Virus record (IMG/VR): IMGVR_UViG_3300033121_002012
Location: 2,069 to 66,068 of that record
Reading direction: 5' to 3' (one strand)
DNA length: 64,000 nucleotides
From: a virus
Shown: positions 1 through 64,000 of the stretch, piece after piece
Numbering within the stretch: the stretch's first letter is position 1
Layout of the letters: every line of letters starts with the position of its first letter
Position numbers and translations under genes: made by a program
Notes under the pieces: model-generated
Seen by the model: the letters and a program-made list of their open reading frames with translations, nothing else
What the model was told of the DNA's origin: nothing
The model's database searches: none

Positions 1-1594
1 TTTCCGCTGGTGCGTCCAGCGCTGAGTAGCAGTAGAGCGCCGCCGGGCCGCAAGCCGGATCATGGCAGCCGCCCACCGGCGTCACCACCACGGCGCTGTC
101 ATCAAGAATGGGTACATGGGTCGGGTTGGTATAGCACGCCCCATCGTATTTAACGGTATGCGCATAAACCGCCGAGTACACGGTGTCGGGACTCGTTACC
201 GGGGTCGGCAACGGATTAGGCACCGGCGAAACGACCACGGCGGTTTCATCCACGGTAAAGTCGATCACCAGCCCCGTTTCACTGAACTGGTAGTCCGCAA
301 GATCAACGTCCAGTTCACCCACCTTCAACAACGTGCTGTCTTCGTTAACGTACTGCGTAGCCGTGATCGGCACGGCGTAGTCCGTGGAAAGCAAACCACC
401 CGCCCGCCAGATTTTGACGTTTACAACTGAGTCCTGAATAACCGCACCGTCCGTCAGGTAGATGCCCAGTTTGCCGCGCACCCGGTTGATCCGGTTCCCG
501 ATCACCGGTTTGGAGTTTTTGAAAGTCAGCAGCGACAGGCAGCAAGGACGGACGGTTTCAATGGCCGCCAGCGCCTTGGCCTCCAGTTCCGGCTGATTGG
601 GCGCTTCGTAGCGGGCGTAGAGGTTGCTGTCAGTGTAGTACAGACCGCTGTAACCGGGCACCGGGTGAGGCGCACCGCTGGTACTCAAGGTCATCAGCGG
701 CACCGAAGTCACCCCGTCGGTTGTATACGACACCGTGCTGCCGCTGTTACCCAGCCGGTTGAGGGTGGTGTAGACATCCGTATCAACCGACAACTGGGTA
801 AAGATCGCCGCCCAGCGCCGGGTGCGCCGCCCTTCCCCGCCCGGATAGTTGGAGTAGGCACAGCGCTCGTAACTGTAGACACCACCGGGCAGCACCCGGT
901 AACACTTGATGCGAACGCGGGTGTTGAAGCTGTTATAGGCGCTCCCGTTGACTCTAAAGAAATCCGCTGACAACCGAAGGCGTTGGTCGAAGGGAGCCGG
1001 AATCATCGTCGGCATGTAACCGTAATCGTAGCCAATGTTCTCTCCGGTCAGCCCGCCGCCAAGGCCGTTCAAACACCAGTTTCCTTTTTTGGTGCGCACC
1101 ACCACTTCGTCTTGCACGGTGGTCGTGGCCGGATCGAGGTCAAACATCCAGTGCGTCGTGCCCGGCAGCAGAATAATGTCCTCGGTGGCGCTGGCCAAAG
1201 GATAGGGCAAGCTGGTGGCTGTGCCTGCCGCCCCGGTGATGTTCTGAGTGAAGACGGCTCCCAGATAAACCGCTGTGCCTCCGTATTCAGGCACAGGCAA
1301 GGTGTGTCGAACGTTGATGGAACCGGTGATGAAAGCGGTGCTGTCGAAAGCCAGTTGATTACCGTCCCGACAATAAGCAGTGCCCCGCAGGCGATAGAGG
1401 CCACTCTGGGTGCCGACATAGTTCAACACCGCGCCTTCGCCGTTGAAAACCGCCGTGCCGTTGCGCAGCAGTGACCAGATGATGCGACTCGGCGCATTGC
1501 CCCGGCTATCCTGCGCCACGATTACGGCCTGCAAGTTTTCTCCTACGGAGAAAACGAGCTTGCTCCAGTTTACGCCTGCTTCTAGCTCAGCCAC
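1..1594 (-). CDS. Large putative virion/tail protein, truncated at window start (not in the ORF track)
   Basis: Manual translation from GTG at 1594 (MAELEAGVNWSKLVFSVGENLQ...) stays open to base 1; beta-rich, Cys-containing toward the C-terminus; preceded by the late motif GTAGTTA (1599-1605). Confidence 0.75.
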   Translation of the reverse strand, partial: MAELEAGVNWSKLVFSVGENLQAVIVAQDSRGNAPSRIIWSLLRNGTAVFNGEGAVLNYVGTQSGLYRLRGTAYCRDGNQLAFDSTAFITGSINVRHTLPVPEYGGTAVYLGAVFTQNITGAAGTATSLPYPLASATEDIILLPGTTHWMFDLDPATTTVQDEVVVRTKKGNWCLNGLGGGLTGENIGYDYGYMPTMIPAPFDQRLRLSADFFRVNGSAYNSFNTRVRIKCYRVLPGGVYSYERCAYSNYPGGEGRRTRRWAAIFTQLSVDTDVYTTLNRLGNSGSTVSYTTDGVTSVPLMTLSTSGAPHPVPGYSGLYYTDSNLYARYEAPNQPELEAKALAAIETVRPCCLSLLTFKNSKPVIGNRINRVRGKLGIYLTDGAVIQDSVVNVKIWRAGGLLSTDYAVPITATQYVNEDSTLLKVGELDVDLADYQFSETGLVIDFTVDETAVVVSPVPNPLPTPVTSPDTVYSAVYAHTVKYDGACYTNPTHVPILDDSAVVVTPVGGCHDPACGPAALYCYSALDAPAE

Positions 1595-1597
1595 GCC

Positions 1598-1804
1598 TTA
1601 ACTACTGACGAAACCTTCCCACCAGCGTCCGGTGCCCGGTTTTGGGTTGTAAGCCGCCGCCAACCAGACCGAACCCACCCAGCGCTGGCGGCAACCGCAC
1701 TCTGGGCATTCCCGGCGAATCAAGCCTCGCGGGGTCACTTGCGCCTTACCCCAAATGAACTGGCCCCCGCAGGGAGTACCATCAGGCTTGTTGTGCGTCG
1801 ACAC
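1598..1804 (-). CDS. Small Zn-ribbon-like hypothetical protein
   Basis: C-terminal part of ORF 1598..1900 from a GTG near 1804 (STHNKPDGTPCGG...RECPECGC); fills the gap between GroES and the next gene. Confidence 0.4.
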   Translation of the reverse strand: MSTHNKPDGTPCGGQFIWGKAQVTPRGLIRRECPECGCRQRWVGSVWLAAAYNPKPGTGRWWEGFVSS

Positions 1805-2432
1805 CTTCCGGGGCTTCCACCACGCCATCAATCCATGCCTGATGCGTGTAGCAAAATTCTTCATTCTCGGTGGTACCGTCAAGCTTCTGCCGGACGACAA
1901 ACAGTGGCGTTAACCGGCCAAAGTTTACAACCAGTTCGTCACCGACATTGAATTCCGCCGTGACGGTGGTGCCCTTCTTGGCGCAGCGAAAGTAAATGAA
2001 ATCCGGGGCCGATTGGCGCACCGCGCTATCCGGCAAAAACAAGGTGCTACCTGCCTCCTGCCGGATGAAATGCTTGAGCAGCACATACTCACCCAGCATC
2101 TCCATGTTATCCACGTTGATGTCGTCGCCGTTGATCCGGGCCAGCAGTTCACTTTGCAGCAGGTTCATGTAATGCTTGCCGTCCAGCACAAACTTCTGCG
2201 TGGCGAGCATCATGTCGTTGCTTTGAAACAGCACCAGATCGCCTTCCTTGACCAGCGCAGGCACCGGCTCATCCTTCCCTTTGACGCGGCCATCACCGAT
2301 GCAGCGCACCACCCCCATGCGGTGGGTATCCCGCTGCTGGGCGGCGTCAGGAATGATAATTTTGCGGGAGGCGTCCGCCTTGGGACGGTGGAATTCAACC
2401 AGACAGCGAGGGCCAAAGAGTTTTACGTTCAT
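1782..2432 (-). CDS. groES: Co-chaperonin with two tandem GroES/Cpn10-like domains
   Basis: N-half: KLFGPRCLVE...IIIPDAAQ...GVVRCIGDG...VKEGDLVLF...DGKHYMNLLQSELLA. Second half repeats the pattern (MLGEYVLLK...LFLPDSA...VGDELV). GGAGG upstream. Confidence 0.85.
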   Translation of the reverse strand: MNVKLFGPRCLVEFHRPKADASRKIIIPDAAQQRDTHRMGVVRCIGDGRVKGKDEPVPALVKEGDLVLFQSNDMMLATQKFVLDGKHYMNLLQSELLARINGDDINVDNMEMLGEYVLLKHFIRQEAGSTLFLPDSAVRQSAPDFIYFRCAKKGTTVTAEFNVGDELVVNFGRLTPLFVVRQKLDGTTENEEFCYTHQAWIDGVVEAPEGVDAQQA

Positions 2433-3514
2433 TACCTCCTAAGAACCGGCTTTATGGTTTTCGTGTTCAGATCAAATTCCCGGCTGGCCAGTCCCTTCTC
2501 CGTTTCCAACAGATGGGCATTGGCACTATTTGATGTATACAACTTTCGATTCTGGATCGCGACAATGGCCGCCTCCACGTCATCGTTGGGATCGAGCTTC
2601 TTGTTATCGGCCCGCAAAGGCATCTCGGCCACGGTCACCCTTACCTTGTTTCCCAGCAGACCGACGCTGCGCCACATCTCTCCGATGGCGTCACGATCAA
2701 ACAGCAAACAGAACTCCTTGACCCCTTTGCACCGCAGCAGCTTGATCGCCTGTACCTGACTCAAATGATGCTTGAAGATGCAGACCGGCACGATGTGCGT
2801 CCAGCCCAGTTCCCGCAACTTCCAACGCAGGGACAGGACGTTGAGAATGGATTCCACCAGCACCACCGTTTCCGGTGTACCGGTGCGTACCGCGTTGATG
2901 TTGTAAACCCAATAACCCGCACCCCACTTAACCCGGCTGCGATGCGGAAAACGTTTGGTGGATTCACCCGGAATATCTTCGTAGGTGCGCCCTTGGTAGT
3001 AAACGCACAGGTTGTATTCGTACACGGGAAAGATCGCGTAGCGTTCCCACAGCGGATCGTCCGGGCTGTAGCCCACGCCCGCTTCCACCATATCCTGATA
3101 CTCCAGATGTTTTCGTTTGGCCATCTGGGTGATGAGCTTCGTGTAGATGCTTTTGGGCGTGCGGGCAATCGGAATGAAACCCTTGGGCAGATCAACTTCC
3201 TGAAGCACCGGCACCGCCGACGCTGGAGCCTCTGGCTTGTAGAGCAGTTCACCAACCGGCACGCTGCTGTAATCATCTGCTGTAAGCTCGTAGCCCAATG
3301 CCCGTGCCCATGCGACGAAATTGCCTTTGTTATGCTTGCCCTTGCCGCAGCGCCAGCAAAAGGTCTTTCCGGTTTTAAGGTTGATTGCCCGGTTCCCGCT
3401 TCGATCCCCGCATTCCGGCTCCGGGCAGACGAACACCAGTTCATCATTGGTACACTTCTCCGCCACCACCTTGAAGATGTGTTCGATTTCTCGTCGCAAA
3501 AGCGGCCCGATCAT
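2432..3514 (-). CDS. DNA primase (Zn-binding domain + TOPRIM)
   Basis: CPEPEC...CWRC zinc finger, YYQGR, VLVESILN and LLFDRD TOPRIM motifs; start moved to ATG 3514, downstream of a GTTCT element. Confidence 0.85.
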   Translation of the reverse strand: MIGPLLRREIEHIFKVVAEKCTNDELVFVCPEPECGDRSGNRAINLKTGKTFCWRCGKGKHNKGNFVAWARALGYELTADDYSSVPVGELLYKPEAPASAVPVLQEVDLPKGFIPIARTPKSIYTKLITQMAKRKHLEYQDMVEAGVGYSPDDPLWERYAIFPVYEYNLCVYYQGRTYEDIPGESTKRFPHRSRVKWGAGYWVYNINAVRTGTPETVVLVESILNVLSLRWKLRELGWTHIVPVCIFKHHLSQVQAIKLLRCKGVKEFCLLFDRDAIGEMWRSVGLLGNKVRVTVAEMPLRADNKKLDPNDDVEAAIVAIQNRKLYTSNSANAHLLETEKGLASREFDLNTKTIKPVLRR

Positions 3515-3732
3515 TGTAGCTATAGAACTGTGAGCGATCTGAATACCTTCATCAACACCGCGCAGCAATTTACTGCCCCGCCGGACGCGATCCCGGTGAC
3601 TGACCACAGCCAGCAAATGAGCGTCGCAATGGAACTGGCCAGCCGGGCAGCCAACCGGCCCCCGGAACCGCCCGCGCCGCCCCCGATGGTGCCGATCATC
3701 GCGGTGGCCAACTGAATGCAGTTCTTGGTTGC

Positions 3733-4311
3733 GTGCTGAGCAAGTTCGACTGGGTTACCCTGCCGCCGGTTACCGCCATCATGGTGTTTGACCGTCCGCA
3801 GCAGTTTACTGCCGCCCGTGCCAGTGTGGAAAACTTCTTCGCCCAGAACTGGCCCTACAAAGAGTTGATTGTATACAACACCACGCAGCACTCCCTCTTT
3901 CCGGTCTGGCGTGAATGGCTGGCCAACTTTCCCCTGTGTTCCGCCCGGCGCAGTTTGGAACTCCGGCTCCGCCCACTGCCCCTGCCGGACATCCTGAAAC
4001 TTTGCGTCGCCAACAGCAATGGCGAGTGGTGCCTGATCTGGTCGCCAGACTGCTGGTACCATCCCGACTACATCAAATTCCACATGGAACACCGGGACAA
4101 GCAGCGCCTCGTCACCCTGCGGCGCAAGCAGGTGTTCGCGCTGACCGACCGCACACTGGCCACGGTGCTCGATGATACGATTCCCTGCTGGAGCTTTTAC
4201 CGGCATGTCCCGGTCAATTTCGCGGAACCGCTGCCCCATCAGTTCACCGGGGTCGTCACCTTGGACAACCCGGCTGGCCTCCTAATCAAATTTGCCCGTG
4301 AACTCGTTTGA
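3733..4311 (+). CDS. Glycosyltransferase family 2-like (degenerate DxD)
   Basis: PPVTAIM...VENFFAQNWPYKELIVYN...NGEWCLIWSPDCWYHPDYI fits a GT-A fold; SPD replaces DDD. Confidence 0.65.
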   Translation: MLSKFDWVTLPPVTAIMVFDRPQQFTAARASVENFFAQNWPYKELIVYNTTQHSLFPVWREWLANFPLCSARRSLELRLRPLPLPDILKLCVANSNGEWCLIWSPDCWYHPDYIKFHMEHRDKQRLVTLRRKQVFALTDRTLATVLDDTIPCWSFYRHVPVNFAEPLPHQFTGVVTLDNPAGLLIKFARELV

Positions 4312-5956
4312 TCTTTTAACCCACCGCCTGCGTCCCGAACACTTTGATCCTTTTTCAAAGACGGACGCGCTGTTGGTACCCCACCAGCGTCAGGGAGTCT
4401 TCTTTCACAGCGGCGACTTCGGCGACATCATCTACGCGTTGCCAACCATCCGGGCCTTGGGTGGCGGCCATCTTGTGATCGGCCCCAGTCCCCTCTGGAA
4501 AACCCGTCTTCAGATGACCGCAGAGCACGTGGAACTGCTGCGCTCCCTCTTGGAACTCCAACCCTACATCCAGAGCGTAAGATTTTCCGAGACTACGCCA
4601 GATAACGTGGACTTCGATCTGAACCGTTTTCGCGAGTATCTGGTCATGGAACCGGAACTGATGAAAAACGGCCAACGCCGGTTCAATCTGGCCGAAGCCC
4701 ACCTGTATACATTCAAGATGCCCCTTGCCGAGTGCCGGTCTTCTTGGTTGACCGTCGACCGGGTGGAAACCATCGCCGGGCGGCCCGTGTTAATTCACCG
4801 GAGCGCCCGCTGGCGAAATGCTGCCTTTCCGTGGGACAAGATCATGGAGCGCTATGCCGCGTACGCTGTCTTTGTTGGTCTGGAGAGTGAGTACGAAGAC
4901 TTCATCTCTGAATGGGGTCGCCTGCCCTTTCGACCTACCAGCACCTTCCTCGGGCTGGCCCGCCTGATCGCCGGATGTGATCTTTATATCGGCAACCAAT
5001 CGCTGCCCTACGCCCTGTGCGAAGGGCTGAAACAGCGCAGCATTCTCGAAGTCTGGACGGAAGGAGCCAACTGCCAGTTCGAGCGCAAAAACGCGTTCTA
5101 TGGAGATGGCCGACTATTGTTCGTGCCAAAACTGGACGATTTGAATATGAACGAACACGCTGTGTCGTGTCCCTTGTGCGGACAGGCGGCACCCAACACC
5201 GAAGCCACGGTCACTTGCGAATGCGGCATGGTCTACGCCCGCGTGCGCGGCAACAACCACCAGTACTACCAGCATTACGCGGATGACCATTCACACATGC
5301 GTTTGCCCAAGACCGTGGATGAAATCAGAACCAGTGGCCTGCGCCGGGAAGCCTTGGTGCAGGAGTTGAGCATCCGCATTCCGCCGGGAACCTTGCTGGA
5401 TGTCGGCTGCGGCTGGGGTGCCTTTCTGGCCTGTGCGCGAGAGCGCGGCTTCACTGTTTATGGCGTCGACATCTGCCACAAAGCGGCCAACTTTTCCGCC
5501 AGCGTCCTCGGCATTCCAACGCTGTGCGATGAACTGGTTGATTGCGCTTTCGCGCCGGACACCTTCAATGCCATCGGTTTCAATCACACACTGGAACGGC
5601 TACCGGACGCGGAAGCCGCTTTATGTTTTGCGCACCGGATCATGAAACCCGGCGGCCTGCTGTTCGGGCTGACGCCCAACATTCGTTCCTTCGCCGCAAA
5701 GCAAATGGGAGCCGACTGGCCTTGGCTCGACAGCGAGCACAATTATCTGCACTTCGCACCCGACACGTTGACCAAACTGCTGGAAAAGTGTGGTTTCAAC
5801 ACCATCGAATACTTCAGCCGCGTCGGTGACTTTGATCTCAATGCTCTGCGGGCCTTGATCGTCAAGAGCACTCCCGCTGAAGACGTGGAAGTCACATTGA
5901 ACGACCTCAATGTCCGTGGTTACGGAGAAGAACTGCTGTTCTTCGCCCGCAAATGA
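4292..5956 (+). CDS. GT9 (heptosyltransferase-like) domain fused to class I SAM methyltransferase
   Basis: HSGDFGDIIYALP and LIAGCDLYIGNQSLPYA (GT-B/GT9); CPLCG...CECG; LLDVGCGWGAFL...HTLERLPD...KPGG (Methyltransf_23-like). Confidence 0.8.
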   Translation: MPVNSFDLLTHRLRPEHFDPFSKTDALLVPHQRQGVFFHSGDFGDIIYALPTIRALGGGHLVIGPSPLWKTRLQMTAEHVELLRSLLELQPYIQSVRFSETTPDNVDFDLNRFREYLVMEPELMKNGQRRFNLAEAHLYTFKMPLAECRSSWLTVDRVETIAGRPVLIHRSARWRNAAFPWDKIMERYAAYAVFVGLESEYEDFISEWGRLPFRPTSTFLGLARLIAGCDLYIGNQSLPYALCEGLKQRSILEVWTEGANCQFERKNAFYGDGRLLFVPKLDDLNMNEHAVSCPLCGQAAPNTEATVTCECGMVYARVRGNNHQYYQHYADDHSHMRLPKTVDEIRTSGLRREALVQELSIRIPPGTLLDVGCGWGAFLACARERGFTVYGVDICHKAANFSASVLGIPTLCDELVDCAFAPDTFNAIGFNHTLERLPDAEAALCFAHRIMKPGGLLFGLTPNIRSFAAKQMGADWPWLDSEHNYLHFAPDTLTKLLEKCGFNTIEYFSRVGDFDLNALRALIVKSTPAEDVEVTLNDLNVRGYGEELLFFARK

Positions 5957-6591
5957 GTAACATCCTCATCATCGTCAGCACGTTCAATCGCCGCGATCTC
6001 ACCGGGATTACACTGGACGCCATCAAGCACAATCGGTCGGCCTATTCTGACGTGGTGGTGCTGGACGATGCCAGCACCGAGTATGATGCCGCGTGGTTGG
6101 CCCGCTGGGGCTTCACCGTACGCACCCGGACTACCTCGCTCGGTGTAGGCGGCGCGGCCCGAATGCGCTACCTGAACTTTCTGGCGTCCCCGGCTCACTA
6201 TCGCTACTGCTGCATGTTGGACAACGACCTGTTGCTTTGTCCGCGCTTCGATCTCCGCCTGTTGGAACTCTGGAACCGTACACAGGGACAGCATACCCCG
6301 TTGACCGTGGTTACCGGTTATCGCTCCGTCACTCAACGGGTAAAACGCGCCCACTCCGACTGGCTGGAGATGGACACGGTAGGCGGTGCCTGCCACTTCG
6401 TTGACCGGCACACGGCACTGCGAGCCGTCATGGCCATGCCGTCGGAACCGTGGGAACACGCATGGGATTTTCGGATTTCACGTGTGTACCAGCAAGTTAT
6501 TGCGCCGGTACGCTCCTTCATCCAGCATCTCGGAATTCACGGCAGCGGTGTCAACGGTATTTCCAGTGACGTAGCTTTTGATTATGACTAA
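5953..6591 (+). CDS. Glycosyltransferase family 2
   Basis: IIVSTFNR, VVVLDDAS, MLDND, IQHLG motifs. Confidence 0.8.
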   Translation: MSNILIIVSTFNRRDLTGITLDAIKHNRSAYSDVVVLDDASTEYDAAWLARWGFTVRTRTTSLGVGGAARMRYLNFLASPAHYRYCCMLDNDLLLCPRFDLRLLELWNRTQGQHTPLTVVTGYRSVTQRVKRAHSDWLEMDTVGGACHFVDRHTALRAVMAMPSEPWEHAWDFRISRVYQQVIAPVRSFIQHLGIHGSGVNGISSDVAFDYD

Positions 6592-7324
6592 AACCCTCAC
6601 ACTTATCACCATGTCGCAGGGCAATACACAGGCATTGCGACGCACCTTTGAAAGCTACGCTCCCCATTGTCAGCAGATTGTATACGGCGACGTGTTACTG
6701 TTTGAAGATGATCGCGAAGCGGTGCGGGCCATGCAGAAAGACTTCCCGCTGGAAATCGTGGCTTTCCCTTTCAACTTCATCTTCCTGCATGGTTTCAGCG
6801 CCATCCTGAACGCACTGGCGTACCACGCCAAAACCGACTACGTGACCTACGCCAATTGCAGTGAAATCATCGACCCTAATTTTCCCATTCAACTGAACCT
6901 GCTGGATGATGACGCATTCAACTGCTTCTTTTTCCGGCACGCGGTGGAACAGCATCGCTGGGTGCGCACCTACAACCCACGGGAACTGCGCTGGAGCGGC
7001 ATGATCCATGAGGAAGTCGACGGCGAACGCCGCATGTGCCCATCGGAGATTTTCTACATGGCTGACACGGAAAAGGACACCGCTGACCCTTTCAAGGCCC
7101 GTGTCTGCGATGACGTGAAAGAAATGGTCTACTTCGAGCAGCTTGACCGCCTACGCAGACACCCGGAAATGCTGGGGCGCACCAGTCAAGGCTGGCTGGA
7201 CTACACCAACGCGCAGGGCCTTTACTACGAAAGTAAACAGCGGGAACGGGGCCGCCGGTTTGACGCCTTTCTCAACAGTGATCTGGCCCTGTATCTGGCT
7301 CAGGCATCCCTTGATTTCAAATGA
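6584..7324 (+). CDS. Glycosyltransferase family 2-like
   Basis: GT-A-like N-terminus, FSAILNAL...AKTDY, and RWSGMIHEEV (vHE motif of WaaE-like GT2s). Confidence 0.6.
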   Translation: MTKTLTLITMSQGNTQALRRTFESYAPHCQQIVYGDVLLFEDDREAVRAMQKDFPLEIVAFPFNFIFLHGFSAILNALAYHAKTDYVTYANCSEIIDPNFPIQLNLLDDDAFNCFFFRHAVEQHRWVRTYNPRELRWSGMIHEEVDGERRMCPSEIFYMADTEKDTADPFKARVCDDVKEMVYFEQLDRLRRHPEMLGRTSQGWLDYTNAQGLYYESKQRERGRRFDAFLNSDLALYLAQASLDFK

Positions 7325-8334
7325 ACGTCTACACTGTCATTATCCCCCACTATCGCAACGGGCGCATGACCGCCTATTGCCTTTCCCAGTTGCTCAAGCA
7401 CGACGGCTGGCGCATGAACATCATTGTTGTAAACAACAGCCCAGAGAATGATCCCAGCCTGCGCTATCTGGAACCCTTTCGTTCCCGCGTCACCTTTTTG
7501 CAATATCCCACCTACTGGATACAATCCCACGGCGCAGCTTTTGATTTTGCGCTGCCCCACGTCACGACGACCTACTTCATCACCTTGGAGTCCGATAGCT
7601 TCCCCACCGAATCCGGCTGGTTAAACTATTACGACAAGCTGGTCGCGGAAGGTTTCCACGCTGCCGGTTCCGTACTGAGCCTGTCAGGCGGCACCTATTT
7701 GCACCCCGCTGGCGCACTGTATCGCCGCGATGTCTGCGAAAAGGCCAGTGCCGTCTGCCGGTACCATCCCTACGCCTACGTGCCCAACATCTCACAACGG
7801 GACGGCTTTGATTACCACCTGATGGTTCATTACCGGATTTTGGACGCTTTCTGCCGCTGTCCTGATGCTTTTCACGTAACGGTTGCGCCCCGCTACACCG
7901 ACGAAGCCAGTATCCGCCGGGCCATCGTGAACTACCGCCCTTTAACCGGCCTGTTTCACAACGGCTGCGGTAACAAGGATGACAGCCTGTTCACCTATTC
8001 TCAACGGAACTTTGAGAGCGAACCGCCTAACCTCGTGCTCACGGAAAAGGCCGACCTCATTCATCGCGTCGGCTATGAACCGGGTCAGTTTCTCGCCTAC
8101 TGGCTGCACGCCCAAGGCCGACCTGTTTTCTACGTGACCACGGAAACCAAATGGCTGCCTAACCGGGAAAATCAGCAGCAGGAATTTACCCTCACCGAGT
8201 TCGGACTGAAGCATCTCTGGGGTATGACCGCGTACGATGGTTGCGCGGCCCCGGAGCACCGGGATATTGTGGAATTCAAACGCCAGCAGCTTGACGAGCT
8301 TTATGGCTCACTCCCTGCCGGAGACAGAAGATAG
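7321..8334 (+). CDS. Glycosyltransferase family 2
   Basis: TVIIPHY, IIVVNNS, SHGAAFD, FITLESDSFP. Confidence 0.7.
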   Translation: MNVYTVIIPHYRNGRMTAYCLSQLLKHDGWRMNIIVVNNSPENDPSLRYLEPFRSRVTFLQYPTYWIQSHGAAFDFALPHVTTTYFITLESDSFPTESGWLNYYDKLVAEGFHAAGSVLSLSGGTYLHPAGALYRRDVCEKASAVCRYHPYAYVPNISQRDGFDYHLMVHYRILDAFCRCPDAFHVTVAPRYTDEASIRRAIVNYRPLTGLFHNGCGNKDDSLFTYSQRNFESEPPNLVLTEKADLIHRVGYEPGQFLAYWLHAQGRPVFYVTTETKWLPNRENQQQEFTLTEFGLKHLWGMTAYDGCAAPEHRDIVEFKRQQLDELYGSLPAGDRR

Positions 8335-8921
8335 TTTTGGTAAATCCGCACGTTTCTGTTTACAACCGCGTAGAGGGCGAGATTTTTTCGCGCCATGAGA
8401 TCGTCCAACGCCGCGAAGCTGAAAATAATTGCGTGGCCCAGCAGTGGATCGACGTAACCATCCTCCACGGTGACAAAATCAGCAAACGATGTCTCAATGT
8501 ATACAAACCCTCCCGTCTTCAGCGCGGTGCGAACCTGATCCAATTCCTGAAAGGGCTGATGCAGATGCTCCACCACTTCCACCATGCTCACGCAGTCAAA
8601 ATGTTCTGCGGGCATACAGTGGTACCCAAAGGCGTAGCGGTCGTAACCCTGTGCCTGCATTCCAGCGGCGAGCGCTGCCTCCACCAGCAAACCACGGCCA
8701 CAACCGAAATCCAGCAGGGAACGGCAGCCAAGGGATTGAATCACCTGTAAGCGCACCGGATTCTGGTCGTTGCGATCCAGCAGCCCGCTGCCGCCTACCA
8801 TGTTGGCTTGCGCCAGCGGAGCCGTGTAGATGGTTCGGCAGCGAGCGCACACATGATAGGGCACACCAGCCTTGAACTTGACGGGATCGTTACTGGTGCT
8901 GCACAGCGGACAGTTCATCAC
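8301..8921 (-). CDS. Class I SAM-dependent methyltransferase
   Basis: CPLC...CARC N-terminus; LLDFGCGRG; FDCVSMVEVVEHL...LKTGG. Confidence 0.85.
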   Translation of the reverse strand: MMNCPLCSTSNDPVKFKAGVPYHVCARCRTIYTAPLAQANMVGGSGLLDRNDQNPVRLQVIQSLGCRSLLDFGCGRGLLVEAALAAGMQAQGYDRYAFGYHCMPAEHFDCVSMVEVVEHLHQPFQELDQVRTALKTGGFVYIETSFADFVTVEDGYVDPLLGHAIIFSFAALDDLMARKNLALYAVVNRNVRIYQNYLLSPAGSEP

Positions 8922-8936
8922 GCTGTAAGAACCGGA

Positions 8937-10079
8937 TTAAACCCGGAGCAATTGCAGTCCTGAAATGGAACCGACCACGCGTAATGTGATGTAGCCGCCC
9001 GCTGGCACCGTCAGTGTGTATTTGACGTAGTTCTGCCCCTCGACGTAGGTGGTGGCCACGGTCGGGTTGTTGGACAGCACGGTTGGCGCAGCCAAATTGA
9101 CCGAGACGTAGAAATCCGTGGGGTCGTTGTTGGCGTAGAGATAAAGTTCGTAGTCACTGGCGACCAGATTGTGCAGCCGGAACGTGTTTTCGTACGGCAC
9201 CGGCCCCACATAACCCCCGATCCATGTTTGCAGCAGCGTGCTCCAGCTTGCCCCGGAACTGGCCGCCGAAAACAGGGGCGCAATCCGCTCCAACACCACC
9301 GGACTCCGCGTGTTGTCGTAACCGTTCAAGGGCAGCACCGGGTCTTCGGAAAAATAGTAAAAACCGCTCGCGTAACAGGCTGACGTGGCGGTCGCCGTGT
9401 AGTCCACCGGTGTATACACGTTCCAGTAATCGCTGGGCGTATAGCCTGCGGCAGCGCCGCCAACCACGCTGCCGCTGCCGTTGAACGAGATGTTTACCAG
9501 CAATGGCGCAGGAGTTGTCAGCTTGAAATAATTCAATCCGCTGTTCCACAGAGCCACGACTCCGGCGCTCAGGTCACGCACCAGTCGATCTGGCGCAAAG
9601 CGAATCTTGCCGCCCTGTCCGATGACCGTAACCCCGTTTTGCGCCACCCAGTAGCGCCCGAGCAGGGCGGGATTAAGCGTCTTGCGGCTGACCTCGATGT
9701 TGAAGAACATCTGCGCGGTCAGGAGATCACCCAGCTTAGCGCCCCGTTGCACGGTCTGGCCGACCTGTACACTGACCACGCTGAGGCCGCCAACTGTTGT
9801 AGTCACACCCCAGCCGTGGTCAATGACCACATGCGCCACGGCTGTCCGGGCAAGCTGAGAGTCACTATTGCGCCACGCTGGCGTAGTCCGGTATATCTGG
9901 GCTACCGCACCGGTGCCTGCGGCAACCGCTGCTGTTTCCCCGGCTTCCATTTCCACTGTGAGGCCAGAAACAGGATAGCTCACCGAGGCGGGTGAGTAAG
10001 GAAACAACACGTTAGCTGACCGGGCAAACGGCGGTTTCAGTTTGGACAAAACAGCGAGCGTGTCAGTGGATAGATTCAT
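8937..10079 (-). CDS. Putative virion protein with degenerate M23/LytM domain and beta-rich C-terminal domain
   Basis: VVIDHGWGVTTTVGGLSVVSVQVGQTVQRGAKLG...MFFNIEV...LNP matches the LytM scaffold without the Zn ligands; coupled to the tube-like gene upstream. Confidence 0.6.
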   Translation of the reverse strand: MNLSTDTLAVLSKLKPPFARSANVLFPYSPASVSYPVSGLTVEMEAGETAAVAAGTGAVAQIYRTTPAWRNSDSQLARTAVAHVVIDHGWGVTTTVGGLSVVSVQVGQTVQRGAKLGDLLTAQMFFNIEVSRKTLNPALLGRYWVAQNGVTVIGQGGKIRFAPDRLVRDLSAGVVALWNSGLNYFKLTTPAPLLVNISFNGSGSVVGGAAAGYTPSDYWNVYTPVDYTATATSACYASGFYYFSEDPVLPLNGYDNTRSPVVLERIAPLFSAASSGASWSTLLQTWIGGYVGPVPYENTFRLHNLVASDYELYLYANNDPTDFYVSVNLAAPTVLSNNPTVATTYVEGQNYVKYTLTVPAGGYITLRVVGSISGLQLLRV

Positions 10080-10936
10080 GGTGTGCGTTGCGCTTGACCG
10101 CTGATGGCTGAGGGCGTGGAGAGGTCGATGGAATCAACGTAGAAGGTAGCCTCCACTGTCAGCAGCGTGCTTTCCGTGTAGCTCAAATCAGCGATCTTGT
10201 AAGCCCCCAGCCACGCTTGATGCAGCAAGTAGATGGTGTGCAGCACCATGTTCTGCTCCAGCGGATCGCTCCCCAACTGTTCGTAGGTCACCGCTTCCTC
10301 GAAACTGGTCGGCTGCTCGCTGAATTTTTGCGCTCCCTGCTGGATGGCACTCTGCCGGGCATTGAAAGTTCGATACGCCGCATTAGCGCGGGCGGTAAAT
10401 TCCTTGAAGGCGGCGCTGTCGCTGCCGTCATTGTTGAAGCCACCGGCGTTCGCATCACCGCCGCGCAGCAGATAAAGATTGATGTCGAACTGAAAATCCA
10501 CCCGAAAGTCATTGTTTAGCAGCAGGTGCCCCCGGTTGGTCGTGTAGCCTTGGTAGCGTGCGCCCCGCCCGGCCCGTGTCAGTGCCAGCCACGCATCGAG
10601 GAATTGGATCACATCGCTGCGCTCGTTCTGGTCGTGGGTATCCCACATGAAAACGAGCTTCACGGGATCGAGCGGATCATCCCACGACGGCACGTTGTAG
10701 GGCACACTGTCGCGCCGGATCGGCTCCGCTTTGGTTCTTAGTTCCGGCAGCGTTACGGAACGCACATACTGCGGGATCACATCCACCAGTTTTACGTTGG
10801 CCGCCGCCCCGACACCGCGAATGGCCGACACGAAATCGACGAAGAACAGATCGGTGCGCTGCGGCTCAAGGCCGAAGCTGTCCGCCTGTTTACCCCAGAG
10901 ATTGATCTGGGAAATGGATTCAATGTCACGAGCCAT
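10076..10936 (-). CDS. Tail tube family protein (gp19/gp54-like)
   Basis: RSVTLPEL...PVKLVF...W...YLLHQAWL..YKIADLSYTESTLLTVEATFYVD; GTAGTTA upstream. Confidence 0.7.
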   Translation of the reverse strand: MARDIESISQINLWGKQADSFGLEPQRTDLFFVDFVSAIRGVGAAANVKLVDVIPQYVRSVTLPELRTKAEPIRRDSVPYNVPSWDDPLDPVKLVFMWDTHDQNERSDVIQFLDAWLALTRAGRGARYQGYTTNRGHLLLNNDFRVDFQFDINLYLLRGGDANAGGFNNDGSDSAAFKEFTARANAAYRTFNARQSAIQQGAQKFSEQPTSFEEAVTYEQLGSDPLEQNMVLHTIYLLHQAWLGAYKIADLSYTESTLLTVEATFYVDSIDLSTPSAISGQAQRTP

Positions 10937-10957
10937 CGCACTGTAACTACCTTAGAG

Positions 10958-11938
10958 ATGAATTTTGGCTTCACGTACGCCGGACTGGTTGAGTCCAACA
11001 AAGACCCCTTGAAGCTGGGTCGCCTCAAGGTGCGGGTGCCGCATGTTTACGGCTCCGACGCCACCGGCAGCGGCTATATCGCTGTAAACGATCTGCCTTG
11101 GGCGATGCCTGCGGGGATGCCTGCGGGTGGTTCTGCCAGTTCCGGCGGTTTCAGCCAGATTCCTTCACCGGGTGACAAGGTGTGGGTGCGCTTTTTGGAC
11201 GGGGAGCCGGAGAAACCCATCTGGGAATGGGGGATGCAGTCCACCGCCGACCGGGACGCTCTCAAGCTCCACCGCTACGCCACCGGCACGCCGGTCGGTG
11301 CGCCGGATCGGACGCTCTGGACGCGCTACAGCCATGCCATCGAGATCAACGAAGGCTCCATCATCGTCACCACCAGCCAAGGTTACCGGCTCGTGGTGAC
11401 GGACGCGTCCGGGGCCGGAGAACAGGATGGCAAGCTTACCCTGACCACGCAGAAGGGCAACCTGATCGCGCTGGACGATCTTGATGACACGATGAAAGTC
11501 ATCGTGCTGGAAGACCTCTATTTCACCGTGGGCACCGGCGTCATCGGTACGTCGGACAGCTTCTCATGGGAAACCATGACGCAGGATTTTGACCTGACCG
11601 CCGGGGGAGCCTTCAACCTGACCACCGTCGATGGCATCAGCCTCACGACGGCTTCCGATACGCTGATTGATTCACTGGGTGATACCGAGTTCACCACCAG
11701 CGGCGATATGCTGATGGGCTTTGCCACGCTGCAAATGGGCTTGGCCGCCACCGAACCCGCCGTGCTCGGAGCGCAGCTTGAACTGTTTCTAAACAGCCTG
11801 CTGCTCTGGCTCAGCACGCACACGCACACCAGCGCCTCGCCGGGCAGTCCCACTTCCCCGCCCAACGTCCCGCCGTTACCCACTGTGCAGCCGCCGGTCG
11901 CTGATCTGCTTTCCACTACGATTACCCTTCAAGATTGA
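10958..11938 (+). CDS. Baseplate central spike (gp5/VgrG OB-fold, beta-helix, HxH tip)
   Basis: GLVESNKDPLKLGRLKVRVP...LPWAMP...GDKVWVRFLDGEPEKPIW; C-terminal THTH. Confidence 0.9.
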   Translation: MNFGFTYAGLVESNKDPLKLGRLKVRVPHVYGSDATGSGYIAVNDLPWAMPAGMPAGGSASSGGFSQIPSPGDKVWVRFLDGEPEKPIWEWGMQSTADRDALKLHRYATGTPVGAPDRTLWTRYSHAIEINEGSIIVTTSQGYRLVVTDASGAGEQDGKLTLTTQKGNLIALDDLDDTMKVIVLEDLYFTVGTGVIGTSDSFSWETMTQDFDLTAGGAFNLTTVDGISLTTASDTLIDSLGDTEFTTSGDMLMGFATLQMGLAATEPAVLGAQLELFLNSLLLWLSTHTHTSASPGSPTSPPNVPPLPTVQPPVADLLSTTITLQD

Positions 11939-11941
11939 CGC

Positions 11942-12505
11942 ATGTCGCTTGCGCCAATAGCAAAAGGCACGGGTCGGGGTCGGCTAATCCGAAAATTATC
12001 CCGGATTGATCGCGCTCCGCTGAAAGCGCTCTTGGCGATCTTCGAGATCAAACACAAGGACTACGACCTGAAAGTTCAGGAACAGCGGGAATGGGCTTTG
12101 AAGGATGCCGAGCTAAAATATCGCGAAATGATGTGCCGGGTACACCCGGACAAGGGTGGCAGTCATGCCGATTCCGCTGCTTTGAATCGCGCCATTGAAC
12201 GTGTGCGCAGCATCATCCGGCGCGGCAACCAATTGCGGCTTCCCCGTGTCCGCAAGAAAGTCATCTCCAAGCGCCGAATTTATCGCAAATACTGCGAATA
12301 CAGTATTTGCAGCAAAGGCTTCACCACCAGCACCAAGAACCGGCGCTTCTGCTGTCCCGATCACCGCTGGCGCAACCACATCGAGAAAACCAAAAAACTC
12401 CGTTCTATTACTGCGTATGGCCATCAAAACCAATCTCAAGTCGATGACGCCCCGGCGGCAGGTGTACAAGCGGGAAATCACCCTGCTGTCCCACGGGTAC
12501 TCTAG
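11942..12505 (+). CDS. J-domain (DnaJ-like) protein with C-terminal Cys/His finger
   Basis: KYREMMCRVHPDKGGS...LNRAIE (HPD motif); CEYSIC...FCCPDH. Confidence 0.7.
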   Translation: MSLAPIAKGTGRGRLIRKLSRIDRAPLKALLAIFEIKHKDYDLKVQEQREWALKDAELKYREMMCRVHPDKGGSHADSAALNRAIERVRSIIRRGNQLRLPRVRKKVISKRRIYRKYCEYSICSKGFTTSTKNRRFCCPDHRWRNHIEKTKKLRSITAYGHQNQSQVDDAPAAGVQAGNHPAVPRVL

Positions 12506-13187
12506 TCCCACGCATTGGCCGGATGGCAGGCTCACGGTCTATCCGTGGGATAACGCCATCGACCAATGGTTGATCGACAACGTGCGGAAAGGCAGCCGAC
12601 AGGAACTTGTATACGGTCTGCTCACCCATTGCTGCAATCTCAACGGGGGCAAGCTGGATGACTTCGTGGCCGATGAAATCAACACGGTGCTGCTGGTCAG
12701 CCGCGCTCTGGCCACGGATGGGGCGGTTGTTTACACTTCCGTATGCACCCACTGCGGTTTCAAAAAACCGGAAACCATCAAGGTGCCCGACGAACTGGAA
12801 AAGGTGGGCGAGAAAGCCGCCGACTATCCGGGCTTCGATGTCATCACGCTGCCGCATGACAAGGATGTCGTCAAACTGCGCCCCCTGCTGGTCTTGGACG
12901 AGAAGCTGATTTTCAACCGCGCCGACGAGGATCGCAAAAAGGTGCCGGATGCGGAACTGCGCACCTTGATGCGGGTTGTGACCATCAACGATACCAAACC
13001 CGACACACAGGATGAACTGGTGATCTGGGGCCGGGCCTTGCACGCCAAGGACATCAAGTTTTTGGAAGACAAGGGGCGCGAACTCACACCGCACCTGAAC
13101 ACCAACATTCCCCACGTCTGCGATGACCCGGAATGTGGCAAGAAATTCCTGCACCCTTTGACCTTCGATCAGGAGTTTTTTCGTTGA
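12417..13187 (+). CDS. Baseplate hub/tail assembly chaperone (T4 gp26-like)
   Basis: Start ATG 12417 after a GTTCT element; LLVSRAL...CTHC...ITLP...VKLRPL...C-DDPEC...FF end typical of gp26-like proteins. Confidence 0.75.
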   Translation: MAIKTNLKSMTPRRQVYKREITLLSHGYSSPTHWPDGRLTVYPWDNAIDQWLIDNVRKGSRQELVYGLLTHCCNLNGGKLDDFVADEINTVLLVSRALATDGAVVYTSVCTHCGFKKPETIKVPDELEKVGEKAADYPGFDVITLPHDKDVVKLRPLLVLDEKLIFNRADEDRKKVPDAELRTLMRVVTINDTKPDTQDELVIWGRALHAKDIKFLEDKGRELTPHLNTNIPHVCDDPECGKKFLHPLTFDQEFFR

Positions 13188-13368
13188 CGCGGCATATATC
13201 AGCCGCGAGGCGCGTTATCGCCTCCTTTTTGAACTAGCTTGGGACAACCACGGCCTCACGTTGAACCTGAACGATGTCCCGGATGCCATGCTCAACATGA
13301 TTCTGCGCTGGCGCAACGAAAAGGTGGAGATGGAGAATCAGGCCGCCAAAACCGAACCGTTCATCTAA
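13177..13368 (+). CDS. gp51-like frameshift extension of the gp26-like gene
   Basis: The +1 frame from the T6 run reads FFVDAAYISREARYRLLFELAWDNHGLTLNLNDVPDAMLNMILRWRNEKVEMENQAAKTEPFI*, with no start codon at its 5' end. Confidence 0.6.
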   Translation, partial: FFVDAAYISREARYRLLFELAWDNHGLTLNLNDVPDAMLNMILRWRNEKVEMENQAAKTEPFI

Positions 13369-13444
13369 GCTGGCGCTGGCCGTGGCTCCGGTATCATCGC
13401 GGCATCTGTATGTGCGAGATTAACGACATCCTGAATTCGATCAA

Positions 13445-14266
13445 ATGACTGATTTAGTCTTCGACGCCAACAGTCTCTACGCCAGATCGTGGTTCGCCGC
13501 GCAGCGCATCAGTCCTGATCCCAAAGAGGCCCTGCGATTGTCGATCAACACGATCATGTTGCTGCTCAACCCGGATACCAACAAGATCGGCAGCATCTTC
13601 GACCGCACGCTGTTTGCGTGGGATGGCCAGCAGAACAAGGCCAAGAAGCGGGACGAAAAACCACCGGAGTATCACGCCACCAAGGCACTCTTGAAGGACG
13701 TACTGGAATTCATGCTGGGCACCGTCAACGTCGAACACCCGGAAGCGGAAGGTGACGACATCGTGGCCACGGCTGTATACAACGCCAAACCCGACGACCT
13801 CATTTACATCGTCAGCGGTGACAAAGACCTCATGCAGCTTCAGAGTCGGCGCTGCCAGTATTATTCCCTGAACGACAAGGCCGTGCTCTCCACCGCCTTC
13901 ATCAAGCACAAATTTCACAACATCAAACGCCCCAGCCAGATTGCCATTGAACTCGCCATCATCGGCGATCAGGTGGACAACATCCGGGGTATCGAAGGCT
14001 ACGGAGAAGTGCGCTGCAAAAAGTTGTTCGAGGCCGTGACCCCGGAAATGTGCTTTTCGGAAGCAGTAAACGCCATCGTCGCCCAGTTACCGGAAAAGCA
14101 GGAAAAGGAATTCTGGCAGGCTTTGGAGCGCACCCTGCTCCGCAACGATCTCCCGAACATTCCCGCGCCGGTTCCCATCGTCATGGCTGATCCCGAGGAA
14201 GTGACGGCGCTGGGCATTCCCCAGATCGGCCACTACTACCGGGAAGCTTACGCGATCTACGCCTAG
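13445..14266 (+). CDS. 5'-3' exonuclease / flap endonuclease (T4 RNase H / Pol I N-terminal-like)
   Basis: LVFDANSL, FAWDG, EGDDIVAT, IVSGDKDLMQL, IGDQVDNIRGIEGYG. Confidence 0.92.
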   Translation: MTDLVFDANSLYARSWFAAQRISPDPKEALRLSINTIMLLLNPDTNKIGSIFDRTLFAWDGQQNKAKKRDEKPPEYHATKALLKDVLEFMLGTVNVEHPEAEGDDIVATAVYNAKPDDLIYIVSGDKDLMQLQSRRCQYYSLNDKAVLSTAFIKHKFHNIKRPSQIAIELAIIGDQVDNIRGIEGYGEVRCKKLFEAVTPEMCFSEAVNAIVAQLPEKQEKEFWQALERTLLRNDLPNIPAPVPIVMADPEEVTALGIPQIGHYYREAYAIYA

Positions 14267-14616
14267 AGGTTCAGGATCGGAATGGAACCGCCGCTGGCCC
14301 GGTTGAAATAGCGGGTCACCGAGAATTCCAGAAAGGCACCGCCGGAAGCATTGCCGACCATCTGCACCTGCGGGTAAGCCGACGTGAGCTTGAGGGTCTT
14401 GACTTCGTTCACCGAAAGCGTGTTGTAGAAATCGCTGCCGCTTGCGCCCAGATCAACCCACGCGGAACCGTTGTATTCCTGAAACCGGTAGTTCATCGTG
14501 TTGACGCCGGAATTCTTGATGACTACCAGCGCGTTGACGGGGCCAGACTGAAGGATGCTCCAAAGCGTGCTCTGCGTCTCGCCGACAATCTGCGAATCAG
14601 TGTTCAGGATAATCAT
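14263..14616 (-). CDS. Hypothetical virion protein
   Basis: Clean beta-rich ORF with GTAGTTA 6 nt upstream. Confidence 0.6.
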   Translation of the reverse strand: MIILNTDSQIVGETQSTLWSILQSGPVNALVVIKNSGVNTMNYRFQEYNGSAWVDLGASGSDFYNTLSVNEVKTLKLTSAYPQVQMVGNASGGAFLEFSVTRYFNRASGGSIPILNL

Positions 14617-14637
14617 ACGCTCTAACTACACGGTTGA

Positions 14638-15174
14638 TTAAAAACGGATTCGCCATGTTAAGGTCGGAGAAAAGTCCGAGGTTTTGTTGACGCTGACCGC
14701 CCGAACCTTGCGAGCAATCAGAGCCTCACCGCCGCTGAACAATCCCATTTCACTGATGATGTAGCCGTTGGCGTCATCACTGGCGAGTGTAAACGCCACC
14801 CGCACCACAAACGGAGAAAGGAAATCCACTGCGTCAAGTGGCTTGGTGGTGCCGCCCGTATTCAGCGTGATCGGTGCCTGTAGCGCCACATCGGTTACCT
14901 TGGCGGGCGTCAACCCGGTACCGACGCCAAAATTCTGCACCGTATAATCGGCGATGGGACTGCGAAAGCCGAAAGCGTAAGCTACGATCTGACGGCCCTG
15001 ATCCACGAACAAATTAGTACCCAACGGCACTTCATGGCGCTCCAGACCCCAGCCAGTGTATACACCGGGAGTAGGCGTGATCCAGCCGTAGTCCACAGCT
15101 TGCTGGGTCGTCAGGCTTTTGCCATCGGCCAGCTTGATGCCGGAAACTGTCAGGATGCCTTTGGGTCGGTTCAT
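14638..15174 (-). CDS. Baseplate/tail-fibre attachment-like protein
   Basis: FGVGTG..PAKVTDVAL...DDANGYIISEMGLF...LIARK...KTSDFSPTLTWRIRF resembles tail-collar/fibre N-terminal domains. Confidence 0.65.
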   Translation of the reverse strand: MNRPKGILTVSGIKLADGKSLTTQQAVDYGWITPTPGVYTGWGLERHEVPLGTNLFVDQGRQIVAYAFGFRSPIADYTVQNFGVGTGLTPAKVTDVALQAPITLNTGGTTKPLDAVDFLSPFVVRVAFTLASDDANGYIISEMGLFSGGEALIARKVRAVSVNKTSDFSPTLTWRIRF

Positions 15175-15593
15175 GCTTGCTCTGCCGGATACGGTTTACC
15201 GGTCATTTTACTCATCTGAGGCTGCCCTTCGTCTTCCGGGCCGTCCACGATCTTTTTGAAAAGCGCGTAGTCCGTTTGATCGACATTAGGCGGCCCCTGC
15301 CGGGATAAGCGTTCCATGAACCGCACATGGCGTCGCTCGCGCCGCTCACTGATCCCACGAATCACCCGGCGGGAGATGGATTCCAAGCGCGGAGGAAATT
15401 CACACTCACACTTTGGACAACGGGCTACTTCGGTATCTTCGACAACCTGCACCGTGGCGTCGCTGCTGCCGCAAGCTGGGCACGTTTGATTGTCCTGAAG
15501 ATCGAAAGCCTCTGTCGGCGGTGCCTCCAGAGGAATCTCAGCGGCTTCCGGGAGCACCCGGAGGATGGCTGCTTTGTAAACGTCGTAGCTCAC
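15171..15593 (-). CDS. Zn-ribbon hypothetical protein
   Basis: CPACG...RCPKCE; lies in the tail operon. Confidence 0.55.
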   Translation of the reverse strand: MSYDVYKAAILRVLPEAAEIPLEAPPTEAFDLQDNQTCPACGSSDATVQVVEDTEVARCPKCECEFPPRLESISRRVIRGISERRERRHVRFMERLSRQGPPNVDQTDYALFKKIVDGPEDEGQPQMSKMTGKPYPAEQA

Positions 15594-15596
15594 GCA

Positions 15597-16220
15597 TCAC
15601 GAAGCCAGAACAGGGTTAACCACCATGTTGTTCACGTCCTGCGGATAATACCGGTCGATCTGGAGTGAAAACAAGAGGTTAACGAACCCGCTCTGCGTCA
15701 TGTCCGCGTCGGAGAACTTCAGCCCCTTGATGATGCAGCCCTCAAGGACGTAGGTCAGTCCTTCGTCCATCGTGTTCTCGCCGGGCTGGACGTTGCCACG
15801 AATGTCCTGTGCCTGCCGCTGCATGTTCGGCACGATCCAGCGCATGATGCCCTTGGCCTTGCACTGCGTGGTCAGACCCACGCCGCCCGTGCGGGGATTG
15901 GACACCAGCCAGTACCATTTCTCCAGCGCCTCGGCCACCTGTACTCCGAATGCGTAGCGCACCGGGATTTCGATGGAGGGCGTCGGGGCGTCGCGACCAA
16001 TCAGGAAATTGGTCTGCTGCATGTATTTCACTTCGATCATGTCGCGTTCGCGGGCCGGGAAGGGAAACTTCTCCAGCAGGAACTCAACGTTATTGCGCCA
16101 GTCGACACCCAGCGCTTGCGGAAGGATGATGGACACCTTCCACAGATCGCTGCGTTGAAGATCAAAGCCGTTGGCGGACGCAATCGCGCCAAACGTGTTG
16201 TTGAAGTTCATCTTTGACAT
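15597..16220 (-). CDS. Tail tube protein (gp19-like)
   Basis: Directly follows the sheath; W...YVLEGCIIKGLKFSDADM...LFSLQIDR. Confidence 0.8.
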   Translation of the reverse strand: MSKMNFNNTFGAIASANGFDLQRSDLWKVSIILPQALGVDWRNNVEFLLEKFPFPARERDMIEVKYMQQTNFLIGRDAPTPSIEIPVRYAFGVQVAEALEKWYWLVSNPRTGGVGLTTQCKAKGIMRWIVPNMQRQAQDIRGNVQPGENTMDEGLTYVLEGCIIKGLKFSDADMTQSGFVNLLFSLQIDRYYPQDVNNMVVNPVLAS

Positions 16221-16225
16221 AAGTC

Positions 16226-18514
16226 TTAGCCGAGGCTGTTAAGGACTGCGCCGCTCTCGCGGACAATCGCGTTGATGTAGATACGTTCTGCGACATCCGT
16301 CGGAATGAGTTCGAGATCGACGATGACCTCGCGATTGTTCCGTGTTTCCGCTGTGTTGTTCCGGCCATCCATGACCAGATTGTACTGCTCGATTCCGCGC
16401 TCGTTGACGATGCGATCCAGAAATTCCGTAAACGCGAGCTTCAACTGGATCAGCAGTTCCGCGTCGTTCGGATCGAACACATACCGGCGAGCCACGGCGG
16501 CCATGCCGTTGACGACCCAGTTGACGAGGATGACGTTGTGAACCGCCGTGAGCTTGCTCTCCGCCCGCTGCATCGTGCGTTCACCGTAAATGTAGTGGCG
16601 GCCCTTGATCTTGAGGATCGGGTTGACGCTGTTGCCGTTCCCGTACATCGCCTGCTTGGTGTCTTCCGACACGCGGTCAAACTGCACCCGCTGTGCTTCC
16701 GGCAGGTAGCCGCGATTTTCACCGGCAGCCGCAAACCACGGCTTGTCGACGTTGAAGGTGTTGCCCATCGCCCGGAGGACGCCCAACGACGGCGGCACCC
16801 ACTTGGTTTCCGCCCAGCGGTTGGAACGCACGAACCAGTTCCAATAGACAGCGACATTGCGGTTATCGAGCCGGGTGCCGTCCTGATCGGGCAGCTTGCC
16901 GTTGTGCCAGTCGATGGCTTCACGGGCATTGAGGCCCGCCGGAACGTCGCAAACCGCCAGCGCGTTGATCTTGGCGCAAGTGCGGCCCATCTGCTCCATG
17001 ATGGCCGTGCTGACGTTATCCATTGGCGCGGCCAGCAGGTTGATTTCAACCGTGTCCGTGTCTTCAAAAGCACGGATACCGCTCATGGTGTCCGTGGTGG
17101 GATCGAGGTCGCCGATCCAGTCAGAGTCCTGCGGATTTTCACCATTGTAGCCGAGCGTGAACTGACCGCCCGTGTCCTGCACGTTACCCACGGTGATTGC
17201 GAGCCAGCCTGCGTTGGTGGCACCCAACGGCATGGGCACCGGCAACCCTGCCGTGGCCGTGCTGCCGAAGAAGCGCTGATCCCACGGGGCAACCGTATTG
17301 GCCGCCGTCCACTCATCGCTGAGCACCGAGGTTTGGTCAGCCACGTAGACATACGCGCTGCGACCGACCGCCAAGCGCACCGTCCAGAAGTTGGTGGTGT
17401 CCGACGGATCGTCGGTGATGTTGTCGTGTGTTTCAACGAGCGCGGAGTTCCAGTAAACTTCGAGCTTCTTGGTACCGCCGTCGGAACCGGGGCGAACCTT
17501 GAGATACAAGCCTTGGCTGCTGTCCGCGCCATTGGCCCACGTGCCCTCGGTGGCCGCGTTGAGATACAGGGCCGGAAGTTTTCCGGTGGGCTTGTAGAGG
17601 ACGGCTGCCGTGTAGTTGTCCTGCAACGGCAACGCCTGATAGCCGATCTGCGGCAGGTCGGTCTTTTCCAAGAAGATGGTGCCGCTCGTGTCGCCGTAGT
17701 CGATCAGGCTGCTCTTGACCCGCACTTCCCGCGTGCTGTCCTTGTTCGTTTCCTTGATCGTGAACACGTCGCCCGCTTGGATCGCCGTGGCGTTGGACGC
17801 GCACCAGAACTGGAACTGATTCTTGTAACCCGTGACGGAACCAACGGCGGTATACACCGCATCCGCCGTCTGGGAGGAATCCGTGCCGTAGGTGTAGGCA
17901 TACAGGACGCCTTCGGCTCCGTTGGCCGCCTTGTCAAAGACGTTGTAGCTGATCTGGCCTGCCGTATAAGCCGCCGCAAACGGATCACCCGAAGTTGCAA
18001 TGCTGATGGTGCCACCGCCTGCCGAAGTCACCGAGACGTTGACGGTGGAAACCATTCCGGTCTGCTTGACCCGCAGGAATACATCGTTTCCGGCATCCCG
18101 TAGTGCCTGAATGCGCGGCGCGTTCGACACGCTGTAGAGCGTGTAGCCGCCGACGGCTCCTGACGTGGTGCCGTCCGCCGGGGCAAGCTCCGTGTACCGG
18201 TTGCCGATGCGCACGACCGCAATCGCATCCGTGAAGTTGGAAATGGCGTCCACCGCATCCGCCAGAAAATAACCCGCGCCGTCGGGCGTGGTGAGATCGC
18301 TGGTATTGTTGGTGGTGTAAGTCGTCGTGATCGGATTGCCGAACAGATTCACGAAATCCTTCAATGAGCGCACCGGCGTCGGCACGTCAAATGGCCCCTT
18401 GGAGGCGACGCCGATCAAACCGGGCTTGAAGCGACTGGTCGCCGGGGTGAAGAAGGATTTGTCGACAATCGTCGTATACACTCCGGGGAATGTTTTTGGT
18501 GTAATCGTTGCCAT
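16226..18514 (-). CDS. Contractile tail sheath protein (gp18-like)
   Basis: FPGVYTTIVD, GVASKGPFDVP, WVPPS, PWFAAAG, VNPI, YGERT, FDPND, PTDVAERIYI. Confidence 0.95.
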   Translation of the reverse strand: MATITPKTFPGVYTTIVDKSFFTPATSRFKPGLIGVASKGPFDVPTPVRSLKDFVNLFGNPITTTYTTNNTSDLTTPDGAGYFLADAVDAISNFTDAIAVVRIGNRYTELAPADGTTSGAVGGYTLYSVSNAPRIQALRDAGNDVFLRVKQTGMVSTVNVSVTSAGGGTISIATSGDPFAAAYTAGQISYNVFDKAANGAEGVLYAYTYGTDSSQTADAVYTAVGSVTGYKNQFQFWCASNATAIQAGDVFTIKETNKDSTREVRVKSSLIDYGDTSGTIFLEKTDLPQIGYQALPLQDNYTAAVLYKPTGKLPALYLNAATEGTWANGADSSQGLYLKVRPGSDGGTKKLEVYWNSALVETHDNITDDPSDTTNFWTVRLAVGRSAYVYVADQTSVLSDEWTAANTVAPWDQRFFGSTATAGLPVPMPLGATNAGWLAITVGNVQDTGGQFTLGYNGENPQDSDWIGDLDPTTDTMSGIRAFEDTDTVEINLLAAPMDNVSTAIMEQMGRTCAKINALAVCDVPAGLNAREAIDWHNGKLPDQDGTRLDNRNVAVYWNWFVRSNRWAETKWVPPSLGVLRAMGNTFNVDKPWFAAAGENRGYLPEAQRVQFDRVSEDTKQAMYGNGNSVNPILKIKGRHYIYGERTMQRAESKLTAVHNVILVNWVVNGMAAVARRYVFDPNDAELLIQLKLAFTEFLDRIVNERGIEQYNLVMDGRNNTAETRNNREVIVDLELIPTDVAERIYINAIVRESGAVLNSLG

Positions 18515-18517
18515 AAA

Positions 18518-19069
18518 TCACGCTTGTAATACTGTTTCACCGCGACGGTTAATCACACGAAAAGTGTCTACGAGTTCAACTTGACGTGTCTCAACAACTC
18601 GCGAAGGATATTCATAGGCCACCAATGCGAGCATTATTTCCGCTTGCTGTTTTTTCAAACGCAAATGCGGCAAAACTTGAGTCAAAAGGCTGCTGAGAGA
18701 GCACGTTGAAACATTCCACAGGTGCAAACGGCGTGCGTTCTTCGAGCGTTTCTTTTTGGTGCAAATACAACCGACTCCTGTCTCTTTCTTGATCCGCTCA
18801 AGCAGTGCCCGGTTAGTGCTCCCGACTTCCAAGCGACAATCAATGCTTCCTCGGCGCAGGGTAGCCGTAATGCAGCCTTCACCATCAATGAAGCCCGCCA
18901 GATACGCAGCCTGTATCACCGTAAGCTGATTCGCCTGTTTTCGATAACCGCGCTTTTTCATCACTGCATTAACTACACGGCCACCCTCCAAAACCAGAAC
19001 CTCCGGCGCAGTCATTTGACTCGCCGGTGTATACACCGTCTGGCTGGCTGGGTTGTCGTGCATGTTCAC
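18518..19069 (-). mobile_element. Free-standing LAGLIDADG homing endonuclease
   Basis: AAYLAGFIDGEGCI...LLERIKKETGVG...VLPHLRLKKQQA; lower GC than flanks. Confidence 0.88.
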
Positions 19070-19078
19070 TCACTCTAA

Positions 19079-20161
19079 CTACACGCTCGTAATGGTACCG
19101 TTCCCATACGACGCCACACCCGAGGCCGGGGGATACCCCGGAAATGCCAGCGGGCCGGGAGTCGTGACCACAAAAGAGGTAAACTGGAGCGTATCCACCT
19201 GCTCGGCTTGCAGCCGTTCCTCCCGCAACGTGCTGGCACATTCACCGGCGGGCGGCATGACGGTGACCTGCTCCCGGTAGTCAACAATGGTGCTGTCCGG
19301 CTGCTCGCGCAGGCTGACCGTGCCGATAAAATCAAAGGCCGCGTTCACCGCTTCCGGGGGCGCACTGCCTTCGCGCAAAATCAAATTCCAAAGCGCCGGA
19401 TAAATCCGATAATCGAGGTCGATCTCGTAGCCTTCCACAACCACCGTGAAGCTGGTGCGGAATTCGACGTTTTTGCTGTCCTCGGGTTCTTCGGGCGTCA
19501 GGTTCTCCACATCGCCGTCGATAAAGAGGCGCACCAGTTTGTCGCCGAAGCCGGGATAGCTGACCTTGATCCACGTCTGTAGCTGCGGGCCGCCGGTGCG
19601 CCAGAACTCGCGAAAAAGCTGGGACAGGAAAAACGCCTGCGTGTCGGGCCGGTTGCAGAAATGGTCGATTTGAAACCGATAGTCAAACGCCATCGGGAAG
19701 CGGCTCGTGGTGACGTTACCCATGCCGCATTCCGTGAAGTTGGTGCCATTGTTCGCAACTCCGTATACACCCGGCCCCGGATTGCTGACCGAGGGCCAGT
19801 TGATCCAACGCATCCGGTGAATGGAAAAATTGTGCGACTGCCGCAGCTTCCACCCCTTCCTGTATACACTGATGACCGGATAGCGCACGGGGGCTGGATA
19901 GGGCTGGTAGAGCGGCACGCCGTTGGCGTCTTTCACGTCCAGCAGATACTTGAACGGATTGTTGGCTTCCGACCAAAGCTGGCTGAACAGGCTGAAGGCA
20001 TCCATCGGACTGGTAAACACCACCGGCACCGCCGCGCCCCAGCGCAGAGTGAAGATGCGATTGAGCCAGAGTTGCAGCGCCAACTCGTGGTACCGCATAC
20101 CGGTACTGCTGAGTGCGCCTGCGGGAACGTTTAAGGTGTTGCCTGTCCAGTTGTCGGCCAC
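19079..20161 (-). CDS. Tail terminator/sheath stabiliser (gp15-like)
   Basis: VPVVFTSP, RYPVISV, PMAFDYRFQID; upstream of the sheath; GTAGTTA upstream. Confidence 0.6.
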   Translation of the reverse strand: MADNWTGNTLNVPAGALSSTGMRYHELALQLWLNRIFTLRWGAAVPVVFTSPMDAFSLFSQLWSEANNPFKYLLDVKDANGVPLYQPYPAPVRYPVISVYRKGWKLRQSHNFSIHRMRWINWPSVSNPGPGVYGVANNGTNFTECGMGNVTTSRFPMAFDYRFQIDHFCNRPDTQAFFLSQLFREFWRTGGPQLQTWIKVSYPGFGDKLVRLFIDGDVENLTPEEPEDSKNVEFRTSFTVVVEGYEIDLDYRIYPALWNLILREGSAPPEAVNAAFDFIGTVSLREQPDSTIVDYREQVTVMPPAGECASTLREERLQAEQVDTLQFTSFVVTTPGPLAFPGYPPASGVASYGNGTITSV

Positions 20162-20187
20162 GCCTTAACTACGGGGGAAGCGAGACA

Positions 20188-20229
20188 GGGAAGAAGGCAA
20201 CGAGCACGGTGGCCTCGGCACCGTGCTCG
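20188..20229 (-). terminator. Stem-loop, possible terminator
   Basis: CGAGCACGGTG-7nt-CACCGTGCTCG (20201-20229), followed on the minus strand by a pyrimidine tract; no true poly-U. Confidence 0.5.
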
Positions 20230-20251
20230 CGCAGGAAATTAACGGGCGGCG

Positions 20252-20512
20252 TTAGACCGGAACGAGCAGCGAGGTCTGCATTTTGACCTGCGTGCCGTTT
20301 TCCAGTTCCACGTCGGCAAACCCGGAATTCGCATCACTGATGGTCTTGACCTTGCCCTTGGCCCCGGTAAAACCTGAGATCGGATCATCCACGACGGCCA
20401 CCGTCTGACCACTGGTGATGTCTTCACCAAGAATCTGGTTGACGGCTGAACGCACGTAGTTCCGGCCACCGTTTTGAACGGACTCCGCGATGATGTTCTT
20501 GATGTCTTTCAT
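20252..20512 (-). CDS. Small virion protein (SH3/KOW-like)
   Basis: GQTVAVVDDP..GFTGAKGKV...ADVELENG; GTAGTTA upstream; IIAES N-terminal motif. Confidence 0.65.
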   Translation of the reverse strand: MKDIKNIIAESVQNGGRNYVRSAVNQILGEDITSGQTVAVVDDPISGFTGAKGKVKTISDANSGFADVELENGTQVKMQTSLLVPV

Positions 20513-20521
20513 GCGATCTAA

Positions 20522-20869
20522 CTACTTTGGTGGATCGACCAAAACGACTGCGAGCACAAGCTCATCCACTTTGTCCCACGGTTCATACCAGTCTGACCCG
20601 CGACGCAGTTGGTTCATCAGCGCTTCTGACGATCCGGCTACAGTAACTACGAACTTGTCCCGCTGAAACTTGATCCCGATGTTTTGCACCATGACTTTGA
20701 CCTGCGCTTCCATCTTTTTGACGCGCTCAGCCAAGTCCGGCACCGGCTTCATTCGCAGGGCACTGAAACCTGTCATGATGGCCGCTGCCGCTGCCGCCTG
20801 CTGTTTGGGCTGGCGTAAACGCCGGGTCATTACGTCGTTGAGCGACGCTTCCAGTGCCTCCCCAATCAT
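20522..20869 (-). CDS. Hypothetical protein (neck region)
   Basis: ORF coupled to the upstream neck gene. Confidence 0.55.
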   Translation of the reverse strand: MIGEALEASLNDVMTRRLRQPKQQAAAAAAIMTGFSALRMKPVPDLAERVKKMEAQVKVMVQNIGIKFQRDKFVVTVAGSSEALMNQLRRGSDWYEPWDKVDELVLAVVLVDPPK

Positions 20870-21417
20870 ACTTCAGGCAGGGGCCGTGTTTGTATACGTT
20901 CGGATGGCGGAGGATTGCCGGGATCGAGCAGAGGCCGCGCATCACCGTCCGCCGGGATGCAGGTTTCGCAGACCAGCCCCAGCCACACGTTGGTCTGCTG
21001 CCAGAAGGAGGTCGGCTCCAAAACCACGTTGATAATCATGTTCCGGTAACCGTTGTAGTACATGATGTCACCCCGCATGGGAAACCAGTCGGCTTGCGCG
21101 AGCAGCAGATTGGCCATCCAGATTTTGTACTTCTGCTTGGGCACGATACCCACACGGGTCAGCCGCCAATCCGGGCGCTCCGCTTGAATAATCACCGGCA
21201 TCTCGATGACGCGGGAAAATGTCGTTCTATCGTCCAGTGAAACATGCCACAACTGGTCGACCTTTTCCGAACGCCGGTCGACCTCGTAAAACTTGGGGTA
21301 AGGACGGGGCGAGCTTACCTTTATGTACTCGGCATGGATGCCCAGCGCCGTGGTTGTATCCGACAGCCGGTATTGCTCCGGGTCGTAATGCCACTCTTTT
21401 CGTTCTTTGAACGTCAC
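20866..21417 (-). CDS. Head-closure/neck protein (gp14-like)
   Basis: LTRVGI...FPMRGDIMYY...IINV pattern; ATAGTTA upstream. Confidence 0.5.
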   Translation of the reverse strand: MTFKERKEWHYDPEQYRLSDTTTALGIHAEYIKVSSPRPYPKFYEVDRRSEKVDQLWHVSLDDRTTFSRVIEMPVIIQAERPDWRLTRVGIVPKQKYKIWMANLLLAQADWFPMRGDIMYYNGYRNMIINVVLEPTSFWQQTNVWLGLVCETCIPADGDARPLLDPGNPPPSERIQTRPLPEV

Positions 21418-21437
21418 ACCGTAACTATCTATAGCAG

Positions 21438-21746
21438 ATGAAAAAGCCTGAAGCCCTTGTGCAATTACTCGAAGAACTCCAAGGAGAAAGCATCCGCTCC
21501 GACGTGGAGGTCACCAAAGCCTCCAAGGCGGTCATCTACATCGACGCGGAAGCGGCGACCAGCGATGATGGCATTGAACTATCCGCCAAGGAGTGCGTGC
21601 TGCTGTTTGCCAACCGCAACATCGTGGAACGGCTGGTGGACGCCCTCAACAGCGGCGGAGCCACCCTCACCCTGTATGAAGTCGAAGTTTCCGTTGCCGC
21701 GCTGGAACAGATGGAACGTGGTTTTGCCGCCATCGACGAAGGCTGA
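21438..21746 (+). CDS. Hypothetical protein
   Basis: ORF with phage-like codon usage, LLEE in the N-terminus. Confidence 0.55.
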   Translation: MKKPEALVQLLEELQGESIRSDVEVTKASKAVIYIDAEAATSDDGIELSAKECVLLFANRNIVERLVDALNSGGATLTLYEVEVSVAALEQMERGFAAIDEG

Positions 21747-21760
21747 TCCATTGTCTACAA

Positions 21761-23074
21761 ATGATTGAAACCGTCCAGTCACAGGAAGGCTACGCGACCA
21801 TGCAGTATAAACTGGTCATGGGCCAGACGCGTTCACTGGCATTCGATCCCCAGCAAGTCACGTTCGTCGATGCCGAGATCAAGGACGATGTTTACGGCGC
21901 AGGCACCGGGATGCACACCTTCCGCACCCTCGATCCCGGTTTCTTGGACAATCTCAAGCAGGTGATGAGCAACGCCGATCCGAAGCTGGAATTCCGGCTC
22001 GGTTTCGGTTCCCCGCAAAATACTTTCTGGCTGCCGTGGCAACAGCACATCATCACCAATTACTTTTCCAAGTTTGAAGGCATCGGCACTGCCGCCGGAC
22101 ACTTGCTGGTGATCGTGACCGCCAACAACCTGATCCGCTTCTCCCGCGCCAATAAAGTGCTCGCTCGGAAAGGCACCGTGGCCGAGATCGTCCAAAGCAT
22201 CGCCACGGAAAACGAACTGGAGGCGGTGATCGAACCCACGGACGGAAAATTCCTGCTCTACCAGACCTTTCAAGACGACACCCGCTTCATACATGAGCGC
22301 CTGCTGCGCCGGGCAATCACACCCAAGGGCCGTGGCGGATTCTTCTTTTTCATCCGGGATAACGTGCTGCATTTTCACACCCCGGATTATCAGTCCAGTG
22401 CCCGGCAGATGAATTATTACGACGTGTTCGGCACCGAACTGACGCTGAGTGACCTGTCCGAAGACCCCAAGCTATGGGACGGCGGACTGGCAGGCATCCG
22501 GGTCATTGCGCACGATGCCTACACCGGCCAGACAAAGGAAGTGGCCAGCGAACCCGATCACGCGCTGCGCTTGGCCGATTCCATTTATCAATACGACCGG
22601 ATCAGCAACGGTCAGTGGAACACTCCGTATCACCTGTCGGAAAATCCACCGGTGGAAGTCAGCGCCATTGCCCAGTTCGGCTACCAGCGTTCGCGCCAGC
22701 AGGCGTTCCGCTGTCTGGTCAGTGTAGACAAAACTATTGTCATACGCCACGGCGATCTGGTGAACCTCGGGGTTACCCAGCAGAATTCCAAAGCCAGCAG
22801 CCACAGCGGCTACTATTACGTGACCTCCACGGCCCATTTAATTCGCAAGCAGGCCGTGCATAGCACGTATACAATGGAACGGGGCGAAGTCCGGGGGCAG
22901 GATCAAAGTCTTTCCGCGCAGAACACGCAGGAACAGCTTGTGCCCGCTTCCAAAGCACCGGGCCAAGACCCCAACATCCTTGAAGTGCAGAGTTCGGAGC
23001 TTACCAAAGGGGCTGGAAAGCAGTCGTCCGCCAGAACCTTTACGGTCGTGGCGGACGCTAATACTGGCCGCTGA
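21761..23074 (+). CDS. Baseplate hub protein (P2 gpD / T4 gp27-like)
   Basis: GTVAEIVQSIATEN...QDDTRFIHERL...FFFIRDNVLHF...SGYYYVTSTAH. Confidence 0.75.
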   Translation: MIETVQSQEGYATMQYKLVMGQTRSLAFDPQQVTFVDAEIKDDVYGAGTGMHTFRTLDPGFLDNLKQVMSNADPKLEFRLGFGSPQNTFWLPWQQHIITNYFSKFEGIGTAAGHLLVIVTANNLIRFSRANKVLARKGTVAEIVQSIATENELEAVIEPTDGKFLLYQTFQDDTRFIHERLLRRAITPKGRGGFFFFIRDNVLHFHTPDYQSSARQMNYYDVFGTELTLSDLSEDPKLWDGGLAGIRVIAHDAYTGQTKEVASEPDHALRLADSIYQYDRISNGQWNTPYHLSENPPVEVSAIAQFGYQRSRQQAFRCLVSVDKTIVIRHGDLVNLGVTQQNSKASSHSGYYYVTSTAHLIRKQAVHSTYTMERGEVRGQDQSLSAQNTQEQLVPASKAPGQDPNILEVQSSELTKGAGKQSSARTFTVVADANTGR

Positions 23075-23075
23075 C

Positions 23076-23534
23076 TCAGGTGAGCGGGCCGGGAATCGTT
23101 TTGGCTTGGAATAGCTGCGGCGGATAATAGGGGTCATCCTTGCCGAAGCCACACTCCGTCCAGCGGCGCTGCGAATCAATCTGCATCCGCAACTGGCCTG
23201 ACGTGGTGCCGGTGCAGAACACTTCAAGGAAGTTCCGGGTACCGCTGAGGAACTGCGTTTGCTGCCCACCGGGCACCAGATACACCGGCGCGGCAGTCAG
23301 GTTGTAGCGGGTGCCGCTGACGCTACGGTCATCCGTTTCGCGCAAGTGAACCGAGAAGTAGGTGTTGCCCACGTTCTCGAACAGGACGGCCATGTTGGTC
23401 TGGGTCGTGCCGCCGGAAATGGACGGCGGCCAGTCATCCTGTGTGTACAAACGCGAGGTCACGTACCCCGAAACGACGGGACACTGAACCAGCGTCTTGC
23501 GCGGTAGAGGCTGAACATATTCACCGGGGTTCAT
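23076..23534 (-). CDS. Hypothetical virion protein
   Basis: Clean ORF on the late strand, beta-rich. Confidence 0.55.
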   Translation of the reverse strand: MNPGEYVQPLPRKTLVQCPVVSGYVTSRLYTQDDWPPSISGGTTQTNMAVLFENVGNTYFSVHLRETDDRSVSGTRYNLTAAPVYLVPGGQQTQFLSGTRNFLEVFCTGTTSGQLRMQIDSQRRWTECGFGKDDPYYPPQLFQAKTIPGPLT

Positions 23535-23567
23535 AGTGTCTCAGGAATGGTGGGTGTAAACAAATGG

Positions 23568-25139
23568 TTACTTGACTTCTTCGTCATCCGACGCGCCCTT
23601 GTCGTCCTTGGCTTTGGACTTTTTCTTGGGCCGGTCTTCGCCGCCTTCGCCACCTTCACCACCTTCACCGCCTTCGTCGTCAAGATCAGACGGCGGCTCA
23701 TCCGGCATCGGCGGGCCTTCTTCTCCGGGGACACCGGCACCACCCTCAGCGCCTTCGATGCCGCCCATCTCGCCACCCATGTCACCGCCCATCTCGCCAC
23801 CGGGGCCACCCATGCCTTCTTCGCCGGGCATCGCCTCGGGCGGGGGCGCAACAGCGGCGGCAATTTGTTCCAAAGAGGATTTCATTGAACGCAGAAGACT
23901 CAGCGCCGATTCGCCTTCTGTATCGGCTCCGATAGCGCTGTCGCTGAGGGGCGGCTCACTCGGTTCCAGCGTGTCACCGCCGACCTCACTGCCAAGTCCC
24001 ATGTCAGACGCAGGCGCTTCGGAACCCATGTGGCTGAGTTCATCAGCCTCCATTTCCTCAACCAGTTTTAGTGCTTCGTTGATTTTGCTCATACAGTCAC
24101 CGTTCGTTGTAACTACACTCTCCAAAATCAAATCGCGCAGAGGTTCACAGAGTGACATCTCTTGAGGTCGTATCCAGCCATACGCCCCTGATTCCATCGG
24201 CTTCACCATGCGGTTGCCGATCACGCGTTTTGGTTTTGCAGCAGACGTTGTTGTACTGGTCGGAAAATTTCTACCCCGCTGTCCCGGTGGAATTGCCAAC
24301 GCCGGAGTCGGTTGCGGGGACGGTAAATTACGCCCGCGCTGTCCCGGTGGAATCGCGAGCGCCGGAGCCGCCGTGGCGGACGGCAACGGTTCCGGTTTGA
24401 TGTCTTTGAACGCGGTGGTCGCCTTGGCTTTTTGATCCGCCGGAGTGCGTTTTGGCGCGTTGACGCTGACCGCCTGCGGCCCGACGCGAACAGGTGCGGG
24501 AACCGGGGGCGGCAGGCGCGGCGGAGCCGTGGGCTGCTGTCCGAGGTTGCGCATTTCCCGGCGTCGCCGGATTTCCTGTTCCTTGGCCTTGGCCGCTGCC
24601 ATCTGGCCCTCAAAATCTGTCCAGCGCTTGGTCGCGTACTTCGTCAGACGATCCAGCTTGTCAGCCGTATCCGGGGTGTCACCGGGAAAGGAGGACAGCA
24701 AACCGTATACAAACTGACGGGCCGCCAGAATGTGTTTACAAAGACCGGGCTTCCCGTGGGGATTGGTTTTACGCGGGGCCTTGTTCCATGCCTGATTGAG
24801 CGACTGCGGGCCGACCACGCTGCTCTGGCGCTGCTTGTTCGCCCACGCCCAGCGGTAACGAAAATCCGGGCACGTGCAGTCCACCAGACATTCCAGATGT
24901 TGCAGCGGTGTGTTCTTGACGCTCTTGTTTTTCGGTTTGAAAAACTTCACGTAACCGTGATGCCGCAGCCCGGTGGTGCTCGGATTCGCCTTGAAGTTGA
25001 AGATGTAGTACACGACATCCTGATAGGAGTCGATTTCCAGCGGCGGCCCGCGCACCGTGAAGGAACGGTACACCCGTTTCGGCTCGCTGATCCGAAACAG
25101 CTTGTCGAAGGTCAGGCGCTCGCAAAGGCTGATGAACAT
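23568..25139 (-). CDS. SWIM Zn-finger protein with Pro-rich linker and acidic/Gly-rich C-terminal half
   Basis: VDCTCPDFRY...LCKHI; duplicated PALAIPPGQRGRN; in-frame internal ATG at 24092. Confidence 0.7.
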   Translation of the reverse strand: MFISLCERLTFDKLFRISEPKRVYRSFTVRGPPLEIDSYQDVVYYIFNFKANPSTTGLRHHGYVKFFKPKNKSVKNTPLQHLECLVDCTCPDFRYRWAWANKQRQSSVVGPQSLNQAWNKAPRKTNPHGKPGLCKHILAARQFVYGLLSSFPGDTPDTADKLDRLTKYATKRWTDFEGQMAAAKAKEQEIRRRREMRNLGQQPTAPPRLPPPVPAPVRVGPQAVSVNAPKRTPADQKAKATTAFKDIKPEPLPSATAAPALAIPPGQRGRNLPSPQPTPALAIPPGQRGRNFPTSTTTSAAKPKRVIGNRMVKPMESGAYGWIRPQEMSLCEPLRDLILESVVTTNGDCMSKINEALKLVEEMEADELSHMGSEAPASDMGLGSEVGGDTLEPSEPPLSDSAIGADTEGESALSLLRSMKSSLEQIAAAVAPPPEAMPGEEGMGGPGGEMGGDMGGEMGGIEGAEGGAGVPGEEGPPMPDEPPSDLDDEGGEGGEGGEGGEDRPKKKSKAKDDKGASDDEEVK

Positions 25140-25140
25140 A

Positions 25141-26286
25141 TCAGGTGAGAGAACTCACGTTGGCCCCGGTGTACCCCGTCTCTCGCGCTGGCGCAGGCTC
25201 ATTGGGTTTCAAATTCAACCGGCGCTGCTTGGGACGACGCTGCCCGGCGAACAACTGACGCGCCATGCTGGTCTGTTTGGGCTTGGCCCCCTGATACTGC
25301 GTCGGCGTGGGCGGCGGCGCAGGCTGCTGTTCAACATCTGCAAACTGGTGCGTCTGCTCCTTGGGCTGAAACTTGTTGAAACCGGTTATACGGTTGACCT
25401 GCTCACCGGTCGTGCTGCGCATACCGGCCAATGGATCAGCTTTCTTGGGCTGAACCTTCTCGGAAGGCTTGGGTTGAACGGGAAACCATCTCTCCTGACC
25501 ACCCCGCTGAACCCGGAAAGGCAGCGGATATTGTGGACTTGCCATACCCAGCACGATTTCCAGTTCCTTGGGATTCCTAGTTGTATACGGCCCCACAATC
25601 CGGCTCTGATTGGTCACAAACTCGCCGGTGCCGGTGATGACATCCCCGGCCTGAATTCCCGCCTGCGCCGCCGGGCCGCTGGGATGAACCTCGACCACTT
25701 GGATGCCGTCCCGGCTTTGCCGGTCAAACGTCACGCCGATCTGTAGCGGGGCATTCAACAATTGAAAATCACCGACCTCGGGGTCAGGAGCCGGTTGCTG
25801 TTGCTGTTTCGGCACTGCCGCCGGGTTATCCGGGGCCTGTTCCGCAGCCGCCTCTTGTCCCTGCTCCAGTTCCTTGCTGCCCTGAAACACCTGTTCCACG
25901 TTCATCTGGGTCACGGTGCCGGTGGCATATTTGCGGTAGGCCACCTTGTCATGCTTTTCCAACCCTAAAAGATGTTCAGCTTCTTCCTTTCCCTCCGGGG
26001 TGGTGCGCACCGGCACATTTGGGCCGATGACTTCCACGTTTCCGGCATGATGCTTGATGATGAACGTGTAGCCTTGGTCGACCAGTTGATCGAGCAGATC
26101 AACCGAGTTCGGAGTGCCTTCTGGAACGGCTCCTGCACGGCGCAGATAGGCGACCGCCTGTTCGACGTTCTGAGTCACCATGCCCGCAACGTGTAAACGC
26201 GGCCCGAACATGTATACACCGCTACTATCCCCTGCCGACGGGTTGTCGGCTTCCAGCAGGAGATTGACGATCTCGTGAGCGTTCAT
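25141..26286 (-). CDS. PDZ-domain putative virion protein
   Basis: IGVTF...GIQVVEVHPSGPAAQAGIQAGDVI...FRVQRGG; GTAGTTA upstream. Confidence 0.75.
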   Translation of the reverse strand: MNAHEIVNLLLEADNPSAGDSSGVYMFGPRLHVAGMVTQNVEQAVAYLRRAGAVPEGTPNSVDLLDQLVDQGYTFIIKHHAGNVEVIGPNVPVRTTPEGKEEAEHLLGLEKHDKVAYRKYATGTVTQMNVEQVFQGSKELEQGQEAAAEQAPDNPAAVPKQQQQPAPDPEVGDFQLLNAPLQIGVTFDRQSRDGIQVVEVHPSGPAAQAGIQAGDVITGTGEFVTNQSRIVGPYTTRNPKELEIVLGMASPQYPLPFRVQRGGQERWFPVQPKPSEKVQPKKADPLAGMRSTTGEQVNRITGFNKFQPKEQTHQFADVEQQPAPPPTPTQYQGAKPKQTSMARQLFAGQRRPKQRRLNLKPNEPAPARETGYTGANVSSLT

Positions 26287-26318
26287 CGCTGTAACTACGT
26301 CTTTGCGTTCTATGGGGT

Positions 26319-28268
26319 ATGGTAGACCTGAAGCTCAAGCGGGTGTCGATTCGCAACTGGATGAAGTTTGGGCACGTGGCGCTGGAGTTCCCGGAAAAGG
26401 GGCTGGTGCTGGTGCAAGGCGTTAACACGGCCTCGGGCGGTGCGCTGCTCTCGGTGGGCAGCGGCAAAACCGGCCTTGGCGAAGCCATCAGCCGTACCCT
26501 GCTGGGCACCGATGGCCGCTTCAACAGCTTGAAACAGTGCAGCACCGACAAGGCGGGCAACACGTACATCAAACTGGAAGCCGAGCTTTTCGGCAAACCC
26601 TTGATTGTGGAATCCGGCTATCGGTGCAAGGAACTAAGCACCACCGGCGACGCGCTGCGTTACCACTACGACGGCAAGCAAATTGAACGGGGGAAGATCG
26701 AGCAAACCCGCGCTGAACTTAGCCGCCTGCTCGGTGTCTCGCCCCTGCTGGCCAATTGGACGGTGTTTATTGATGGTGACAGCATCAAGTTCAACAAGAT
26801 CGGTCAAGCCGATTCGGTGGAACTGGTGATGGCCAGTCTGCGCCAGCCGCCGTGGAACAAATACCACGAAGCCAGTAAAAACGTCTTGGGTCAGTTTCGG
26901 CGGGGGATGGCAGCAACCGAGGCTGCACACACCAACGCTGCCGCCACGGTGCAGACCGCCCATTCCGAATATCTGCTGGCGGTGCGACAGGCAGAAACGG
27001 AAAACACCAAGTACCAGCAGGCCGTGGCTGAAAACGACGCCCACATCCAGCGCTATCAAAAAGCCATCACCACCAAGAAAAAGCAAATCACTGACGCCAA
27101 GGTCGAGATCGCGGACATAGCCAAAAAATTGAAACTGATGGAGCAGCAACAGGCGGAAAAAAGCCATCAGCTTGAGATCGAGCTACACGCGACCGAGGAT
27201 GCCATCAGCGCGGCGGAAAGCGCCCGCAAGCCGTTTAACGACGCCGCCTACCACGCCGCCTGTAAACAATCGGTGGCACAAACTGCCTACAACAATTACG
27301 CCAACGCGGCCAAAGAATGTCCCACCTGCCGTCGGCCAATGGGCAAGTTGGATTCAGAACATCTGGCTGAACTAGCTGCCGCATTGGATGATGCCAAAGC
27401 CGCCCACCGTAAAGCCACGCAAAAGCAAGCAGAAGCCGAGCAAAAAGTCGTCACTCTGAACAGCGACTATCGCAAGCTTTCCCAGCAACTTCGAGCCGTC
27501 AGCCAGAAAGACGATTTGGATGGTCTGGCTGACCGTAACGAGGAACTGGAAATTGCAATCAGTTCCGCCACCGAAGCCATTCACGATTACGAACTGGAGA
27601 TTGCCCGCTATCAGCAGGGGCCTTCCGATGCCGCACTGCGCACCGCTGAAAGCCGTCAGGCTGACCGCAAGACGGCGCTGGAGAAAGCCCGTGTGGCACT
27701 GGACGAGGCCGCCGACGCGCTGGTTGCCGACCAAGCCACCCTGAAGGTGTTGGAATACTGGAACCACGCTTTTTCACCTTACGGCATTCCCAACATGGTG
27801 CTGCGGGATGCCATCGCACCGTTGAACAAGGAAGCCCGGCGGGTCAGCGCCACCATGACCGGTGGCACCATCGAAGTCCGCTACAGCACCGTGCGTGAAC
27901 TGGCCAGCGGACAGGAGAAGGCTCAGCTAAACATTGAGGTTGACAACAAACTGGGTGACAAAGACCTCAGCGGAAGTTCAAAAGGCGAAGCGGGGCTGAC
28001 CAATTTCATCATCGCTGAAACGCTCTCTGAAGTGGGTCAGGTATCTCGCCGGGTGGGTTTTCGCTGGTACGATGAAATCGTGCCCCACCAAGACCCGAAG
28101 GTCTGCGGCAGCATTTACTCCTACATGAAGGATGTGGCCCAGCGCTTGGGCATTCTCGTCTTCCTTGTTGACCACAATCCCGTGGCCGCCAACTACGCCG
28201 ACCACGTGCTGCTCGTGGAAAAGAAGGCGGAGAACGGCAAGGTCAGCAGCACCGTGCGCTGGCGCTGA
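26319..28268 (+). CDS. SbcC/Rad50/gp46-like SMC-family ATPase
   Basis: Walker A GSGKT, coiled coils, Zn-hook CPTC, signature SGSSKGE, Walker B WYDE, H-loop LVDH. Confidence 0.9.
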   Translation: MVDLKLKRVSIRNWMKFGHVALEFPEKGLVLVQGVNTASGGALLSVGSGKTGLGEAISRTLLGTDGRFNSLKQCSTDKAGNTYIKLEAELFGKPLIVESGYRCKELSTTGDALRYHYDGKQIERGKIEQTRAELSRLLGVSPLLANWTVFIDGDSIKFNKIGQADSVELVMASLRQPPWNKYHEASKNVLGQFRRGMAATEAAHTNAAATVQTAHSEYLLAVRQAETENTKYQQAVAENDAHIQRYQKAITTKKKQITDAKVEIADIAKKLKLMEQQQAEKSHQLEIELHATEDAISAAESARKPFNDAAYHAACKQSVAQTAYNNYANAAKECPTCRRPMGKLDSEHLAELAAALDDAKAAHRKATQKQAEAEQKVVTLNSDYRKLSQQLRAVSQKDDLDGLADRNEELEIAISSATEAIHDYELEIARYQQGPSDAALRTAESRQADRKTALEKARVALDEAADALVADQATLKVLEYWNHAFSPYGIPNMVLRDAIAPLNKEARRVSATMTGGTIEVRYSTVRELASGQEKAQLNIEVDNKLGDKDLSGSSKGEAGLTNFIIAETLSEVGQVSRRVGFRWYDEIVPHQDPKVCGSIYSYMKDVAQRLGILVFLVDHNPVAANYADHVLLVEKKAENGKVSSTVRWR

Positions 28269-29147
28269 CTACTCGAACTCGCTCGGTGTTTCGTTGTTCG
28301 GATTCGTGGCGAAACCTTGATAGTTGGCCGCGTAAACCAGATCACGCGTGTTGTAAAATTTATCCTTCACGTCATCGGCAAACGCGTGGCCGCTCTGCAC
28401 AATCGTCGGCGGGAACTGACTATTGGTGACGCGGGAATTATTGCCGTGACCCGGACGATGGATGAAGACGAAGGAAAAGTCCGCCGAGGTCGGCAGATTG
28501 AAGCTGTTGTTGGGGCCGCGCAACCACGGCCCGTTGAATTGAACCTTCACTTCCCGCACATAACCGATGGCGGATATGCCCGGCAGGTCGTTGCTTATCC
28601 ACATCAAATGCAACCAGCACGTCACCGGATTGTAAATGCCGCCGGTCTTGCTGTTGCTCGCGCCGACCACTTCGTAAACTTGCTCCTGCGAGGATGCCGC
28701 CTGAAGGGCCGCATCGTTTGGCTTGCCGTTCACCGTCGTCGGCGGCGTGGCCTGTGGCGCGATCTGAAAACCACGGCTGAAAGTGCTGATCGGCAGCACG
28801 AATGAGTGTAGACGCGCAGCTAGTTGGAGCAGCGTCAAGGCTCCTTTTTTGCAATACTGCTTGTCGAAAGAATGCAGCTTGAAACTGACCGGAATCTCCA
28901 TCGGCTTGGTGCCACGGTACTGGTGAATGCCGTCGGGCATCACAATGTTGGAGTTCACCGTGTAGTCCGCCGTACGAGCGAGTTCAATGCTGTCCGGCAT
29001 CGCGGGAAAATCAATGCTGATGACGTTTTGAAAACCTCGGGTGCTGCCCTGAATGTTCTGCAACTGCCGCAGACTGGTCGTCGAGGGCATGGCCACCAGT
29101 CGCCCGCAAAGCAGGTTCTCGTCACGCCTGATGTTCTCGTCTGGCAT
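28269..29147 (-). CDS. Baseplate tube-initiator-like protein
   Basis: FPAMPDSIELARTADY...QYRGT...GYVREVKVQF...LPTSADFSFVF; follows the tape measure. Confidence 0.65.
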   Translation of the reverse strand: MPDENIRRDENLLCGRLVAMPSTTSLRQLQNIQGSTRGFQNVISIDFPAMPDSIELARTADYTVNSNIVMPDGIHQYRGTKPMEIPVSFKLHSFDKQYCKKGALTLLQLAARLHSFVLPISTFSRGFQIAPQATPPTTVNGKPNDAALQAASSQEQVYEVVGASNSKTGGIYNPVTCWLHLMWISNDLPGISAIGYVREVKVQFNGPWLRGPNNSFNLPTSADFSFVFIHRPGHGNNSRVTNSQFPPTIVQSGHAFADDVKDKFYNTRDLVYAANYQGFATNPNNETPSEFE

Positions 29148-29152
29148 AAAAG

Positions 29153-31438
29153 CTATTGGCCCAACCGACTCCAGTAATCAATGTAGAAACTAGGCTGCCA
29201 CGCCCGTAATTTAGCACGCTCCAGCACTTCTTCTTGAACTTCATCCAATTTATCCCGCGCTCGCTGGTAGATCAGGTTGCGCTGTTCTTCGTTCACTTTG
29301 AGCATTTTCGCATCCATCGCCATTTTCTCATCTTCCCGTTTCACCTGTTCCGGCGTGCGTTCTGTAAGCTTATCGAACATACCACCACTGACCACTGCTT
29401 TGGCGACATCCAGTTTGGATTCTTCCATCTGCCTAGCCAGCCATTCTCGCTGCTTGGCGGCCCGTGCGTGCGGGTTGGCTTCTTCTGCAAACATGGTCGT
29501 CGATTCCCGCGCCAAACGCTGATAGATTTTTGCCACATCATCAGCCGTGCCGTAGCGGGCAGCGGAATAGAGCGCAGCTTTTCGCTGGGCGACCAACGCT
29601 TCCTGTCTGGAAATAATAATCTTCTGGGCGGCAGCGCTTTCATCTGCCGCTCGCTTGTTAACCCGGTAAATAAGCGTCAACACGGTTGGAATAGCGGCGG
29701 CTGCGGCAGTCATCAACCCAAGCGAAATACTGAGAGATGTCAGTCCACGCGAAATCGGGATCATAACGCGCAACAACGTCGGCGTAGCATAGGTTGCCCC
29801 ACCGGCGGCAGCCGCAGCACGGGCGGCTCCGCCTGCTACCCCGCCTGCCGCTCCCGCTGCGTTGGATGCGACGGCTGCGGCGGCAGTGTTAATCAGGGTG
29901 GTGTTAAGCTTGCTCAACGCAATCATCGCCGCAGTCGTAGCGGTAACAGTTGTATACAAACTCATTGCCAATCTTACCGCCTTAAAAGTCAGCACCGCCG
30001 CACCGGCAGCGACACCGTAGGCCAGCACCGTCACCACATCGCGATACTTAAAAATCCCCTCCACCAGATCAGCCACCCAGTTAATCACTGCGCTGATCCC
30101 AGCCACAACCGGTTGAAACGCGTACTGCACCAAACCAACCAGTGAGTTGGTAATGCGTTCAATGCCCTGATTCGTGGCGTGTAGCTGATTCCGCCAGCGA
30201 TCCTGTGTAGAGATAACACCCATCTGCTGCTGGTTGGCCCGCTTGATGGCCGCCATCATCTGATTGGCCTGCGTGGCGCTGATATTGAATTGCTGCGCCA
30301 GCGCCTCCAGCCGCATCTGCCGTTCCCACCCCGCCGACTGTCCCACCAACATCTCGCCATAAGCGGCGAAACGTTTCATGACCATATCGACGCCACCCGC
30401 CGTCGCCAGAAATTCCGGGTTCACCCCCAAAGCTCCGGCTCCCGTCAAACCTTCTGACGAGGTTAGATGTTCCAACAACTGCTGGAAGGCACCGGACTGC
30501 CCGGACACTTCCTTGAGCGCACCCTCATAGCGGCCCACCAAGCGCACCACTTCCGGTAAACCTGCGGCACCCAGTCCGGGGCGTAACCGGCCCAGAGCCG
30601 TGGCGATGCTCGTTGCCAGCCGGGCCGCTTCGTCACCGGCCAGCGCGGTATCCTCCACGATCTGCGCCAGCACGTGCGATACTTTCACAAAAGACCCGTG
30701 CAATTGCCGTTCAACGATGCTGGCAAGCTGGGCGCTTTGAACCACCGCGATACCCAGTCCTTGATCCATCTGCGCCACCAGCCGGACGTTTTCTTCAAAC
30801 GAGGATTCGGTATCCATCCCGAAATGAACCAGCGCCTTGACTGCCTGTGTGGCTTTTTCAAAGCCAACCCCAAGCTGTGTCTGCATCATCAGCGTTTGCC
30901 GCAACAGGCTGCTGCGATGCTCCCACGACGAATTGGCTTCGATCAAATCCTGATTGAACTGGCGCTGCTTGATGAACAACTGCGTCGCAAGACCCACGGT
31001 AGCCGCCGTCAAGGCCAATCGAACACGGCCAAACTTTTCGTACTCCCGATTGAAGCGTAACTGGGCATCGTGCGCCTTGTGCTGCTTATCCAGAATATCC
31101 AAGAGGCTCCGGGCTTCGGCGGTGTTGTACTTCCCGGCCATTTTAAGTTCCTGCAAGCTTCTTTCGATGCTACGGGTGGTGCCGAGGTAGCGCTCCGTCA
31201 ACGTGTTCTGCGTCATGCTCTCCACACTGATGGCCTGCTTGGCAGCTTTCATCAGATTGGTTCGATCCAGAATGCCTTCCACCGCTTTTTTAGCCGCGTC
31301 CATCCCACCCAGTGCCAACAGCATGTTTTTGAAGGAGACGGTCATGCCTTCGGCGGATTTCTGGGAATTCGCCATGTGCTCGGCCATCCGGTGCGTCTGG
31401 TCAACCACCGGTTCAAGTCCTGTATCCGTACCTGCCAT
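29153..31438 (-). CDS. Tape measure protein
   Basis: 761 aa, helical Ala/Leu/Gln-rich with hydrophobic segments; upstream of the tube initiator. Confidence 0.75.
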   Translation of the reverse strand: MAGTDTGLEPVVDQTHRMAEHMANSQKSAEGMTVSFKNMLLALGGMDAAKKAVEGILDRTNLMKAAKQAISVESMTQNTLTERYLGTTRSIERSLQELKMAGKYNTAEARSLLDILDKQHKAHDAQLRFNREYEKFGRVRLALTAATVGLATQLFIKQRQFNQDLIEANSSWEHRSSLLRQTLMMQTQLGVGFEKATQAVKALVHFGMDTESSFEENVRLVAQMDQGLGIAVVQSAQLASIVERQLHGSFVKVSHVLAQIVEDTALAGDEAARLATSIATALGRLRPGLGAAGLPEVVRLVGRYEGALKEVSGQSGAFQQLLEHLTSSEGLTGAGALGVNPEFLATAGGVDMVMKRFAAYGEMLVGQSAGWERQMRLEALAQQFNISATQANQMMAAIKRANQQQMGVISTQDRWRNQLHATNQGIERITNSLVGLVQYAFQPVVAGISAVINWVADLVEGIFKYRDVVTVLAYGVAAGAAVLTFKAVRLAMSLYTTVTATTAAMIALSKLNTTLINTAAAAVASNAAGAAGGVAGGAARAAAAAGGATYATPTLLRVMIPISRGLTSLSISLGLMTAAAAAIPTVLTLIYRVNKRAADESAAAQKIIISRQEALVAQRKAALYSAARYGTADDVAKIYQRLARESTTMFAEEANPHARAAKQREWLARQMEESKLDVAKAVVSGGMFDKLTERTPEQVKREDEKMAMDAKMLKVNEEQRNLIYQRARDKLDEVQEEVLERAKLRAWQPSFYIDYWSRLGQ

Positions 31439-31449
31439 AAATTTTGATG

Positions 31450-31477
31450 TTGACTGCTAACAGAGTTGGTATACGAT
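31450..31477 (+). promoter_or_regulatory. Sigma70-like early promoter
   Basis: TTGACT-16nt-TACGAT, 6 nt before ATG 31484. Confidence 0.5.
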
Positions 31478-31483
31478 CACCGT

Positions 31484-31705
31484 ATGATTATCGTATTCAT
31501 CATTATTGGCCTGTGCTACCTTCAGAGTCTCGCCATGTCCGGCTCCACCAGCCAAAACGCTCTTGACCGCATGTCGCTGGACGAATTGAACGCATACTAC
31601 GCCCGCAGGGATAACATCGCCCGTGTCATCTTTGGCCTTGTCGAAATCTTCATCATCGCCTGTGCGCTTGGCGGCGCGTATTTGAGTCTGTTCGTGTTCA
31701 ATTAA
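31484..31705 (+). CDS. Small two-TM membrane protein
   Basis: Hydrophobic N- and C-terminal segments. Confidence 0.5.
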   Translation: MIIVFIIIGLCYLQSLAMSGSTSQNALDRMSLDELNAYYARRDNIARVIFGLVEIFIIACALGGAYLSLFVFN

Positions 31706-32105
31706 GCAGTCGCGCCACGATCTCCGCCACCGACCGCGAATCCTTGATCGCGCTGGGCACCTTGCCGACGGCATCCTTGCTCTGCATCGCGCTGCCGGGT
31801 TTCTCGCCCGCCAGTTCCGCCCGCAGCTTGGCCGACGTGCGCCACTTCTCGTCAGTGCCGCCCGTGGTCTTGAACGCCTCCCGGCTGGTCATCCGGGCAA
31901 ACTTCAGCCCGGTCTTGCCCAAACCCAAGGTTGGCGCATCATCCCGGCCTTCCGTGAGATGTTCACGCTCAAACATGGCGCGGGCGGTCAGCCCCTCCAC
32001 CTTGGCCGGAAGTTCGCCTTTGTTGTCGAAATGGTGTTTCTTCACCCACTTATGACCAAATCGGGCATTCAGAAACCCACGTTGTGCCTGTGATTTTGCT
32101 GGCAT
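31698..32105 (-). CDS. Putative head-associated protein (MPAKS-xAQ N-terminus)
   Basis: MPAKSQAQR...LPAKV; GTAGTTA and GGAGG upstream. Confidence 0.6.
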   Translation of the reverse strand: MPAKSQAQRGFLNARFGHKWVKKHHFDNKGELPAKVEGLTARAMFEREHLTEGRDDAPTLGLGKTGLKFARMTSREAFKTTGGTDEKWRTSAKLRAELAGEKPGSAMQSKDAVGKVPSAIKDSRSVAEIVARLLN

Positions 32106-32139
32106 ACCTCCCTAACTACCCTTTCTGTCGGAACCGGGA

Positions 32140-32190
32140 TTGAAAATAATTAAAGATTCGAGTTGACAGCTAGCGTAACTCGTATACAGT
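32140..32190 (+). promoter_or_regulatory. Sigma70-like early promoter with UP element
   Basis: TTGACA (32163)-16nt-TACAGT (32185); AT-rich upstream. Confidence 0.65.
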
Positions 32191-32237
32191 GACCTTAGTT
32201 CTGAGATACATGAACCCCTCGGGACTGAACAAAACAA

Positions 32238-33041
32238 ATGAAAAACGCAAATCTGATCCTCCACTGCGGCGCAGCCAGTGTCGCCCGCGAAGCCATTCAA
32301 ACCGTCCACACCCCGGAACATACCGATACTTGGTACCCCATTCCCCACATCGACTTCATCACGCAGGTTGAAACCGCGCTGACCGCCGCCAACATGCGCG
32401 TCGTGGAACAAGCCCACAGTCTCACCAAGGAAGGCGACCGCTATTTCGGCCTGTTCCAAGTTTCCAACTGCCAGAGCACCGGCGAAGATTACTCCTACGT
32501 GCTCGGCCTGCGGAACTCCCACGACAAGTCCTTCCCCGCCGGGCTGGTGGTTGGCTCCCAAGTTTTCGTCTGCGACAACCTCGCCTTTTCCGGTGAAATC
32601 CGCATCGCCCGCAAGCACACCAAGTTCATCGTCGATGACCTCCCCAAGCTGACCAGCAACGCCGTCGGAATGCTGGCCGAGAAGTGGACGCTCATGAGCG
32701 ACCGCATCGCCCGCTACAAGACAACCGAAATCAGCGACCGGGACGCCCACGACTTCGTGGTGCGCTCACTGGACGTGGGGGCGACGACCTTGCAGCAGGT
32801 TCCGGCGATCATCAAGGAATGGCGCACACCCCGGCACCCGGAATTCGCGCAGGCCAAGACCGCATGGCGCTTGTTCAACGCCTTCACGGAGATCGGCAAG
32901 GAAACGAGCCTGACCATGCTGCCAAAGCGCACCATCTCGCTGCACGGCCTGATGGACGCGCAGGTCGGCTTCGCCTACCGGTCGGAAAAAGACCTCACCA
33001 CTGGCACCACGGACGCGGAAGCCGCCGTGGCCAACAACTGA
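32238..33041 (+). CDS. DUF932-family protein
   Basis: LGLRNSHDKS...VFVCDNLAF...RKHT...TAWRLFNAFTE. Confidence 0.8.
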   Translation: MKNANLILHCGAASVAREAIQTVHTPEHTDTWYPIPHIDFITQVETALTAANMRVVEQAHSLTKEGDRYFGLFQVSNCQSTGEDYSYVLGLRNSHDKSFPAGLVVGSQVFVCDNLAFSGEIRIARKHTKFIVDDLPKLTSNAVGMLAEKWTLMSDRIARYKTTEISDRDAHDFVVRSLDVGATTLQQVPAIIKEWRTPRHPEFAQAKTAWRLFNAFTEIGKETSLTMLPKRTISLHGLMDAQVGFAYRSEKDLTTGTTDAEAAVANN

Positions 33042-33072
33042 ACTTCATGGCGAACTAGGTAATCGCCGGAAG

Positions 33073-33116
33073 GTTGGGGCTGGCTGCCGCAGGGCACCAG
33101 CCCCAACACATTTTTC
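33073..33116 (+). terminator. Rho-independent terminator
   Basis: GTTGGGGCTGG...CCAGCCCCAAC followed by a T-run. Confidence 0.65.
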
Positions 33117-33149
33117 CCAAAACAGATCGAGTTCTTAGCCTACGCAGGT

Positions 33150-33353
33150 ATGGCTGATGAAACACCAAAACCGAAGCCGACCAAGATCACTCAGGTCAGC
33201 TTCGGCCTTACTGTAAACACTGGAAACTACGAAACCGTCAGGTTCGACCTGACGGCTCAAGTAGCGCCGGACGAGGACTGGCGCGATGTGCTGGATTCAC
33301 TCCGGCGCAAATCGCGCAAGCTCAAGGAGTCGATCCAGAACGAAGGCAGTTAG
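33150..33353 (+). CDS. Small hypothetical protein
   Basis: TVNTGNYETVRFD; GTTCT upstream. Confidence 0.6.
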   Translation: MADETPKPKPTKITQVSFGLTVNTGNYETVRFDLTAQVAPDEDWRDVLDSLRRKSRKLKESIQNEGS

Positions 33354-33583
33354 GTGCCGTTGTAGCTGCGCGGTGCGCCTGCCACGTGAGGGCCGGTATT
33401 GTTGCGGGGTACGCCCGCTGCACTGAAGCCCGCCCGCAGTTCGGCTGCGCCTTCGGTGCTGTCGGCATTCAACCCGGTGGTGCCTGCGCCTTGCAGGACG
33501 CTCTGGTTGGAAACGCGACCGCAGCCAGCGGCATTCGGCCCGTGGTCAAACCGGGCATTTGGATTGTTGTTGATTGCTGCCAT
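33350..33583 (-). CDS. Small Gly/Asn-rich putative virion protein
   Basis: GTAGTTA and GGAG upstream. Confidence 0.55.
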   Translation of the reverse strand: MAAINNNPNARFDHGPNAAGCGRVSNQSVLQGAGTTGLNADSTEGAAELRAGFSAAGVPRNNTGPHVAGAPRSYNGT

Positions 33584-33613
33584 AATGTTTCTCCGATTTA
33601 TCGGTTACTCTAA

Positions 33614-33880
33614 CTACGAGGGCTGGTGCGAGTTTACTCCATACTCGGGGCCGATGCTTCCGGTGATGATAACCTCCACGGCCACCACTTCGGGATACTT
33701 GGTCGGAGGGATCGCTCCAGCGGCGTGCGGCCCCATCGACGGAATCGACACCACCGGGTTGTTTGTGCCTTGACTCACGCTGGTCGCCGTGAAGTTGTAC
33801 AGGTCACGGCCATAGCGCTCCTGTGTGCGCACCGTGGGGAGCGCGGGCCGGGCCATCGGCCAAGGAGTTGGTTCAGCCAT
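33614..33880 (-). CDS. Small putative virion protein, paralog of 33873..34217
   Basis: MAEPTPW...IITGSIGPEYGVNS. Confidence 0.55.
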   Translation of the reverse strand: MAEPTPWPMARPALPTVRTQERYGRDLYNFTATSVSQGTNNPVVSIPSMGPHAAGAIPPTKYPEVVAVEVIITGSIGPEYGVNSHQPS

Positions 33881-34217
33881 TGTTCGCGTAAGCGCCACCG
33901 CCCTGAGCGCCAGTGTTGCAGACTCCGCAGCCACAGCCGCCAGAGCCTCCCGATCCACCTGATCCACCACTACCGCCGGAGCCTGATCCACCGTTGCCGC
34001 CAGAACCTCCACCACCAGCGTCAACCGGAGCGCCAGAATTCACTCCATAGACGCCGTACGTGGCCGCTGTGTGCGATCCAGTCTCAATGATCTCGTACTG
34101 CGGCGCGTAAGGCCACGGCGTCGTGCCGTGGCTGAAGATCGCTCGAACCGGCGGCTCCGGTGTAGACGGAATTCGCTGTCCGGCGGACGCTAATTGCCAA
34201 GGTGTCGGTGAGGCCAC
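33873..34217 (-). CDS. Small putative virion protein with Gly-Ser repeat tail
   Basis: MASPTPW...IIETGS...YGVNS...(GGS)n-GCGCGVC; GTAATTA upstream. Confidence 0.55.
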   Translation of the reverse strand: MASPTPWQLASAGQRIPSTPEPPVRAIFSHGTTPWPYAPQYEIIETGSHTAATYGVYGVNSGAPVDAGGGGSGGNGGSGSGGSGGSGGSGGSGGCGCGVCNTGAQGGGAYANNG

Positions 34218-34265
34218 ACCTTAATTACCGCTAGTGTCAGATGCGTTTTTGTGGTTCTATTTTGT

Positions 34266-34625
34266 ATGAAATTTAATCGACGTAGCTTCCTTTCAGTCTT
34301 GGGACTTTCAACAGTGGGTGCGACTGTCGGCGCACCCACGCTCAAAGAAACACCACCACCAAAAGCACCACAGGTAAAATCCAATTGTGCTTACGTGACA
34401 ACCGTTGTGGGGCACGACTGGCACGAGATCACACACTGCCTCAATAAGCCGTTGATTTGCGCTGTAGCAGGTGATCGCCAAGGCCGCGTCATTCGCGCTG
34501 AACTTGAGCCTTTGAGTTTGAGTGCTTGCCGCCTTCGCGTCCCAGCACCAACCCGTGCTTTTAGCTGGATGCGCCGAAAAGCACGTCAAAGCTACAGTGT
34601 CGTTATTTACGTACCTCAAGAATGA
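34266..34625 (+). CDS. Protein with twin-arginine (Tat)-like signal
   Basis: MKFNRRSFLSVLGLSTVGATVGA; GTTCT upstream. Confidence 0.55.
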   Translation: MKFNRRSFLSVLGLSTVGATVGAPTLKETPPPKAPQVKSNCAYVTTVVGHDWHEITHCLNKPLICAVAGDRQGRVIRAELEPLSLSACRLRVPAPTRAFSWMRRKARQSYSVVIYVPQE

Positions 34626-34840
34626 CATGCTCATGCGGCAAATCAGTCGAAGCTGAACGCGCTGCTCTGGGGTTGACGCGCTGTATACAGTGCGCTAAAA
34701 CAGCACCAGAAACCGAACGCAAAGGGTTGATGATTTACACAGGTAAAAGCGACAGTGAACTTTGTCTCCTAACACCACGTCAACTTAAAACCATTTCCAA
34801 AAAATCTGGAAAGGGGCTGAGCGGTCGGTGTCCGTGTTGA
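34622..34840 (+). CDS. TraR/DksA-type C4 zinc-finger protein
   Basis: CSCGKSVEAERAALGLTRCIQCA. Confidence 0.65.
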   Translation: MTCSCGKSVEAERAALGLTRCIQCAKTAPETERKGLMIYTGKSDSELCLLTPRQLKTISKKSGKGLSGRCPC

Positions 34841-34843
34841 TAT

Positions 34844-35236
34844 ATGAGCATGAACGTTAGGCTACACCCGTGTAGTGAGCATCATCCCAAGTCCTGCTAT
34901 CATGCTGAAACCGTTTTCGAGTTGGATAGCTGGTGTCAAGTGCTCAGTCAGATTACAGCCGCAGCAAAACCAATCAACCTGCCGGTAGCTGTTCACTGGA
35001 CAGCAGGATACCATGAATTACGAGGCATACCCGGAAAAGAAACGCCCGCCGAACTTGGCGTAGCTCACGGTGATTTTGACCCTGATTGCACATGGCTGGT
35101 AGAGGCGGCAGCGCTTAAATGTTTACAATTTCACGGTGATAGCTGGCACCCCGACAGAAGAATTCGATCAAAAGCGATTTCAGCTTACCTCCGTGAACTG
35201 CCTGATGAATGGCCGGTGATCGTGCATTACACGTGA
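34844..35236 (+). CDS. Hypothetical protein
   Basis: Operonic ORF in a lower-GC block. Confidence 0.5.
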   Translation: MSMNVRLHPCSEHHPKSCYHAETVFELDSWCQVLSQITAAAKPINLPVAVHWTAGYHELRGIPGKETPAELGVAHGDFDPDCTWLVEAAALKCLQFHGDSWHPDRRIRSKAISAYLRELPDEWPVIVHYT

Positions 35237-35384
35237 AAACAAAATGCACCGAACGAGATGTTTACTTCAAGCCGCCAAAAGGTCTGCTGTATCGCATGTC
35301 GGCGTCCTGCTTCAAACGGCGAAAGACCCGCCTCAGATCAATGAAACGAAGCCGGGCTGTTCTGCGAAGACTCGGATATGACTT

Positions 35385-35693
35385 CTAACCGCGCAGGGCT
35401 TCAATCCACTGCGATTTTATCATTGGATTGACTTCCAGTGCCAATCGCAACCGCTCCATGACCTCGGCGTCTGAGATTGCCGGGCTTATTACTTCAGCCT
35501 CCAGCACGTCAAGGTCATCCGGCTCAAACAGGCAGAGTAAACTCCTTTCGAGGCTGTAATCAACATCCGCAATGAAACCGGATAGTGTATCCGAATCGTT
35601 GTTCTTAAAAACGAACTGACCGGGGCGCGGGAAATCGCTTTGTCCTCTTGGATATTCCAGCCACGGCACCCAGTAAAGCTGCATCATGGGCAT
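35385..35693 (-). CDS. Hypothetical protein
   Basis: ORF just downstream of the GIY-YIG gene. Confidence 0.5.
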   Translation of the reverse strand: MPMMQLYWVPWLEYPRGQSDFPRPGQFVFKNNDSDTLSGFIADVDYSLERSLLCLFEPDDLDVLEAEVISPAISDAEVMERLRLALEVNPMIKSQWIEALRG

Positions 35694-35696
35694 AAG

Positions 35697-36485
35697 CTAG
35701 TTTTCTCCAATCCACTTAGAGCGCACTGCCCACGCGATACGCACAGACTCAGAAATCTTGTCACGATGAGCCTTGGTCAGCGTTCCACCAAGTTTAGCTT
35801 CTCGCTGTTTACGGCGCGTCGCCTGCGACGCAGTTCGTCCAGCACCGACACCTAATTTTCGCTTCGGCATGTGAGCACTGGCTTCGTCAAACCAGCCTTC
35901 ACGTTTGGCAATCCGGTAAGACACTTGTGAACCATCAATCCACTCCTGTCTGGTCTGGTATTTGAGAGCTTCGGCGATAACAGCTTCACGAGTCCATTTT
36001 CGACCGCGCACTGTACCGGTGCAACCTCCAGTATTTTTGTTGAGCAGCGTCCAACCCTCAGATTGGTAATGTGCAATCCAACGTTTTTCGGCCTCTGGTG
36101 CAGCTTGTCGTGTCAGTTTTGATTCTAGCGTCTTCCGAGTAAATTGATCGCAAATCTTACGATGCTCAGCTACCGGCCCGCGCACCTTGTGCATGAAAGC
36201 TCGCGCAGTAGGCAGGAAGGTCAGCCCGATGTAAACATGTTTGTCTCCAAACTCGTAGACGTAGATTTCGTAGTTGGCACCGTAAGGACTAGCCATTGGC
36301 TCCATGTGGGCGCAACAAATTTCGAGAATACCGCGCCGCCAAGCAGCGTCATAGCGCTTTCGATCTCCATGCTTCCATTCTGAACGATGCTTAAAGATTG
36401 AAGCTGATTGCTTCAATTCTTCATCAGAAAATTTCCAACGCGCTTTCGTAGGATATTTGTTACCAACTTTAGTAGTGTATGACAT
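35697..36485 (-). mobile_element. GIY-YIG homing endonuclease with NUMOD3-like repeats
   Basis: YEIYVYEF...VYIGLT...R...AEKRWI...LLN; SQATRRKQREAKLG / HRDKISES; low GC; own TTGACA promoter at 36516-36521. Confidence 0.85.
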
Positions 36486-36520
36486 ACATATTAGTATTAA
36501 CATACAACCTAAGTATGTCA

Positions 36521-36553
36521 AAATAAAAACCCGCCCATTTCTGAGCGGGTCTT
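36521..36553 (-). terminator. Rho-independent terminator after the major capsid gene
   Basis: Minus strand ACCCGCTCA-GAAA-TGGGCGGGT-TTTTATTT. Confidence 0.85.
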
Positions 36554-36572
36554 GAAACCAATTTCTCGCGTT

Positions 36573-38036
36573 TTAACCGATGGTTTGTCCGAACGCCGTT
36601 GGACTGTTCTGAACTAACCCGCGACAATACATCTTCGAGTTGACCATCTTCCGGGCGAAGCTGGTCGCAAACCCGCGCTGGTGGATGAAGTCAGGCAGGA
36701 CGACATCGGGCGTGGTGTACAACTTCTGGTACTCCGCGAGCACGTAGCCGGTCGTGAGGAATTGATCGCCCTTGTGGCCGACCAAGAACTCGTTCGTCGG
36801 ATAGTGCGGGTCAGCGAAGACCTTCTTGTTGCCGAGATCGCCGATGTAGGTGATGCCCTGCATCTGCACGCGGTTGTTCTTGGGCACGAACTGGGGCAGC
36901 GTCGCAACAACGGTCGCCGCTTGGAGGCCAAGCAGGAGCCAGTTGCCCGCAACCATGTTCGTCGCACCGAAGATGAAGTTCGAGGCTGTCTCGAACGCGT
37001 CGATGATGGAGAACTTGTGGGTCTGGTAGTTCACGCTCGCGGGAGCGATGGCATCCCAGACAACGAAGCCCGCGTCCGCCTTGGCCCGCAGGTCGAAGAT
37101 CACCTGACGGTGCTTCTGATACTGGAGGGCGTTGGTGAGCGCGTTGAGCAGAACCGATTCGGCCTTGATGTTGTACATCGCCTGAAGGTTCTGATCGGCT
37201 TCTTCCGACCACAGCGTCTTCAACTTCATGACCTTCGCGGTCACGGGCGTCGAGGACAGCTTCATCTCGTAGTCCTGAATGGCGAGGTTGCCTTCAGAAT
37301 TGTACGCGTAGGTGACGGTGTAATCCGTCGCCGCTGCCGCCGCGATGGTCACGGTGCCCGCGCCAGTGCCTTGGTAGACGATGGTGCCGATGGCCGCGTT
37401 GGTCGCAACGTTGATGATCTGGCCGTTGCCGTCATCCGCGAAGTTCGTCACACCGTACGAACCCGAGACAGTGCCCGGACGAATCGGACTCCATTCCAGC
37501 ACGATCACGCCACCGCCGGAAGCGGTGCCGGTTTCGTCCTGAACGACTTCATCACCGTCGTCGTCGCGGTCAACCGCGCCCTGCAAGGCACGCCACATCG
37601 GCGAGCCAGCGGGGGTGCGGCCTTTGCGGCGACCGGTCACGATGTCCATGTAAACGATCTGTGACACGGGGCCAGCCATCGGTTGCAGAGCAACCAACTG
37701 GTCGATCACGTCGTTTTCGGACATGTTGGCGATGATGGGGAAAATCCACTTGTCGAACGTTCCCAGCGACGTGGTGCGCGTCACTTCATCGAGGCGGCCA
37801 AAGCGGCTGCGGCAGTTCTCCAGCATGATTGCTGCGACTGCCCGCTTGTGCTCGGGCATGTGTTGGACGAATTCCTTCCAGCCACGGGCTTCCCAAAGCC
37901 CCTTGGAGTTTTTCTCAGGAATGCCCAATGATGTTTCAGCGAGGCGATAGCCCCACTCCAGAACGTCCATGAAACGGGAAATGTGCCCGCCATCAGACGC
38001 CAGTACCGGTCTTCCACTTTCAGTCAGGATTACCAT
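36573..38036 (-). CDS. Major capsid protein (T4 gp23-like)
   Basis: VALQPMAGPVSQIVY, PVTAKVMKLKTLWSEEADQNLQAMYNI; highly biased codon usage. Confidence 0.93.
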   Translation of the reverse strand: MVILTESGRPVLASDGGHISRFMDVLEWGYRLAETSLGIPEKNSKGLWEARGWKEFVQHMPEHKRAVAAIMLENCRSRFGRLDEVTRTTSLGTFDKWIFPIIANMSENDVIDQLVALQPMAGPVSQIVYMDIVTGRRKGRTPAGSPMWRALQGAVDRDDDGDEVVQDETGTASGGGVIVLEWSPIRPGTVSGSYGVTNFADDGNGQIINVATNAAIGTIVYQGTGAGTVTIAAAAATDYTVTYAYNSEGNLAIQDYEMKLSSTPVTAKVMKLKTLWSEEADQNLQAMYNIKAESVLLNALTNALQYQKHRQVIFDLRAKADAGFVVWDAIAPASVNYQTHKFSIIDAFETASNFIFGATNMVAGNWLLLGLQAATVVATLPQFVPKNNRVQMQGITYIGDLGNKKVFADPHYPTNEFLVGHKGDQFLTTGYVLAEYQKLYTTPDVVLPDFIHQRGFATSFARKMVNSKMYCRGLVQNSPTAFGQTIG

Positions 38037-38078
38037 AACAGTGTTTCGTTGTTGTGTTGTTTGCGGTTGATGGCTTGT

Positions 38079-39740
38079 TTACTTGGCGACAGGTGCTTGG
38101 CTCAGCCGTTTCACCAGATCGACCGACTCCGAGATATTCCGAACAGACATATCCGTGCGTTCCGTCTTGAGCACCTTGGCCTCAGCAATCGGCTGAGCGC
38201 CTTTACCGTCGGCAGCCTTGGCTTCGTTCGTCACGGCACCCGGCTCCTTGGCAACTTTTCCAGCGTCCGGGCTGCCAGCGCCCTTCTGCTTGTCATCCTT
38301 GATCGCATCCTTGCTGGGCATTTCGCCCTCGGCAGGCTGCTTGCCTTCCACACCGGCTTCGGCCACCGGCTTCTTGCCTTCCAGCGTTTCGCGGATGGCA
38401 ACGATGTGACGGAGACGGCTCGCTTCCTTGAGCGACTTCTGAATCTCCGGGGTTTGGGCCTTCTCCTTGAATTCAAGGACGATCAGGCGGCGGCCCAGTT
38501 CGGTCACGTCTTCGTGATACCGTTGGGCCATGAGATCGAGGGCTTCACACGACGTGTCGAAATCCTTTTCGAGCACGGTGAGCTTCTGCTTGCGGCTTTC
38601 CGCAACGCGCTGCCAGCCCTGACCGCGACGGGTGAGTTCTTCGATCAACTTGACCCGGCTGCCGTCGGACTTGAGCGCTTCGCCCAGCTTTTTCTTGTAC
38701 GTGATTGCAGTCGAGGCGACCGCATTGATGACCTTCATGAGCTTGCCGTTCTGCTCAGTCAGGCGCTTGGATTCCTTCGCCGGTTGGCGCATGGTCGCGG
38801 TCAAGCCCTCGGCCACACCGTCCAGTTCCCGATGGAGCTTCTGAGCTTCCCAAGACCGCTTGGGATCAGCAGCGGCCCACTCGGCAACGTTCTGGTGCAG
38901 TTCTTCGACTTGCGTCAGCGACTCTGCGAACCGCTGGGGCCGCGCATTATCGGCGCTGCGAAGCGCTTCAAGGCGGGCTTTGATGTCATTCAGTTCCATA
39001 GTCTTGCTTGGTTTTGGTTCGATGTTGGCCGGTTTTGCCGAGCCAGATGAAGGCGACGATTCCTTCAAATTGATGGGTGCAGCGGTCGTCGGGGGCGCTA
39101 CAGGGGGTTTAACGGATTCTGCCTGCGGATTCGGAGCCACGGCAGGTGCCATTTTGGCATCGGTGCCGCTGCGATTCGGGGTGAGTTCCGCCTGTTCAAA
39201 ACTGGGTTTGATGACCACATCCCAACCTTCGCAAACGTAGTCTTCCTTCACTTCGTCCACGCCGTCCGGGGCCTTTTCGAGCGAGCCGTAACCCCGGCTG
39301 GAAACCAGCGGATTGTAGCCGCCTTCGATCAAAGCCTTCAGCTTCTTGCCTTCCTCCGTATCGAGCAGGACGATTTCACCAACCACTTCGTGGATCGGTT
39401 GACCGTTGCTGCCTTTGGCCTCGATCATTTCGGCCTTGGTTACGTGGTGGGATATGGGCGAAAGCAGGGTGACAATTCCATCCTTGGGGTGTTCGAGCAG
39501 ACCGAACGCGGCATTGCGGGTGATGGATTCCTGAAGAATGGAGCCGGGTTGAAGATTCTTTTCCCAGACGCGCTTGCTGTAGCGCCGATTGTTCCCATTG
39601 ACACAATCGCATACACTGAAGCGACCGGGAATGCGGGTGAAGTTGCCTCCGTTCGGTCGGCTTTCCGCCACCGGCTGCTTAGTCCGGTCAACAATGAAAG
39701 GAAACGCTCCGGTTACGCCTTCGATCAGGTATTGTCGCAT
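38079..39740 (-). CDS. Prohead protease (gp21-like) fused to scaffold (gp22-like coiled coil)
   Basis: NGNNRRYS, GLLEHP, SHHVT, VSSRGYGS, WDVVIKPS, then a Pro linker and a long coiled coil. Confidence 0.88.
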   Translation of the reverse strand: MRQYLIEGVTGAFPFIVDRTKQPVAESRPNGGNFTRIPGRFSVCDCVNGNNRRYSKRVWEKNLQPGSILQESITRNAAFGLLEHPKDGIVTLLSPISHHVTKAEMIEAKGSNGQPIHEVVGEIVLLDTEEGKKLKALIEGGYNPLVSSRGYGSLEKAPDGVDEVKEDYVCEGWDVVIKPSFEQAELTPNRSGTDAKMAPAVAPNPQAESVKPPVAPPTTAAPINLKESSPSSGSAKPANIEPKPSKTMELNDIKARLEALRSADNARPQRFAESLTQVEELHQNVAEWAAADPKRSWEAQKLHRELDGVAEGLTATMRQPAKESKRLTEQNGKLMKVINAVASTAITYKKKLGEALKSDGSRVKLIEELTRRGQGWQRVAESRKQKLTVLEKDFDTSCEALDLMAQRYHEDVTELGRRLIVLEFKEKAQTPEIQKSLKEASRLRHIVAIRETLEGKKPVAEAGVEGKQPAEGEMPSKDAIKDDKQKGAGSPDAGKVAKEPGAVTNEAKAADGKGAQPIAEAKVLKTERTDMSVRNISESVDLVKRLSQAPVAK

Positions 39741-39846
39741 ACAAAATTGTTGCGACTTACAAACAAAGGCTACACCTGACCTGTGTCTACAGACCCCGTT
39801 TCACATCTAAGATGATTGGAACTCCAATCAAAACCCGTCACGTCAC

Positions 39847-40140
39847 TCAGATATTCGGCGAGTGGGGCAGCCGGTTAACGGGCGGGGCTTTTGGATTATT
39901 GATGACAGCTTCCGCACTGCCGAAGTTCCAGACGTGATCGAAAACTTTTTCCATCTTGTCCATGTCGGCACCGCGCACCTTGAACCACAACCTAATTTCT
40001 TCAGGATCAAGTTCCTCCGTGTGTCCGTTGTCGTGTGTAAGCGTGAAAAATTCAGCCCACATTTCGCGGGTAATGCGCACGTGCAATAACCGGTCAGGCA
40101 CGCTGGAAAGGTTAGGTAGAGGGCCAGAGTTTGGTGGCAT
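39847..40140 (-). CDS. Hypothetical protein
   Basis: ORF in the head operon; start uncertain. Confidence 0.5.
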   Translation of the reverse strand: MPPNSGPLPNLSSVPDRLLHVRITREMWAEFFTLTHDNGHTEELDPEEIRLWFKVRGADMDKMEKVFDHVWNFGSAEAVINNPKAPPVNRLPHSPNI

Positions 40141-40870
40141 AAGTTAAGACGTTTGTAAGCACTGCTTGGAACAGATCGTTGTCAACAAGTTCATCTCCAA
40201 CGAGAAACTTGGAATTGTATACAATTTCCGTGACGACCGACTCCGCCCACTCGTTGAAATTCTCCCTGTTTACATCACCTGAGAGCGCCATGCCGACCAG
40301 TTTTTGCTTGGCTTCCGCTGTAAGCACGGCCACGGCGGAAGGCACCTTGTCAATGTAACTCTGAACGTCTACAGGCTCAGGTTCAGGATCGTTTACAGCC
40401 TCCTGCAAGATGGCTTCCACTACCGCAGGTGAACCCTTGACGTGAAAATACTCCGGCTGGCCTTCACACTCGTCAAACGGCGCGTAAGGAGCGCTGACAT
40501 CAAACTGGCGCAGGTAACGGCGGAACATGTTATAGTAGACCGCCAGCTTTGACGGACTGTAGCTGCCGATGTAAAGATCACCGTACTGGCTGATCCAGCG
40601 AGCCACTGTATTCAAAAGCTCAGAGCGGTGTCCGAGGGCATGAGTGCTGCCGGGAAAATGCTGGCGCTGGCTGTCAGGATCAAAGGAACGACCCACGGCA
40701 TTGAGGCTGATCTCGTTGAACTTTACTTCTTCCCCGCTGACATGCCCGCGCCCCCGCCAAAGCCTCAATTCGTAGTCACCGACCCGCGCCGTGTCCAGCA
40801 ATTCGTAGCCTTCCGGCGTGTAGTCGCCTTCAGCATCGAGCAAACAATAGACAAGAGCGCCTGCATTCAT
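40112..40870 (-). CDS. Putative internal head protein
   Basis: N-terminal MNAGALVYCLLDAE; head operon. Confidence 0.55.
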   Translation of the reverse strand: MNAGALVYCLLDAEGDYTPEGYELLDTARVGDYELRLWRGRGHVSGEEVKFNEISLNAVGRSFDPDSQRQHFPGSTHALGHRSELLNTVARWISQYGDLYIGSYSPSKLAVYYNMFRRYLRQFDVSAPYAPFDECEGQPEYFHVKGSPAVVEAILQEAVNDPEPEPVDVQSYIDKVPSAVAVLTAEAKQKLVGMALSGDVNRENFNEWAESVVTEIVYNSKFLVGDELVDNDLFQAVLTNVLTYATKLWPST

Positions 40871-41586
40871 CCAGCAAAACGACGAAAGGCACTGTAGATT
40901 TGACTGCCATCTCCGGTCGTTGGTGGCGGCATGGCTCCACCGCCCTCAAGCAAGCTGGCTGCTTTGGTGGCCGCCTGCTCGAAGACCGGCGATTTAATAC
41001 CCAGCGCGGCGTTGGCCTGTTCTTCCGTCTTGATGGCCCCTGCTGCTTCAAATTCACCGGGCTGGGTGGCTGGCTTGGAAGCACGGTTCCGGCCCAGCAA
41101 CACATCCATCGCTCGAACGGCTGGGTCAGTGCCGTCCTCGGGAGCAGTTTCCGCCGCAGGCGCACGCTCCAGATCAGCCGCCGTAAAACGCTCTGGCCCG
41201 GCAGCACCGGGTAAGGCTGATGGGTCGATGGGTTCCGTCGACTGCGGGGTAACGTCGGGAGCCGTCAACGCGGCATAGGGCGTCTGATACTTCTCCTTGT
41301 CCGCGACCGGATGTGACGGTTCCTGCACGATTTCCTTCGGCTGCTTCAGTGGCTTGCCCACTGTTATTTCGGTGGTGTCCAGTTCTTCGGCTTCGTCCGG
41401 GATGATCCCTTCTTTTTCTTCACTGCCCTCGCCCACCATGCGCTTAACGCTGTCATCAGAAGCTTCCGGTTGGTCTTCTACCGGCTGCCTCATGCGATCT
41501 CGATGGGTACGCCGGGGCACGTTGGCGATCACCGGCACCACGTCATCGGATTCACCCAGCACTCGTGACAACAAGGGATTTTTCAT
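40867..41586 (-). CDS. Acidic putative prohead core protein
   Basis: LLSRVLGES N-terminus, E/P/A-rich. Confidence 0.55.
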   Translation of the reverse strand: MKNPLLSRVLGESDDVVPVIANVPRRTHRDRMRQPVEDQPEASDDSVKRMVGEGSEEKEGIIPDEAEELDTTEITVGKPLKQPKEIVQEPSHPVADKEKYQTPYAALTAPDVTPQSTEPIDPSALPGAAGPERFTAADLERAPAAETAPEDGTDPAVRAMDVLLGRNRASKPATQPGEFEAAGAIKTEEQANAALGIKSPVFEQAATKAASLLEGGGAMPPPTTGDGSQIYSAFRRFAG

Positions 41587-42023
41587 ACCACGGCTTCTTC
41601 CTCGGCGGCACCGCCGACGCGCTGCAACAGGTTTTGATATTCGGGTGGCGTTTCCGGCGGCTCCATGCCTTCCGTATCGGCCAGTTCATCCAGCAGACTG
41701 CCCAACTCACGCCCGGCAGCGTGTCCCAATTGAAAAACCAGATCGACGAAATCGACGTAGTTGGCTTCTGTAAACATCAGCTTGGCCGCCACGCCCATGT
41801 GCTCACCCCGCTGCCACATGGCCACCAATTCCTGAAGGTTCGGCACGGTGCGGCTTAAATTCTGCGGTGCTTGCGGAGCTTCGGGTGCTTCGTCCTCCGC
41901 TTCCGGCGCGTCTTCGTTATCCATCGGAGTACCGGCCTGAGCCGTGGTGGATTTCGGCGGGGGTGCGACCGCCATATCACTGGCTTCCCCCAGCAACCGC
42001 TTCAAATACGGATTGTTCGTCAC
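41583..42023 (-). CDS. Acidic putative prohead core protein
   Basis: YLKRLLGEA N-terminus; GTAGTTA 4 nt upstream. Confidence 0.6.
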   Translation of the reverse strand: MTNNPYLKRLLGEASDMAVAPPPKSTTAQAGTPMDNEDAPEAEDEAPEAPQAPQNLSRTVPNLQELVAMWQRGEHMGVAAKLMFTEANYVDFVDLVFQLGHAAGRELGSLLDELADTEGMEPPETPPEYQNLLQRVGGAAEEEAVV

Positions 42024-42026
42024 GCC

Positions 42027-42929
42027 TTAACTACACAGTCCCGTTGCGATCTTGTAACCGATCTGCTCAAGCTGACGACAAGGAATACCTGCGCCGTAAT
42101 AGCCACTGGCCATCACCGGATACGTCAAGCGGAAGGGACGATAGTAATTCCGAAAACGGTATTCAAAGGCGGCCCGGCGCATCACCTGACTGGCTTCCTG
42201 ATCGGCGTGCGTCCGCGCTGGCCCGGTGACGCTGGTAGCCACGTCTTGGTGCCGGAGCAGTTTGTGCTCGACATCCAGACAGTTCATATCCTGATTCTCG
42301 CAGCGGATACCGCCCGCCATCCGGCAGCGGATCGTGTAGTCACAGTGTTCCTCGCCGAACTTGCCGAACTCGGCGTCGAAATAGCCGACCTTTTCCACCA
42401 GTTCCCGCGTAATCGACATCATGATTCCGGTAAAGCGAGGCATGAACTTCATGCCGTAACCGCGCCAGCGGTAGGTCGTCCACTTGTAGCTCTCGTGGTG
42501 GGTGAAGTCGCAGAAGCAAAAGAGTCCAACACCGGTATCCGTGTGAGCCTGCCCGTAGAATTTTGCAAAGTCGCCCTCCACGTGCAGATCATCATTGCAG
42601 AGCAGCAGATGATCCCAGTCACCGTCCATGAACCATTTCAACGCCCGGTTGCTGTTACCGGTGACACCGAGATTGGTGTCACCCATGAATACCTGCGCGT
42701 TGGGATAAGCCGCCACCGTGGGATCATCCGTTGTATACAACGTTGCCATCAGTTCAGGCCGAAGCGTCGGCAACCGCCCCTTGGTTAGAAAACTTGCTGT
42801 GGCATCCCGCTGGCCGCAGTCTTCAAAGATGGCGGTTTGATACTGCGGGCAATGCTGTTCAATGCCCTGCATCATGGCTTGCAGGGCGTGGAGCCGACGA
42901 TACGTGATGATGGCTATGGCGCTTTTCAC
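42027..42929 (-). CDS. Glycosyltransferase family 2
   Basis: IAIITYRR, IFEDCG, NLGVTGNSN, LLCNDD, VGYFDAEFGKFGEEHCDYTIR. Confidence 0.85.
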   Translation of the reverse strand: MKSAIAIITYRRLHALQAMMQGIEQHCPQYQTAIFEDCGQRDATASFLTKGRLPTLRPELMATLYTTDDPTVAAYPNAQVFMGDTNLGVTGNSNRALKWFMDGDWDHLLLCNDDLHVEGDFAKFYGQAHTDTGVGLFCFCDFTHHESYKWTTYRWRGYGMKFMPRFTGIMMSITRELVEKVGYFDAEFGKFGEEHCDYTIRCRMAGGIRCENQDMNCLDVEHKLLRHQDVATSVTGPARTHADQEASQVMRRAAFEYRFRNYYRPFRLTYPVMASGYYGAGIPCRQLEQIGYKIATGLCS

Positions 42930-42945
42930 GCCTGTAAGAACGCAA

Positions 42946-43185
42946 TTACAGCGTGAACCCGCGCAAGGCTCCGTCCACCACCGTAACCCCCAGCACCCGG
43001 CAACTGGCTTTGGCCTGCGGCTTCACCACCCGGCATTTGACCGGGATGCCGTTCCACTGCGGCGCGACGGACTGTTTCAAAGCCAACGCCGCCAGTGCCA
43101 CCGGATGCACCACGATTTCTTCAGGAAGCCGCTGGTGCTGTGCTCTGAACTGTTCCACCAACTGGCTCAACACTTTTTTCTTCAT
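42946..43185 (-). CDS. Hypothetical protein
   Basis: Short operonic ORF. Confidence 0.5.
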   Translation of the reverse strand: MKKKVLSQLVEQFRAQHQRLPEEIVVHPVALAALALKQSVAPQWNGIPVKCRVVKPQAKASCRVLGVTVVDGALRGFTL

Positions 43186-43354
43186 ACGCTTTCACCGTCG
43201 CACACAACTGCCTGATTTGCTCCTGCTGGATCGCAGTCAACTGCATATACTCGCTGACCGTTTCCACCAGCGCTACGAGCACTTTGCTTCGGTGATGTAG
43301 CGCGGCTGCTTTTAGCTGGGTGACCGCAATTTCTTTTTCCAGTTTTGCATCCAT
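43121..43354 (-). CDS. Small coiled-coil hypothetical protein
   Basis: Start at ATG 43354 (MDAKLEKEIA) after the minus-strand GTTCT. Confidence 0.45.
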   Translation of the reverse strand: MDAKLEKEIAVTQLKAAALHHRSKVLVALVETVSEYMQLTAIQQEQIRQLCATVKAYEEKSVEPVGGTVQSTAPAAS

Positions 43355-43373
43355 TTGGTTCTCAGAACTGAAT

Positions 43374-44921
43374 ATGAGCGATACCGTACCTCTTTTTTCC
43401 CTAGCGTTCACCAGCGTAAGGCCACACGTCATGCCGCAGGTGCTTGAACTTTGGAACAGTCGCAGCACCCTGAACCGGCATGAATGGTGTCTGGGCATTG
43501 ATGAAGGCCATGCCCCGTGCCGGGCGGTGGCCGAGGACTTGGCCCGTAAACATCCCAACGTCAAAATCGCCATCAACACCGGAGATAAAACCTGCGTGGC
43601 GGGCTGGAACGCCGCCGGGGCCATCACCACCGGCAAGATCATTATTGCGGTCGCCGACGACTTCAATCCGCCTCAAGGCTGGGACGCCCTGCTCATGTCG
43701 CTGGAACCAAAGGGCTGGGAAGACGGTGAATTCGTGGTGAAGGTGGAAGACGGCTACGTGCATGACATTTTCGTCCTCTCCATCCTGACGCGCAAACGCT
43801 ACGAGCGTTTCGGCTACCTGTTTTATCCCAAGTATCCGTCCATGTTCAACGACACGGAATTCGGAGCGGTTGCCGTCCGGGATGGCGTAGTCATCGACGC
43901 CAACCATCTGCTTTTTGAACATCTGCATCCCGACTGCAACAAGCGCCCGCGTGATGGTGTCGATCTCGTTCACGCTTCCAAGGAGCGCTGGAACATCGGC
44001 GAAATGCTGTTCAACTTCCGCCGCGCACAGGGTTTTCCCGTTGATGCTGGCCCGCTGGCCGAAAAATACGCGGCAGAACAGGAAGCCAAGAAGCTGTCAG
44101 CGCCAAAAAACAACGACCGTTTCGTCGCCTACATGCAGGTTACCAAGGACGATCTCTGTCTGCTGGATGTCTGCCAGCGCCTCGTGGAAGAAGGCGTCAC
44201 GGATTTCTGCTTCTGCCAGCCTGACCGCTACTGGTCAGGTGAACCACTGGAACCACAGCACACTGCCGACATCGCCGCTGTGCTGCACACGCTACGCACC
44301 GCTGGACATACCGTTCACCACAAAATTTTCAATGTTGACAGCTTCCAGTTTCCCGGTGATACGCGCATTCTGGTCGAAACCCGCGTGCGTAACGAAAGCC
44401 TGCAATGGATTCGTTCCCTCGGCTACCAGCACATCCTGATCGTGGACGGCGACGAACTCTGGATGCCGGGCACGCTGGCTAGCATCAAACCCTACGTGGA
44501 GCAGGGCCATAAAGCGATCAGTGTCCACATGATCCCCGTGATCGGCCTGCCCGGTTATCCCGTGGACGCCGCCACGGATGTAGCCGTTGTATACGTCGGC
44601 CCCGACGTGGTGTTCAAGGTCTGCCGCAGCCCCTACGTGCCCCAAACCATCATCTACCGGCCCTTGATTTTTCACTTCACTGGCACCCGGAAAGACATGG
44701 ACGAAACCATCAAGAAGCACCGGCGCGGCGGGCACTACGATGACCCGGAATACGATTTCGAGGGTTGGATCAAGGACAAGCTGCCGAATATCCGCCCCGG
44801 AATGAAAGATGCCCACATGTACAAGCCCCGTCAAATCTGGCCCCGTGTCCGGGCTTGGCGCTCGGATGAAATGGCCCAGATGCCGGAATCGGTGCGTCCG
44901 TATCTGGGGACTGAGGCATAA
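43374..44921 (+). CDS. Double glycosyltransferase (two GT-A domains)
   Basis: Domain 1: CVAGWNAA...IAVADDFNPP...FEHLHP. Domain 2: ETRVRN...ILIVDGDELW. Confidence 0.75.
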   Translation: MSDTVPLFSLAFTSVRPHVMPQVLELWNSRSTLNRHEWCLGIDEGHAPCRAVAEDLARKHPNVKIAINTGDKTCVAGWNAAGAITTGKIIIAVADDFNPPQGWDALLMSLEPKGWEDGEFVVKVEDGYVHDIFVLSILTRKRYERFGYLFYPKYPSMFNDTEFGAVAVRDGVVIDANHLLFEHLHPDCNKRPRDGVDLVHASKERWNIGEMLFNFRRAQGFPVDAGPLAEKYAAEQEAKKLSAPKNNDRFVAYMQVTKDDLCLLDVCQRLVEEGVTDFCFCQPDRYWSGEPLEPQHTADIAAVLHTLRTAGHTVHHKIFNVDSFQFPGDTRILVETRVRNESLQWIRSLGYQHILIVDGDELWMPGTLASIKPYVEQGHKAISVHMIPVIGLPGYPVDAATDVAVVYVGPDVVFKVCRSPYVPQTIIYRPLIFHFTGTRKDMDETIKKHRRGGHYDDPEYDFEGWIKDKLPNIRPGMKDAHMYKPRQIWPRVRAWRSDEMAQMPESVRPYLGTEA

Positions 44922-44948
44922 CTCAAAAACTCCGTTCTCTACCTCGCA

Positions 44949-46175
44949 ATGATGCCGACCAATTCGCAATGGCTGATCGTTACCGTGAAGGAACCGGTCA
45001 TGTTTCACCAGACTGCCGACGAAACGTGGCTGCTCAATCCCAACCGGCGCTACGTTTTCAACGCCAACCGGCTGGAGCCGATCCAACAGTTCATCGACAC
45101 CACGTCCGAATTGGACGGTGCCTCCCAGTATATCCGGTTGACTGCCGGGCGCGATCTTTCAGGAGCCAAGGTGCTCGTGGAACGCAGCCGGGAGCGCGGC
45201 ATCGGTGATCTGCTTTTTCTCACCGGGCCGCTGAGCTTTCTACACCATGTCAGCGGAGGCCGGGTGGAGATCGACTTCATGGCGTTTGCAGATCGCGGAG
45301 TGGTGCTGACCCACTCCCCGTTGATCCACAACCACTGCGTCAAGTGCGGGCCGCTGGAGTACGACCACCTGAAGATGTACAACTATAGCTGGCTCGTAAA
45401 CACCGTCACGGAGCAGGACTGCGAAGGTGACCAGTTGAATGTATACGATGCCTTGTTCCAACAACTCGGCTACAACCCCAGCGACATTGACGCCCGCTGG
45501 AAACGACCGACCGCTACCTTGGTCGCGGACGATTTCCGCAATCTCGAACAGCTTTACAAGCACGTCTGGGACGCCCGCAAAATCGACCTGCGCCATACCG
45601 GCTATTACGTCGTGGCTCCGTTTGCCAACGCCACCCTGCGCAGCCTGAACTACGGGCGCTGGTTGGAAATCATCAAAGCTCTCAGCACCCGCCGCCCCGT
45701 CATGGTGGTGGGAAATTCTTCACTGCGCCTCCCCGACATGGACATGAGCGCCGGTGAATTCAGCCAGCATGTGGCCAATACCGGCGGCGGGGTGTTTAAT
45801 GCGGTTGACAGCACCACCATCCGGGTGCTGATGGCTCTCATCGCCCGCAGCACCGGTCTGATCTGTCTGGACAGCGCCCCGCTCTACATGGCGCAGGCGG
45901 TCAACACACCCGCCATCAGCATTTGGGGCACCCACGCGCCGGGCGTGCGCATCGGCTACGACAAAAACTACATGGATTTGGCCATCTGGCGCGAAGACGC
46001 GTGCAAGTTCACACCCTGTTTTGCCTTCGGAAAATTTCCCGTCAACAAGTGTCCCTCGGGCATCCGTCAAACGGCTTGCGAAGTTACCAGCGCAGTTTCC
46101 GTGGATGACGTTCTAAAGAGGGTGGACATGATTGAGAGCGCCAACCCGGTGGTCAATAAATTCGCCGCCAAATGA
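44949..46175 (+). CDS. GT9 (ADP-heptose transferase-like) glycosyltransferase
   Basis: RGIGDLLF, APFANATLRS, CLDSAPLYMAQAVNTPAISIWG, C-terminal CxPC..C..C. Confidence 0.8.
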   Translation: MMPTNSQWLIVTVKEPVMFHQTADETWLLNPNRRYVFNANRLEPIQQFIDTTSELDGASQYIRLTAGRDLSGAKVLVERSRERGIGDLLFLTGPLSFLHHVSGGRVEIDFMAFADRGVVLTHSPLIHNHCVKCGPLEYDHLKMYNYSWLVNTVTEQDCEGDQLNVYDALFQQLGYNPSDIDARWKRPTATLVADDFRNLEQLYKHVWDARKIDLRHTGYYVVAPFANATLRSLNYGRWLEIIKALSTRRPVMVVGNSSLRLPDMDMSAGEFSQHVANTGGGVFNAVDSTTIRVLMALIARSTGLICLDSAPLYMAQAVNTPAISIWGTHAPGVRIGYDKNYMDLAIWREDACKFTPCFAFGKFPVNKCPSGIRQTACEVTSAVSVDDVLKRVDMIESANPVVNKFAAK

Positions 46176-46639
46176 AAGAAATCGTACCCAACCTGAAATC
46201 GTTTACGGTCGGCACCGAAACGCTCGATCTGAACTACCTGCTGAATGCCCCGTACGAGGACATCGGAGAAGCAGCGGAAAAAATTCCCGCCGCCATCGGC
46301 TGGCTTGGTTACCACCGGGGTCTGGCGCTGGAGCGCCTGATTGTTTCCGAGCAGGTGTGGAAGAAGGTGGAAGCCCAGCAGTATTTCCGTTTGAAGAATG
46401 GCGGCTTTACCGCCGAAGGTTTGGGCGACAAGCCCACCGAAGAAGCTTTGAAGAAGGCGATCCTGTTGACCCCGGAGGTCACAGCCGCCTGCGACGATTA
46501 TGCCAAACGCAAGCGTCACGCTGAATGGCTCAGCGCCTCCATCGACGCCTTGCAGGCCAAACTGGAACTGGTTCGATCCAGCGAGGCAACCCGGCGTATG
46601 GAACACGAACCTGACCGAAACCGCAGAACTGTTGTATGA
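46172..46639 (+). CDS. UvsY-like recombination mediator
   Basis: Helical protein KPTEEALKKAIL...IDALQAK directly upstream of SSB and RecA. Confidence 0.6.
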   Translation: MKEIVPNLKSFTVGTETLDLNYLLNAPYEDIGEAAEKIPAAIGWLGYHRGLALERLIVSEQVWKKVEAQQYFRLKNGGFTAEGLGDKPTEEALKKAILLTPEVTAACDDYAKRKRHAEWLSASIDALQAKLELVRSSEATRRMEHEPDRNRRTVV

Positions 46640-48216
46640 GCATCGACCCCAAAATCCTAAAGCGTATGCAGGGAGAAGATACCTTCCTGCAATCCCAAAC
46701 ACGCGGCTCACGCCGTGTCAAACTCAACCGTGGTCAGAACTGGATCGTCCGGTTCCTGCCCGCCCAGCTTGGCCCCGACGGGATGTTTTTCGCCCGCATC
46801 GCCCGCCACTGGCTGAACAAACTGCCCATCGTCTGCCCGCGCAACACAGCGGCGGATTACGGCGGCATTCCTGACTGCGACTGCCCGGTCTGCGATCTGG
46901 CAGAAGAACTGAACGAGAGCGCCGATCAGGTCATCAGCAAGTTCGGCTACAGTGCCCGCTCCAACCCCCAGTTTCTCACTTACTGCATCGTCTGGGAAAA
47001 GGATGGCATCCAGCAGCCCATGTCGGAAGTCATCAACCCTTACGAATTCTGGCACTACCGCAGCACGTGGGAAGAACTCAAAGGCTTCTACATTGCCGGT
47101 GGCCGTCGCTGCCCGGACAGTGTTCTCGACTACAAGCTGGGCAACGATTTCAGCGTCAGCAAAACCGTCAAGGGGATGCGTCTGGACAAACTGGATTCGT
47201 CGCCGATTTTCGACAAGGACGAACCCAAATACGCCGAATGGATCAAGAAGATTGAGGCGGCCCTGCGCACGCCCAAGGTCGTCATTCCCACCCACGAACA
47301 ACTGCAAGTTTTCGCGGCCAAGGTACAGGAAGCCGCCAACCGTGGCGGCGCTGCCGAAGATGAACCACGGCGTGGTCGTCGCCAACCGGATGCGGAATCG
47401 GAAGATGAAGATTCTCGTCCCCGGCGGCGTGCGCCAGTCGACGAAGAACCACAACCCCGGCGGCGTGCTCCGGTAGAGGGCGAAGATGACGGTGATCTTG
47501 GCCCGGTTCGTCCGAAAACACGGCGTCCCGAAGCTGACGCTCGTCCCGAGGATGAGTATGACGCACCGCGTCGGCGTGCCCCGGTTGAAACTGAAGCCGA
47601 AGACCCGCAACCGCGCAGGCGTGCGCCCGTCGAGGAAGACCCGCAGCCACGCAGACGTGCTCCAGTTGAAGCTGAAGCTGAAGAACCACCAGCACCCCGG
47701 CGACGACCGGTAGAAGCGGAGGAAGAACCGCAACCCCGGCGGCGCACGGCTCCCGTTGAACCGGACGAAGAACCGGCACCCCGCCGCCGCGCAGCAGCCC
47801 CAGTCGACGAAGACCCGCAACCCCGGCGGCGCACGGCTCCTGCCGCTGAAGCGGAAGCTGAGCCTGAACCTCGGACACGCTCTCGCCGCGAAGAACCTGA
47901 GCCAGTCACCGGTGAAGGTGACGGCGAACCCGTGGCGGAAAATGATCCTGAACCGGTCGCCACCAACACCCGGCTGCCTGCTACTCAGCGCCGGGCACTG
48001 GAACCTACCGCTCGGCGCACAGCGGCTCCCAAAGAAGCTGCCGGTTCGCCTCAAGGTGACGCGGAAGAAGATGATCCGCTGCCGGAAGATGACACCGATC
48101 CCGCACCACCGGCTCCCAAGGTGGACGCTGAAGATGCCCCGCCGCCGGTTGCCCGCAAGGGCAGCCAAGCCGGTGACATCAAAGACCGGCTCAAGAAACT
48201 CGGTCGTGAAGCTTGA
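46636..48216 (+). CDS. gp32-like ssDNA-binding protein with long repetitive C-terminal tail
   Basis: IVRFLP, HW...CP...DCPVC, GNDF; about 290-aa E/P/R-rich tail. Confidence 0.8.
   Translation: MSIDPKILKRMQGEDTFLQSQTRGSRRVKLNRGQNWIVRFLPAQLGPDGMFFARIARHWLNKLPIVCPRNTAADYGGIPDCDCPVCDLAEELNESADQVISKFGYSARSNPQFLTYCIVWEKDGIQQPMSEVINPYEFWHYRSTWEELKGFYIAGGRRCPDSVLDYKLGNDFSVSKTVKGMRLDKLDSSPIFDKDEPKYAEWIKKIEAALRTPKVVIPTHEQLQVFAAKVQEAANRGGAAEDEPRRGRRQPDAESEDEDSRPRRRAPVDEEPQPRRRAPVEGEDDGDLGPVRPKTRRPEADARPEDEYDAPRRRAPVETEAEDPQPRRRAPVEEDPQPRRRAPVEAEAEEPPAPRRRPVEAEEEPQPRRRTAPVEPDEEPAPRRRAAAPVDEDPQPRRRTAPAAEAEAEPEPRTRSRREEPEPVTGEGDGEPVAENDPEPVATNTRLPATQRRALEPTARRTAAPKEAAGSPQGDAEEDDPLPEDDTDPAPPAPKVDAEDAPPPVARKGSQAGDIKDRLKKLGREA
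47360..47900 (+). repeat. Degenerate tandem coding repeat (EEPQPRRRAPV)
   Basis: About 10 copies of GAAGAmCCrCAACCCCGGCGGCGy-like units. Confidence 0.8.
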
Positions 48217-48218
48217 TT

Positions 48219-49571
48219 ATGGCTGCCAAAAAGAAAGAGGTCGACGAGAACGAGGGCCTGATGACCGAACTCCGGCGTATCGCTCCCAAGGGGGAAGACG
48301 CGGGTAGCTGGGAAATCTCTCGGACGACTGAACTGGTGCTGTCGGAAGTGAAGTACGTGCTGACGACCGGCATCGAAGCCTTCGATGACATCGCCGGTGG
48401 CGTCCCCTTTGGGCGCATGGGCGAACTGTATGGGCTGGAAAGCTGCGGCAAGACGGCTATGGCCATCCGCTGCGCGGCCCGCGCCATGAAAAAGCACGTC
48501 TGCGAAGTGATCCACAACCCAGACGACTCCATCAGCTACAAGCCGCTGCCGCCGGACAAGTGCAAAGTGGTGGTGGTCTACATCGACAACGAGCAATCCC
48601 TTGACGACGACATGAAACTGGTCGTCGACGGGGAAAAGCTGGACGTGGTGGGCTGCCGTTTCGACACCACGGACGACGTGTTCAAAGCCATCGACGGGGC
48701 CATCAACTTTCAGGAAAAGCGACTGGAGCAGGAGGAAGAAGACGGCATCAAGCGTTTCATGCTGATCGTGGTCGACACGATTGCAAGCACGTCCACCAAG
48801 CAGGAACTCGATCAAAAATGGGGCACGCAGGATTTCCCGCGCCAGCCCCAGCAGATCAGCAAGGCCCTGCGCCAGCTTGTCCGGCGCGTCAACCGGTTCG
48901 GGGTGGCCATCCTGTTCACCAATCAGGTGCGCATCAAGTTCCAGCAGGGTCAGGCTCAAGGAGGCAAACAGACGTTCTCCATTCAAGCGGACGACTACAC
49001 GTCCCCCGGCGGCATGGCGCTGCGCTTCTACACATCGCACCGCGTGTTCATGTACTCGTTCGCCCAGAAGTACAAGCTCATCCCGGACGGCAAATTTGCC
49101 GCCGGGTTACTGGTCGGTTTCCACACCAAAAAGAATCGTCTGCGACCGCCACTGCGCGATGGGCGCATGGTGCTGCTGTTCGACAAGCATCAAGGCGGCC
49201 TCAACAACGTGTTCAGCCTGCTGGAGACGATGGTGTTCCTCGGCTTCATCGACGTGGCCGCTGAATCCAAGCACACGGGCTACACCCTGCGCTTCAAGGC
49301 AAACAACATCATTCCGACGACGTTCTCACCTGCCAAGGTGGAAACCTCGCTGGAGGAAGACGAAGCGCTGCCCCGCCGTGGTAGCAGCCGCAAAGACCCC
49401 GGTTTTCAAACCCGGTCAGAGTGGCCGCAATTCTACGCAGCCCACAAGGCCGACATCGAAAAGCTCTGGGCAGCAGCGGTGGTTTTTGCGATGGGCACCG
49501 AAGGCTTGGATGGCGGCGTTCAAGTTGAGGAAGACTACACCCCTGCCGTGACGGAAGGAGACGATGATTAA
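48219..49571 (+). CDS. recA: RecA/UvsX recombinase
   Basis: TGIEAFD..GGVPFGRMGELYGLESCGKT, YIDNE, IVVDT, FTNQVR, SPGGMALRFY. Confidence 0.92.
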   Translation: MAAKKKEVDENEGLMTELRRIAPKGEDAGSWEISRTTELVLSEVKYVLTTGIEAFDDIAGGVPFGRMGELYGLESCGKTAMAIRCAARAMKKHVCEVIHNPDDSISYKPLPPDKCKVVVVYIDNEQSLDDDMKLVVDGEKLDVVGCRFDTTDDVFKAIDGAINFQEKRLEQEEEDGIKRFMLIVVDTIASTSTKQELDQKWGTQDFPRQPQQISKALRQLVRRVNRFGVAILFTNQVRIKFQQGQAQGGKQTFSIQADDYTSPGGMALRFYTSHRVFMYSFAQKYKLIPDGKFAAGLLVGFHTKKNRLRPPLRDGRMVLLFDKHQGGLNNVFSLLETMVFLGFIDVAAESKHTGYTLRFKANNIIPTTFSPAKVETSLEEDEALPRRGSSRKDPGFQTRSEWPQFYAAHKADIEKLWAAAVVFAMGTEGLDGGVQVEEDYTPAVTEGDDD

Positions 49572-50324
49572 ATGGCCAAAATCCACATTGAATACAGCGC
49601 GGAACGGGAACTGGACGATGAACTGCAAGTGGTCATCGACAACAATCCGGCCTTCACACCCCTGAACGATGAAGTCAAAGTGCGGGCAGTGTTTGTCATC
49701 CGCATGGACGGCGATCAGGTCAGCAAACCCGGCAAGGAGGCGGTGACGCTAAAGAAAGTGCCACCGGAAATGGCGGTCTTTTACAAGACACCGATCAAAT
49801 TCATCCTCGTGGTCGACCACCACTACTGGCTGGAAGCCCAACCCCGGCAAAAACACGCCGCCCTCGACCGGGCTTTGAGCCGGATCGCTTTGGAAAAGGA
49901 TGAAGCGGGTGTTTACAAACCCAAAATCCGCAAGTGGGATTTGCAGGATAACGTCGACAACATCCAGCGTTATGGCGTGACCACCGAAGCACAGGTGCGC
50001 TTCGTGGAAGCGGCCAAGATGGTGCCGATGCTAACCCGGATGGTGGAAGGTGATCTGCAAAAACGCGCCGCGCAAAAAGCGCGGACACCGCCCGAGGCTG
50101 ACGCCCCGCCCGAAACTCCCAAAGCCAAGTCCGCAGATAAACCAAACCTGACGGCTGCTGTTGCTGCTGCTGCTGCTGCTAAACCGGCGGCCAAATCGCC
50201 GACCAAACCCAAAACCGCTCCGGCTCCCGCCGAGGAAACCGATGCGGAACCTGAACCCACACGTCCGGCCCGGCGACCGCCGCCTGATCCGGTGCCCGCC
50301 GAAGACGACGTTGAACCTGATTGA
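49572..50324 (+). CDS. Phage metallopeptidase-like domain (catalytic motif lost) with Ala/Pro/Lys tail
   Basis: FILVVD...W...QKHAALDRALSR...IRKWDLQD...IQRYG; RALSR where HELxH is expected. Confidence 0.5.
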   Translation: MAKIHIEYSAERELDDELQVVIDNNPAFTPLNDEVKVRAVFVIRMDGDQVSKPGKEAVTLKKVPPEMAVFYKTPIKFILVVDHHYWLEAQPRQKHAALDRALSRIALEKDEAGVYKPKIRKWDLQDNVDNIQRYGVTTEAQVRFVEAAKMVPMLTRMVEGDLQKRAAQKARTPPEADAPPETPKAKSADKPNLTAAVAAAAAAKPAAKSPTKPKTAPAPAEETDAEPEPTRPARRPPPDPVPAEDDVEPD

Positions 50325-50410
50325 CCGCTGTGAATAATTTGTGAGCCGAAAGATTTGTTTTTTCTTGTTTAATTTTCTTTCGGTGTTTACATCAACCTAC
50401 CTAGTTCGCT

Positions 50411-51205
50411 ATGAGTTTAATTCCCAAACGCACCAGCTTCATGCGATATGCTCGCGTGTTTGAAATCCTGAAAGGGGACAACGCACTCAGCAAGAAGCTC
50501 AGCAAGAATACGACTGCGGTATGCCGTCCTGACCAGACCAGTCAGGATTTTCCCGTCGAAGTCGTACACGTCACCGACACCATCCACGCCAGCGGTAAAG
50601 ATGCCTACACGCTGTCCAAGCTCGAAGTGATCCGCACCGCGCATCACCTGCTCGTGGAAAATCCACAGCCCATCCCGACACCTGAGAAAGCCGAGGCCAA
50701 GGCACCTGAGAAAGCCGAGGCCAAGGCACCAGAGGTCAAAACCGCCAAACCCAAAGCGGCCCGCAAACCGGCCCCCAAAGCAACGGCCAAGCCTGCGCCC
50801 AAAGCAACGGCCAAACCCGCGCCAAAACCGGCACCCAAGGCCGCCCCCAAAGCAGCCCGTAAACCGGCCAAGGGGGATTCGCCCCCAAAAACAGAAGCAA
50901 CCGCTGAGCCTAGCCCGGCAGCGGTTGCTGAGAAGCCGACGGGCGACGTTCCTAAAAGCGACCGGGTAAGCTCTGTTCCAGAGTTTATCCGTCCCCTCAT
51001 ACCCAACGTGGTTGCTGTGGCAATGATGGTCAACAGCCAAGCCGTAATCACCTTGTGCGAACCGCTTATTCAGGCGGAGAGCAAGGGCGATACCGGCGCT
51101 ATCGGAGCCAAAGCGGTTGTGGACAAAGCCAACGAACTTATCAACCTGATCTATCGTCTGACCGTACTACCTGATGCCAAAGCGGAACCCAGCACCACAG
51201 GCTGA
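50411..51205 (+). CDS. Protein with histone H1-like Lys/Ala/Pro repeats
   Basis: PEKAEAKA x2 (24-bp direct repeat) and KPAPKATA repeats. Confidence 0.55.
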   Translation: MSLIPKRTSFMRYARVFEILKGDNALSKKLSKNTTAVCRPDQTSQDFPVEVVHVTDTIHASGKDAYTLSKLEVIRTAHHLLVENPQPIPTPEKAEAKAPEKAEAKAPEVKTAKPKAARKPAPKATAKPAPKATAKPAPKPAPKAAPKAARKPAKGDSPPKTEATAEPSPAAVAEKPTGDVPKSDRVSSVPEFIRPLIPNVVAVAMMVNSQAVITLCEPLIQAESKGDTGAIGAKAVVDKANELINLIYRLTVLPDAKAEPSTTG

Positions 51206-52184
51206 CGGCGAACACATCTTTCCCGCGAGCCAGCTAACGCCTCTTGCCATCCAGTGGAAACAACTCAGTTCCGCTGGACGGCACAAAGAGGCGATGCTCG
51301 TTTTGGAAAAGATCGTGGTCGGCTCCACGGCCATGTTCGAGCGGCTGGCCCAGTTTGAAGACTTCCACTACACGGTCGACCTGCCTATTCTTGTCAGCGC
51401 CGCGCAGGAAAAAGTCATCAAGTGGCTGCTGAAATGGCAGCCCAAGAAGGGGCGTTTGTTCTCGTGGTTCTCGAAGTGCGCCAAGAACGCCTTCCGCTCA
51501 GAACTGGTCAAGGTCAACCAGTATCGCAAACGCTACCACGTCACCGGCGACAGTCTGGAAAAGTTCTACGGGGCCGAGGATCACGATGTCGACAAACACG
51601 ACGCGGCTGCCGAACTGCGCATCAAACTCGATGAACTGACCTGCCGCTGGGGTGATCCGCAGGAAATCGGAGCCATCCGCTACCTGACGCTCTGCCTGAT
51701 CGACGATGAGCACGACAAGCAGGCGGCCATCCGCAGCGCCGCTTACGCCTTCGGCATCAGCTTTGAACTCTCCAAATTTTTCTACAACTGGGCCATCGTC
51801 AACCTCCGGCACGCTTTCTACGAAAAAGTTTACATCCCCTTCACCGAGTACGATCTGATGCTCGCGGCAGAGAGCTATAGCTTCTGGCCGGAGTTTGTAA
51901 ACATCGTGGGCTTCGAGAACGCGAAAAGATGCAGCGGCCTGCTCGGGGGCCAGCGTGTAAAATTTCCCACGCTCCAGTACTTTGCAAAATTACGCGAGAG
52001 CCACCAGATTGCCCGTGACATCGAGCGCAGCGACCTTGATCCTGACGCCGTAGCCGAGGTTGGTCGCAAGTACAAAAAGACCGCCCGCACCGCACAGGAA
52101 CTTTTCACCGACATGGTTGAACAAAACGACCCCAAGCGTTATGGCGAGCACAGCATTTTCGACGAAGATACCGCTGACGAATGA
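51174..52184 (+). CDS. Sigma-factor-like protein (region 2) with Mor-like C-terminal domain
   Basis: AQEKVIKWLLKWQPKKGRLFSWFSKCAKNAF resembles sigma region 2.2-2.4; IVGFENAKRCSGLLGGQRVKFP resembles Mor. Confidence 0.65.
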   Translation: MPKRNPAPQADGEHIFPASQLTPLAIQWKQLSSAGRHKEAMLVLEKIVVGSTAMFERLAQFEDFHYTVDLPILVSAAQEKVIKWLLKWQPKKGRLFSWFSKCAKNAFRSELVKVNQYRKRYHVTGDSLEKFYGAEDHDVDKHDAAAELRIKLDELTCRWGDPQEIGAIRYLTLCLIDDEHDKQAAIRSAAYAFGISFELSKFFYNWAIVNLRHAFYEKVYIPFTEYDLMLAAESYSFWPEFVNIVGFENAKRCSGLLGGQRVKFPTLQYFAKLRESHQIARDIERSDLDPDAVAEVGRKYKKTARTAQELFTDMVEQNDPKRYGEHSIFDEDTADE

Positions 52185-53655
52185 GCTTGTAGCCCTGCTG
52201 CGCCCCAAGCGCCACCGGCTCTTTCTCCTGTTCACCGATCCCAAGCTGCGTCCACCCGTGCTGGACGAGATGATGCCCGACTTGCAGCGGGTGATCGCCA
52301 GCGTGGCACAGGATTACTGCGACACGACCACCCCGCACCTGCATTTCGACGAATTGATGGGGGAAGGTAATCTCAAACTGGCCGAGATCATCACCAAGGG
52401 TATTCTCATCAGCGACAAGTGCCCCACCCGGCATTCCTTCTTTGCCTTCTTCAAGACGGCTGTAAACAATCACACGCGCAGCCGGGTGCAGAAATACCGC
52501 TTCACGGAAAAGCGCACCGGCCAGAAACCGCCGCCCCGTGAACAGCGCTTCGTGCCCAACGCCGCGCCCGCCGAGGATGAAGCACCCGCGCCGGAGTACC
52601 ACAAAAACGTCGAACTCAGCCTCGACGATCCTGATTCCGGGCTACAGGTGCCTGACCAGCACCATCACGGCGAAGGTGACGACCGGGAAATTGACTGGGG
52701 CTTCAATCCGACCGCCGCCGAGTATGCTTATCTCATGACCCCGGTGGAAAAGATCGTGTTCCACGAAATGATTATGCCCAGCGCTCATGCCCGGTGCTAC
52801 GCCGAGCAGGATGCCATGCGCAAGGCCAATCATGCCAAGGTCAACATCAAGATCAAATTCTGCCACATGGCGGAAGCCATCGGTTTAGCCCCGGAACTTT
52901 TTGAAGAAGCCGTTCTATCCATACGGAACAAGATCAAATTTTACCGTATGTCAACCGACGAGACTCGCGAAAAAGAAGCACGGGAGAATGCCATCATTGC
53001 CCAGTTGAAAGAAGTCTTTGGGCTGCATATTCCACCCGACATCGACCGTATGGTAATCCGCCGGATGCTGACGATGGCCGCACGGGATCAGTTCGACAAA
53101 CTGAATCCCCAGATCAGTGAACTGCTGACGGAAATCGGGGCCAAGGTGCCGCGCACCATCGGCAACGAAAAACTGGCGTGCTACGGCGTGCTCTTTCAAC
53201 GCAATTGTAGACAATGCAATACCTGCGATCTCCGGCATAGCTGCGCCGTGGAAGCCGCCAGCCTCGGCCTGACCAAGATGACGTTCAGCCCCAAGCTGCT
53301 GGGTTCCCGGCAAATTCGGGTGCCTGCCTTCCTGCCGCGCCCGGCCACGGAAATCACCCAACAGATCAGCAGCGCCGATGAAGCGGAAATCATCAGCCAT
53401 CTGGACGAAACTTTTGAGCGGGCCGTGCGGGGTGGCCAGACCTACTATTACCACCGGGTCGGCAGCGACAAAAAGCGCCGCTTCCTGTTTTGCATCGAGC
53501 GCAAGGCTCCCCTTCGTCTGCGCCTGTGCAATCCGAGCGAGGAATTGAAAAAACGCCTGACGGGCAAACAGAAGACATGGTGTGCGCCGGAAACGGCTCC
53601 CCTATCGGAAATCATCGCGTTAATCGAGCAGCATGGCCGGGAAACTTTCACCTGA
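52141..53655 (+). CDS. Sigma70-family-like protein with C-terminal Cys cluster
   Basis: FDELMGEGNLKLAEII...FFAFFKTAVNN (region 2), MTPVEKIVF...MAEAIGL (region 4-like), CYG...CRQCNTCDLRHSC; start uncertain. Confidence 0.65.
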   Translation: MASTAFSTKIPLTNELVALLRPKRHRLFLLFTDPKLRPPVLDEMMPDLQRVIASVAQDYCDTTTPHLHFDELMGEGNLKLAEIITKGILISDKCPTRHSFFAFFKTAVNNHTRSRVQKYRFTEKRTGQKPPPREQRFVPNAAPAEDEAPAPEYHKNVELSLDDPDSGLQVPDQHHHGEGDDREIDWGFNPTAAEYAYLMTPVEKIVFHEMIMPSAHARCYAEQDAMRKANHAKVNIKIKFCHMAEAIGLAPELFEEAVLSIRNKIKFYRMSTDETREKEARENAIIAQLKEVFGLHIPPDIDRMVIRRMLTMAARDQFDKLNPQISELLTEIGAKVPRTIGNEKLACYGVLFQRNCRQCNTCDLRHSCAVEAASLGLTKMTFSPKLLGSRQIRVPAFLPRPATEITQQISSADEAEIISHLDETFERAVRGGQTYYYHRVGSDKKRRFLFCIERKAPLRLRLCNPSEELKKRLTGKQKTWCAPETAPLSEIIALIEQHGRETFT

Positions 53656-53658
53656 TTT

Positions 53659-54030
53659 ATGGCTGACCCCTTACCCGCCCAATCTCCGGCTCCCAACGTG
53701 ATCGCACCGGAAAAAGCCATGACCCGGTTTGAAGCCCAGCGCAAACTCGGCCTCTTTGCACCCCACGATTACGTCATGCTGTCCTTGATCGTGTTGATCT
53801 GGGTGACGCTGGGATTCTGGAAACTGTTCGGCACCCCGACCGCGTTGCAACTGGTGGCACTGGGACTTGTAAACATTGTGCTGACCCAGTTCTGGATGAT
53901 CGTCTTGGTTTATCGCTGCATGGTGTTCACGCTTGATCTCCACGCAGATGTCGCCCTGATGCCGGAAGCAGCGGCCCGGATCGTGGTCGGTTACTGGGAA
54001 GGCCGCCGCGCTACTCCCACTCCAAAATGA
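53659..54030 (+). CDS. Two-TM membrane protein
   Basis: Two hydrophobic segments; holin-like size but no adjacent endolysin. Confidence 0.55.
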   Translation: MADPLPAQSPAPNVIAPEKAMTRFEAQRKLGLFAPHDYVMLSLIVLIWVTLGFWKLFGTPTALQLVALGLVNIVLTQFWMIVLVYRCMVFTLDLHADVALMPEAAARIVVGYWEGRRATPTPK

Positions 54031-54323
54031 ACAACTTTACCCGCAACAAACTCGCGCACGACCTGCATCAACGGCTGGCCATCCCAGTGGATCGCGCCAA
54101 AGGCATCGTCGATCAAACCTTGGATGCGCTCAGCAACGCCTTAGCCGAAGGCAAAAAAGTGGAATTTCGTGGCTTCGGTATCTTCGAGGTCGTGCAGCGC
54201 AAACCCAAGGTGGGCCGTAATCCCCGCCACCCGGAAGCGGGTCAATACCAGATTCCCGCCCGGCGGATGGTGCGCTTTCGCATCGGCAAACAGTTGTTCG
54301 CGCTGCTCAATCCTAATGAATAG
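54027..54323 (+). CDS. HU/IHF-family DNA-binding protein
   Basis: VEFRGFGIFEVVQRKPKVGRNP...IPARRMVRFRIGK. Confidence 0.92.
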   Translation: MNNFTRNKLAHDLHQRLAIPVDRAKGIVDQTLDALSNALAEGKKVEFRGFGIFEVVQRKPKVGRNPRHPEAGQYQIPARRMVRFRIGKQLFALLNPNE

Positions 54324-54344
54324 CAACCACGACAAGCTCACCCC

Positions 54345-54974
54345 ATGACTGCCGCGCCTACACGCTCCGACCTCGCCAATGATGCCCAACGCGGCAGTCA
54401 TTGCGGGTGCAGCGCCTTGTTCGGCATCATCTACTGTGATCCAGCATGGTCTTACAAAGACAAGTGCCATGCCGGGGAACGTGGTGCGGGCTACAAATAC
54501 ACGACGACCAGCACGGAAGAAATGGCGCAACTGCCAGTCATCAAAATCGCCGCGAAAGACTGTGCGCTGTTCATGTGGGCAACGATGCCGATGCTGCCTG
54601 ACGCTCTCGCGCTGATGAAGTCATGGGGCTTCCAATACAAGACCGCCGCCTTCGTGTGGGTCAAGAGCAACAAAAAATCTGACACTGACTTCTTCGGTAT
54701 GGGCAACTGGACTCGCGCCAACGCGGAAATCTGCCTGCTCGGAATCCGAGGAAAACCAAAACGGGTGTCTGCCGCCGTTCGGCAGGTAATCCGTCGCCCG
54801 ATAATGCGCCATAGCGAGAAGCCGCCAGAAGTGCGGGAACGCATCGTGACGCTGATGGGTGACATCCCCCGCGTGGAGCTATTCGCTCGCGTGAAAACCG
54901 AAGGCTGGTCGGTGTGGGGCAACGAAGTAACCAGCGACGTGTCAATGATGCCGAACGACCCGGATCAGCGATGA
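54345..54974 (+). CDS. MT-A70 family N6-adenine methyltransferase
   Basis: IIYCDPAWSY, LFMWAT, WGFQYKT, GMGNWTRANAEICL, HSEKP, VELFAR, WGNE. Confidence 0.9.
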   Translation: MTAAPTRSDLANDAQRGSHCGCSALFGIIYCDPAWSYKDKCHAGERGAGYKYTTTSTEEMAQLPVIKIAAKDCALFMWATMPMLPDALALMKSWGFQYKTAAFVWVKSNKKSDTDFFGMGNWTRANAEICLLGIRGKPKRVSAAVRQVIRRPIMRHSEKPPEVRERIVTLMGDIPRVELFARVKTEGWSVWGNEVTSDVSMMPNDPDQR

Positions 54975-54996
54975 GCGCCACTACGCTAGTTAGCGT

Positions 54997-55368
54997 ATGA
55001 ATGACGAAAGTTGGATTGGTGTTGATCTCGATGGCACCTTGGCCCACGACACCGGCTGGCGCGGCCCCGAGCACATCGGGCCGCCCATCCCCGCCATGCT
55101 GGAACGAGTGAAACACTGGCTCAACGACGGCAAGAAGGTAAAAATTTTCACCGCCCGCGCCACGGAACCGCAGCACATCCCGCCGATCCGTGAATGGCTG
55201 CGCCAGCATGGACTGCCCGAACTGGAAGTAACCAACGTGAAGGATTACGCGTGTATCGAATTCTGGGATGATCGCGCCGTCGAAGTCATACCAAACACCG
55301 GACGGCCCGCTAATCCCCTGCGGCGGCTGGTGGCTGCTGCCCAGCCAGTAGCGGAGTCGGCTCCCTAG
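54997..55368 (+). CDS. HAD-superfamily phosphatase-like protein
   Basis: IGVDLDGTLA, IFTAR, WDDRA. Confidence 0.8.
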   Translation: MNDESWIGVDLDGTLAHDTGWRGPEHIGPPIPAMLERVKHWLNDGKKVKIFTARATEPQHIPPIREWLRQHGLPELEVTNVKDYACIEFWDDRAVEVIPNTGRPANPLRRLVAAAQPVAESAP

Positions 55369-55604
55369 ACACCAAAACGTTTCCTGACCGCAGTATTGAA
55401 AGCTGCAAGATCGCTTTCCGTGGGAGCGCACACGTCGTGATAAGAAACAATCCCGGTGCCTTTCTCATTTTGCACATGGCAGACAAGGCCCTTCCAGCCA
55501 TCGTGGCGCATCCGGTTATTTGCACGTGAAATCGACCGGCAGCGCAAAACCTGTCCGGTCGATTTTAGTTTAACCCAGCAGGGTGCTTTGAACTTTGTGT
55601 TCAT
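55365..55604 (-). CDS. Hypothetical protein
   Basis: ORF coupled to the upstream gene. Confidence 0.45.
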   Translation of the reverse strand: MNTKFKAPCWVKLKSTGQVLRCRSISRANNRMRHDGWKGLVCHVQNEKGTGIVSYHDVCAPTESDLAAFNTAVRKRFGV

Positions 55605-57037
55605 GCGCCAACTTCAGCCGCCTGCTTGGCAGCTTCGGCAGCCACAAAATCATCCTGCTTGGAGGCACCCCAATTCAATCCGAACTTACCGGCACACACC
55701 GGGCCGTAGCCCACGTCGGTTGAGCGGTCATCCGTCAAATTGCGACCGCAGAAGCAGCAGCGACCCGTCAGCTTGCCGTACTTCGCCGCCACCGTCTCTG
55801 GGTCAGCCGCAAACTGGAGCAACTGACGCTCAACCGTCGGCGGACATTCCCGCACCGGGAAGAAACGACCTTCCGGTGTGATCTTGCCGTAGTAGCGGTC
55901 GCCGCTCTTGACGTAAATGCTGCCTGCGTTTTTGGAAGCCGCCCCCGCCAAGGAGAGATGCAGATGGCTGCTGGCGTCATCCGCCAGCCGGATGGCCGGG
56001 TGCTTCAGCTTGGACTCGGTGGCCGCTGTAAACATTGCGAAGATGCGAGGCATACCGTTGACGTTCAACTGCGCAATCTTGGGCTGCGGCAGGGAACGGC
56101 GGTAGGCTTCAATGATGTAGGCGGCGATGCCGCAGAGCCGGGGTTCAATGGCTTCGGCGCGGGCGCAGGCGAGCAGGTTATGCTCAAAGTCACCCAGCGT
56201 GCGGTTCGCGGATTTGAAGCTGGTGATTACCATGTCGCGGATGGCGTCAGCAGTCATGTCTTCCGGGTCAGCCAAGACCGGACTGTACTTTCGGAGCACC
56301 CACTGCCGGGCCTCGTAAGCCAGCGCGGTCGCTTCCGGGGTGATTTCGTAGGGCTGTCCCAAAACTCCGTTCATTGCCATCTGCGCCTTGTCCGACGTGG
56401 AGTTGCCGTGACCCGCTGCCGAAACCATCTTGCGCGTAATGTAGCGCCCGTCTTTCAGCACCACTGCCGCCACATGGCCCAAGAAGGTGTCGAGATCAAT
56501 CCGGTAAATGTGCCGGACGTTGGCGCTGCCTTTCAGCCATTCAATGCGGGTGGCGGCGCTGCAAACATCAAAAGCGTTGAACAGGTGCTCGGACGCCTTG
56601 GTCATCTGGTGCGGCGACGTGCCGAGAAAATCTTCAAGGCAGGAGGAACCGACCTGCATGACGCGGCCATCGCGTGTGTGCTGAACGATGTAGGTGTCGT
56701 TGCGCATCCGGTTGGTCTTGCAGTGGGAACAATAAGCCGGAGCATCCCGGTATTCGGCAGGCACCGTATAACCGGGCTTGGAGCGCGTGATGTTACCTTC
56801 TTCCGTGTGAACAATGGTGGCGACAAATTCCCAGCCGTTGCAGGTAGGCGTATCGCCGGTGACTTCGAGATTGATGTAGCGGACAAGCTTGGTGGCATCC
56901 GTGGCACTGGGATGATCCACGTGACCGGTGATGGTGAAGGTGACCGGCTTGGCCCCGATCCGCAGGAGCTTGGCGTTGAGGCGGGTCAGTTTCTCCGTCA
57001 GGGTTTTGAAATTGGCTTCGTAGATTTCGTAATTCAT
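55601..57037 (-). CDS. Early protein with C-terminal DUF6011-like Zn finger
   Basis: CSHC...VGSSCL; C-terminal CCFCGRNLTD..S..VGYGPVCA; start ATG 57037. Confidence 0.7.
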   Translation of the reverse strand: MNYEIYEANFKTLTEKLTRLNAKLLRIGAKPVTFTITGHVDHPSATDATKLVRYINLEVTGDTPTCNGWEFVATIVHTEEGNITRSKPGYTVPAEYRDAPAYCSHCKTNRMRNDTYIVQHTRDGRVMQVGSSCLEDFLGTSPHQMTKASEHLFNAFDVCSAATRIEWLKGSANVRHIYRIDLDTFLGHVAAVVLKDGRYITRKMVSAAGHGNSTSDKAQMAMNGVLGQPYEITPEATALAYEARQWVLRKYSPVLADPEDMTADAIRDMVITSFKSANRTLGDFEHNLLACARAEAIEPRLCGIAAYIIEAYRRSLPQPKIAQLNVNGMPRIFAMFTAATESKLKHPAIRLADDASSHLHLSLAGAASKNAGSIYVKSGDRYYGKITPEGRFFPVRECPPTVERQLLQFAADPETVAAKYGKLTGRCCFCGRNLTDDRSTDVGYGPVCAGKFGLNWGASKQDDFVAAEAAKQAAEVGA

Positions 57038-57043
57038 AACGGC

Positions 57044-57086
57044 ACTGTAAACAAACGTGACTATGCTGTCAACATTATATTTTAAT
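57044..57086 (-). promoter_or_regulatory. Sigma70-like early promoter
   Basis: Minus strand TTGACA-17nt-TACAGT with AT-rich UP; ATG 6 nt downstream. Confidence 0.75.
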
Positions 57087-57165
57087 GGGGCGCAGTTTGT
57101 GGGACAATCCAAGTGGGTGTGCCTGATTATCAACGCCTTAAACTACCTCCCTCCAGCAGCCTATT

Positions 57166-57699
57166 TTAAGAGGGGAAGCGATTTTTCTGGTAAGGCTTAT
57201 CTTCGTAACCCAGCGCCGCGCTGGCTTTGCTCCAGAAACCGGGCAGTGGTTTCCAGAACAGGGCGATCTCCACGCGCCAGTCACCGGGATCATTCTCGAA
57301 GTCGCCGTAGTCCGTGTGCAAATCGTAATCGTCGTGCTGGGGCGTCAAACGGCTGAGTTCACAGCGAAACTCCACCTTGGCCCGGCGGCAGGCCGCCCGG
57401 AACATGTTCATGATCCGTCCCCGCAACTGCAAAGTATCCTCCGGGCTGGGCGCTACCCGTGCTCCGGCGGCCAGCCACTCGGAACGATAAAGCCAGTCCA
57501 CAAAACCCGCCTCAACATCCCAGAGGTCTTCCGCGCTATTGGTGATCCGAATGTTCCGCCAGCCTTTCTCCACCAGTTCGTCCCGCAACACTCCCGCCAG
57601 CAGCCGACCGGGATCACCGCCGGTGTATTCCGCTAAGGGCGCATCCTCCGGGGGAAGGTCGTTCTCCAACAAATTGTTTACAACAGACGGCGCATTCAT
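57166..57699 (-). CDS. Putative internal head protein
   Basis: MNAPSVVNNLLEND; coupled to the neck gene. Confidence 0.55.
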   Translation of the reverse strand: MNAPSVVNNLLENDLPPEDAPLAEYTGGDPGRLLAGVLRDELVEKGWRNIRITNSAEDLWDVEAGFVDWLYRSEWLAAGARVAPSPEDTLQLRGRIMNMFRAACRRAKVEFRCELSRLTPQHDDYDLHTDYGDFENDPGDWRVEIALFWKPLPGFWSKASAALGYEDKPYQKNRFPS

Positions 57700-58460
57700 C
57701 AGTCGATCATGGCGGGAGTATGCCGCTGCATTCCCTTCAACTGCTCCATGAGTTTGTCGACTTCCGCCTGCGCCTGCTCCCGCTTTTGCTGGTCAAGCTG
57801 GAGGTTCTGCGCGGGGCCGGGGATCGCGCCGCTGTATTTCATCCAGAGTTCCCCTAGTTGCAGCTTCGAGGTTGCCAGCGCATAGCGCTTCACCCAGTCC
57901 GATCCCGTGTAGTCCAGCTTCTCCGTGCGCTCGTGCGGCCAGTAAGCGAACACTCCCGCCTGATAGCGCTCAATGGGATTGTGGATGTAGAGCGCCCGTT
58001 CGCTATCGTCGTAATACCAGTCCGGCTTGATCGACGTGACCCGCTGCCACGTTTTACGCCAGCGCAGGAAAGTATCGTACTCATCCAGACCGGTGCGAAA
58101 CAGGGGCGCAGGATTGATGAGGTTACCGTAGAAGATTTCCGTGGGCACGGGGTTGGGTTCCACGAAGTCGATCTGCACAATGCCCAGCCCGACGTTGACT
58201 CCCTGCAAATAGCGAAACTGTCCCCGTGTCAGAATAAGATTGCCGACCTTGATGTTCGGCACCCACTGAGAGTAAAGCCCCAACGCATCCTGAATGTGAT
58301 CGAGAATCTGCTGGTTCGTCAGTTCCACGTTCCAGACAGGGCCACCTAACTGACGAATGACGTAGTTTTTTAGCTGGTCAACCGTGTAGCCGACCAAGGG
58401 CAGCGTATCCGGGCTGTTGGCGCTGGTTGCTACGGGCGTGCTGGCGTTGCTTGTGACCAT
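57699..58460 (-). CDS. Neck protein (T4 gp13-like)
   Basis: LKNYVIRQLGGPVWNVELT..QI, WVKRYALA..K..LG...KY..IPGP; GTAGTTA upstream. Confidence 0.88.
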   Translation of the reverse strand: MVTSNASTPVATSANSPDTLPLVGYTVDQLKNYVIRQLGGPVWNVELTNQQILDHIQDALGLYSQWVPNIKVGNLILTRGQFRYLQGVNVGLGIVQIDFVEPNPVPTEIFYGNLINPAPLFRTGLDEYDTFLRWRKTWQRVTSIKPDWYYDDSERALYIHNPIERYQAGVFAYWPHERTEKLDYTGSDWVKRYALATSKLQLGELWMKYSGAIPGPAQNLQLDQQKREQAQAEVDKLMEQLKGMQRHTPAMID

Positions 58461-58475
58461 GCCCTAACTACCGCC

Positions 58476-59567
58476 TCACTGCGTGGCCGCCGGATAGGGA
58501 GCCATGATGGCTTTTACCCGCTCAGGATGTTTGGCCTCCGCGTGCTTGAGCAATTGCGACCGGAATTTGTGGGGTGCCGAGCACGCCATGCAAACAAACT
58601 GATTACTGGGCGTCATCGGCTTCAACGGTGGAGCCGGTGATCGCGGGGCCGGTCGCGGTGCCGGAGCCGCCGCTGGTTCAACTTCGTCAACTTCCGGCTC
58701 TGGAAGCACGGCTGCGGCTGACGCCTGCGGCGAATCTTCCTGCATGGTGACTTCCATCTCAGGTTCATTACTCTCGGTTAACGGCTCCGGCTCGTCTTCC
58801 GGTGCCGGTGCGGTTTCCACGATAGGCGTTCCGGCCACGATGGGACTGTTCGCAGGAGTGTTTACAACGGCGGTGTTGGCGAATGGATTAGCCGACGCGT
58901 CTTCGGGTGGTGGGGTGGCGGCTCCTTGATTCAAACCGGCCACCAACTGGGTGCGAGCGGAGCGGTTGGGATCGTCCTTGGGCAGCGTCAACATTTCCTT
59001 CGGCAACGGCGGAGCAGGCTTGTTCATACCGGGATCAGTGGAATAGCGCATCTTGGGAATGCCGCTAGGGGGCAGCCCGGTCGTGTCATTCACGCCGTAA
59101 TCTTCCGGCACTTCGCGCACTTTGCGTACGAAGCCGCGCTTGCGGGCTTCCTCCATCGACATGGGCTTGACGGATTCCGTGGCGCTGGCAACCACAGCGG
59201 CAGGCAATGCGGACTGCGCGGACGACACAGCCGGTTGGGGCTGGGTCAGCACAGGCTGGCGGCGACCCTGTTCATCGCGTGTAAAACTGGTGATCGCCCG
59301 CACCGGATTGCCCGAGGCAGTGGCGGTCACCGGCGCAGTGACCTCCGGGATCACAATGATCGGCACTTCTTTTTCCGAAAGCTCCCGGTGCAACTGCTTG
59401 TTGTTTGCGTAGACCTCAAAGTAAGGATCGTTGATCTTACGCCCGGCACGATCCAGCAGATATTTGCCCGGCTCCAGCGTCAAGGTGATGTTGAGGCGGG
59501 AGATGACCAATTGAATGGGCCAGCGGTTGCCGTTGTAATAGCCAACTACCTTCGTCGTATTGCTCAT
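58476..59567 (-). CDS. Pro-rich protein with C-terminal C2H2 zinc finger
   Basis: FVCMACSAPHKFRSQLLKHAEAKH; start ATG 59567 after GTTCT. Confidence 0.65.
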   Translation of the reverse strand: MSNTTKVVGYYNGNRWPIQLVISRLNITLTLEPGKYLLDRAGRKINDPYFEVYANNKQLHRELSEKEVPIIVIPEVTAPVTATASGNPVRAITSFTRDEQGRRQPVLTQPQPAVSSAQSALPAAVVASATESVKPMSMEEARKRGFVRKVREVPEDYGVNDTTGLPPSGIPKMRYSTDPGMNKPAPPLPKEMLTLPKDDPNRSARTQLVAGLNQGAATPPPEDASANPFANTAVVNTPANSPIVAGTPIVETAPAPEDEPEPLTESNEPEMEVTMQEDSPQASAAAVLPEPEVDEVEPAAAPAPRPAPRSPAPPLKPMTPSNQFVCMACSAPHKFRSQLLKHAEAKHPERVKAIMAPYPAATQ

Positions 59568-59568
59568 G

Positions 59569-59877
59569 TCATTTAAGAACAGGTTTTTGTGATTTGTCCG
59601 AAGAAATTTCCAGTGGTTCCAGTCGCCGGATAAAAACCGGTGTCGTGTCCCCCACCCACGCGCCAATAACGTTGAAGTCAAATTACTCCGCCGCCTCGTC
59701 CGGGGTGCAGCCACCTTTCACCAGCAAGTCGATGTATTTGTCGTAATCGTACGCCGCCACCACTGGCATTCCGAAACGGTTCGCCACGCCGATGAGTGCT
59801 GCGTCAAAACCATCACAAAACAGTGCTTCAGGATTTACCTCGGCTACCGCTACACGCATGGGATGATCGTTGGCCAC
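59569..59877 (-). pseudogene. Conserved small phage protein interrupted by one in-frame TAA
   Basis: ALFCDGFDAALIG...DEAAE*FDFNVIGAWVGDTTPVFI; the frame continues to TGA at 59569. Confidence 0.65.
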
Positions 59878-59910
59878 AAAATAAAGAACGGCAATCCCGA
59901 AGGACTGCCG
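59878..59910 (-). terminator. Rho-independent terminator with cUUCGg tetraloop
   Basis: CGGCAGTCC-TTCG-GGATTGCCG-TTCTTTATTTT. Confidence 0.8.
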
Positions 59911-59955
59911 CTCTCAACAAAGGGAGAAGATGAATTCTCTTGGCTCCAGCTTAAC

Positions 59956-60522
59956 TCAGGCCCATAACCGTTTCAACCATTCAAAATTAGACTGCGTAGC
60001 CGAACCCAGCAGCACGTAACGGCTGGTCGCCCGCTTCAACACCACGCCTTCGTAGATCGGCAAATTCCGCGACCGGCGCAGCAACCACGCCAGCGACGGC
60101 GTTTCAAACATCCACGGGTGCTTCAGAAATTTCACCAAGTCCTTGGCCAGCGCCACCCGCTCATGAACCTCGGTCAACAGCAGGCTGTTGCCGTTGCAGG
60201 CCAGCAACTCGAAGGGATAAAAATTACCTTTGAACACTTCTCCGTCAAAGCAGGTGTGATTTGGCAGGCGCAGAAAATCCTGACCGTTTTTGACCTTGCA
60301 GCGGTAACGACTGCCGTGCCGGTTTTGCACAAAGACGTGCTTGTCCACCACCGCCAATCCCGCCCGATCACCGCCCAGCTTGGGCTGCATTGACCAGAGC
60401 TTCTGTTCCACGGCTTCGTGCCAAAGCTGGCGGATATGCTCAGGCCGACCCAGCCGCCGACCGTGCCGGGGGCGCATGGGGTAGAAGGGCATCGCCAGCC
60501 CGGTGCAGATTTCAATTTTCAC
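59956..60522 (-). CDS. Minimal ATP-dependent ligase-like nucleotidyltransferase
   Basis: QPKLGGDR (motif I variant), NRHG, FDGEV, FELL, EGVVLK, WLK; no OB domain. Confidence 0.7.
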   Translation of the reverse strand: MKIEICTGLAMPFYPMRPRHGRRLGRPEHIRQLWHEAVEQKLWSMQPKLGGDRAGLAVVDKHVFVQNRHGSRYRCKVKNGQDFLRLPNHTCFDGEVFKGNFYPFELLACNGNSLLLTEVHERVALAKDLVKFLKHPWMFETPSLAWLLRRSRNLPIYEGVVLKRATSRYVLLGSATQSNFEWLKRLWA

Positions 60523-60530
60523 AGTAAGCT

Positions 60531-60559
60531 ACTGTATACAATCCAGTAGCTACCGTCAA
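60531..60559 (-). promoter_or_regulatory. Sigma70-like early promoter
   Basis: TTGACG-17nt-TACAGT; GTG 8 nt downstream. Confidence 0.7.
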
Positions 60560-60568
60560 CATCAATCT

Positions 60569-60916
60569 TTATGGCACATCCACCGCCCAAGGCGATACCC
60601 GCAGCTTTACCTGCTCATGGAGTTCCGCGTTCAAATACCCGGCGCTCTCCCCATCCAGATAGATGTAATCCGGCTGCATTCCTTGGCACCCTCGGGTACA
60701 GCGCACCAGTTCCCGCACGATACAGGTGCCGCGCTCATTGTGGTCGACCTGTAGGTGTTCACCCCGCTTGAAGCCCAGTTGTTCCGCTGTTTGGGGGAGC
60801 ATGTAGATGCCGCAGCAGCAGGCATCGACAACCACGCCCACACGCATGGTCACCGTTCCATCCGCTTGCAATACTGGCAGGGCTTTACGAGGCCGACGAT
60901 TACTGGTTTTCTTCAT
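60569..60916 (-). CDS. Hypothetical protein
   Basis: Operonic ORF. Confidence 0.5.
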   Translation of the reverse strand: MKKTSNRRPRKALPVLQADGTVTMRVGVVVDACCCGIYMLPQTAEQLGFKRGEHLQVDHNERGTCIVRELVRCTRGCQGMQPDYIYLDGESAGYLNAELHEQVKLRVSPWAVDVP

Positions 60917-61158
60917 TGCTTCAGGGCAGCCAACAACCGGGTTTTCTCGTTGACCGGCGCAGCTTCCATTTGCGCGGGCACTTCCTGAAACGCGGCCACG
61001 ACTTGGTTGTTCCGGTTGACCAATTCGATGGTCGTTTTATTTTCCCGGAATTCCAAGCCCCGCTTTTTCGCGAGCCACCTGATCTCGTGATCGGAGTAGT
61101 CCTTGTTACGCCGCCAGACGCGGGAAAAGGATCGGTTGTTTAGCCGATAGACTGCCAT
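60913..61158 (-). CDS. Hypothetical protein
   Basis: GTTCT 8 nt upstream. Confidence 0.55.
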   Translation of the reverse strand: MAVYRLNNRSFSRVWRRNKDYSDHEIRWLAKKRGLEFRENKTTIELVNRNNQVVAAFQEVPAQMEAAPVNEKTRLLAALKQ

Positions 61159-61164
61159 GCCACC

Positions 61165-61653
61165 TTAGAACTTGATTTCAATGGTATGCCTGCTCAAATC
61201 CACTTCGGCCTCGGGAACAAAAACCGTGCGGCTCTTTTTCGAGGAATCCAGCGACCACTCAACCTTCCACTTGGGCTGCGCCAACCGGTACACGTTATCC
61301 GGGGTAGCGGCGTCGGGATTGGCACCGATTTCAAGCGGCTCTTTCTTTTCTGGGTATTCGTGACGAAACAGTTCGCCCGTGCTGCGCCCGTTTTCATCTT
61401 CAAACCAGCCGTCCAGCACCAGCTTGCTGACGTGAACCGTAATGTCCTTGATGCCCCACGACCGCGCTTCGATGTCCACGCTCCACCAGACTTCCATCTG
61501 GCCAAACGGGGTGTCGTCCGGCCCGCGACCGCCACCGTAAAGCGTGAGATTACCTTCCGATGGATGGAGCACGTTGTAAAACTCCAGATCGGATTCCAGC
61601 AGGCGGGCAACCGTCAATGCCGCCCGCAGATTAGTTCCATGTGGAACGTTCAT
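61165..61653 (-). CDS. Putative head-associated protein
   Basis: VARLLESD N-terminal motif; GTAGATA variant upstream. Confidence 0.55.
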   Translation of the reverse strand: MNVPHGTNLRAALTVARLLESDLEFYNVLHPSEGNLTLYGGGRGPDDTPFGQMEVWWSVDIEARSWGIKDITVHVSKLVLDGWFEDENGRSTGELFRHEYPEKKEPLEIGANPDAATPDNVYRLAQPKWKVEWSLDSSKKSRTVFVPEAEVDLSRHTIEIKF

Positions 61654-61742
61654 TCTTCTGTTCTATCTACTGTAGTTATCATGCAGTCAGCAATGCCGCT
61701 GGCTGTAAACAAAAGTCCGCGTATGCGGCAGAAAGGCAGAAA

Positions 61743-62633
61743 ATGAAACATGACCTGTTCGAGTTGTCCGTTGCCGTTCCCTCCAAGAGCGGTTCCATCA
61801 AAATCCCCGAGTACGGCCACCAAGGCTTGACCCTTGTCGAAGGCAGGAGGGGCCAGCCCTTCCTGCTAAAACTGCGCAACGACAGCGCCCAGCGGGTGCT
61901 GGCCGTCATCAGCATCGACGGGCTGGGAATCGTGGACGGTGAACCTTGCACCGAGAAATCCAAAGGCTACGTCATTCCCGCTTACAGCGCGGTGGAGATC
62001 GAAGGCTGGCGCAACAGTCTGACCGAAGTGCATAAGTTCACCTTCGAGGGCAAAACCAACGATCCCGGCACGCAGCCCTACGCCAAGAGCGTCACCGGCA
62101 GTGTTGAAAACTGCGGTGTCATTGCCGCCAAGTTCTTCAGCGAGAAATGGAAACCGGCTCCCGCTCCGGCCATCCAGCGCATCATCGAAGAACATCACCA
62201 CCATCACTACCCACGCCCGGTGCCGTTACGTCCGTGGCCTTACCCGTCATGGCCCGAGGTTTGGTACACCTGTAACGCTGGTGACAATAGTGGTCTTGCA
62301 GGCAGCCCTGTCTCTCATGAAGGGCCGATCAGTGTCAATTATTGCGCCAGCATGGACAGCCCCGGCGTCAGCACCCGTTCCGTGGACGCCTCCGAAGTTC
62401 CCGAGTTCACCCTCGGCACCGGCTGGGGCGAAGCCAAACACTCGGTCGTCACTGAAGTCGACTTTGAGCGCGACCGAGAACTCTGCACCCTGACCATCTA
62501 CTACGCGGAAGCCCTCAATCTGGAGAAAGTGGGAATCACAATGCGGAAGGATGTAGCGGTGACGCGTCCCGCATCGCCTGCCGTGTTACCGCAGGCGTTC
62601 GCGGGTTTCTGCAAACCACCGGCTAAGTGCTGA
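61743..62633 (+). CDS. Conserved hypothetical protein
   Basis: LRNDSAQRVLAVISIDG...GYVIP...IEGWR...FTF...GVIAAKFFSE...LGTGWG. Confidence 0.65.
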   Translation: MKHDLFELSVAVPSKSGSIKIPEYGHQGLTLVEGRRGQPFLLKLRNDSAQRVLAVISIDGLGIVDGEPCTEKSKGYVIPAYSAVEIEGWRNSLTEVHKFTFEGKTNDPGTQPYAKSVTGSVENCGVIAAKFFSEKWKPAPAPAIQRIIEEHHHHHYPRPVPLRPWPYPSWPEVWYTCNAGDNSGLAGSPVSHEGPISVNYCASMDSPGVSTRSVDASEVPEFTLGTGWGEAKHSVVTEVDFERDRELCTLTIYYAEALNLEKVGITMRKDVAVTRPASPAVLPQAFAGFCKPPAKC

Positions 62634-62811
62634 TGGCCAGTTCAAGCTCGACCCGCTGAAGGGTCTGCTTGCGGAGATGCGCTTCCTCCAGCGTAACCTG
62701 CCGGGCGGGCTGCACGGCGGGCTGCGGCGTCAGAATGGCGTCATCGCGACCCAAAAACCAGTTGGGCTGGCAGAGTTCGCATGTGCAGGGTTGCTGATTC
62801 TCAGCATTCAT
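62623..62811 (-). CDS. Small hypothetical protein (CxCxxC)
   Basis: Downstream of TTGCAT-17nt-TATCTT (62819-62847). Confidence 0.4.
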   Translation of the reverse strand: MNAENQQPCTCELCQPNWFLGRDDAILTPQPAVQPARQVTLEEAHLRKQTLQRVELELAIST

Positions 62812-62884
62812 TCCCGGCAAGATAGTGCGGTTGTAGACGCAATGCAACAACTATTTGTCTACGTCTACAACCGCGTCAATGCGA

Positions 62885-63445
62885 TTAGCCAAGGCGCAGG
62901 AAAGGCCGCCAGTCCGGGTGCTTGGGCTGGATCAACCGCACCATCGGCACTTCCTTCGGAGCCTCCGGCTGGCGGATCAGCCGCCAGCCGAGTTCAGCCA
63001 GCGACTTGTCGGCCTTCTTGGCGTTAACCGCCTTGGCCGTCCAGACCGTGTTCGTGAAGGTATCGCGGCCACCCCGGCTCCGGGCCAGCACGTGGTCGAC
63101 GTTACCGTCCGGGGCAGGCTTGCCGGTGATCTGGCAAATGCCGCCGTCCCGCTGCTTGATGGCCCGCTTGCTCCACTTGGGCCGCCGCTTCGGCATCTCC
63201 GCGTACTTGGACTTGCAGATGACCGTTGGCACGCGCACGGCAAAGCGGATGGCATGGATCAGCCGATCACCCTCGCGGATGGGCAGCGTGAGCCATTCCT
63301 CCCAAGTGACCGGGCGCATGTTCTCCGTGTCGATGCCGGTACAGGCACCACGGCACATGTCACAGAGGGCGGTCTGTACATCCGTTTCCTCGTAACCCTG
63401 CCACTGCTTGTTTACAACAAGCACCTTTGCCTTGAGCAGTTCCAT
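62885..63445 (-). CDS. HNH endonuclease (McrA-like)
   Basis: VLVVNKQW..., RDGGICQITG, NVDHVLARSRGG...N...N. Confidence 0.85.
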   Translation of the reverse strand: MELLKAKVLVVNKQWQGYEETDVQTALCDMCRGACTGIDTENMRPVTWEEWLTLPIREGDRLIHAIRFAVRVPTVICKSKYAEMPKRRPKWSKRAIKQRDGGICQITGKPAPDGNVDHVLARSRGGRDTFTNTVWTAKAVNAKKADKSLAELGWRLIRQPEAPKEVPMVRLIQPKHPDWRPFLRLG

Positions 63446-63494
63446 AAAGTGATACTGGGATGGGTGTTTGTTCTTGTAAAGTGTTCTTAGGTGC

Positions 63495-64000
63495 GTGCGC
63501 CGACGCAACCGAAAACGAGCCAAAAAGGCCCCTGCTGCCCGCTCCAAAGCGGAGAAGTGCGTCACCAAGTACTGCCGTAACCGCAAGGCCCTCAAGCGCA
63601 CCAGCTACAAGGCGGCCACCGGCCAGATAATTGTATACGAACACTTCTTGGAACACTGTTGGAAATGTCACTCCCGGCGATTAAAGGAAACGCGCCCGTG
63701 GACTTACGTGCTAAACATGCTCCGACACAGCGCCCGCAAGCGCAACCTGCCCTTCACCCTGACGGTGGCCTCCTTCAAGGAGTGGTGCCAGCAGACCGGG
63801 TATCTGGAAAAACGGGGCAACAAGCCGGGTGACCTGACCGTGGATCGGATCAACGAGAACGAAGGTTACCACATCTGGAACTTGCAGGTCTTGACCCACG
63901 CCGAAAACAGCGCTCAAGGAGCCGACAACACACCCCGCGCCGAGCGCGGAACCGAAACTGCGGACACCTACGAGCCACCGGAAACTGAAGCTGCTGCTGC
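63495..64000 (+). CDS. HNH-like endonuclease-domain protein, truncated at window end (not in the ORF track)
   Basis: Manual translation: ...SARKRNLPFTLT...TVDRINENEGYHIWNLQVLTHAEN; GTTCT 7 nt upstream of GTG. Confidence 0.7.
   Translation, partial: MRRRNRKRAKKAPAARSKAEKCVTKYCRNRKALKRTSYKAATGQIIVYEHFLEHCWKCHSRRLKETRPWTYVLNMLRHSARKRNLPFTLTVASFKEWCQQTGYLEKRGNKPGDLTVDRINENEGYHIWNLQVLTHAENSAQGADNTPRAERGTETADTYEPPETEAAA

Follow-up and report, generated by a model that had tools for sequence, protein, structure and literature searches.

Stoperators of the temperate cluster A mycobacteriophages are 13-nt asymmetric sites that are bound by a monomer of the L5 gp71-type repressor, lie in short intergenic spaces and are described as active in only one orientation relative to transcription (PMC9283540). 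Besides the early lytic promoter, they are reported to occupy more than 20 further genome sites, approximately one per 2 kb, and their specificity evolves among relatives (PMC9283540; PMC6550527). In cyanobacteria, the word HIP1 (GCGATCGC) is reported to be 15–300-fold over-represented, to be conserved within ORFs and to be recognized by two methylases, which are orphan enzymes (PMC5861425; PMC13756078). The Burkholderia orphan methylase M.BceJIV, which targets GTWWAC, is described as dimeric and as regulating promoters epigenetically, and in Burkholderia its target is infrequent, about one per 8 kb (PMC11380664).

In this study, we analysed a 64,000-nt stretch of DNA (the window), part of the genome of a jumbo phage that is T4-like, uncultured and of wastewater origin. 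The GC content of the window is 57.55%, slightly lower than the 58–60% given in a first-pass annotation of the same letters. The phage carries T4-type recombination and replication genes (a UvsX-type RecA and a 5′–3′ exonuclease), and no lysogeny genes were seen in Pfam runs of the window proteins. The genome of the window (G000) was compared with eight relatives taken whole, of which G004 and G005 are the two most distant; the completeness of G001 is 93%. Gene calls are rough ones made in this analysis (66 on the 66 kb contig): some sites scored as genic lie in miscalled stretches (57046), and the site at 19028 was scored as intergenic but lies inside a LAGLIDADG gene.

The 37 positions at which an octamer had been listed by eye all carry exact copies. 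Fifteen are the perfect palindrome TGTATACA (2534, 3870, 4704, 8498, 9411, 13774, 15057, 19028, 19861, 26211, 29951, 34682, 40216, 42732 and 60533), for which the strandless copy at 2534..2541, within gene 2432-3616(-), is a representative orphan, that is, a site lacking the promoter features described below. Twelve are plus-strand copies of TGTAAACA (7428, 23555, 27261, 33212, 36230, 41769, 51896, 52461, 53868, 56027, 57046 and 61704; representative orphan 7428..7435, plus strand, within gene 7321-8334(+)), and ten read TGTTTACA, equivalent to TGTAAACA on the minus strand (8357, 12728, 24733, 35120, 40267, 49910, 50384, 57675, 58859 and 63409; representative 8357..8364, minus strand, within gene 8301-8921(-)). 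Variants deviating at one end are TGTATACG (eight copies: 722..729 and those at 6679, 12608, 20891, 25582, 44588, 45440 and 63632) and CGTATACA (five: 18473, 19762, 22866, 24704 and 32181); those deviating at the centre are TGTAGACA (four: 769..776 and those at 874, 22723 and 53206) and TGTCTACA (two: 21752 and 39784). The 56 family sites in 64 kb, approximately one per 1.1 kb, agree with the earlier estimate of about one site per kb including variants, and 70–80% of copies are intragenic.

The excess of the octamer in this phage is confirmed. Counted on both strands, TGTATACA is observed 30 times against 1.64 expected from an order-3 Markov model, the 30 counts representing 15 sites because the word is a palindrome. 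Codon-preserving shuffles of the whole 66 kb contig with its 66 rough gene calls (300 of each kind) gave 11.8 ± 1.5 core sites when simple and 14.8 ± 2.1 when dinucleotide-preserving, against 39 observed, both means including nine sites that lie beyond the called genes and so stay in place during shuffling. Within genes only, TGTATACA occurs 14 times against 0.6–0.8 expected, TGTAAACA/TGTTTACA 16 times against 2.0–2.4 and the one-end variants 11 times against 2.0. The GTA codon, described in the first-pass annotation as uncommon and often part of the motif, accounts for 132 of the 1493 valine codons, and 29 of these 132 lie in-frame in a motif. Among positions at which the amino acids are compatible with the word, 45 of 150 carry it in G000, 24% in G001 and 22.5% in G002, and only 3.4–3.5% in the distant relatives G004 and G005. 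The shuffles and this usage uphold the claim of a DNA-level signal that is written into coding sequence by synonymous choice.

A very improbable alternative is that the word is a functionless by-product, arising from codon-pair bias, from context-dependent mutation bias or from an extreme avoidance of palindromes other than this one. G000 avoids 25 six-bp palindromes completely, which distorts word statistics, and high-order Markov models, suggested earlier as a check, absorb most of the excess: an order-5 model expects 23.7 against the 30 seen. This model is circular, because its training 6-mers derive almost wholly from motif copies. The other check, a synonymous-codon shuffle, leaves the excess in place, both in the dinucleotide-preserving form and in one that never creates the 25 avoided palindromes (30 genic core sites against 2.68, with a maximum of 6 in 40 shuffles). 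The eight-letter specificity, GTATAC having Y before and R after it in 28 of its 30 window occurrences, and the use of a rare codon likewise argue against a by-product.

The first-pass annotation had noted the absence of TGTTAACA, which holds (0 copies in the window), and had read the motif as apparently asymmetric; it is better described as the palindrome TGTATACA, in which a single departure is tolerated, either in the central pair or at one end. G2, T3, A6 and C7 are invariant, and the tolerated changes are T to A or G in the centre or T to C at one end. Double deviations are unenriched or weakly enriched (CGTATACG, 0 against 0.8 expected in G000 and 10 against 5.2 in G001; TGTTAACA, 0 against 0.4 expected). 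R..Y-flanked controls show no enrichment, and one-mismatch neighbours are neither depleted nor enriched, again contrary to a by-product. Such a rule resembles an energy threshold, which is typical of a dimer site. The favoured variant differs between genomes, matching the restriction avoidance of each, and the preference changes fast among close relatives; centre variants are weakly enriched in G000 (4 against 1.3) and strongly enriched in G001 (31 against 6.3) and G008 (19 against 2.2). G003 contains no GTATAC, GTAGAC/GTCTAC or GTCGAC and only 8 GTAC against 485 expected, and despite this restriction avoidance its genes hold 25 TGTAAACA against 2.8 expected. It retains only the variant that its avoidance permits, which we count in support of a function kept under restriction pressure and against a by-product.

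The word is common to related phages, partly at homologous positions, and the intragenic excess is found in six of the eight relatives examined whole. In G004 and G005, TGTTTACA occurs only as the −35 box of early promoters, with no orphans in genes, and the absence of the excess from genes of composition similar to those of the window speaks against a by-product. The codons of G001 that correspond to 2534, 3870 and 19861 also hold a family motif, and 52461 (TGTAAACA) is conserved there; 12728 (TGTTTACA) aligns with TGTATACA and 57675 (TGTTTACA) with TGTAGACA, which shows one variant taking the place of another at the same codons. Of the homologous positions compared, 10 are occupied in both G000 and G001, 7 in G000 only, 6 in G001 only and 26 in neither (odds ratio 6.2, P = 0.006), a further point against a by-product. 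Sequence-level conservation of the sites is weak and not clearly above that of controls, as a by-product would have it: motif columns are 0.70 identical, compared with 0.67 in flanks and 0.72 ± 0.04 in phase-matched controls, and exact retention is 21% of 119 alignments against 12.3 ± 5.3% in controls. Density is maintained rather than fixed positions, so marking or density signals fit as well as operators.

A density signal for a whole-genome DNA transaction, such as lagging-strand priming, Chi-like modulation of a host or phage nuclease or packaging and condensation, would accommodate this turnover of positions, and we rate it as unlikely. It accords with the even distribution of sites across early and late regions, both strands and all gene classes, and with the lack of orientation bias relative to genes in G000 and G001 (in G001, 18 sense and 15 antisense for TGTAAACA, and 17 and 14 for TGTAGACA). 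A palindrome works on both strands of a circularly permuted, multidirectionally replicated genome, and genes for a UvsX-type RecA and an exonuclease are present. The spacing, approximately 1.1–1.6 kb, departs from random towards regularity in G002 (CV 0.77, P = 0.001), does so marginally in G000 (CV 0.80, P = 0.05) and is indistinguishable from random in G001 (CV 0.98). Known Chi sites, moreover, are asymmetric and G-rich, and known primase sites comprise 3–5 nt; the presence of the word in early promoters is left unexplained, and no ends or nicks are seen at the word in the contigs, which cannot reveal them.

The overlap with early-promoter −10 boxes proposed for 32181, 57046 and 60533 is borne out, each site lying 14 nt 3′ of GTTGAC and 8–10 nt ahead of a start codon. 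The first promoter, GTTGAC-N14-CGTATACAGT (32161..32190, plus strand; upstream of gene 32238-33041(+)), can be parsed as TTGACa and TACAGT separated by a 17-nt spacer and is preceded by AT-rich sequence. The second, TTGACA-N13-TGTTTACAGT-N6-ATG (57035..57073, minus strand), has the motif at 57046-57053 as its −10 region, and its ATG at 57037-57035 is likely to be the true start of the DUF6011 gene called as 55601-57133(-). The third, GTTGAC-N14-TGTATACAGT-N8-GTG (60520..60560, minus strand), has the motif at 60533-60540 as its −10 region and lies upstream of gene 59956-60522(-). In the subgroup of the window, the word spans −16 to −9, and at 5–12% of sites it is the −10 region of an early promoter of the form TTGACn-N17-TACAnT. 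Of the 328 family sites in G000, G001 and G002 together, 31 give 32 promoter-oriented instances, with tGTTGAC at −19/−20 and ATTAAAA at −33. The −35 box is followed by TGnTAnnnT at 30 of 45 sites in G004 and 19 of 48 in G005.

Promoters account for a minority only, since the orphans, approximately 90% of subgroup sites, lack both a −35 partner and the −7 T and are placed independently of gene starts. T occupies −7 in 22 of the 32 promoter sites (69%), compared with 26% of orphans and 18% of the codon background; the orphans are not −10 boxes. Promoter sites are mainly TGTATACA and CGTATACA (27 of 32) and G001 orphans are also rich in TGTAAACA and TGTAGACA, so the two classes need not share one reader. 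It is quite unlikely that the orphans are promoter-like elements for the host RNA polymerase holoenzyme, acting as a polymerase sink, as sigma-dependent pause sites or as weak promoters that need no −35 element; their origin would then be the −10 box of the early promoters, or else the −35 box TTTACA. The word does form the −10 region of early promoters that look bona fide, G004 and G005 have it as the −35 box, all family members read YGT[A/T/C]TACA in one orientation, so that TACA is kept, and the −35 box is described as dispensable for extended −10 promoters (PMC2988021). G003 also favours TGTTTACA on the sense strand (17:8), but G000 and G001 lack orientation bias. The contrast at −7, the scatter of orphans throughout genes with no preference for their ends, the one-position offset of the word's TG from the canonical −15/−14 TGn and the absence of flanking information upstream or downstream of the G001 and G010 orphans weigh against this explanation.

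The proteins put forward as readers in the first-pass annotation fared poorly. The MT-A70 adenine methyltransferase gene (54345..54974, plus strand; Pfam 2.6e-26) has no homologue in G001–G005 by tblastn or Pfam profile (positive control in G000, 5.9e-28) and is thus not the shared reader. The HU-family gene (54027..54323, plus strand; Pfam 2.3e-20) is patchily distributed, with tblastn matches in G001, G003 and G004 and none in G002 and G005, and Mor-like, H1-like and SbcC proteins had no family match in the Pfam runs of the window. Besides HU, no sequence-specific DNA-binding domain was found in 70 window proteins (Pfam), 10 conserved small proteins (PHROGs) or 10 of 13 subclade-specific G001 families (Pfam), and the Pfam, PHROGs and tblastn searches of the window and relatives did not yield a reader protein. 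The notion of a dedicated binding or marking site is partly supported: the DNA-level signal is genuine, and the readers named for it are not supported.

We assign a low probability to the word being an epigenetic marking site, a phage counterpart of HIP1 targeted by a methyltransferase or other base modifier, host-encoded or lineage-specific, with its density marking DNA as self or serving the nucleoid or recombination. An 8-bp palindrome that is hyper-abundant in genes and partly position-conserved would fit, as would a specificity resembling type II enzymes (fixed GT..AC, degenerate centre, Y/R ends), preferences that shift between close relatives as in target-recognition domains, the MT-A70 gene of G000 and the overlap with GTWWAC, the reported Burkholderia orphan methylase target (PMC11380664). 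Yet in a search that took in MT-A70, N6_N4 and Dam-type enzymes, N6_N4 methylases, like MT-A70, were absent from G001–G005 and Dam-type enzymes occurred only in G003 and G005; G001 and G002 nevertheless share the intragenic excess, which is full in the 93% complete G001. Protection alone does not need many sites, and GTWWAC includes a word that is unenriched here and excludes an enriched one.

Our preferred reading, held tentatively and at less than even probability, is that TGTATACA-type words are dispersed binding sites of a putative protein with a further action at early promoters. The reader, probably a dimer, would recognize the word on double-stranded DNA. From the presence of the word in the −10 region of the subgroup and in the −35 box of G004 and G005, we infer a factor that may act on early promoters, for example by shutting them off; a dedicated binder accounts more easily than sigma contacts alone for one 8-mer at differing promoter positions across the clade. 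The subgroup would have supplied this reader, presumably the same at both classes of site, with hundreds of extra orphan sites within genes. Once bound, these could block stray or antisense transcription by the host polymerase genome-wide or, alternatively, provide phage DNA with a grid for nucleation or marking. A word found at about a third of the protein-permitted places in genes and at early promoters points to a genome-wide DNA signal.

Compared with the reported M.BceJIV motif, the core GTATAC/GTAAAC/GTTTAC overlaps, but the phage word requires Y..R flanks, and M.BceJIV accepts GTTAAC (unenriched here) and not GTAGAC (enriched in G001 and G008). The word resembles HIP1 as described in being an 8-bp palindrome at about one per kb, located in ORFs in several frames and retained between genomes (PMC5861425). 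HIP1, however, is chromosomal, phylum-wide and served by two orphan methylases, whereas the phage word belongs to a lytic phage clade, is an AT-rich word of a GC-rich genome, also serves as a promoter element and has no conserved phage methylase among the MT-A70, N6_N4 and Dam-type enzymes searched. The G004 and G005 sites match the classic 'uber' UP/−35/TGn/−10 arrangement reported for T4 early promoters (PMC2988021) and, like PeSLs, are repeated as near-identical cassettes of ~50 bp (PMC2839356, PMC4122927); three window sites are also early promoters, in contrast to the roughly nine-tenths of subgroup sites that are orphans. The word differs from stoperators as described in being a near-palindrome of 8 bp, mostly intragenic and without orientation bias, in a T4-like phage in which Pfam runs revealed neither lysogeny genes nor a repressor. 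It shares with them the placement of one short word at early promoters and at dispersed sites, with specificities that differ between relatives.

The palindromic octamer TGTATACA is the most over-represented 8-mer of the window (30 strand counts versus 1.64 under an order-3 Markov model). The first-pass annotation, which proposed this word and its close variants as a binding or marking site, placed every copy correctly (15 of TGTATACA, 12 of TGTAAACA and 10 of TGTTTACA, together termed core sites), and it was also right that TGTTAACA is missing, with zero copies in the window. Variants at the centre or at one end (TGTAGACA/TGTCTACA, n = 6; TGTATACG/CGTATACA, n = 13) bring the family to 56 sites in the window; 28 of its 30 GTATAC hexamers have Y before and R after, and the asymmetric copies (12 plus, 10 minus) are free of strand skew, a mark, together with asymmetry and an excess in the host chromosome, of Chi-like nuclease-modulating words. 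The excess stands when synonymous codons are shuffled within 66 rough gene calls (39 core sites versus 11.8 ± 1.5) and when third positions are shuffled with dinucleotides preserved (39 versus 14.8 ± 2.1). Nine of the 39 sites lie outside called genes, are immovable in both shuffles and so are counted in these means; the remaining 30 are inside called genes. An order-5 or maximal-order Markov model does remove most of the excess, yet solely for the reason that the sub-words of such a model derive from the motif. Another pair of words, ACTACACG/CGTGTAGT, is also in excess in the window (for example at 9396–9403; 12 strand counts versus 2.0, order-3 Markov).

The record holding the window comprises 66,068 bp and is 29% complete according to CheckV; the GC content of the window is 57.6%. 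Pfam searches of the window proteins return a gp23-type major capsid protein (36573–38036, minus strand), a gp21-type prohead protease, a tail sheath and a baseplate hub OB domain, together with a UvsX-type RecA, a 5'-3' exonuclease, HU, MT-A70, a LAGLIDADG endonuclease, GroES and several glycosyl- and methyltransferases. No close cultured phage was found, as blastn against the phage collection gave zero matches and capsid identity there is below 30%. A clade of uncultured relatives is present in IMG/VR, with capsid identities of 59–96% and contigs of up to 238 kb, including G001 (96%, 211 kb), G002 (90%, 199 kb), G003 (81%, 238 kb), G004 (74%, 223 kb) and G005 (66%, 230 kb, with terminal repeats). 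On the strength of this gene set and this clade, the window is part of the genome of a T4-like jumbo phage, which in full would be about 200–240 kb, judged from the near-complete relatives. All or part of the stretch is present in runs from ten studies of activated sludge, wastewater and related samples. The capsids of G000 (the whole record) and G001 are 96% identical, but their GC contents are five points apart (57.6 versus 52.4%) and their common DNA is about 70% identical; base composition moves quickly inside the clade. A strain contig from run X16, approximately 95% identical to the window, lacks 431 bases at 18516–18948 and carries 14 other letters instead. The gap takes out most of the LAGLIDADG homing-endonuclease ORF (18518–19069, minus strand), which adjoins the tail-sheath gene, and the endonuclease gene therefore looks like a mobile insertion. 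Neither the window nor G001 has any tRNA genes, and hence none for GTA, TAC or AAC codons; a tmRNA with a 31-residue tag, called by ARAGORN in G001 (L064:235-652), may be a false positive.

The genic excess is strong in G000, G001, G002, G003, G007, G008 and G010. Genic copies of TGTATACA number 14 in G000 (0.6–0.8 in the shuffles), 25 in G001 (3.1–3.2) and 18 in G002 (1.6), those of TGTAAACA/TGTTTACA number 16 in G000 (2.0–2.4), and 45 of the 150 amino-acid-compatible positions in G000 (30%) actually carry a family member. Comparison of genic counts with shuffle means yields a simple spelling rule. G2, T3, A6 and C7 never vary, enrichment is strongest for the perfect palindrome TGTATACA, and a single deviation is tolerated, T5 to A or G in the centre or T1 to C at one end. 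Two deviations together bring no enrichment or a weak one (TGTTAACA, 0 versus 0.4; CGTATACG, 0 versus 0.8 in G000 and 10 versus 5.2 in G001), and purine-first/pyrimidine-last flanks bring none (RGTATACY, 0 versus 1.3). The preferred spelling differs between lineages: YGTATACR in G002 (54 versus 9.0) and G007 (31 versus 4.2), YGTAAACR in G010 (58 versus 11.0) and G003 (56 versus 18.8), YGTAGACR in G008 (63 versus 18.8) and mixed spellings in G000 and G001, the palindromic form being confined to members with at least 88% capsid identity. A 12-bp site is not claimed, since the flank preference around sites outside promoters (R in position −2, Y in position +9) is mostly that expected from codon periodicity. 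The top word of G008, GGCTACAC, was rejected as a second iterated motif; it belongs to a coding repeat, long and collagen-like, of the form (GGC TAC ACC)n or (Gly-Tyr-Thr)n with a 9-bp period (G008:C1:1-4000, L104). One strand carries 146 of its 149 copies, and most copies cluster at one contig end.

These lineage preferences can be set beside an extreme avoidance of restriction sites, which is common to the window, G001–G003, G007, G008 and G010. In the whole 66-kb record, 25 six-bp palindromes with 8–74 copies expected each have none at all, among them GCCGGC (0 versus 73.5), CGGCCG, CCGCGG, CAGCTG, GGCGCC, GGATCC and TGATCA. GTAC is reduced to 8 copies versus 485 expected in G003 and to 0 versus 400 in G005, and GTCGAC to 0 versus 37 in G010. 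G003 also lacks GTATAC, GTAGAC/GTCTAC and GTCGAC entirely, which together make up the AccI word GTMKAC, while its GTAAAC/GTTTAC count rises to 239 versus 87 expected. Such avoidance implies unmodified phage DNA exposed to many type II systems. In the simplest reading, more than one base at the centre of the word is compatible with its function, and the spellings kept by a lineage are those left uncut by the restriction enzymes of its host. Avoidance was rejected as the cause of the excess itself: a shuffle that never makes the avoided words gives 2.68 genic core sites versus 30 observed, and TGTACA, the avoidance of which might also have been invoked, is not avoided (10 versus 10.6).

The same word occurs in early promoters throughout the clade, TGTAAACA or TGTATACA being the top or near-top 8-mer in G000–G005. 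In G004 and G005 it is nearly all intergenic (33 of 38 sites in G004, 30 of 41 in G005), is oriented with the downstream gene and forms the −35 box of a highly conserved promoter, aaaatagttgcaaataaa-TGTTTACA-N13-TGATATAGT-N5-7-ATG in G004 and tttttTGTTTACAaa-N11-TGGTATATT-N6-ATG in G005, a pattern matched by 30 of the 45 and 19 of the 48 family sites. Within the genes of these two phages the word is unenriched and only 3.4–3.5% of compatible positions are used. Early promoters built of UP, −35, TGn and −10 elements are of the T4 kind (PMC2988021), and the G004 and G005 promoters are classic examples, repeated as cassettes. Each genome carries approximately 25–30 near-identical early-promoter cassettes of about 50 bp (L047–L058 in G004, L070–L081 in G005), which resemble the PeSL cassettes of T4-type phages; their start codons lie 5–7 nt past the −10 box, so that the mRNAs look leaderless. 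In G000–G002, 31 of the 328 family sites (32 promoter-oriented instances) have tGTTGAC at −19/−20 and ATTAAAA at about −33, with aligned examples of the form attaaaattt..GTTGAC-N14-(T/C)GTATACA-N8-9-ATG. The predicted promoter here has TTGACn and TACAnT separated by a 17-nt spacer. The first half of the word occupies −16 to −13, and −7, two positions after the word, is T in 22 of the 32 instances (69%). The three sites that the first-pass annotation described as overlapping −10 boxes (32181, 57046 and 60533) prove to be exactly the three promoters of the window, which leaves 53 others. At the DUF6011 gene (called at 55601–57133), an ATG at 57037 on the minus strand lies 6 nt after the TACAGT of its promoter, and the start is probably this ATG rather than the TTG at 57133 given by the longest-ORF rule. 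TAGTTA/GTAGTTAA, probably a late-promoter word, is strongly over-represented in the window (17 versus 3.7 expected) and also in G001, G002 and G007, with 47 copies of GTAGTTA in G001.

Sites without a promoter partner, here termed orphans, make up about 90% of sites in the genomes with an intragenic excess. That they are promoter-like elements read by the polymerase is quite unlikely. TTGAC does stand 13–14 nt upstream of the word at 5–12% of sites in each of G000, G001, G002, G003, G007, G008 and G010; the sigma-70-type partner at 17 ± 1 nt and the −7 T of a −10 box are nevertheless present at only about 10% of sites, and placement and orientation upstream of genes, as seen in G004 and G005, are absent from G000, G001 and G002. 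Orphans have a conserved partner element on neither side, −7 is T in 26% of them versus a background of 18% (third positions of A-starting codons), and they occur anywhere along genes without orientation bias (asymmetric variants in G001, 18 sense/15 antisense and 17/14). RNA contigs over window positions 1–20000 are sparse (depth 0–5; four runs, Logan contigs), and the contigs of these runs reveal no points at which molecules start or stop; they speak neither for nor against starts, nicks or transcription at the word.

The distribution of sites bears on a different proposal, namely that their density is a signal for replication, recombination or packaging. Sites are spread evenly over all 10-kb bins irrespective of strand or gene class, and their spacing is somewhat more even than random placement would give in G002 (CV 0.77, P = 0.001) and G000 (CV 0.80, P = 0.05), but not in G001 (CV 0.98). 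We regard this proposal as unlikely. Individual sites are either retained or rewritten thoroughly. Protein-guided mapping of 24 genic G000 sites onto G001 finds a family member at exactly homologous codons in seven cases, sometimes as another variant, and 45 of 119 aligned site-by-relative pairs keep the family motif. Among positions compatible in both G000 and G001 (G002 and G003 offer too few for such a table), ten are occupied in both, seven in G000 only, six in G001 only and 26 in neither (odds ratio 6.2, P = 0.006). The nucleotide-level signal is weaker: sites are retained exactly in 21% of cases, phase-matched 8-mers in 12.3 ± 5.3%, with no rise in mean column identity. This weak conservation would suit a neutral by-product, an origin that the shuffles and the shared occupancy make very improbable. 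It is mainly density that is maintained.

A reader of the word was sought among the encoded proteins. The first-pass annotation named MT-A70 and HU as candidates, and neither fared well. The MT-A70 gene (54345–54974) is private to G000 among the relatives examined; it has no homologue in G001–G005 by tblastn or by a profile search that does detect it in G000, and it was rejected as the reader. Its PDB relatives are METTL3-type enzymes, from which the target cannot be deduced. Among bacterial and archaeal genomes the closest match to the gene (73% identity) is on a 64-kb contig assigned to an Acidobacteria MAG; the four matching loci (Acidobacteria, archaeal, Anaerolineales and Patescibacteria MAGs) give no usable host call. 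HU, found in G001, G003 and G004 and missing from G002 and G005, is unlikely to be a universal reader. No sequence-specific DNA-binding domain was detected by Pfam in 70 window proteins, nor any DNA-binding domain by PHROGs in ten conserved small window proteins. Thirteen families are subclade-specific (common to G001, G002 and G003, missing from G004 and G005), and Pfam on ten of these returned RusA, PAS and DUFs, and no DNA-binding domain. An epigenetic mark of the HIP1 kind would suit a palindrome, and we consider it improbable: no MT-A70, N6_N4 or Dam-type (D12) methylase was found in the phage genomes G001 and G002. An M.BceJIV-type motif, GTWWAC, would provide four equivalent words with no need of flanks; by contrast, YGTTAACR is unenriched (2 versus 3.3), the flanks matter as noted for RGTATACY, and GTAGAC, which falls outside GTWWAC, is enriched in G001 and G008.

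The reading ranked first, although held tentatively and with more doubt than conviction, is that orphans and promoter sites together are dispersed binding sites for a predicted DNA-binding protein, probably a dimer, with a further role at early promoters. This reading is placed first because it fits the near-palindromic rule of one deviation and the lack of orientation, because early promoters of the clade use one word at two different positions, and because the function is kept under restriction pressure. The finding illustrates the heavy constraints that a phage can impose on what it encodes, as a genome with zero copies of 25 six-bp palindromes yet spends rare codons on writing another, and it is relevant to phage codon-usage models and to motif-based prediction of hosts and defences. 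The case is small and tractable. Spellings of the word vary among close relatives, and two more distant ones have it in promoters only, which provides a natural comparative series for identifying the reader; the case may also be relevant to a T4 question that is still open. Genome-wide iterated words with density under selection are rare and mostly unexplained. Literature searches on TGTATACA and on iterated palindromes in phage genomes found nothing alike in print for phages.

The closest known systems are the stoperators of mycobacteriophages (PMC9283540) and cyanobacterial HIP1 (PMC5861425), the latter being without an accepted function after 20 years of study according to that paper. With the stoperators of cluster A mycobacteriophages the clade shares one word at early promoters and at many dispersed sites. 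Stoperators, however, are asymmetric and oriented with transcription, whereas the word here is a near-palindrome with no orientation bias, and they lie in short intergenic regions, whereas 30 of 39 core sites are genic. They also belong to a temperate lifestyle with a phage-encoded HTH repressor; no HTH repressor with a stoperator domain and no integrase were found among the 70 proteins scanned in the window, which is about 29% of the genome. In G000, G001 and G002 the word resembles HIP1 as an 8-bp palindrome, many-fold over-represented and within ORFs, but it differs in that G001 and G002 encode no cognate methyltransferase for the word or its core. As defining features of both fail, the word is best described as a selected genome-wide iterated word that is a member of neither. 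It is possible, if rather doubtful, that a lytic T4-like jumbo clade has spread its early-promoter word through its genes to form a genome-wide 'self' grid under selection, with a quickly co-evolving reader and a spelling set in each lineage by host restriction enzymes. A single phage factor could then locate, silence, organise or protect phage versus host DNA without base modification. Such a grid would be the viral counterpart of HIP1 or of stoperators.

Follow-up and report, generated by a model that had tools for sequence, protein, structure and literature searches.

Two tandem genes of a jumbo phage, ORF1 and ORF2, encode proteins predicted to fold as members of the sigma-70 family, and these proteins probably redirect the host core RNA polymerase to phage-specific candidate promoters for leaderless transcripts. 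The Pfam models of the RNA polymerase beta (PF00562) and beta' (PF00623) subunits found no match in the four genomes compared (G000, G001, G004, and G005, comprising the window phage and three relatives), although these models may miss the very divergent RNA polymerases of the phiKZ type. The capsid is of the T4 type, and no RNA polymerase of the phage itself was detected. Jumbo phages with gp23-type capsids are described, in the part of PMC7824862 that bears on them, as encoding sigma factors and no RNA polymerase.

The stretch of DNA analyzed (the window, 64,000 nucleotides) belongs to a 66-kb record (66,068 bp). Because the three relatives have genomes of 211–238 kb, the record is judged to represent ∼29–30% of a jumbo-phage genome; that the window holds ∼29% of one had been missed by an earlier, sequence-only reading. 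Features in common with T4 are UvsX, a sheath, and a capsid of the gp23 type. Comparison with cultured phages gave no sequence similarity. RNA-library contigs gave a thin, low-depth cover of the region that resolves no 5′ ends and may include DNA carry-over.

Motifs adjoining start codons

The heptamer GTAGTTA (class L) occurs 15 times in the window, compared with 1.28 ± 1.19 in 100 dinucleotide shuffles, none of which reached 15, and 14 of the 15 copies are on the minus strand. Of 75 longest-ORF starts, 10 have a copy in the preceding 25 nt (0.17 expected). End-to-start spacings are 4 (four copies), 5, 6 (three copies), 7 (two copies), and 27 nt (mode, 4), in agreement with the 4–7 nt that had been noted for most copies. 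Minus-strand copies lie 4 nt before the GTG of a 1057-aa gene running off the window start (1599..1605), 7 nt before the ATG of gene 10076–10936 within a 21-nt divergent intergenic region (10944..10950), 6 nt before the ATG of gene 14263–14616 (14623..14629), 4 nt before the GTG of gene 19079–20161 (20166..20172), 6 nt before the ATG of gene 20252–20512 (20519..20525), 5 nt before the ATG of the PDZ-protein gene 25141–26286 (26292..26298), 7 nt before the ATG of gene 31698–32105 (32113..32119), and 4 nt before the ATG of the head-tail adaptor gene 57699–58460 (58465..58471). The minus-strand copy at 42028..42034, 4 nt before the GTG of gene 41583–42023, heads a same-strand run ending in the prohead protease and major capsid genes. 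The HNH gene 18518–19069 follows a minus-strand copy at 19076..19082, which stands 6 nt before its GTG and whose TAG also ends the gene upstream as its stop codon; a further minus-strand copy (18970..18976) stands 8 nt before an in-frame ATG within the same ORF. The placement of this gene behind GTTCT was thus mistaken, whereas its HNH identity was confirmed, together with the PDZ, GroES-like, SbcC, and head-tail adaptor assignments and that of a glycosyltransferase. Copies at 20644, 24110, 33611, and 61672 have no adjoining called start.

In the four genomes, GTAGTTA lies within 25 nt of 10/75, 33/279, 12/274, and 7/322 starts, against 0.1–0.6 expected, and in the relatives the element takes the form GTAnTTA. 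Two points tell against leaderless transcription from this element. GTG, not ATG, is present at +4 after 24 of 97 class L sites; GTG on leaderless mRNAs is poorly used by many bacteria. Moreover, at the 4-nt spacing, a transcript beginning 6–7 nt past GTAGTTA would start within the start codon itself. The top enriched k-mers were GTAGTTA/GTAnTTA and GTTCT, with no TATAAATA-type word among them.

GTTCT (class M) is not enriched overall: the 66,068-bp record has 118 copies, where base composition would give ∼105. Nor is CCGTTCT enriched (6 against 8.8 expected). The association noted earlier is nevertheless present near starts: 12 of 75 starts have a copy within 25 nt, where 1.39 are expected (p = 1.5e-8; 757 5-mers tested), mostly at 6–10 nt (mode, 7). 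The corresponding counts in the four genomes are 12, 32, 22, and 22 genes, against 1.4–5.7 expected. The extended element reads aaa..C.GTTCTt. Its GTTCTT most often ends 6 nt before the start, where it exactly covers the −12 to −7 positions of a sigma-70 −10 hexamer, and an A-tract precedes it. Plus-strand copies precede gene 3733–4311 (3721..3725; 7 nt before GTG), gene 5953–6591 (5938..5942; 10 nt before ATG), and the SbcC gene 26319–28268 (26307..26311; 7 nt before ATG). On the minus strand, copies precede the GroES-like gene 1782–2432 (2442..2446; 9 nt before ATG), gene 8301–8921 (8928..8932; 6 nt before GTG and 9 before an ATG), the glycosyltransferase gene 42027–42929 (42937..42941; 7 nt before GTG), gene 59683–59877 (59885..59889; 7 nt before GTG), and gene 60913–61158 (61167..61171; 8 nt before ATG), and a copy in CAAAAACCTGTTCTTA (59576..59580) lies 8 nt before an internal ATG that would give a 363-aa form of gene 58476–59714. 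The longer word AAAAACTCCGTTCT, reported to be shared by two copies, was indeed present on the plus strand at both 12393 and 44925, each time followed by 10 nt and an ATG. The first (GTTCT at 12402..12406) precedes ATG 12417, the likely true start of a gene ending at 13187, and the second (44934..44938) precedes gene 44949–46175, near the head of the plus-strand cluster that contains the sigma genes.

A host-type class also exists, although TTGAC-N16/17-TACAGT as written in the earlier reading matches once, at 32163. With spacers of N16–19, TTGAC is followed by TACAGT at three sites (32163+, 57072−, and 60559−) and by TACGAT at one (31450+). TTGAC-N17-TACGAT at 31450..31477 (+) lies 6 nt before ATG 31484 of a 73-aa ORF, TTGACA-N16-TACAGT at 32163..32190 (+) lies 47 nt before ATG 32238, TTGACA-N17-TACAGT at 57044..57072 (−) lies 6 nt before ATG 57037 of a 478-aa ORF, and TTGACG-N17-TACAGT at 60531..60559 (−) lies 8 nt before GTG 60522 of a 188-aa ORF; TTGAC-N17-TACAGT sites were placed 6–9 nt upstream of ATGs. 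A called start 6–10 nt past the −10 hexamer was found for TTGAC-N16–18-TAnnnT at 3/7 sites in G000, 9/21 in G001, 7/25 in G004, and 2/20 in G005.

Because of their closeness to start codons, the three motif classes would all occupy the −10 register of leaderless mRNAs. To judge from this geometry, the −10-type elements are placed as expected for promoters of such mRNAs, and we infer from the spacing that the transcripts are leaderless, an implication that the earlier reading had missed. Leaderless transcripts are made from middle and late genes of the Thermus phage phiYS40, and leaderless genes also occur in mycobacteria. There, too, a −10-type element stands a few bases before the start, and the phage classes lack a −35 element, as here. 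Those promoters are read by the host sigma-A, whereas the present phage has two phage-specific boxes that do not conform to TAnnnT, together with sigma genes of its own.

Gene function and genome layout

The motifs sort by gene function, as had been claimed, and both are kept at the same spacing in the three distant relatives. Across the four genomes, GTAnTTA precedes mainly virion genes and GTTCT precedes replication and repair genes. The 94 GTAnTTA genes matched 24 PHROG families, 14 of which are virion or assembly families; the 92 GTTCT genes include no virion family among the 25 families listed, which comprise DNA polymerase, helicases, SbcCD, DnaB, RusA, and a methyltransferase. As exceptions to this sorting, non-structural genes in class L encode NUDIX, radical SAM, HNH, and PNK proteins, and an endolysin falls in class M. 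Neither motif was found directly upstream of the major capsid, prohead protease, and sheath genes, and no −35 signal was detected at the 97 and 96 sites of the two motifs.

We give little credence to the possibility that the motifs act on RNA, as translation signals of a non-Shine-Dalgarno kind or as sites at which a phage endoribonuclease trims polycistronic RNA, with the sigma-like proteins directed elsewhere. The 4–10-nt spacing is also that of Shine-Dalgarno sequences, which are themselves nearly absent from the genome (of the 249 motif-less genes whose gap exceeds 15 nt, 27 have an SD-like sequence). Both motifs are strand-specific, as RNA signals would be, and several copies lie 3–21 nt past an upstream same-strand gene, two of them overlapping its stop codon. 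Against action on RNA, two signals sorted by function fit temporal transcription and would be unusual for ribosome binding, and the major capsid gene, the most highly expressed, has neither motif and a 42-nt A/C-rich leader. Moreover, host-type −10 hexamers with −35 boxes fill the same register. The motifs are also over-represented at the heads of divergent units (in G001, 23/55 class L and 17/34 class M genes against 25/182 motif-less genes), some of them with just 20–32 nt between the genes to accommodate a promoter. We infer that the motifs are promoters and that they are read by ORF1 and ORF2.

Predicted structures of ORF1 and ORF2

The proposal of two adjacent sigma-like ORFs was upheld by a fold check, in which both were modeled as sigma-70-family proteins with a complete sigma-2 domain in each. 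ORF1 (51174..52184, +; 336 aa) would be a divergent family member composed of a gp55/ECF-like sigma-2 domain (aa 17–120; 51222..51533, +), middle helices, and a Mor/C-like C-terminal helix-turn-helix (aa 261–322; 51954..52139, +). Its sigma-2 domain matched structurally over the whole domain with an rmsd of ∼2 Å, ranking first among 48,161 chains; chain F of 7d7d we take, from the title of the entry, to be gp55. All 50 Foldseek matches listed for ORF1 were RNA polymerase sigma factors by title (best E-value, 0.03). Sigma70_r2 matched 15 of 42 members of the ORF1 family below threshold (best E, 5e-4). With phrog_234, the gp55 “late sigma” family, ORF1 was the sole match in whole-genome searches of three of the four genomes (E = 9e-4, 8e-5, and 2e-4); the E-value in a library scan was 0.1.

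ORF2 (52141..53655, +; 504 aa) resembles a two-domain ECF sigma with a long C-terminal extension. The predicted order is a sigma-2-like domain (aa 40–122; 52258..52506, +), an acidic disordered linker of ∼60 aa, a sigma-4-like domain (aa 189–271; 52705..52953, +), a Cys4 cluster (C347, C359, C362, and C368; 53179..53244, +), all four residues of which are present in 48/48 aligned homologues, and a YjbR/DUF419-like alpha/beta domain (aa 412–504; 53374..53655, +). A TTG at 52060 would extend the protein to 531 aa; the ATG at 52141, corresponding to the stored 504-aa form, is the likely start, since the homologues share the N terminus M-x-S/N-T-A-F-S-T-K. The sigma identity of ORF2 rests on the predicted structure, with moderate Z values (7–8) and a pTM of 0.38; the sigma models of Pfam and NCBIfam match neither ORF2 nor its relatives, and Sigma70_r2 matched 0/48 of the latter. 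A complex predicted between ORF2 aa 30–140 and residues 220–350 of E. coli beta', a stand-in from another host, was rated as weak support, with a score of 0.49 (best of three controls, 0.00), contact agreement between runs of at least 56% and partner pLDDT of at least 64. The mark for that rating was reached by 58/80 solved complexes and 2/110 mismatched pairs, and passing scores of 0.60 or less comprised just 7 of the 80 solved complexes and both of the mismatches. The pass may merely reflect likeness, as sigma-2/beta' complexes have already been solved.

ORF1 and ORF2 have homologous N-terminal domains (hhalign, probability 82%, E = 1e-5; six other domain pairs, ≤1.5%), and ESM Atlas returned sigma clusters as leads. 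Sequence searches of Pfam, NCBIfam, and the PDB gave no significant match to either ORF.

Below threshold, the Mor family was the top Pfam and PHROG match of ORF1. It is very improbable, in our estimation, that the two proteins are not sigma factors, being instead DNA-binding activators or anti-sigma-like regulators that reuse sigma-like helical domains, with ORF1 a Mor/C-type late activator. The Pfam Mor model (PF08765) scored 15.6 bits against a cut-off of 24.9, and the helix-turn-helix that resembles those of phage Mu Mor and C is appended to a sigma-2 domain, whereas the small, dimeric Mor and C, which activate the sigma-70 holoenzyme, have none. The rank and whole-domain extent of the ORF1 structural match, the canonical order of sigma-2 followed by sigma-4 in ORF2, and the failure to find another promoter-recognition candidate likewise favor sigma factors. 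Assignment of ORF1 as a sigma-2-only protein of the gp55 type was also rejected, given its 336-aa length, middle helices, and C-terminal helix-turn-helix.

Possible pairing of proteins with motifs and comparison with known systems

ORF2, from ATG 52141, shares 44 nt with ORF1, which in turn overlaps its upstream gene by 32 nt, within a same-strand plus cluster that has a GTTCT site at its head. Given the 44-nt overlap, co-transcription of the sigma genes is very probable and makes a simple sequential cascade less convincing; with overlapping genes in one cluster, separately timed synthesis of the two sigmas appears unlikely, and they could act jointly. Of the three-tier cascade proposed earlier, the sigma folds and three candidate promoter classes are retained, whereas the single cluster of overlapping sigma genes and the motif-less capsid, protease, and sheath genes do not fit it.

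As a guess, and the weakest step of the proposal, ORF1 would read GTAGTTA and ORF2 would read GTTCT; the former pairing draws on the analogy with gp55 and on the simple −10-only box. Despite the sigma-4 domain of ORF2, a −35 element is lacking in both motif classes.

That the motifs are promoters with some other pairing is a less likely arrangement that we nevertheless take seriously: ORF1 and ORF2 might serve one class jointly, or one true sigma might work beside a host sigma-70 remodeled in the manner of MotA/AsiA or beside a factor encoded beyond the 66-kb fragment. Joint action has models in T4 gp55 with gp33 and in SPO1 gp33 with gp34, and the pair is single-copy, adjacent, and in conserved order in all four genomes, overlapping as genes for subunits made together would. 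About 70% of the genome is absent from the record, the register of GTTCTT and its A-tract recall a sigma-70 −10 hexamer, MotA proteins are among the weak BFVD matches of ORF2 (probability, ≤0.69), and Sigma70_r2 has an additional weak match elsewhere in G005 (E = 0.066). On the other hand, each protein has a complete sigma-2 domain, which gp33-type partners lack, two paralogous sigma-2 domains and two motif classes are kept across the clade, and the A1, A2, PF04542, and phrog_234 profiles found no further sigma-like gene.

The favored reading, in which each phage sigma has its own motif, has partial precedents. T4 late transcription uses gp55 with gp33 and gp45 at the promoter TATAAATA, a single box without a −35 element, as is the late-type element here (7–8 bp); the latter is GTAGTTA and abuts the start codon. 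In the whole-genome searches phrog_234 points, tentatively, to ORF1 alone, and the hydrophobic-acidic C-terminal tail that the consulted part of PMC2988020 gives for gp55 is likewise conserved in ORF1. In contrast, gp55 is sigma-2-only and ORF1 carries a fused helix-turn-helix; according to the same part of PMC2988020, no fused gp55-gp33-type late sigma has been found so far.

The ECF (group 4) sigmas consist of linker-joined sigma-2 and sigma-4 domains, as in ORF2, and some bear C-terminal extensions, comparable with its Cys-rich region and further domain. Some ECF sigmas typically read −10 cores of the GTT type. ORF2 differs in its long acidic, disordered linker and in matching no Pfam or NCBIfam sigma model, and neither motif here is accompanied by a −35 element; to our knowledge, a YjbR-like domain is not a known ECF extension. 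In the Bacillus phage SPO1, the middle sigma gp28 and the late sigma gp33/gp34 replace the host sigma on the host core polymerase and read middle and late promoters, as proposed here. SPO1 has bipartite −35/−10 promoters, leadered mRNAs, and separately regulated sigma genes, whereas the present phage would have none of these.

In the favored model, the two tandem-encoded sigma-70-family proteins would be the redirecting agents, and three promoter classes would share one register, ∼12 to 5 nt ahead of the start codon, with transcripts beginning at it or a few bases away. Host-type TTGAC-N17-TACAGT would serve early genes; aaa..C.GTTCTt would serve genes of replication, repair, and nucleotide metabolism; and GTAGTTA (GTAnTTA in the relatives) would serve virion genes, both phage-specific elements resembling T4 late promoters in having no −35 box. 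Motif-less genes would mostly depend for their translation on coupling to the gene upstream.

The fragment and its relatives

The source record is one linear 66,068-bp contig, of which the window covers bases 2069–66068. The window codes for a tail sheath, a major head protein of the gp23 type and a prohead protease, as well as for a UvsX/RecA-like recombinase and an HU protein. Viral contigs carrying proteins related to ORF1 (51174–52184, plus strand, 336 residues) and ORF2 (52141–53655, plus strand, 504 residues) ranged from 33 to 238 kb. Three relatives were rated 93% (211 kb), 96% (238 kb) and 100% (230 kb) complete, the last of these bearing terminal repeats. Given these sizes and a rating of 29% for the record studied, the window represents roughly a third of a jumbo-phage genome and is a fragment, not the whole. 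Its capsid protein shared no more than 29% identity with the capsid protein of any cultured phage. The relatives had GC contents of 52–57%, and ORF1 was only 48–73% identical to its counterparts in them. Near-identical DNA was found in activated-sludge and wastewater sequencing runs. A single partial copy of ORF1 was present among 185,579 reference genomes, on a 5.9-kb contig (L017) binned in a Verrucomicrobiota MAG; this could be either a hint of the host or a binning artifact and is too thin for naming one.

Sequencing run X15 contained a form of this DNA that lacks 431 nt at 18516–18948 and carries 14 other letters instead. Most of an HNH endonuclease gene (18518–19069), which lies between two GTAGTTA copies and the sheath gene, is lost as a result, and the variant looks like the presence or absence of a mobile homing-endonuclease gene.

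Two start-proximal boxes and the genes behind them

For 75 longest-ORF starts in the window, an unbiased k-mer test of the preceding 25 nt had as its top words GTAGTTA (10 genes versus 0.17 expected), TAGTTA (12 versus 0.20) and GTTCT (12 versus 1.39; p = 1.5e-8). Shine-Dalgarno words were absent from the enriched k-mers. Counted across the window, GTAGTTA was present in 15 copies (1.28 expected), 14 of them on the minus strand; GTTCT was not enriched over the whole genome and was special only by position. The gene caller, which was the same for all genomes, was crude in that it scored longest ORFs by codon usage, and some called starts therefore lie too far upstream. With this caller, the same two words headed the k-mer lists of all three complete relatives, such that both motifs proposed in the sequence-only reading proved to be real. 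GTAGTTA preceded 33 of 279, 12 of 274 and 7 of 322 genes in these relatives and GTTCT preceded 32, 22 and 22, respectively, with the variants GTAATTA, GTATTTA and TAGTTA also enriched before starts. Genome-wide counts of GTAGTTA in two relatives (G004 and G005) were unenriched or depleted against a reversed-word control, and the signal there was visible solely as position relative to starts.

Both boxes were strand-specific and closely spaced from the start codon, the distance being 4–9 nt from the end of GTAnTTA (mode 4) and 7–10 nt from the end of GTTCT (mode 7). Alignment of 97 GTAnTTA and 96 GTTCT sites from four genomes revealed no −35-like signal in either class; the latter extended to the consensus aaat.c.GTTCTt, and GTAGTTA had no further conserved flank. 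A 14-mer earlier reported as common to two GTTCT sites was indeed found at both positions (12393 and 44925). A further 14-mer, GTAGTTAAGGCGTG, which comprises the GTAGTTA box, AAGGC and a GTG start, occurs three times in the window (1591–1605, 20158–20172 and 42020–42034). GTG at +4 was the commonest single arrangement at GTAnTTA sites (24 of 97). Leaderless translation from GTG suits only some bacteria, and this arrangement is compatible with it in those bacteria only. The near-cognate words ATAGTTA (21422–21428), CTAGTTA (54986–54992), CTAGTTC (50401–50407) and TTAGTTC (61631–61637) lie 3–4 nt before starts and could belong to the two classes as weaker or hybrid forms. A consensus scan for promoters and terminators over 43000–56000 gave counts near shuffle level. 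No description of either motif was found in print in a shallow literature search that included leaderless and late promoters and sigma factors; the matches listed for GTAGTTA concerned primers and, judged by title, no phage promoter.

Proteins were named by PHROG and Pfam, which gave names to few of those in the window. Genes behind GTAGTTA in the window include a head-tail adaptor, a PDZ protein and the HNH endonuclease (18518–19069), with 7 of 10 proteins lacking a PHROG match, and those behind GTTCT include a GroES-like protein, SbcC and a glycosyltransferase (5 of 10 lacking a match). The earlier list of GTTCT genes therefore stands for these last three, but its HNH gene was found behind the other box. 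When the four genomes were pooled, 94 scanned GTAnTTA genes matched 24 PHROG families at E ≤1e-5, 14 of which were virion or assembly families (tail fiber, adaptor, baseplate wedge and hub, portal, sheath, chaperone and virion structural proteins). The association of GTAGTTA with virion genes thus holds for the majority of families, but the class also contains NUDIX, radical-SAM, HNH, kinase and isomerase families and unknowns. The 92 scanned GTTCT genes matched 51 families, the best 25 of which included DNA polymerases, helicases, DnaB, SbcCD, RusA, a methyltransferase, a PurZ-like enzyme, GroES, a glycosyltransferase and an endolysin, and no virion protein. It is mainly because of this sorting by function that we take the motifs for temporal signals of transcription and not for ribosome-binding sites. 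One GTTCT-class gene of the relatives matched phrog_1211 (adenylosuccinate-synthetase-like, PurZ type; E 1.6e-41), and from this match some members of the clade may modify adenine in their own DNA.

A third class, TTGAC-N16/17-TACAGT, had also been proposed, and promoter-like sites of the host-type form TTGAC-N16–18-TA(C)AGT were present in the window. Three of the four good ones (31450, plus strand; 57072 and 60559, minus strand) stop 6–8 nt short of a start codon. Among such sites in the relatives, 9 of 21, 7 of 25 and 2 of 20 had a called start 6–10 nt beyond their −10 hexamer, a placement far above chance. The GTTCTT hexamer (mode 6 nt before the start) shares the exact register of the host-type −10 hexamer, and GTAGTT(A) lies one or two bases nearer the start. 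Four RNA-library runs over 8001–28000 yielded short, low-depth contigs, for which no starts or ends were given, and were uninformative about transcription.

The layout of the genes was also distinctive. Motif-less genes mostly overlap or abut the gene upstream (gap ≤5 nt in 24 of 38, 109 of 157, 108 of 169 and 144 of 209), and motif genes have upstream gaps of 6–30 nt or head a divergent unit. In the relative G001, divergent-unit heads made up 23 of 55 GTAnTTA genes and 17 of 34 GTTCT genes as compared with 25 of 182 motif-less genes. Some divergent pairs are separated by just 20–32 nt, which leaves room only for −10-type promoters; in the window, such pairs lie 21, 20 and 32 nt apart at 10937–10957, 21418–21437 and 26287–26318, with a GTAGTTA gene and a GTTCT gene diverging at the last of these. 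Shine-Dalgarno sequences were nearly lacking across the genome; words resembling them were found in 27 of 249 motif-less genes with gaps of >15 nt, and the upstream regions of motif-less genes with gaps were A-rich. The leader of the major capsid gene (38037–38078) is 42 nt long, A/C-rich and devoid of a Shine-Dalgarno word. These features hint at a host that may initiate translation without such words. From the layout, we infer that the first genes of units would be leaderless and later genes probably translated by coupling.

ORF1 and ORF2 as sigma-family proteins

The ORF1 family comprises at least 309 proteins at E ≤0.001 and the ORF2 family 251 cluster representatives at 50% identity. Both families are unrecognized by any curated model, and both are predicted to fold as sigma factors, in agreement with the earlier designation of the two ORFs as sigma-like. 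Sub-threshold matches of ORF1 were to Mor (E 0.017), phrog_836 and phrog_234; among 42 relatives, 15 touched Sigma70_r2 and 20 touched Mor, every match being below the cut-off. ORF1 was the sole genome-wide match to phrog_234, the gp55-family profile, in three of four genomes. ORF2 and its relatives matched no curated model, an NCBIfam search returned nothing, and Pfam placed no sigma model over the matched part of ten short, divergent relatives of the ORF2 N-terminal domain. Searches of 50,697 cultured-phage records with ORF1 and ORF2 by tblastn gave no match. Against PDB sequences, the ORF1 alignment gave nothing and the ORF2 alignment just one chance match (YnzC, E 0.02). The best 150 matches of the ORF2 profile among 1.84 billion representatives all belonged to the close family (E ≤1e-32), and neither these nor a search for shorter homologues (three fragments) provided a bridge to named families.

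Alignment of the ORF1 profile with the single sequence of E. coli RpoE by hhalign found the right region (ORF1 69–112, RpoE 45–87) but with E 0.24, and that of ORF2 was meaningless. Whole-length comparison of the two profiles gave a probability of 1%. When the profiles were broadened and cut to domains, the N-terminal domains aligned with a probability of 82% (E 1e-5, 84 columns), six control domain pairs giving ≤1.5%; as judged by profile alignment, this shows the two domains to be homologous. The ORF2 model (pLDDT 77.7, pTM 0.38) shows a disordered acidic linker and further helices followed by a Cys4 cluster, which all 48 of 48 homologues retained without change. When ORF2 was searched by fold in BFVD, no match reached E ≤0.001, and the named matches were a mixture of MotA, phage sigma factors and unrelated proteins. 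The predicted complex of ORF2 sigma-2 with the E. coli β′ clamp-helix region was weakly supported, scoring 0.49 (best control, 0.00), and, with sigma-2/β′ complexes already solved, this score may only reflect likeness to them.

The ORF1 family ends (52120–52184) in a conserved P-x-R-Y-G-E-H-x-I-F/Y followed by acidic residues, a tail that resembles the hydrophobic-acidic clamp-binding tail of T4 gp55 as described in part of PMC2988020. In the ORF2 family, the conserved ending is L-I-E-Q-H-x-x-E-T-F.

The tandem pair and the timing of transcription

Each of the four genomes had one copy of either sigma gene, the two being neighbors in an unchanged order, and no β or β′ Pfam domain was detected in any of the four. 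This fits the picture, in the part of PMC7824862 that treats them, of jumbo phages with a gp23-type capsid as encoding sigma factors and no RNA polymerase. PF00940 (T7-type RNA polymerase) matched nothing, controls included, and is thus uninformative.

ORF2 starts 44 nt inside ORF1, and a GTTCT site at 44934 precedes the long same-strand cluster in which both lie. Ahead of the gene preceding ORF1, a gap of 86 nt (50326–50410) contains an inverted repeat, CCGAAAG...CTTTCGG, followed by TTTACAT, and may combine an internal terminator with a weak early promoter for the sigma operon. This TTTACAT resembles early −10 words of G004, and in G005 TACAGT lies 8 nt before the ORF1 start. The gene overlap, the shared cluster and these early-like words indicate that the two sigmas are probably synthesized together, with early and middle promoters perhaps both contributing, and the timing must then have another source. 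Boxes are lacking directly before the capsid, protease and sheath genes, which might be read through from upstream units. The three-tier cascade previously proposed, with GTTCT as the middle and GTAGTTA as the late element, gains from the function-sorted motifs, the host-type sites and the sigma folds but sits less easily with the overlap of the sigma genes and with virion genes that have no box. ORF1 may tentatively be assigned to GTAGTTA, by analogy with gp55 and its simple box, and ORF2 to GTTCT.

Phage-encoded sigma factors that read phage-specific promoters are textbook biology, known from a few cultured phages. T4 and SPO1 likewise direct the host core polymerase in this manner, and the present system would be analogous, but its protein families are matched by no curated model and its boxes differ in sequence and abut start codons. 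Furthermore, ORF1 appears to fuse a gp55-like sigma-2 to an HTH, and ORF2 resembles an ECF sigma with a Cys4/YjbR extension. A fused late sigma of the former sort has not been found, according to the relevant part of PMC2988020.

Taken jointly, these features allow a reading that we regard as possible but rather unlikely to hold in full: a widespread uncultivated clade of jumbo phages (sludge, peat and soil) would express nearly all of its genome as leaderless units, the −10-only promoters of which fall into three classes but share one register, driven by two previously unclassified sigma families. ORF1 would be a naturally occurring fusion between a gp55-type sigma-2 and an HTH/flap-binding module, the form noted in the T4 literature as never observed, and ORF2 an ECF-like sigma whose Cys4 cluster senses metal or redox state and which sets the time of the middle-to-late switch.

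New here are two large protein families outside curated models with predicted sigma folds and their conserved tandem arrangement in jumbo phages without a detectable RNA polymerase. Small orthogonal parts for transcription might be built from the sigma pair and its 7-bp boxes. The two simple, conserved candidate promoters predict gene class from sequence alone and can be used in related metagenomic phages to annotate where genes start, which of them head operons and to which temporal class they belong. The proposed whole-genome leaderless layout would in turn be a clue to the host, which should translate leaderless and non-Shine-Dalgarno mRNAs.
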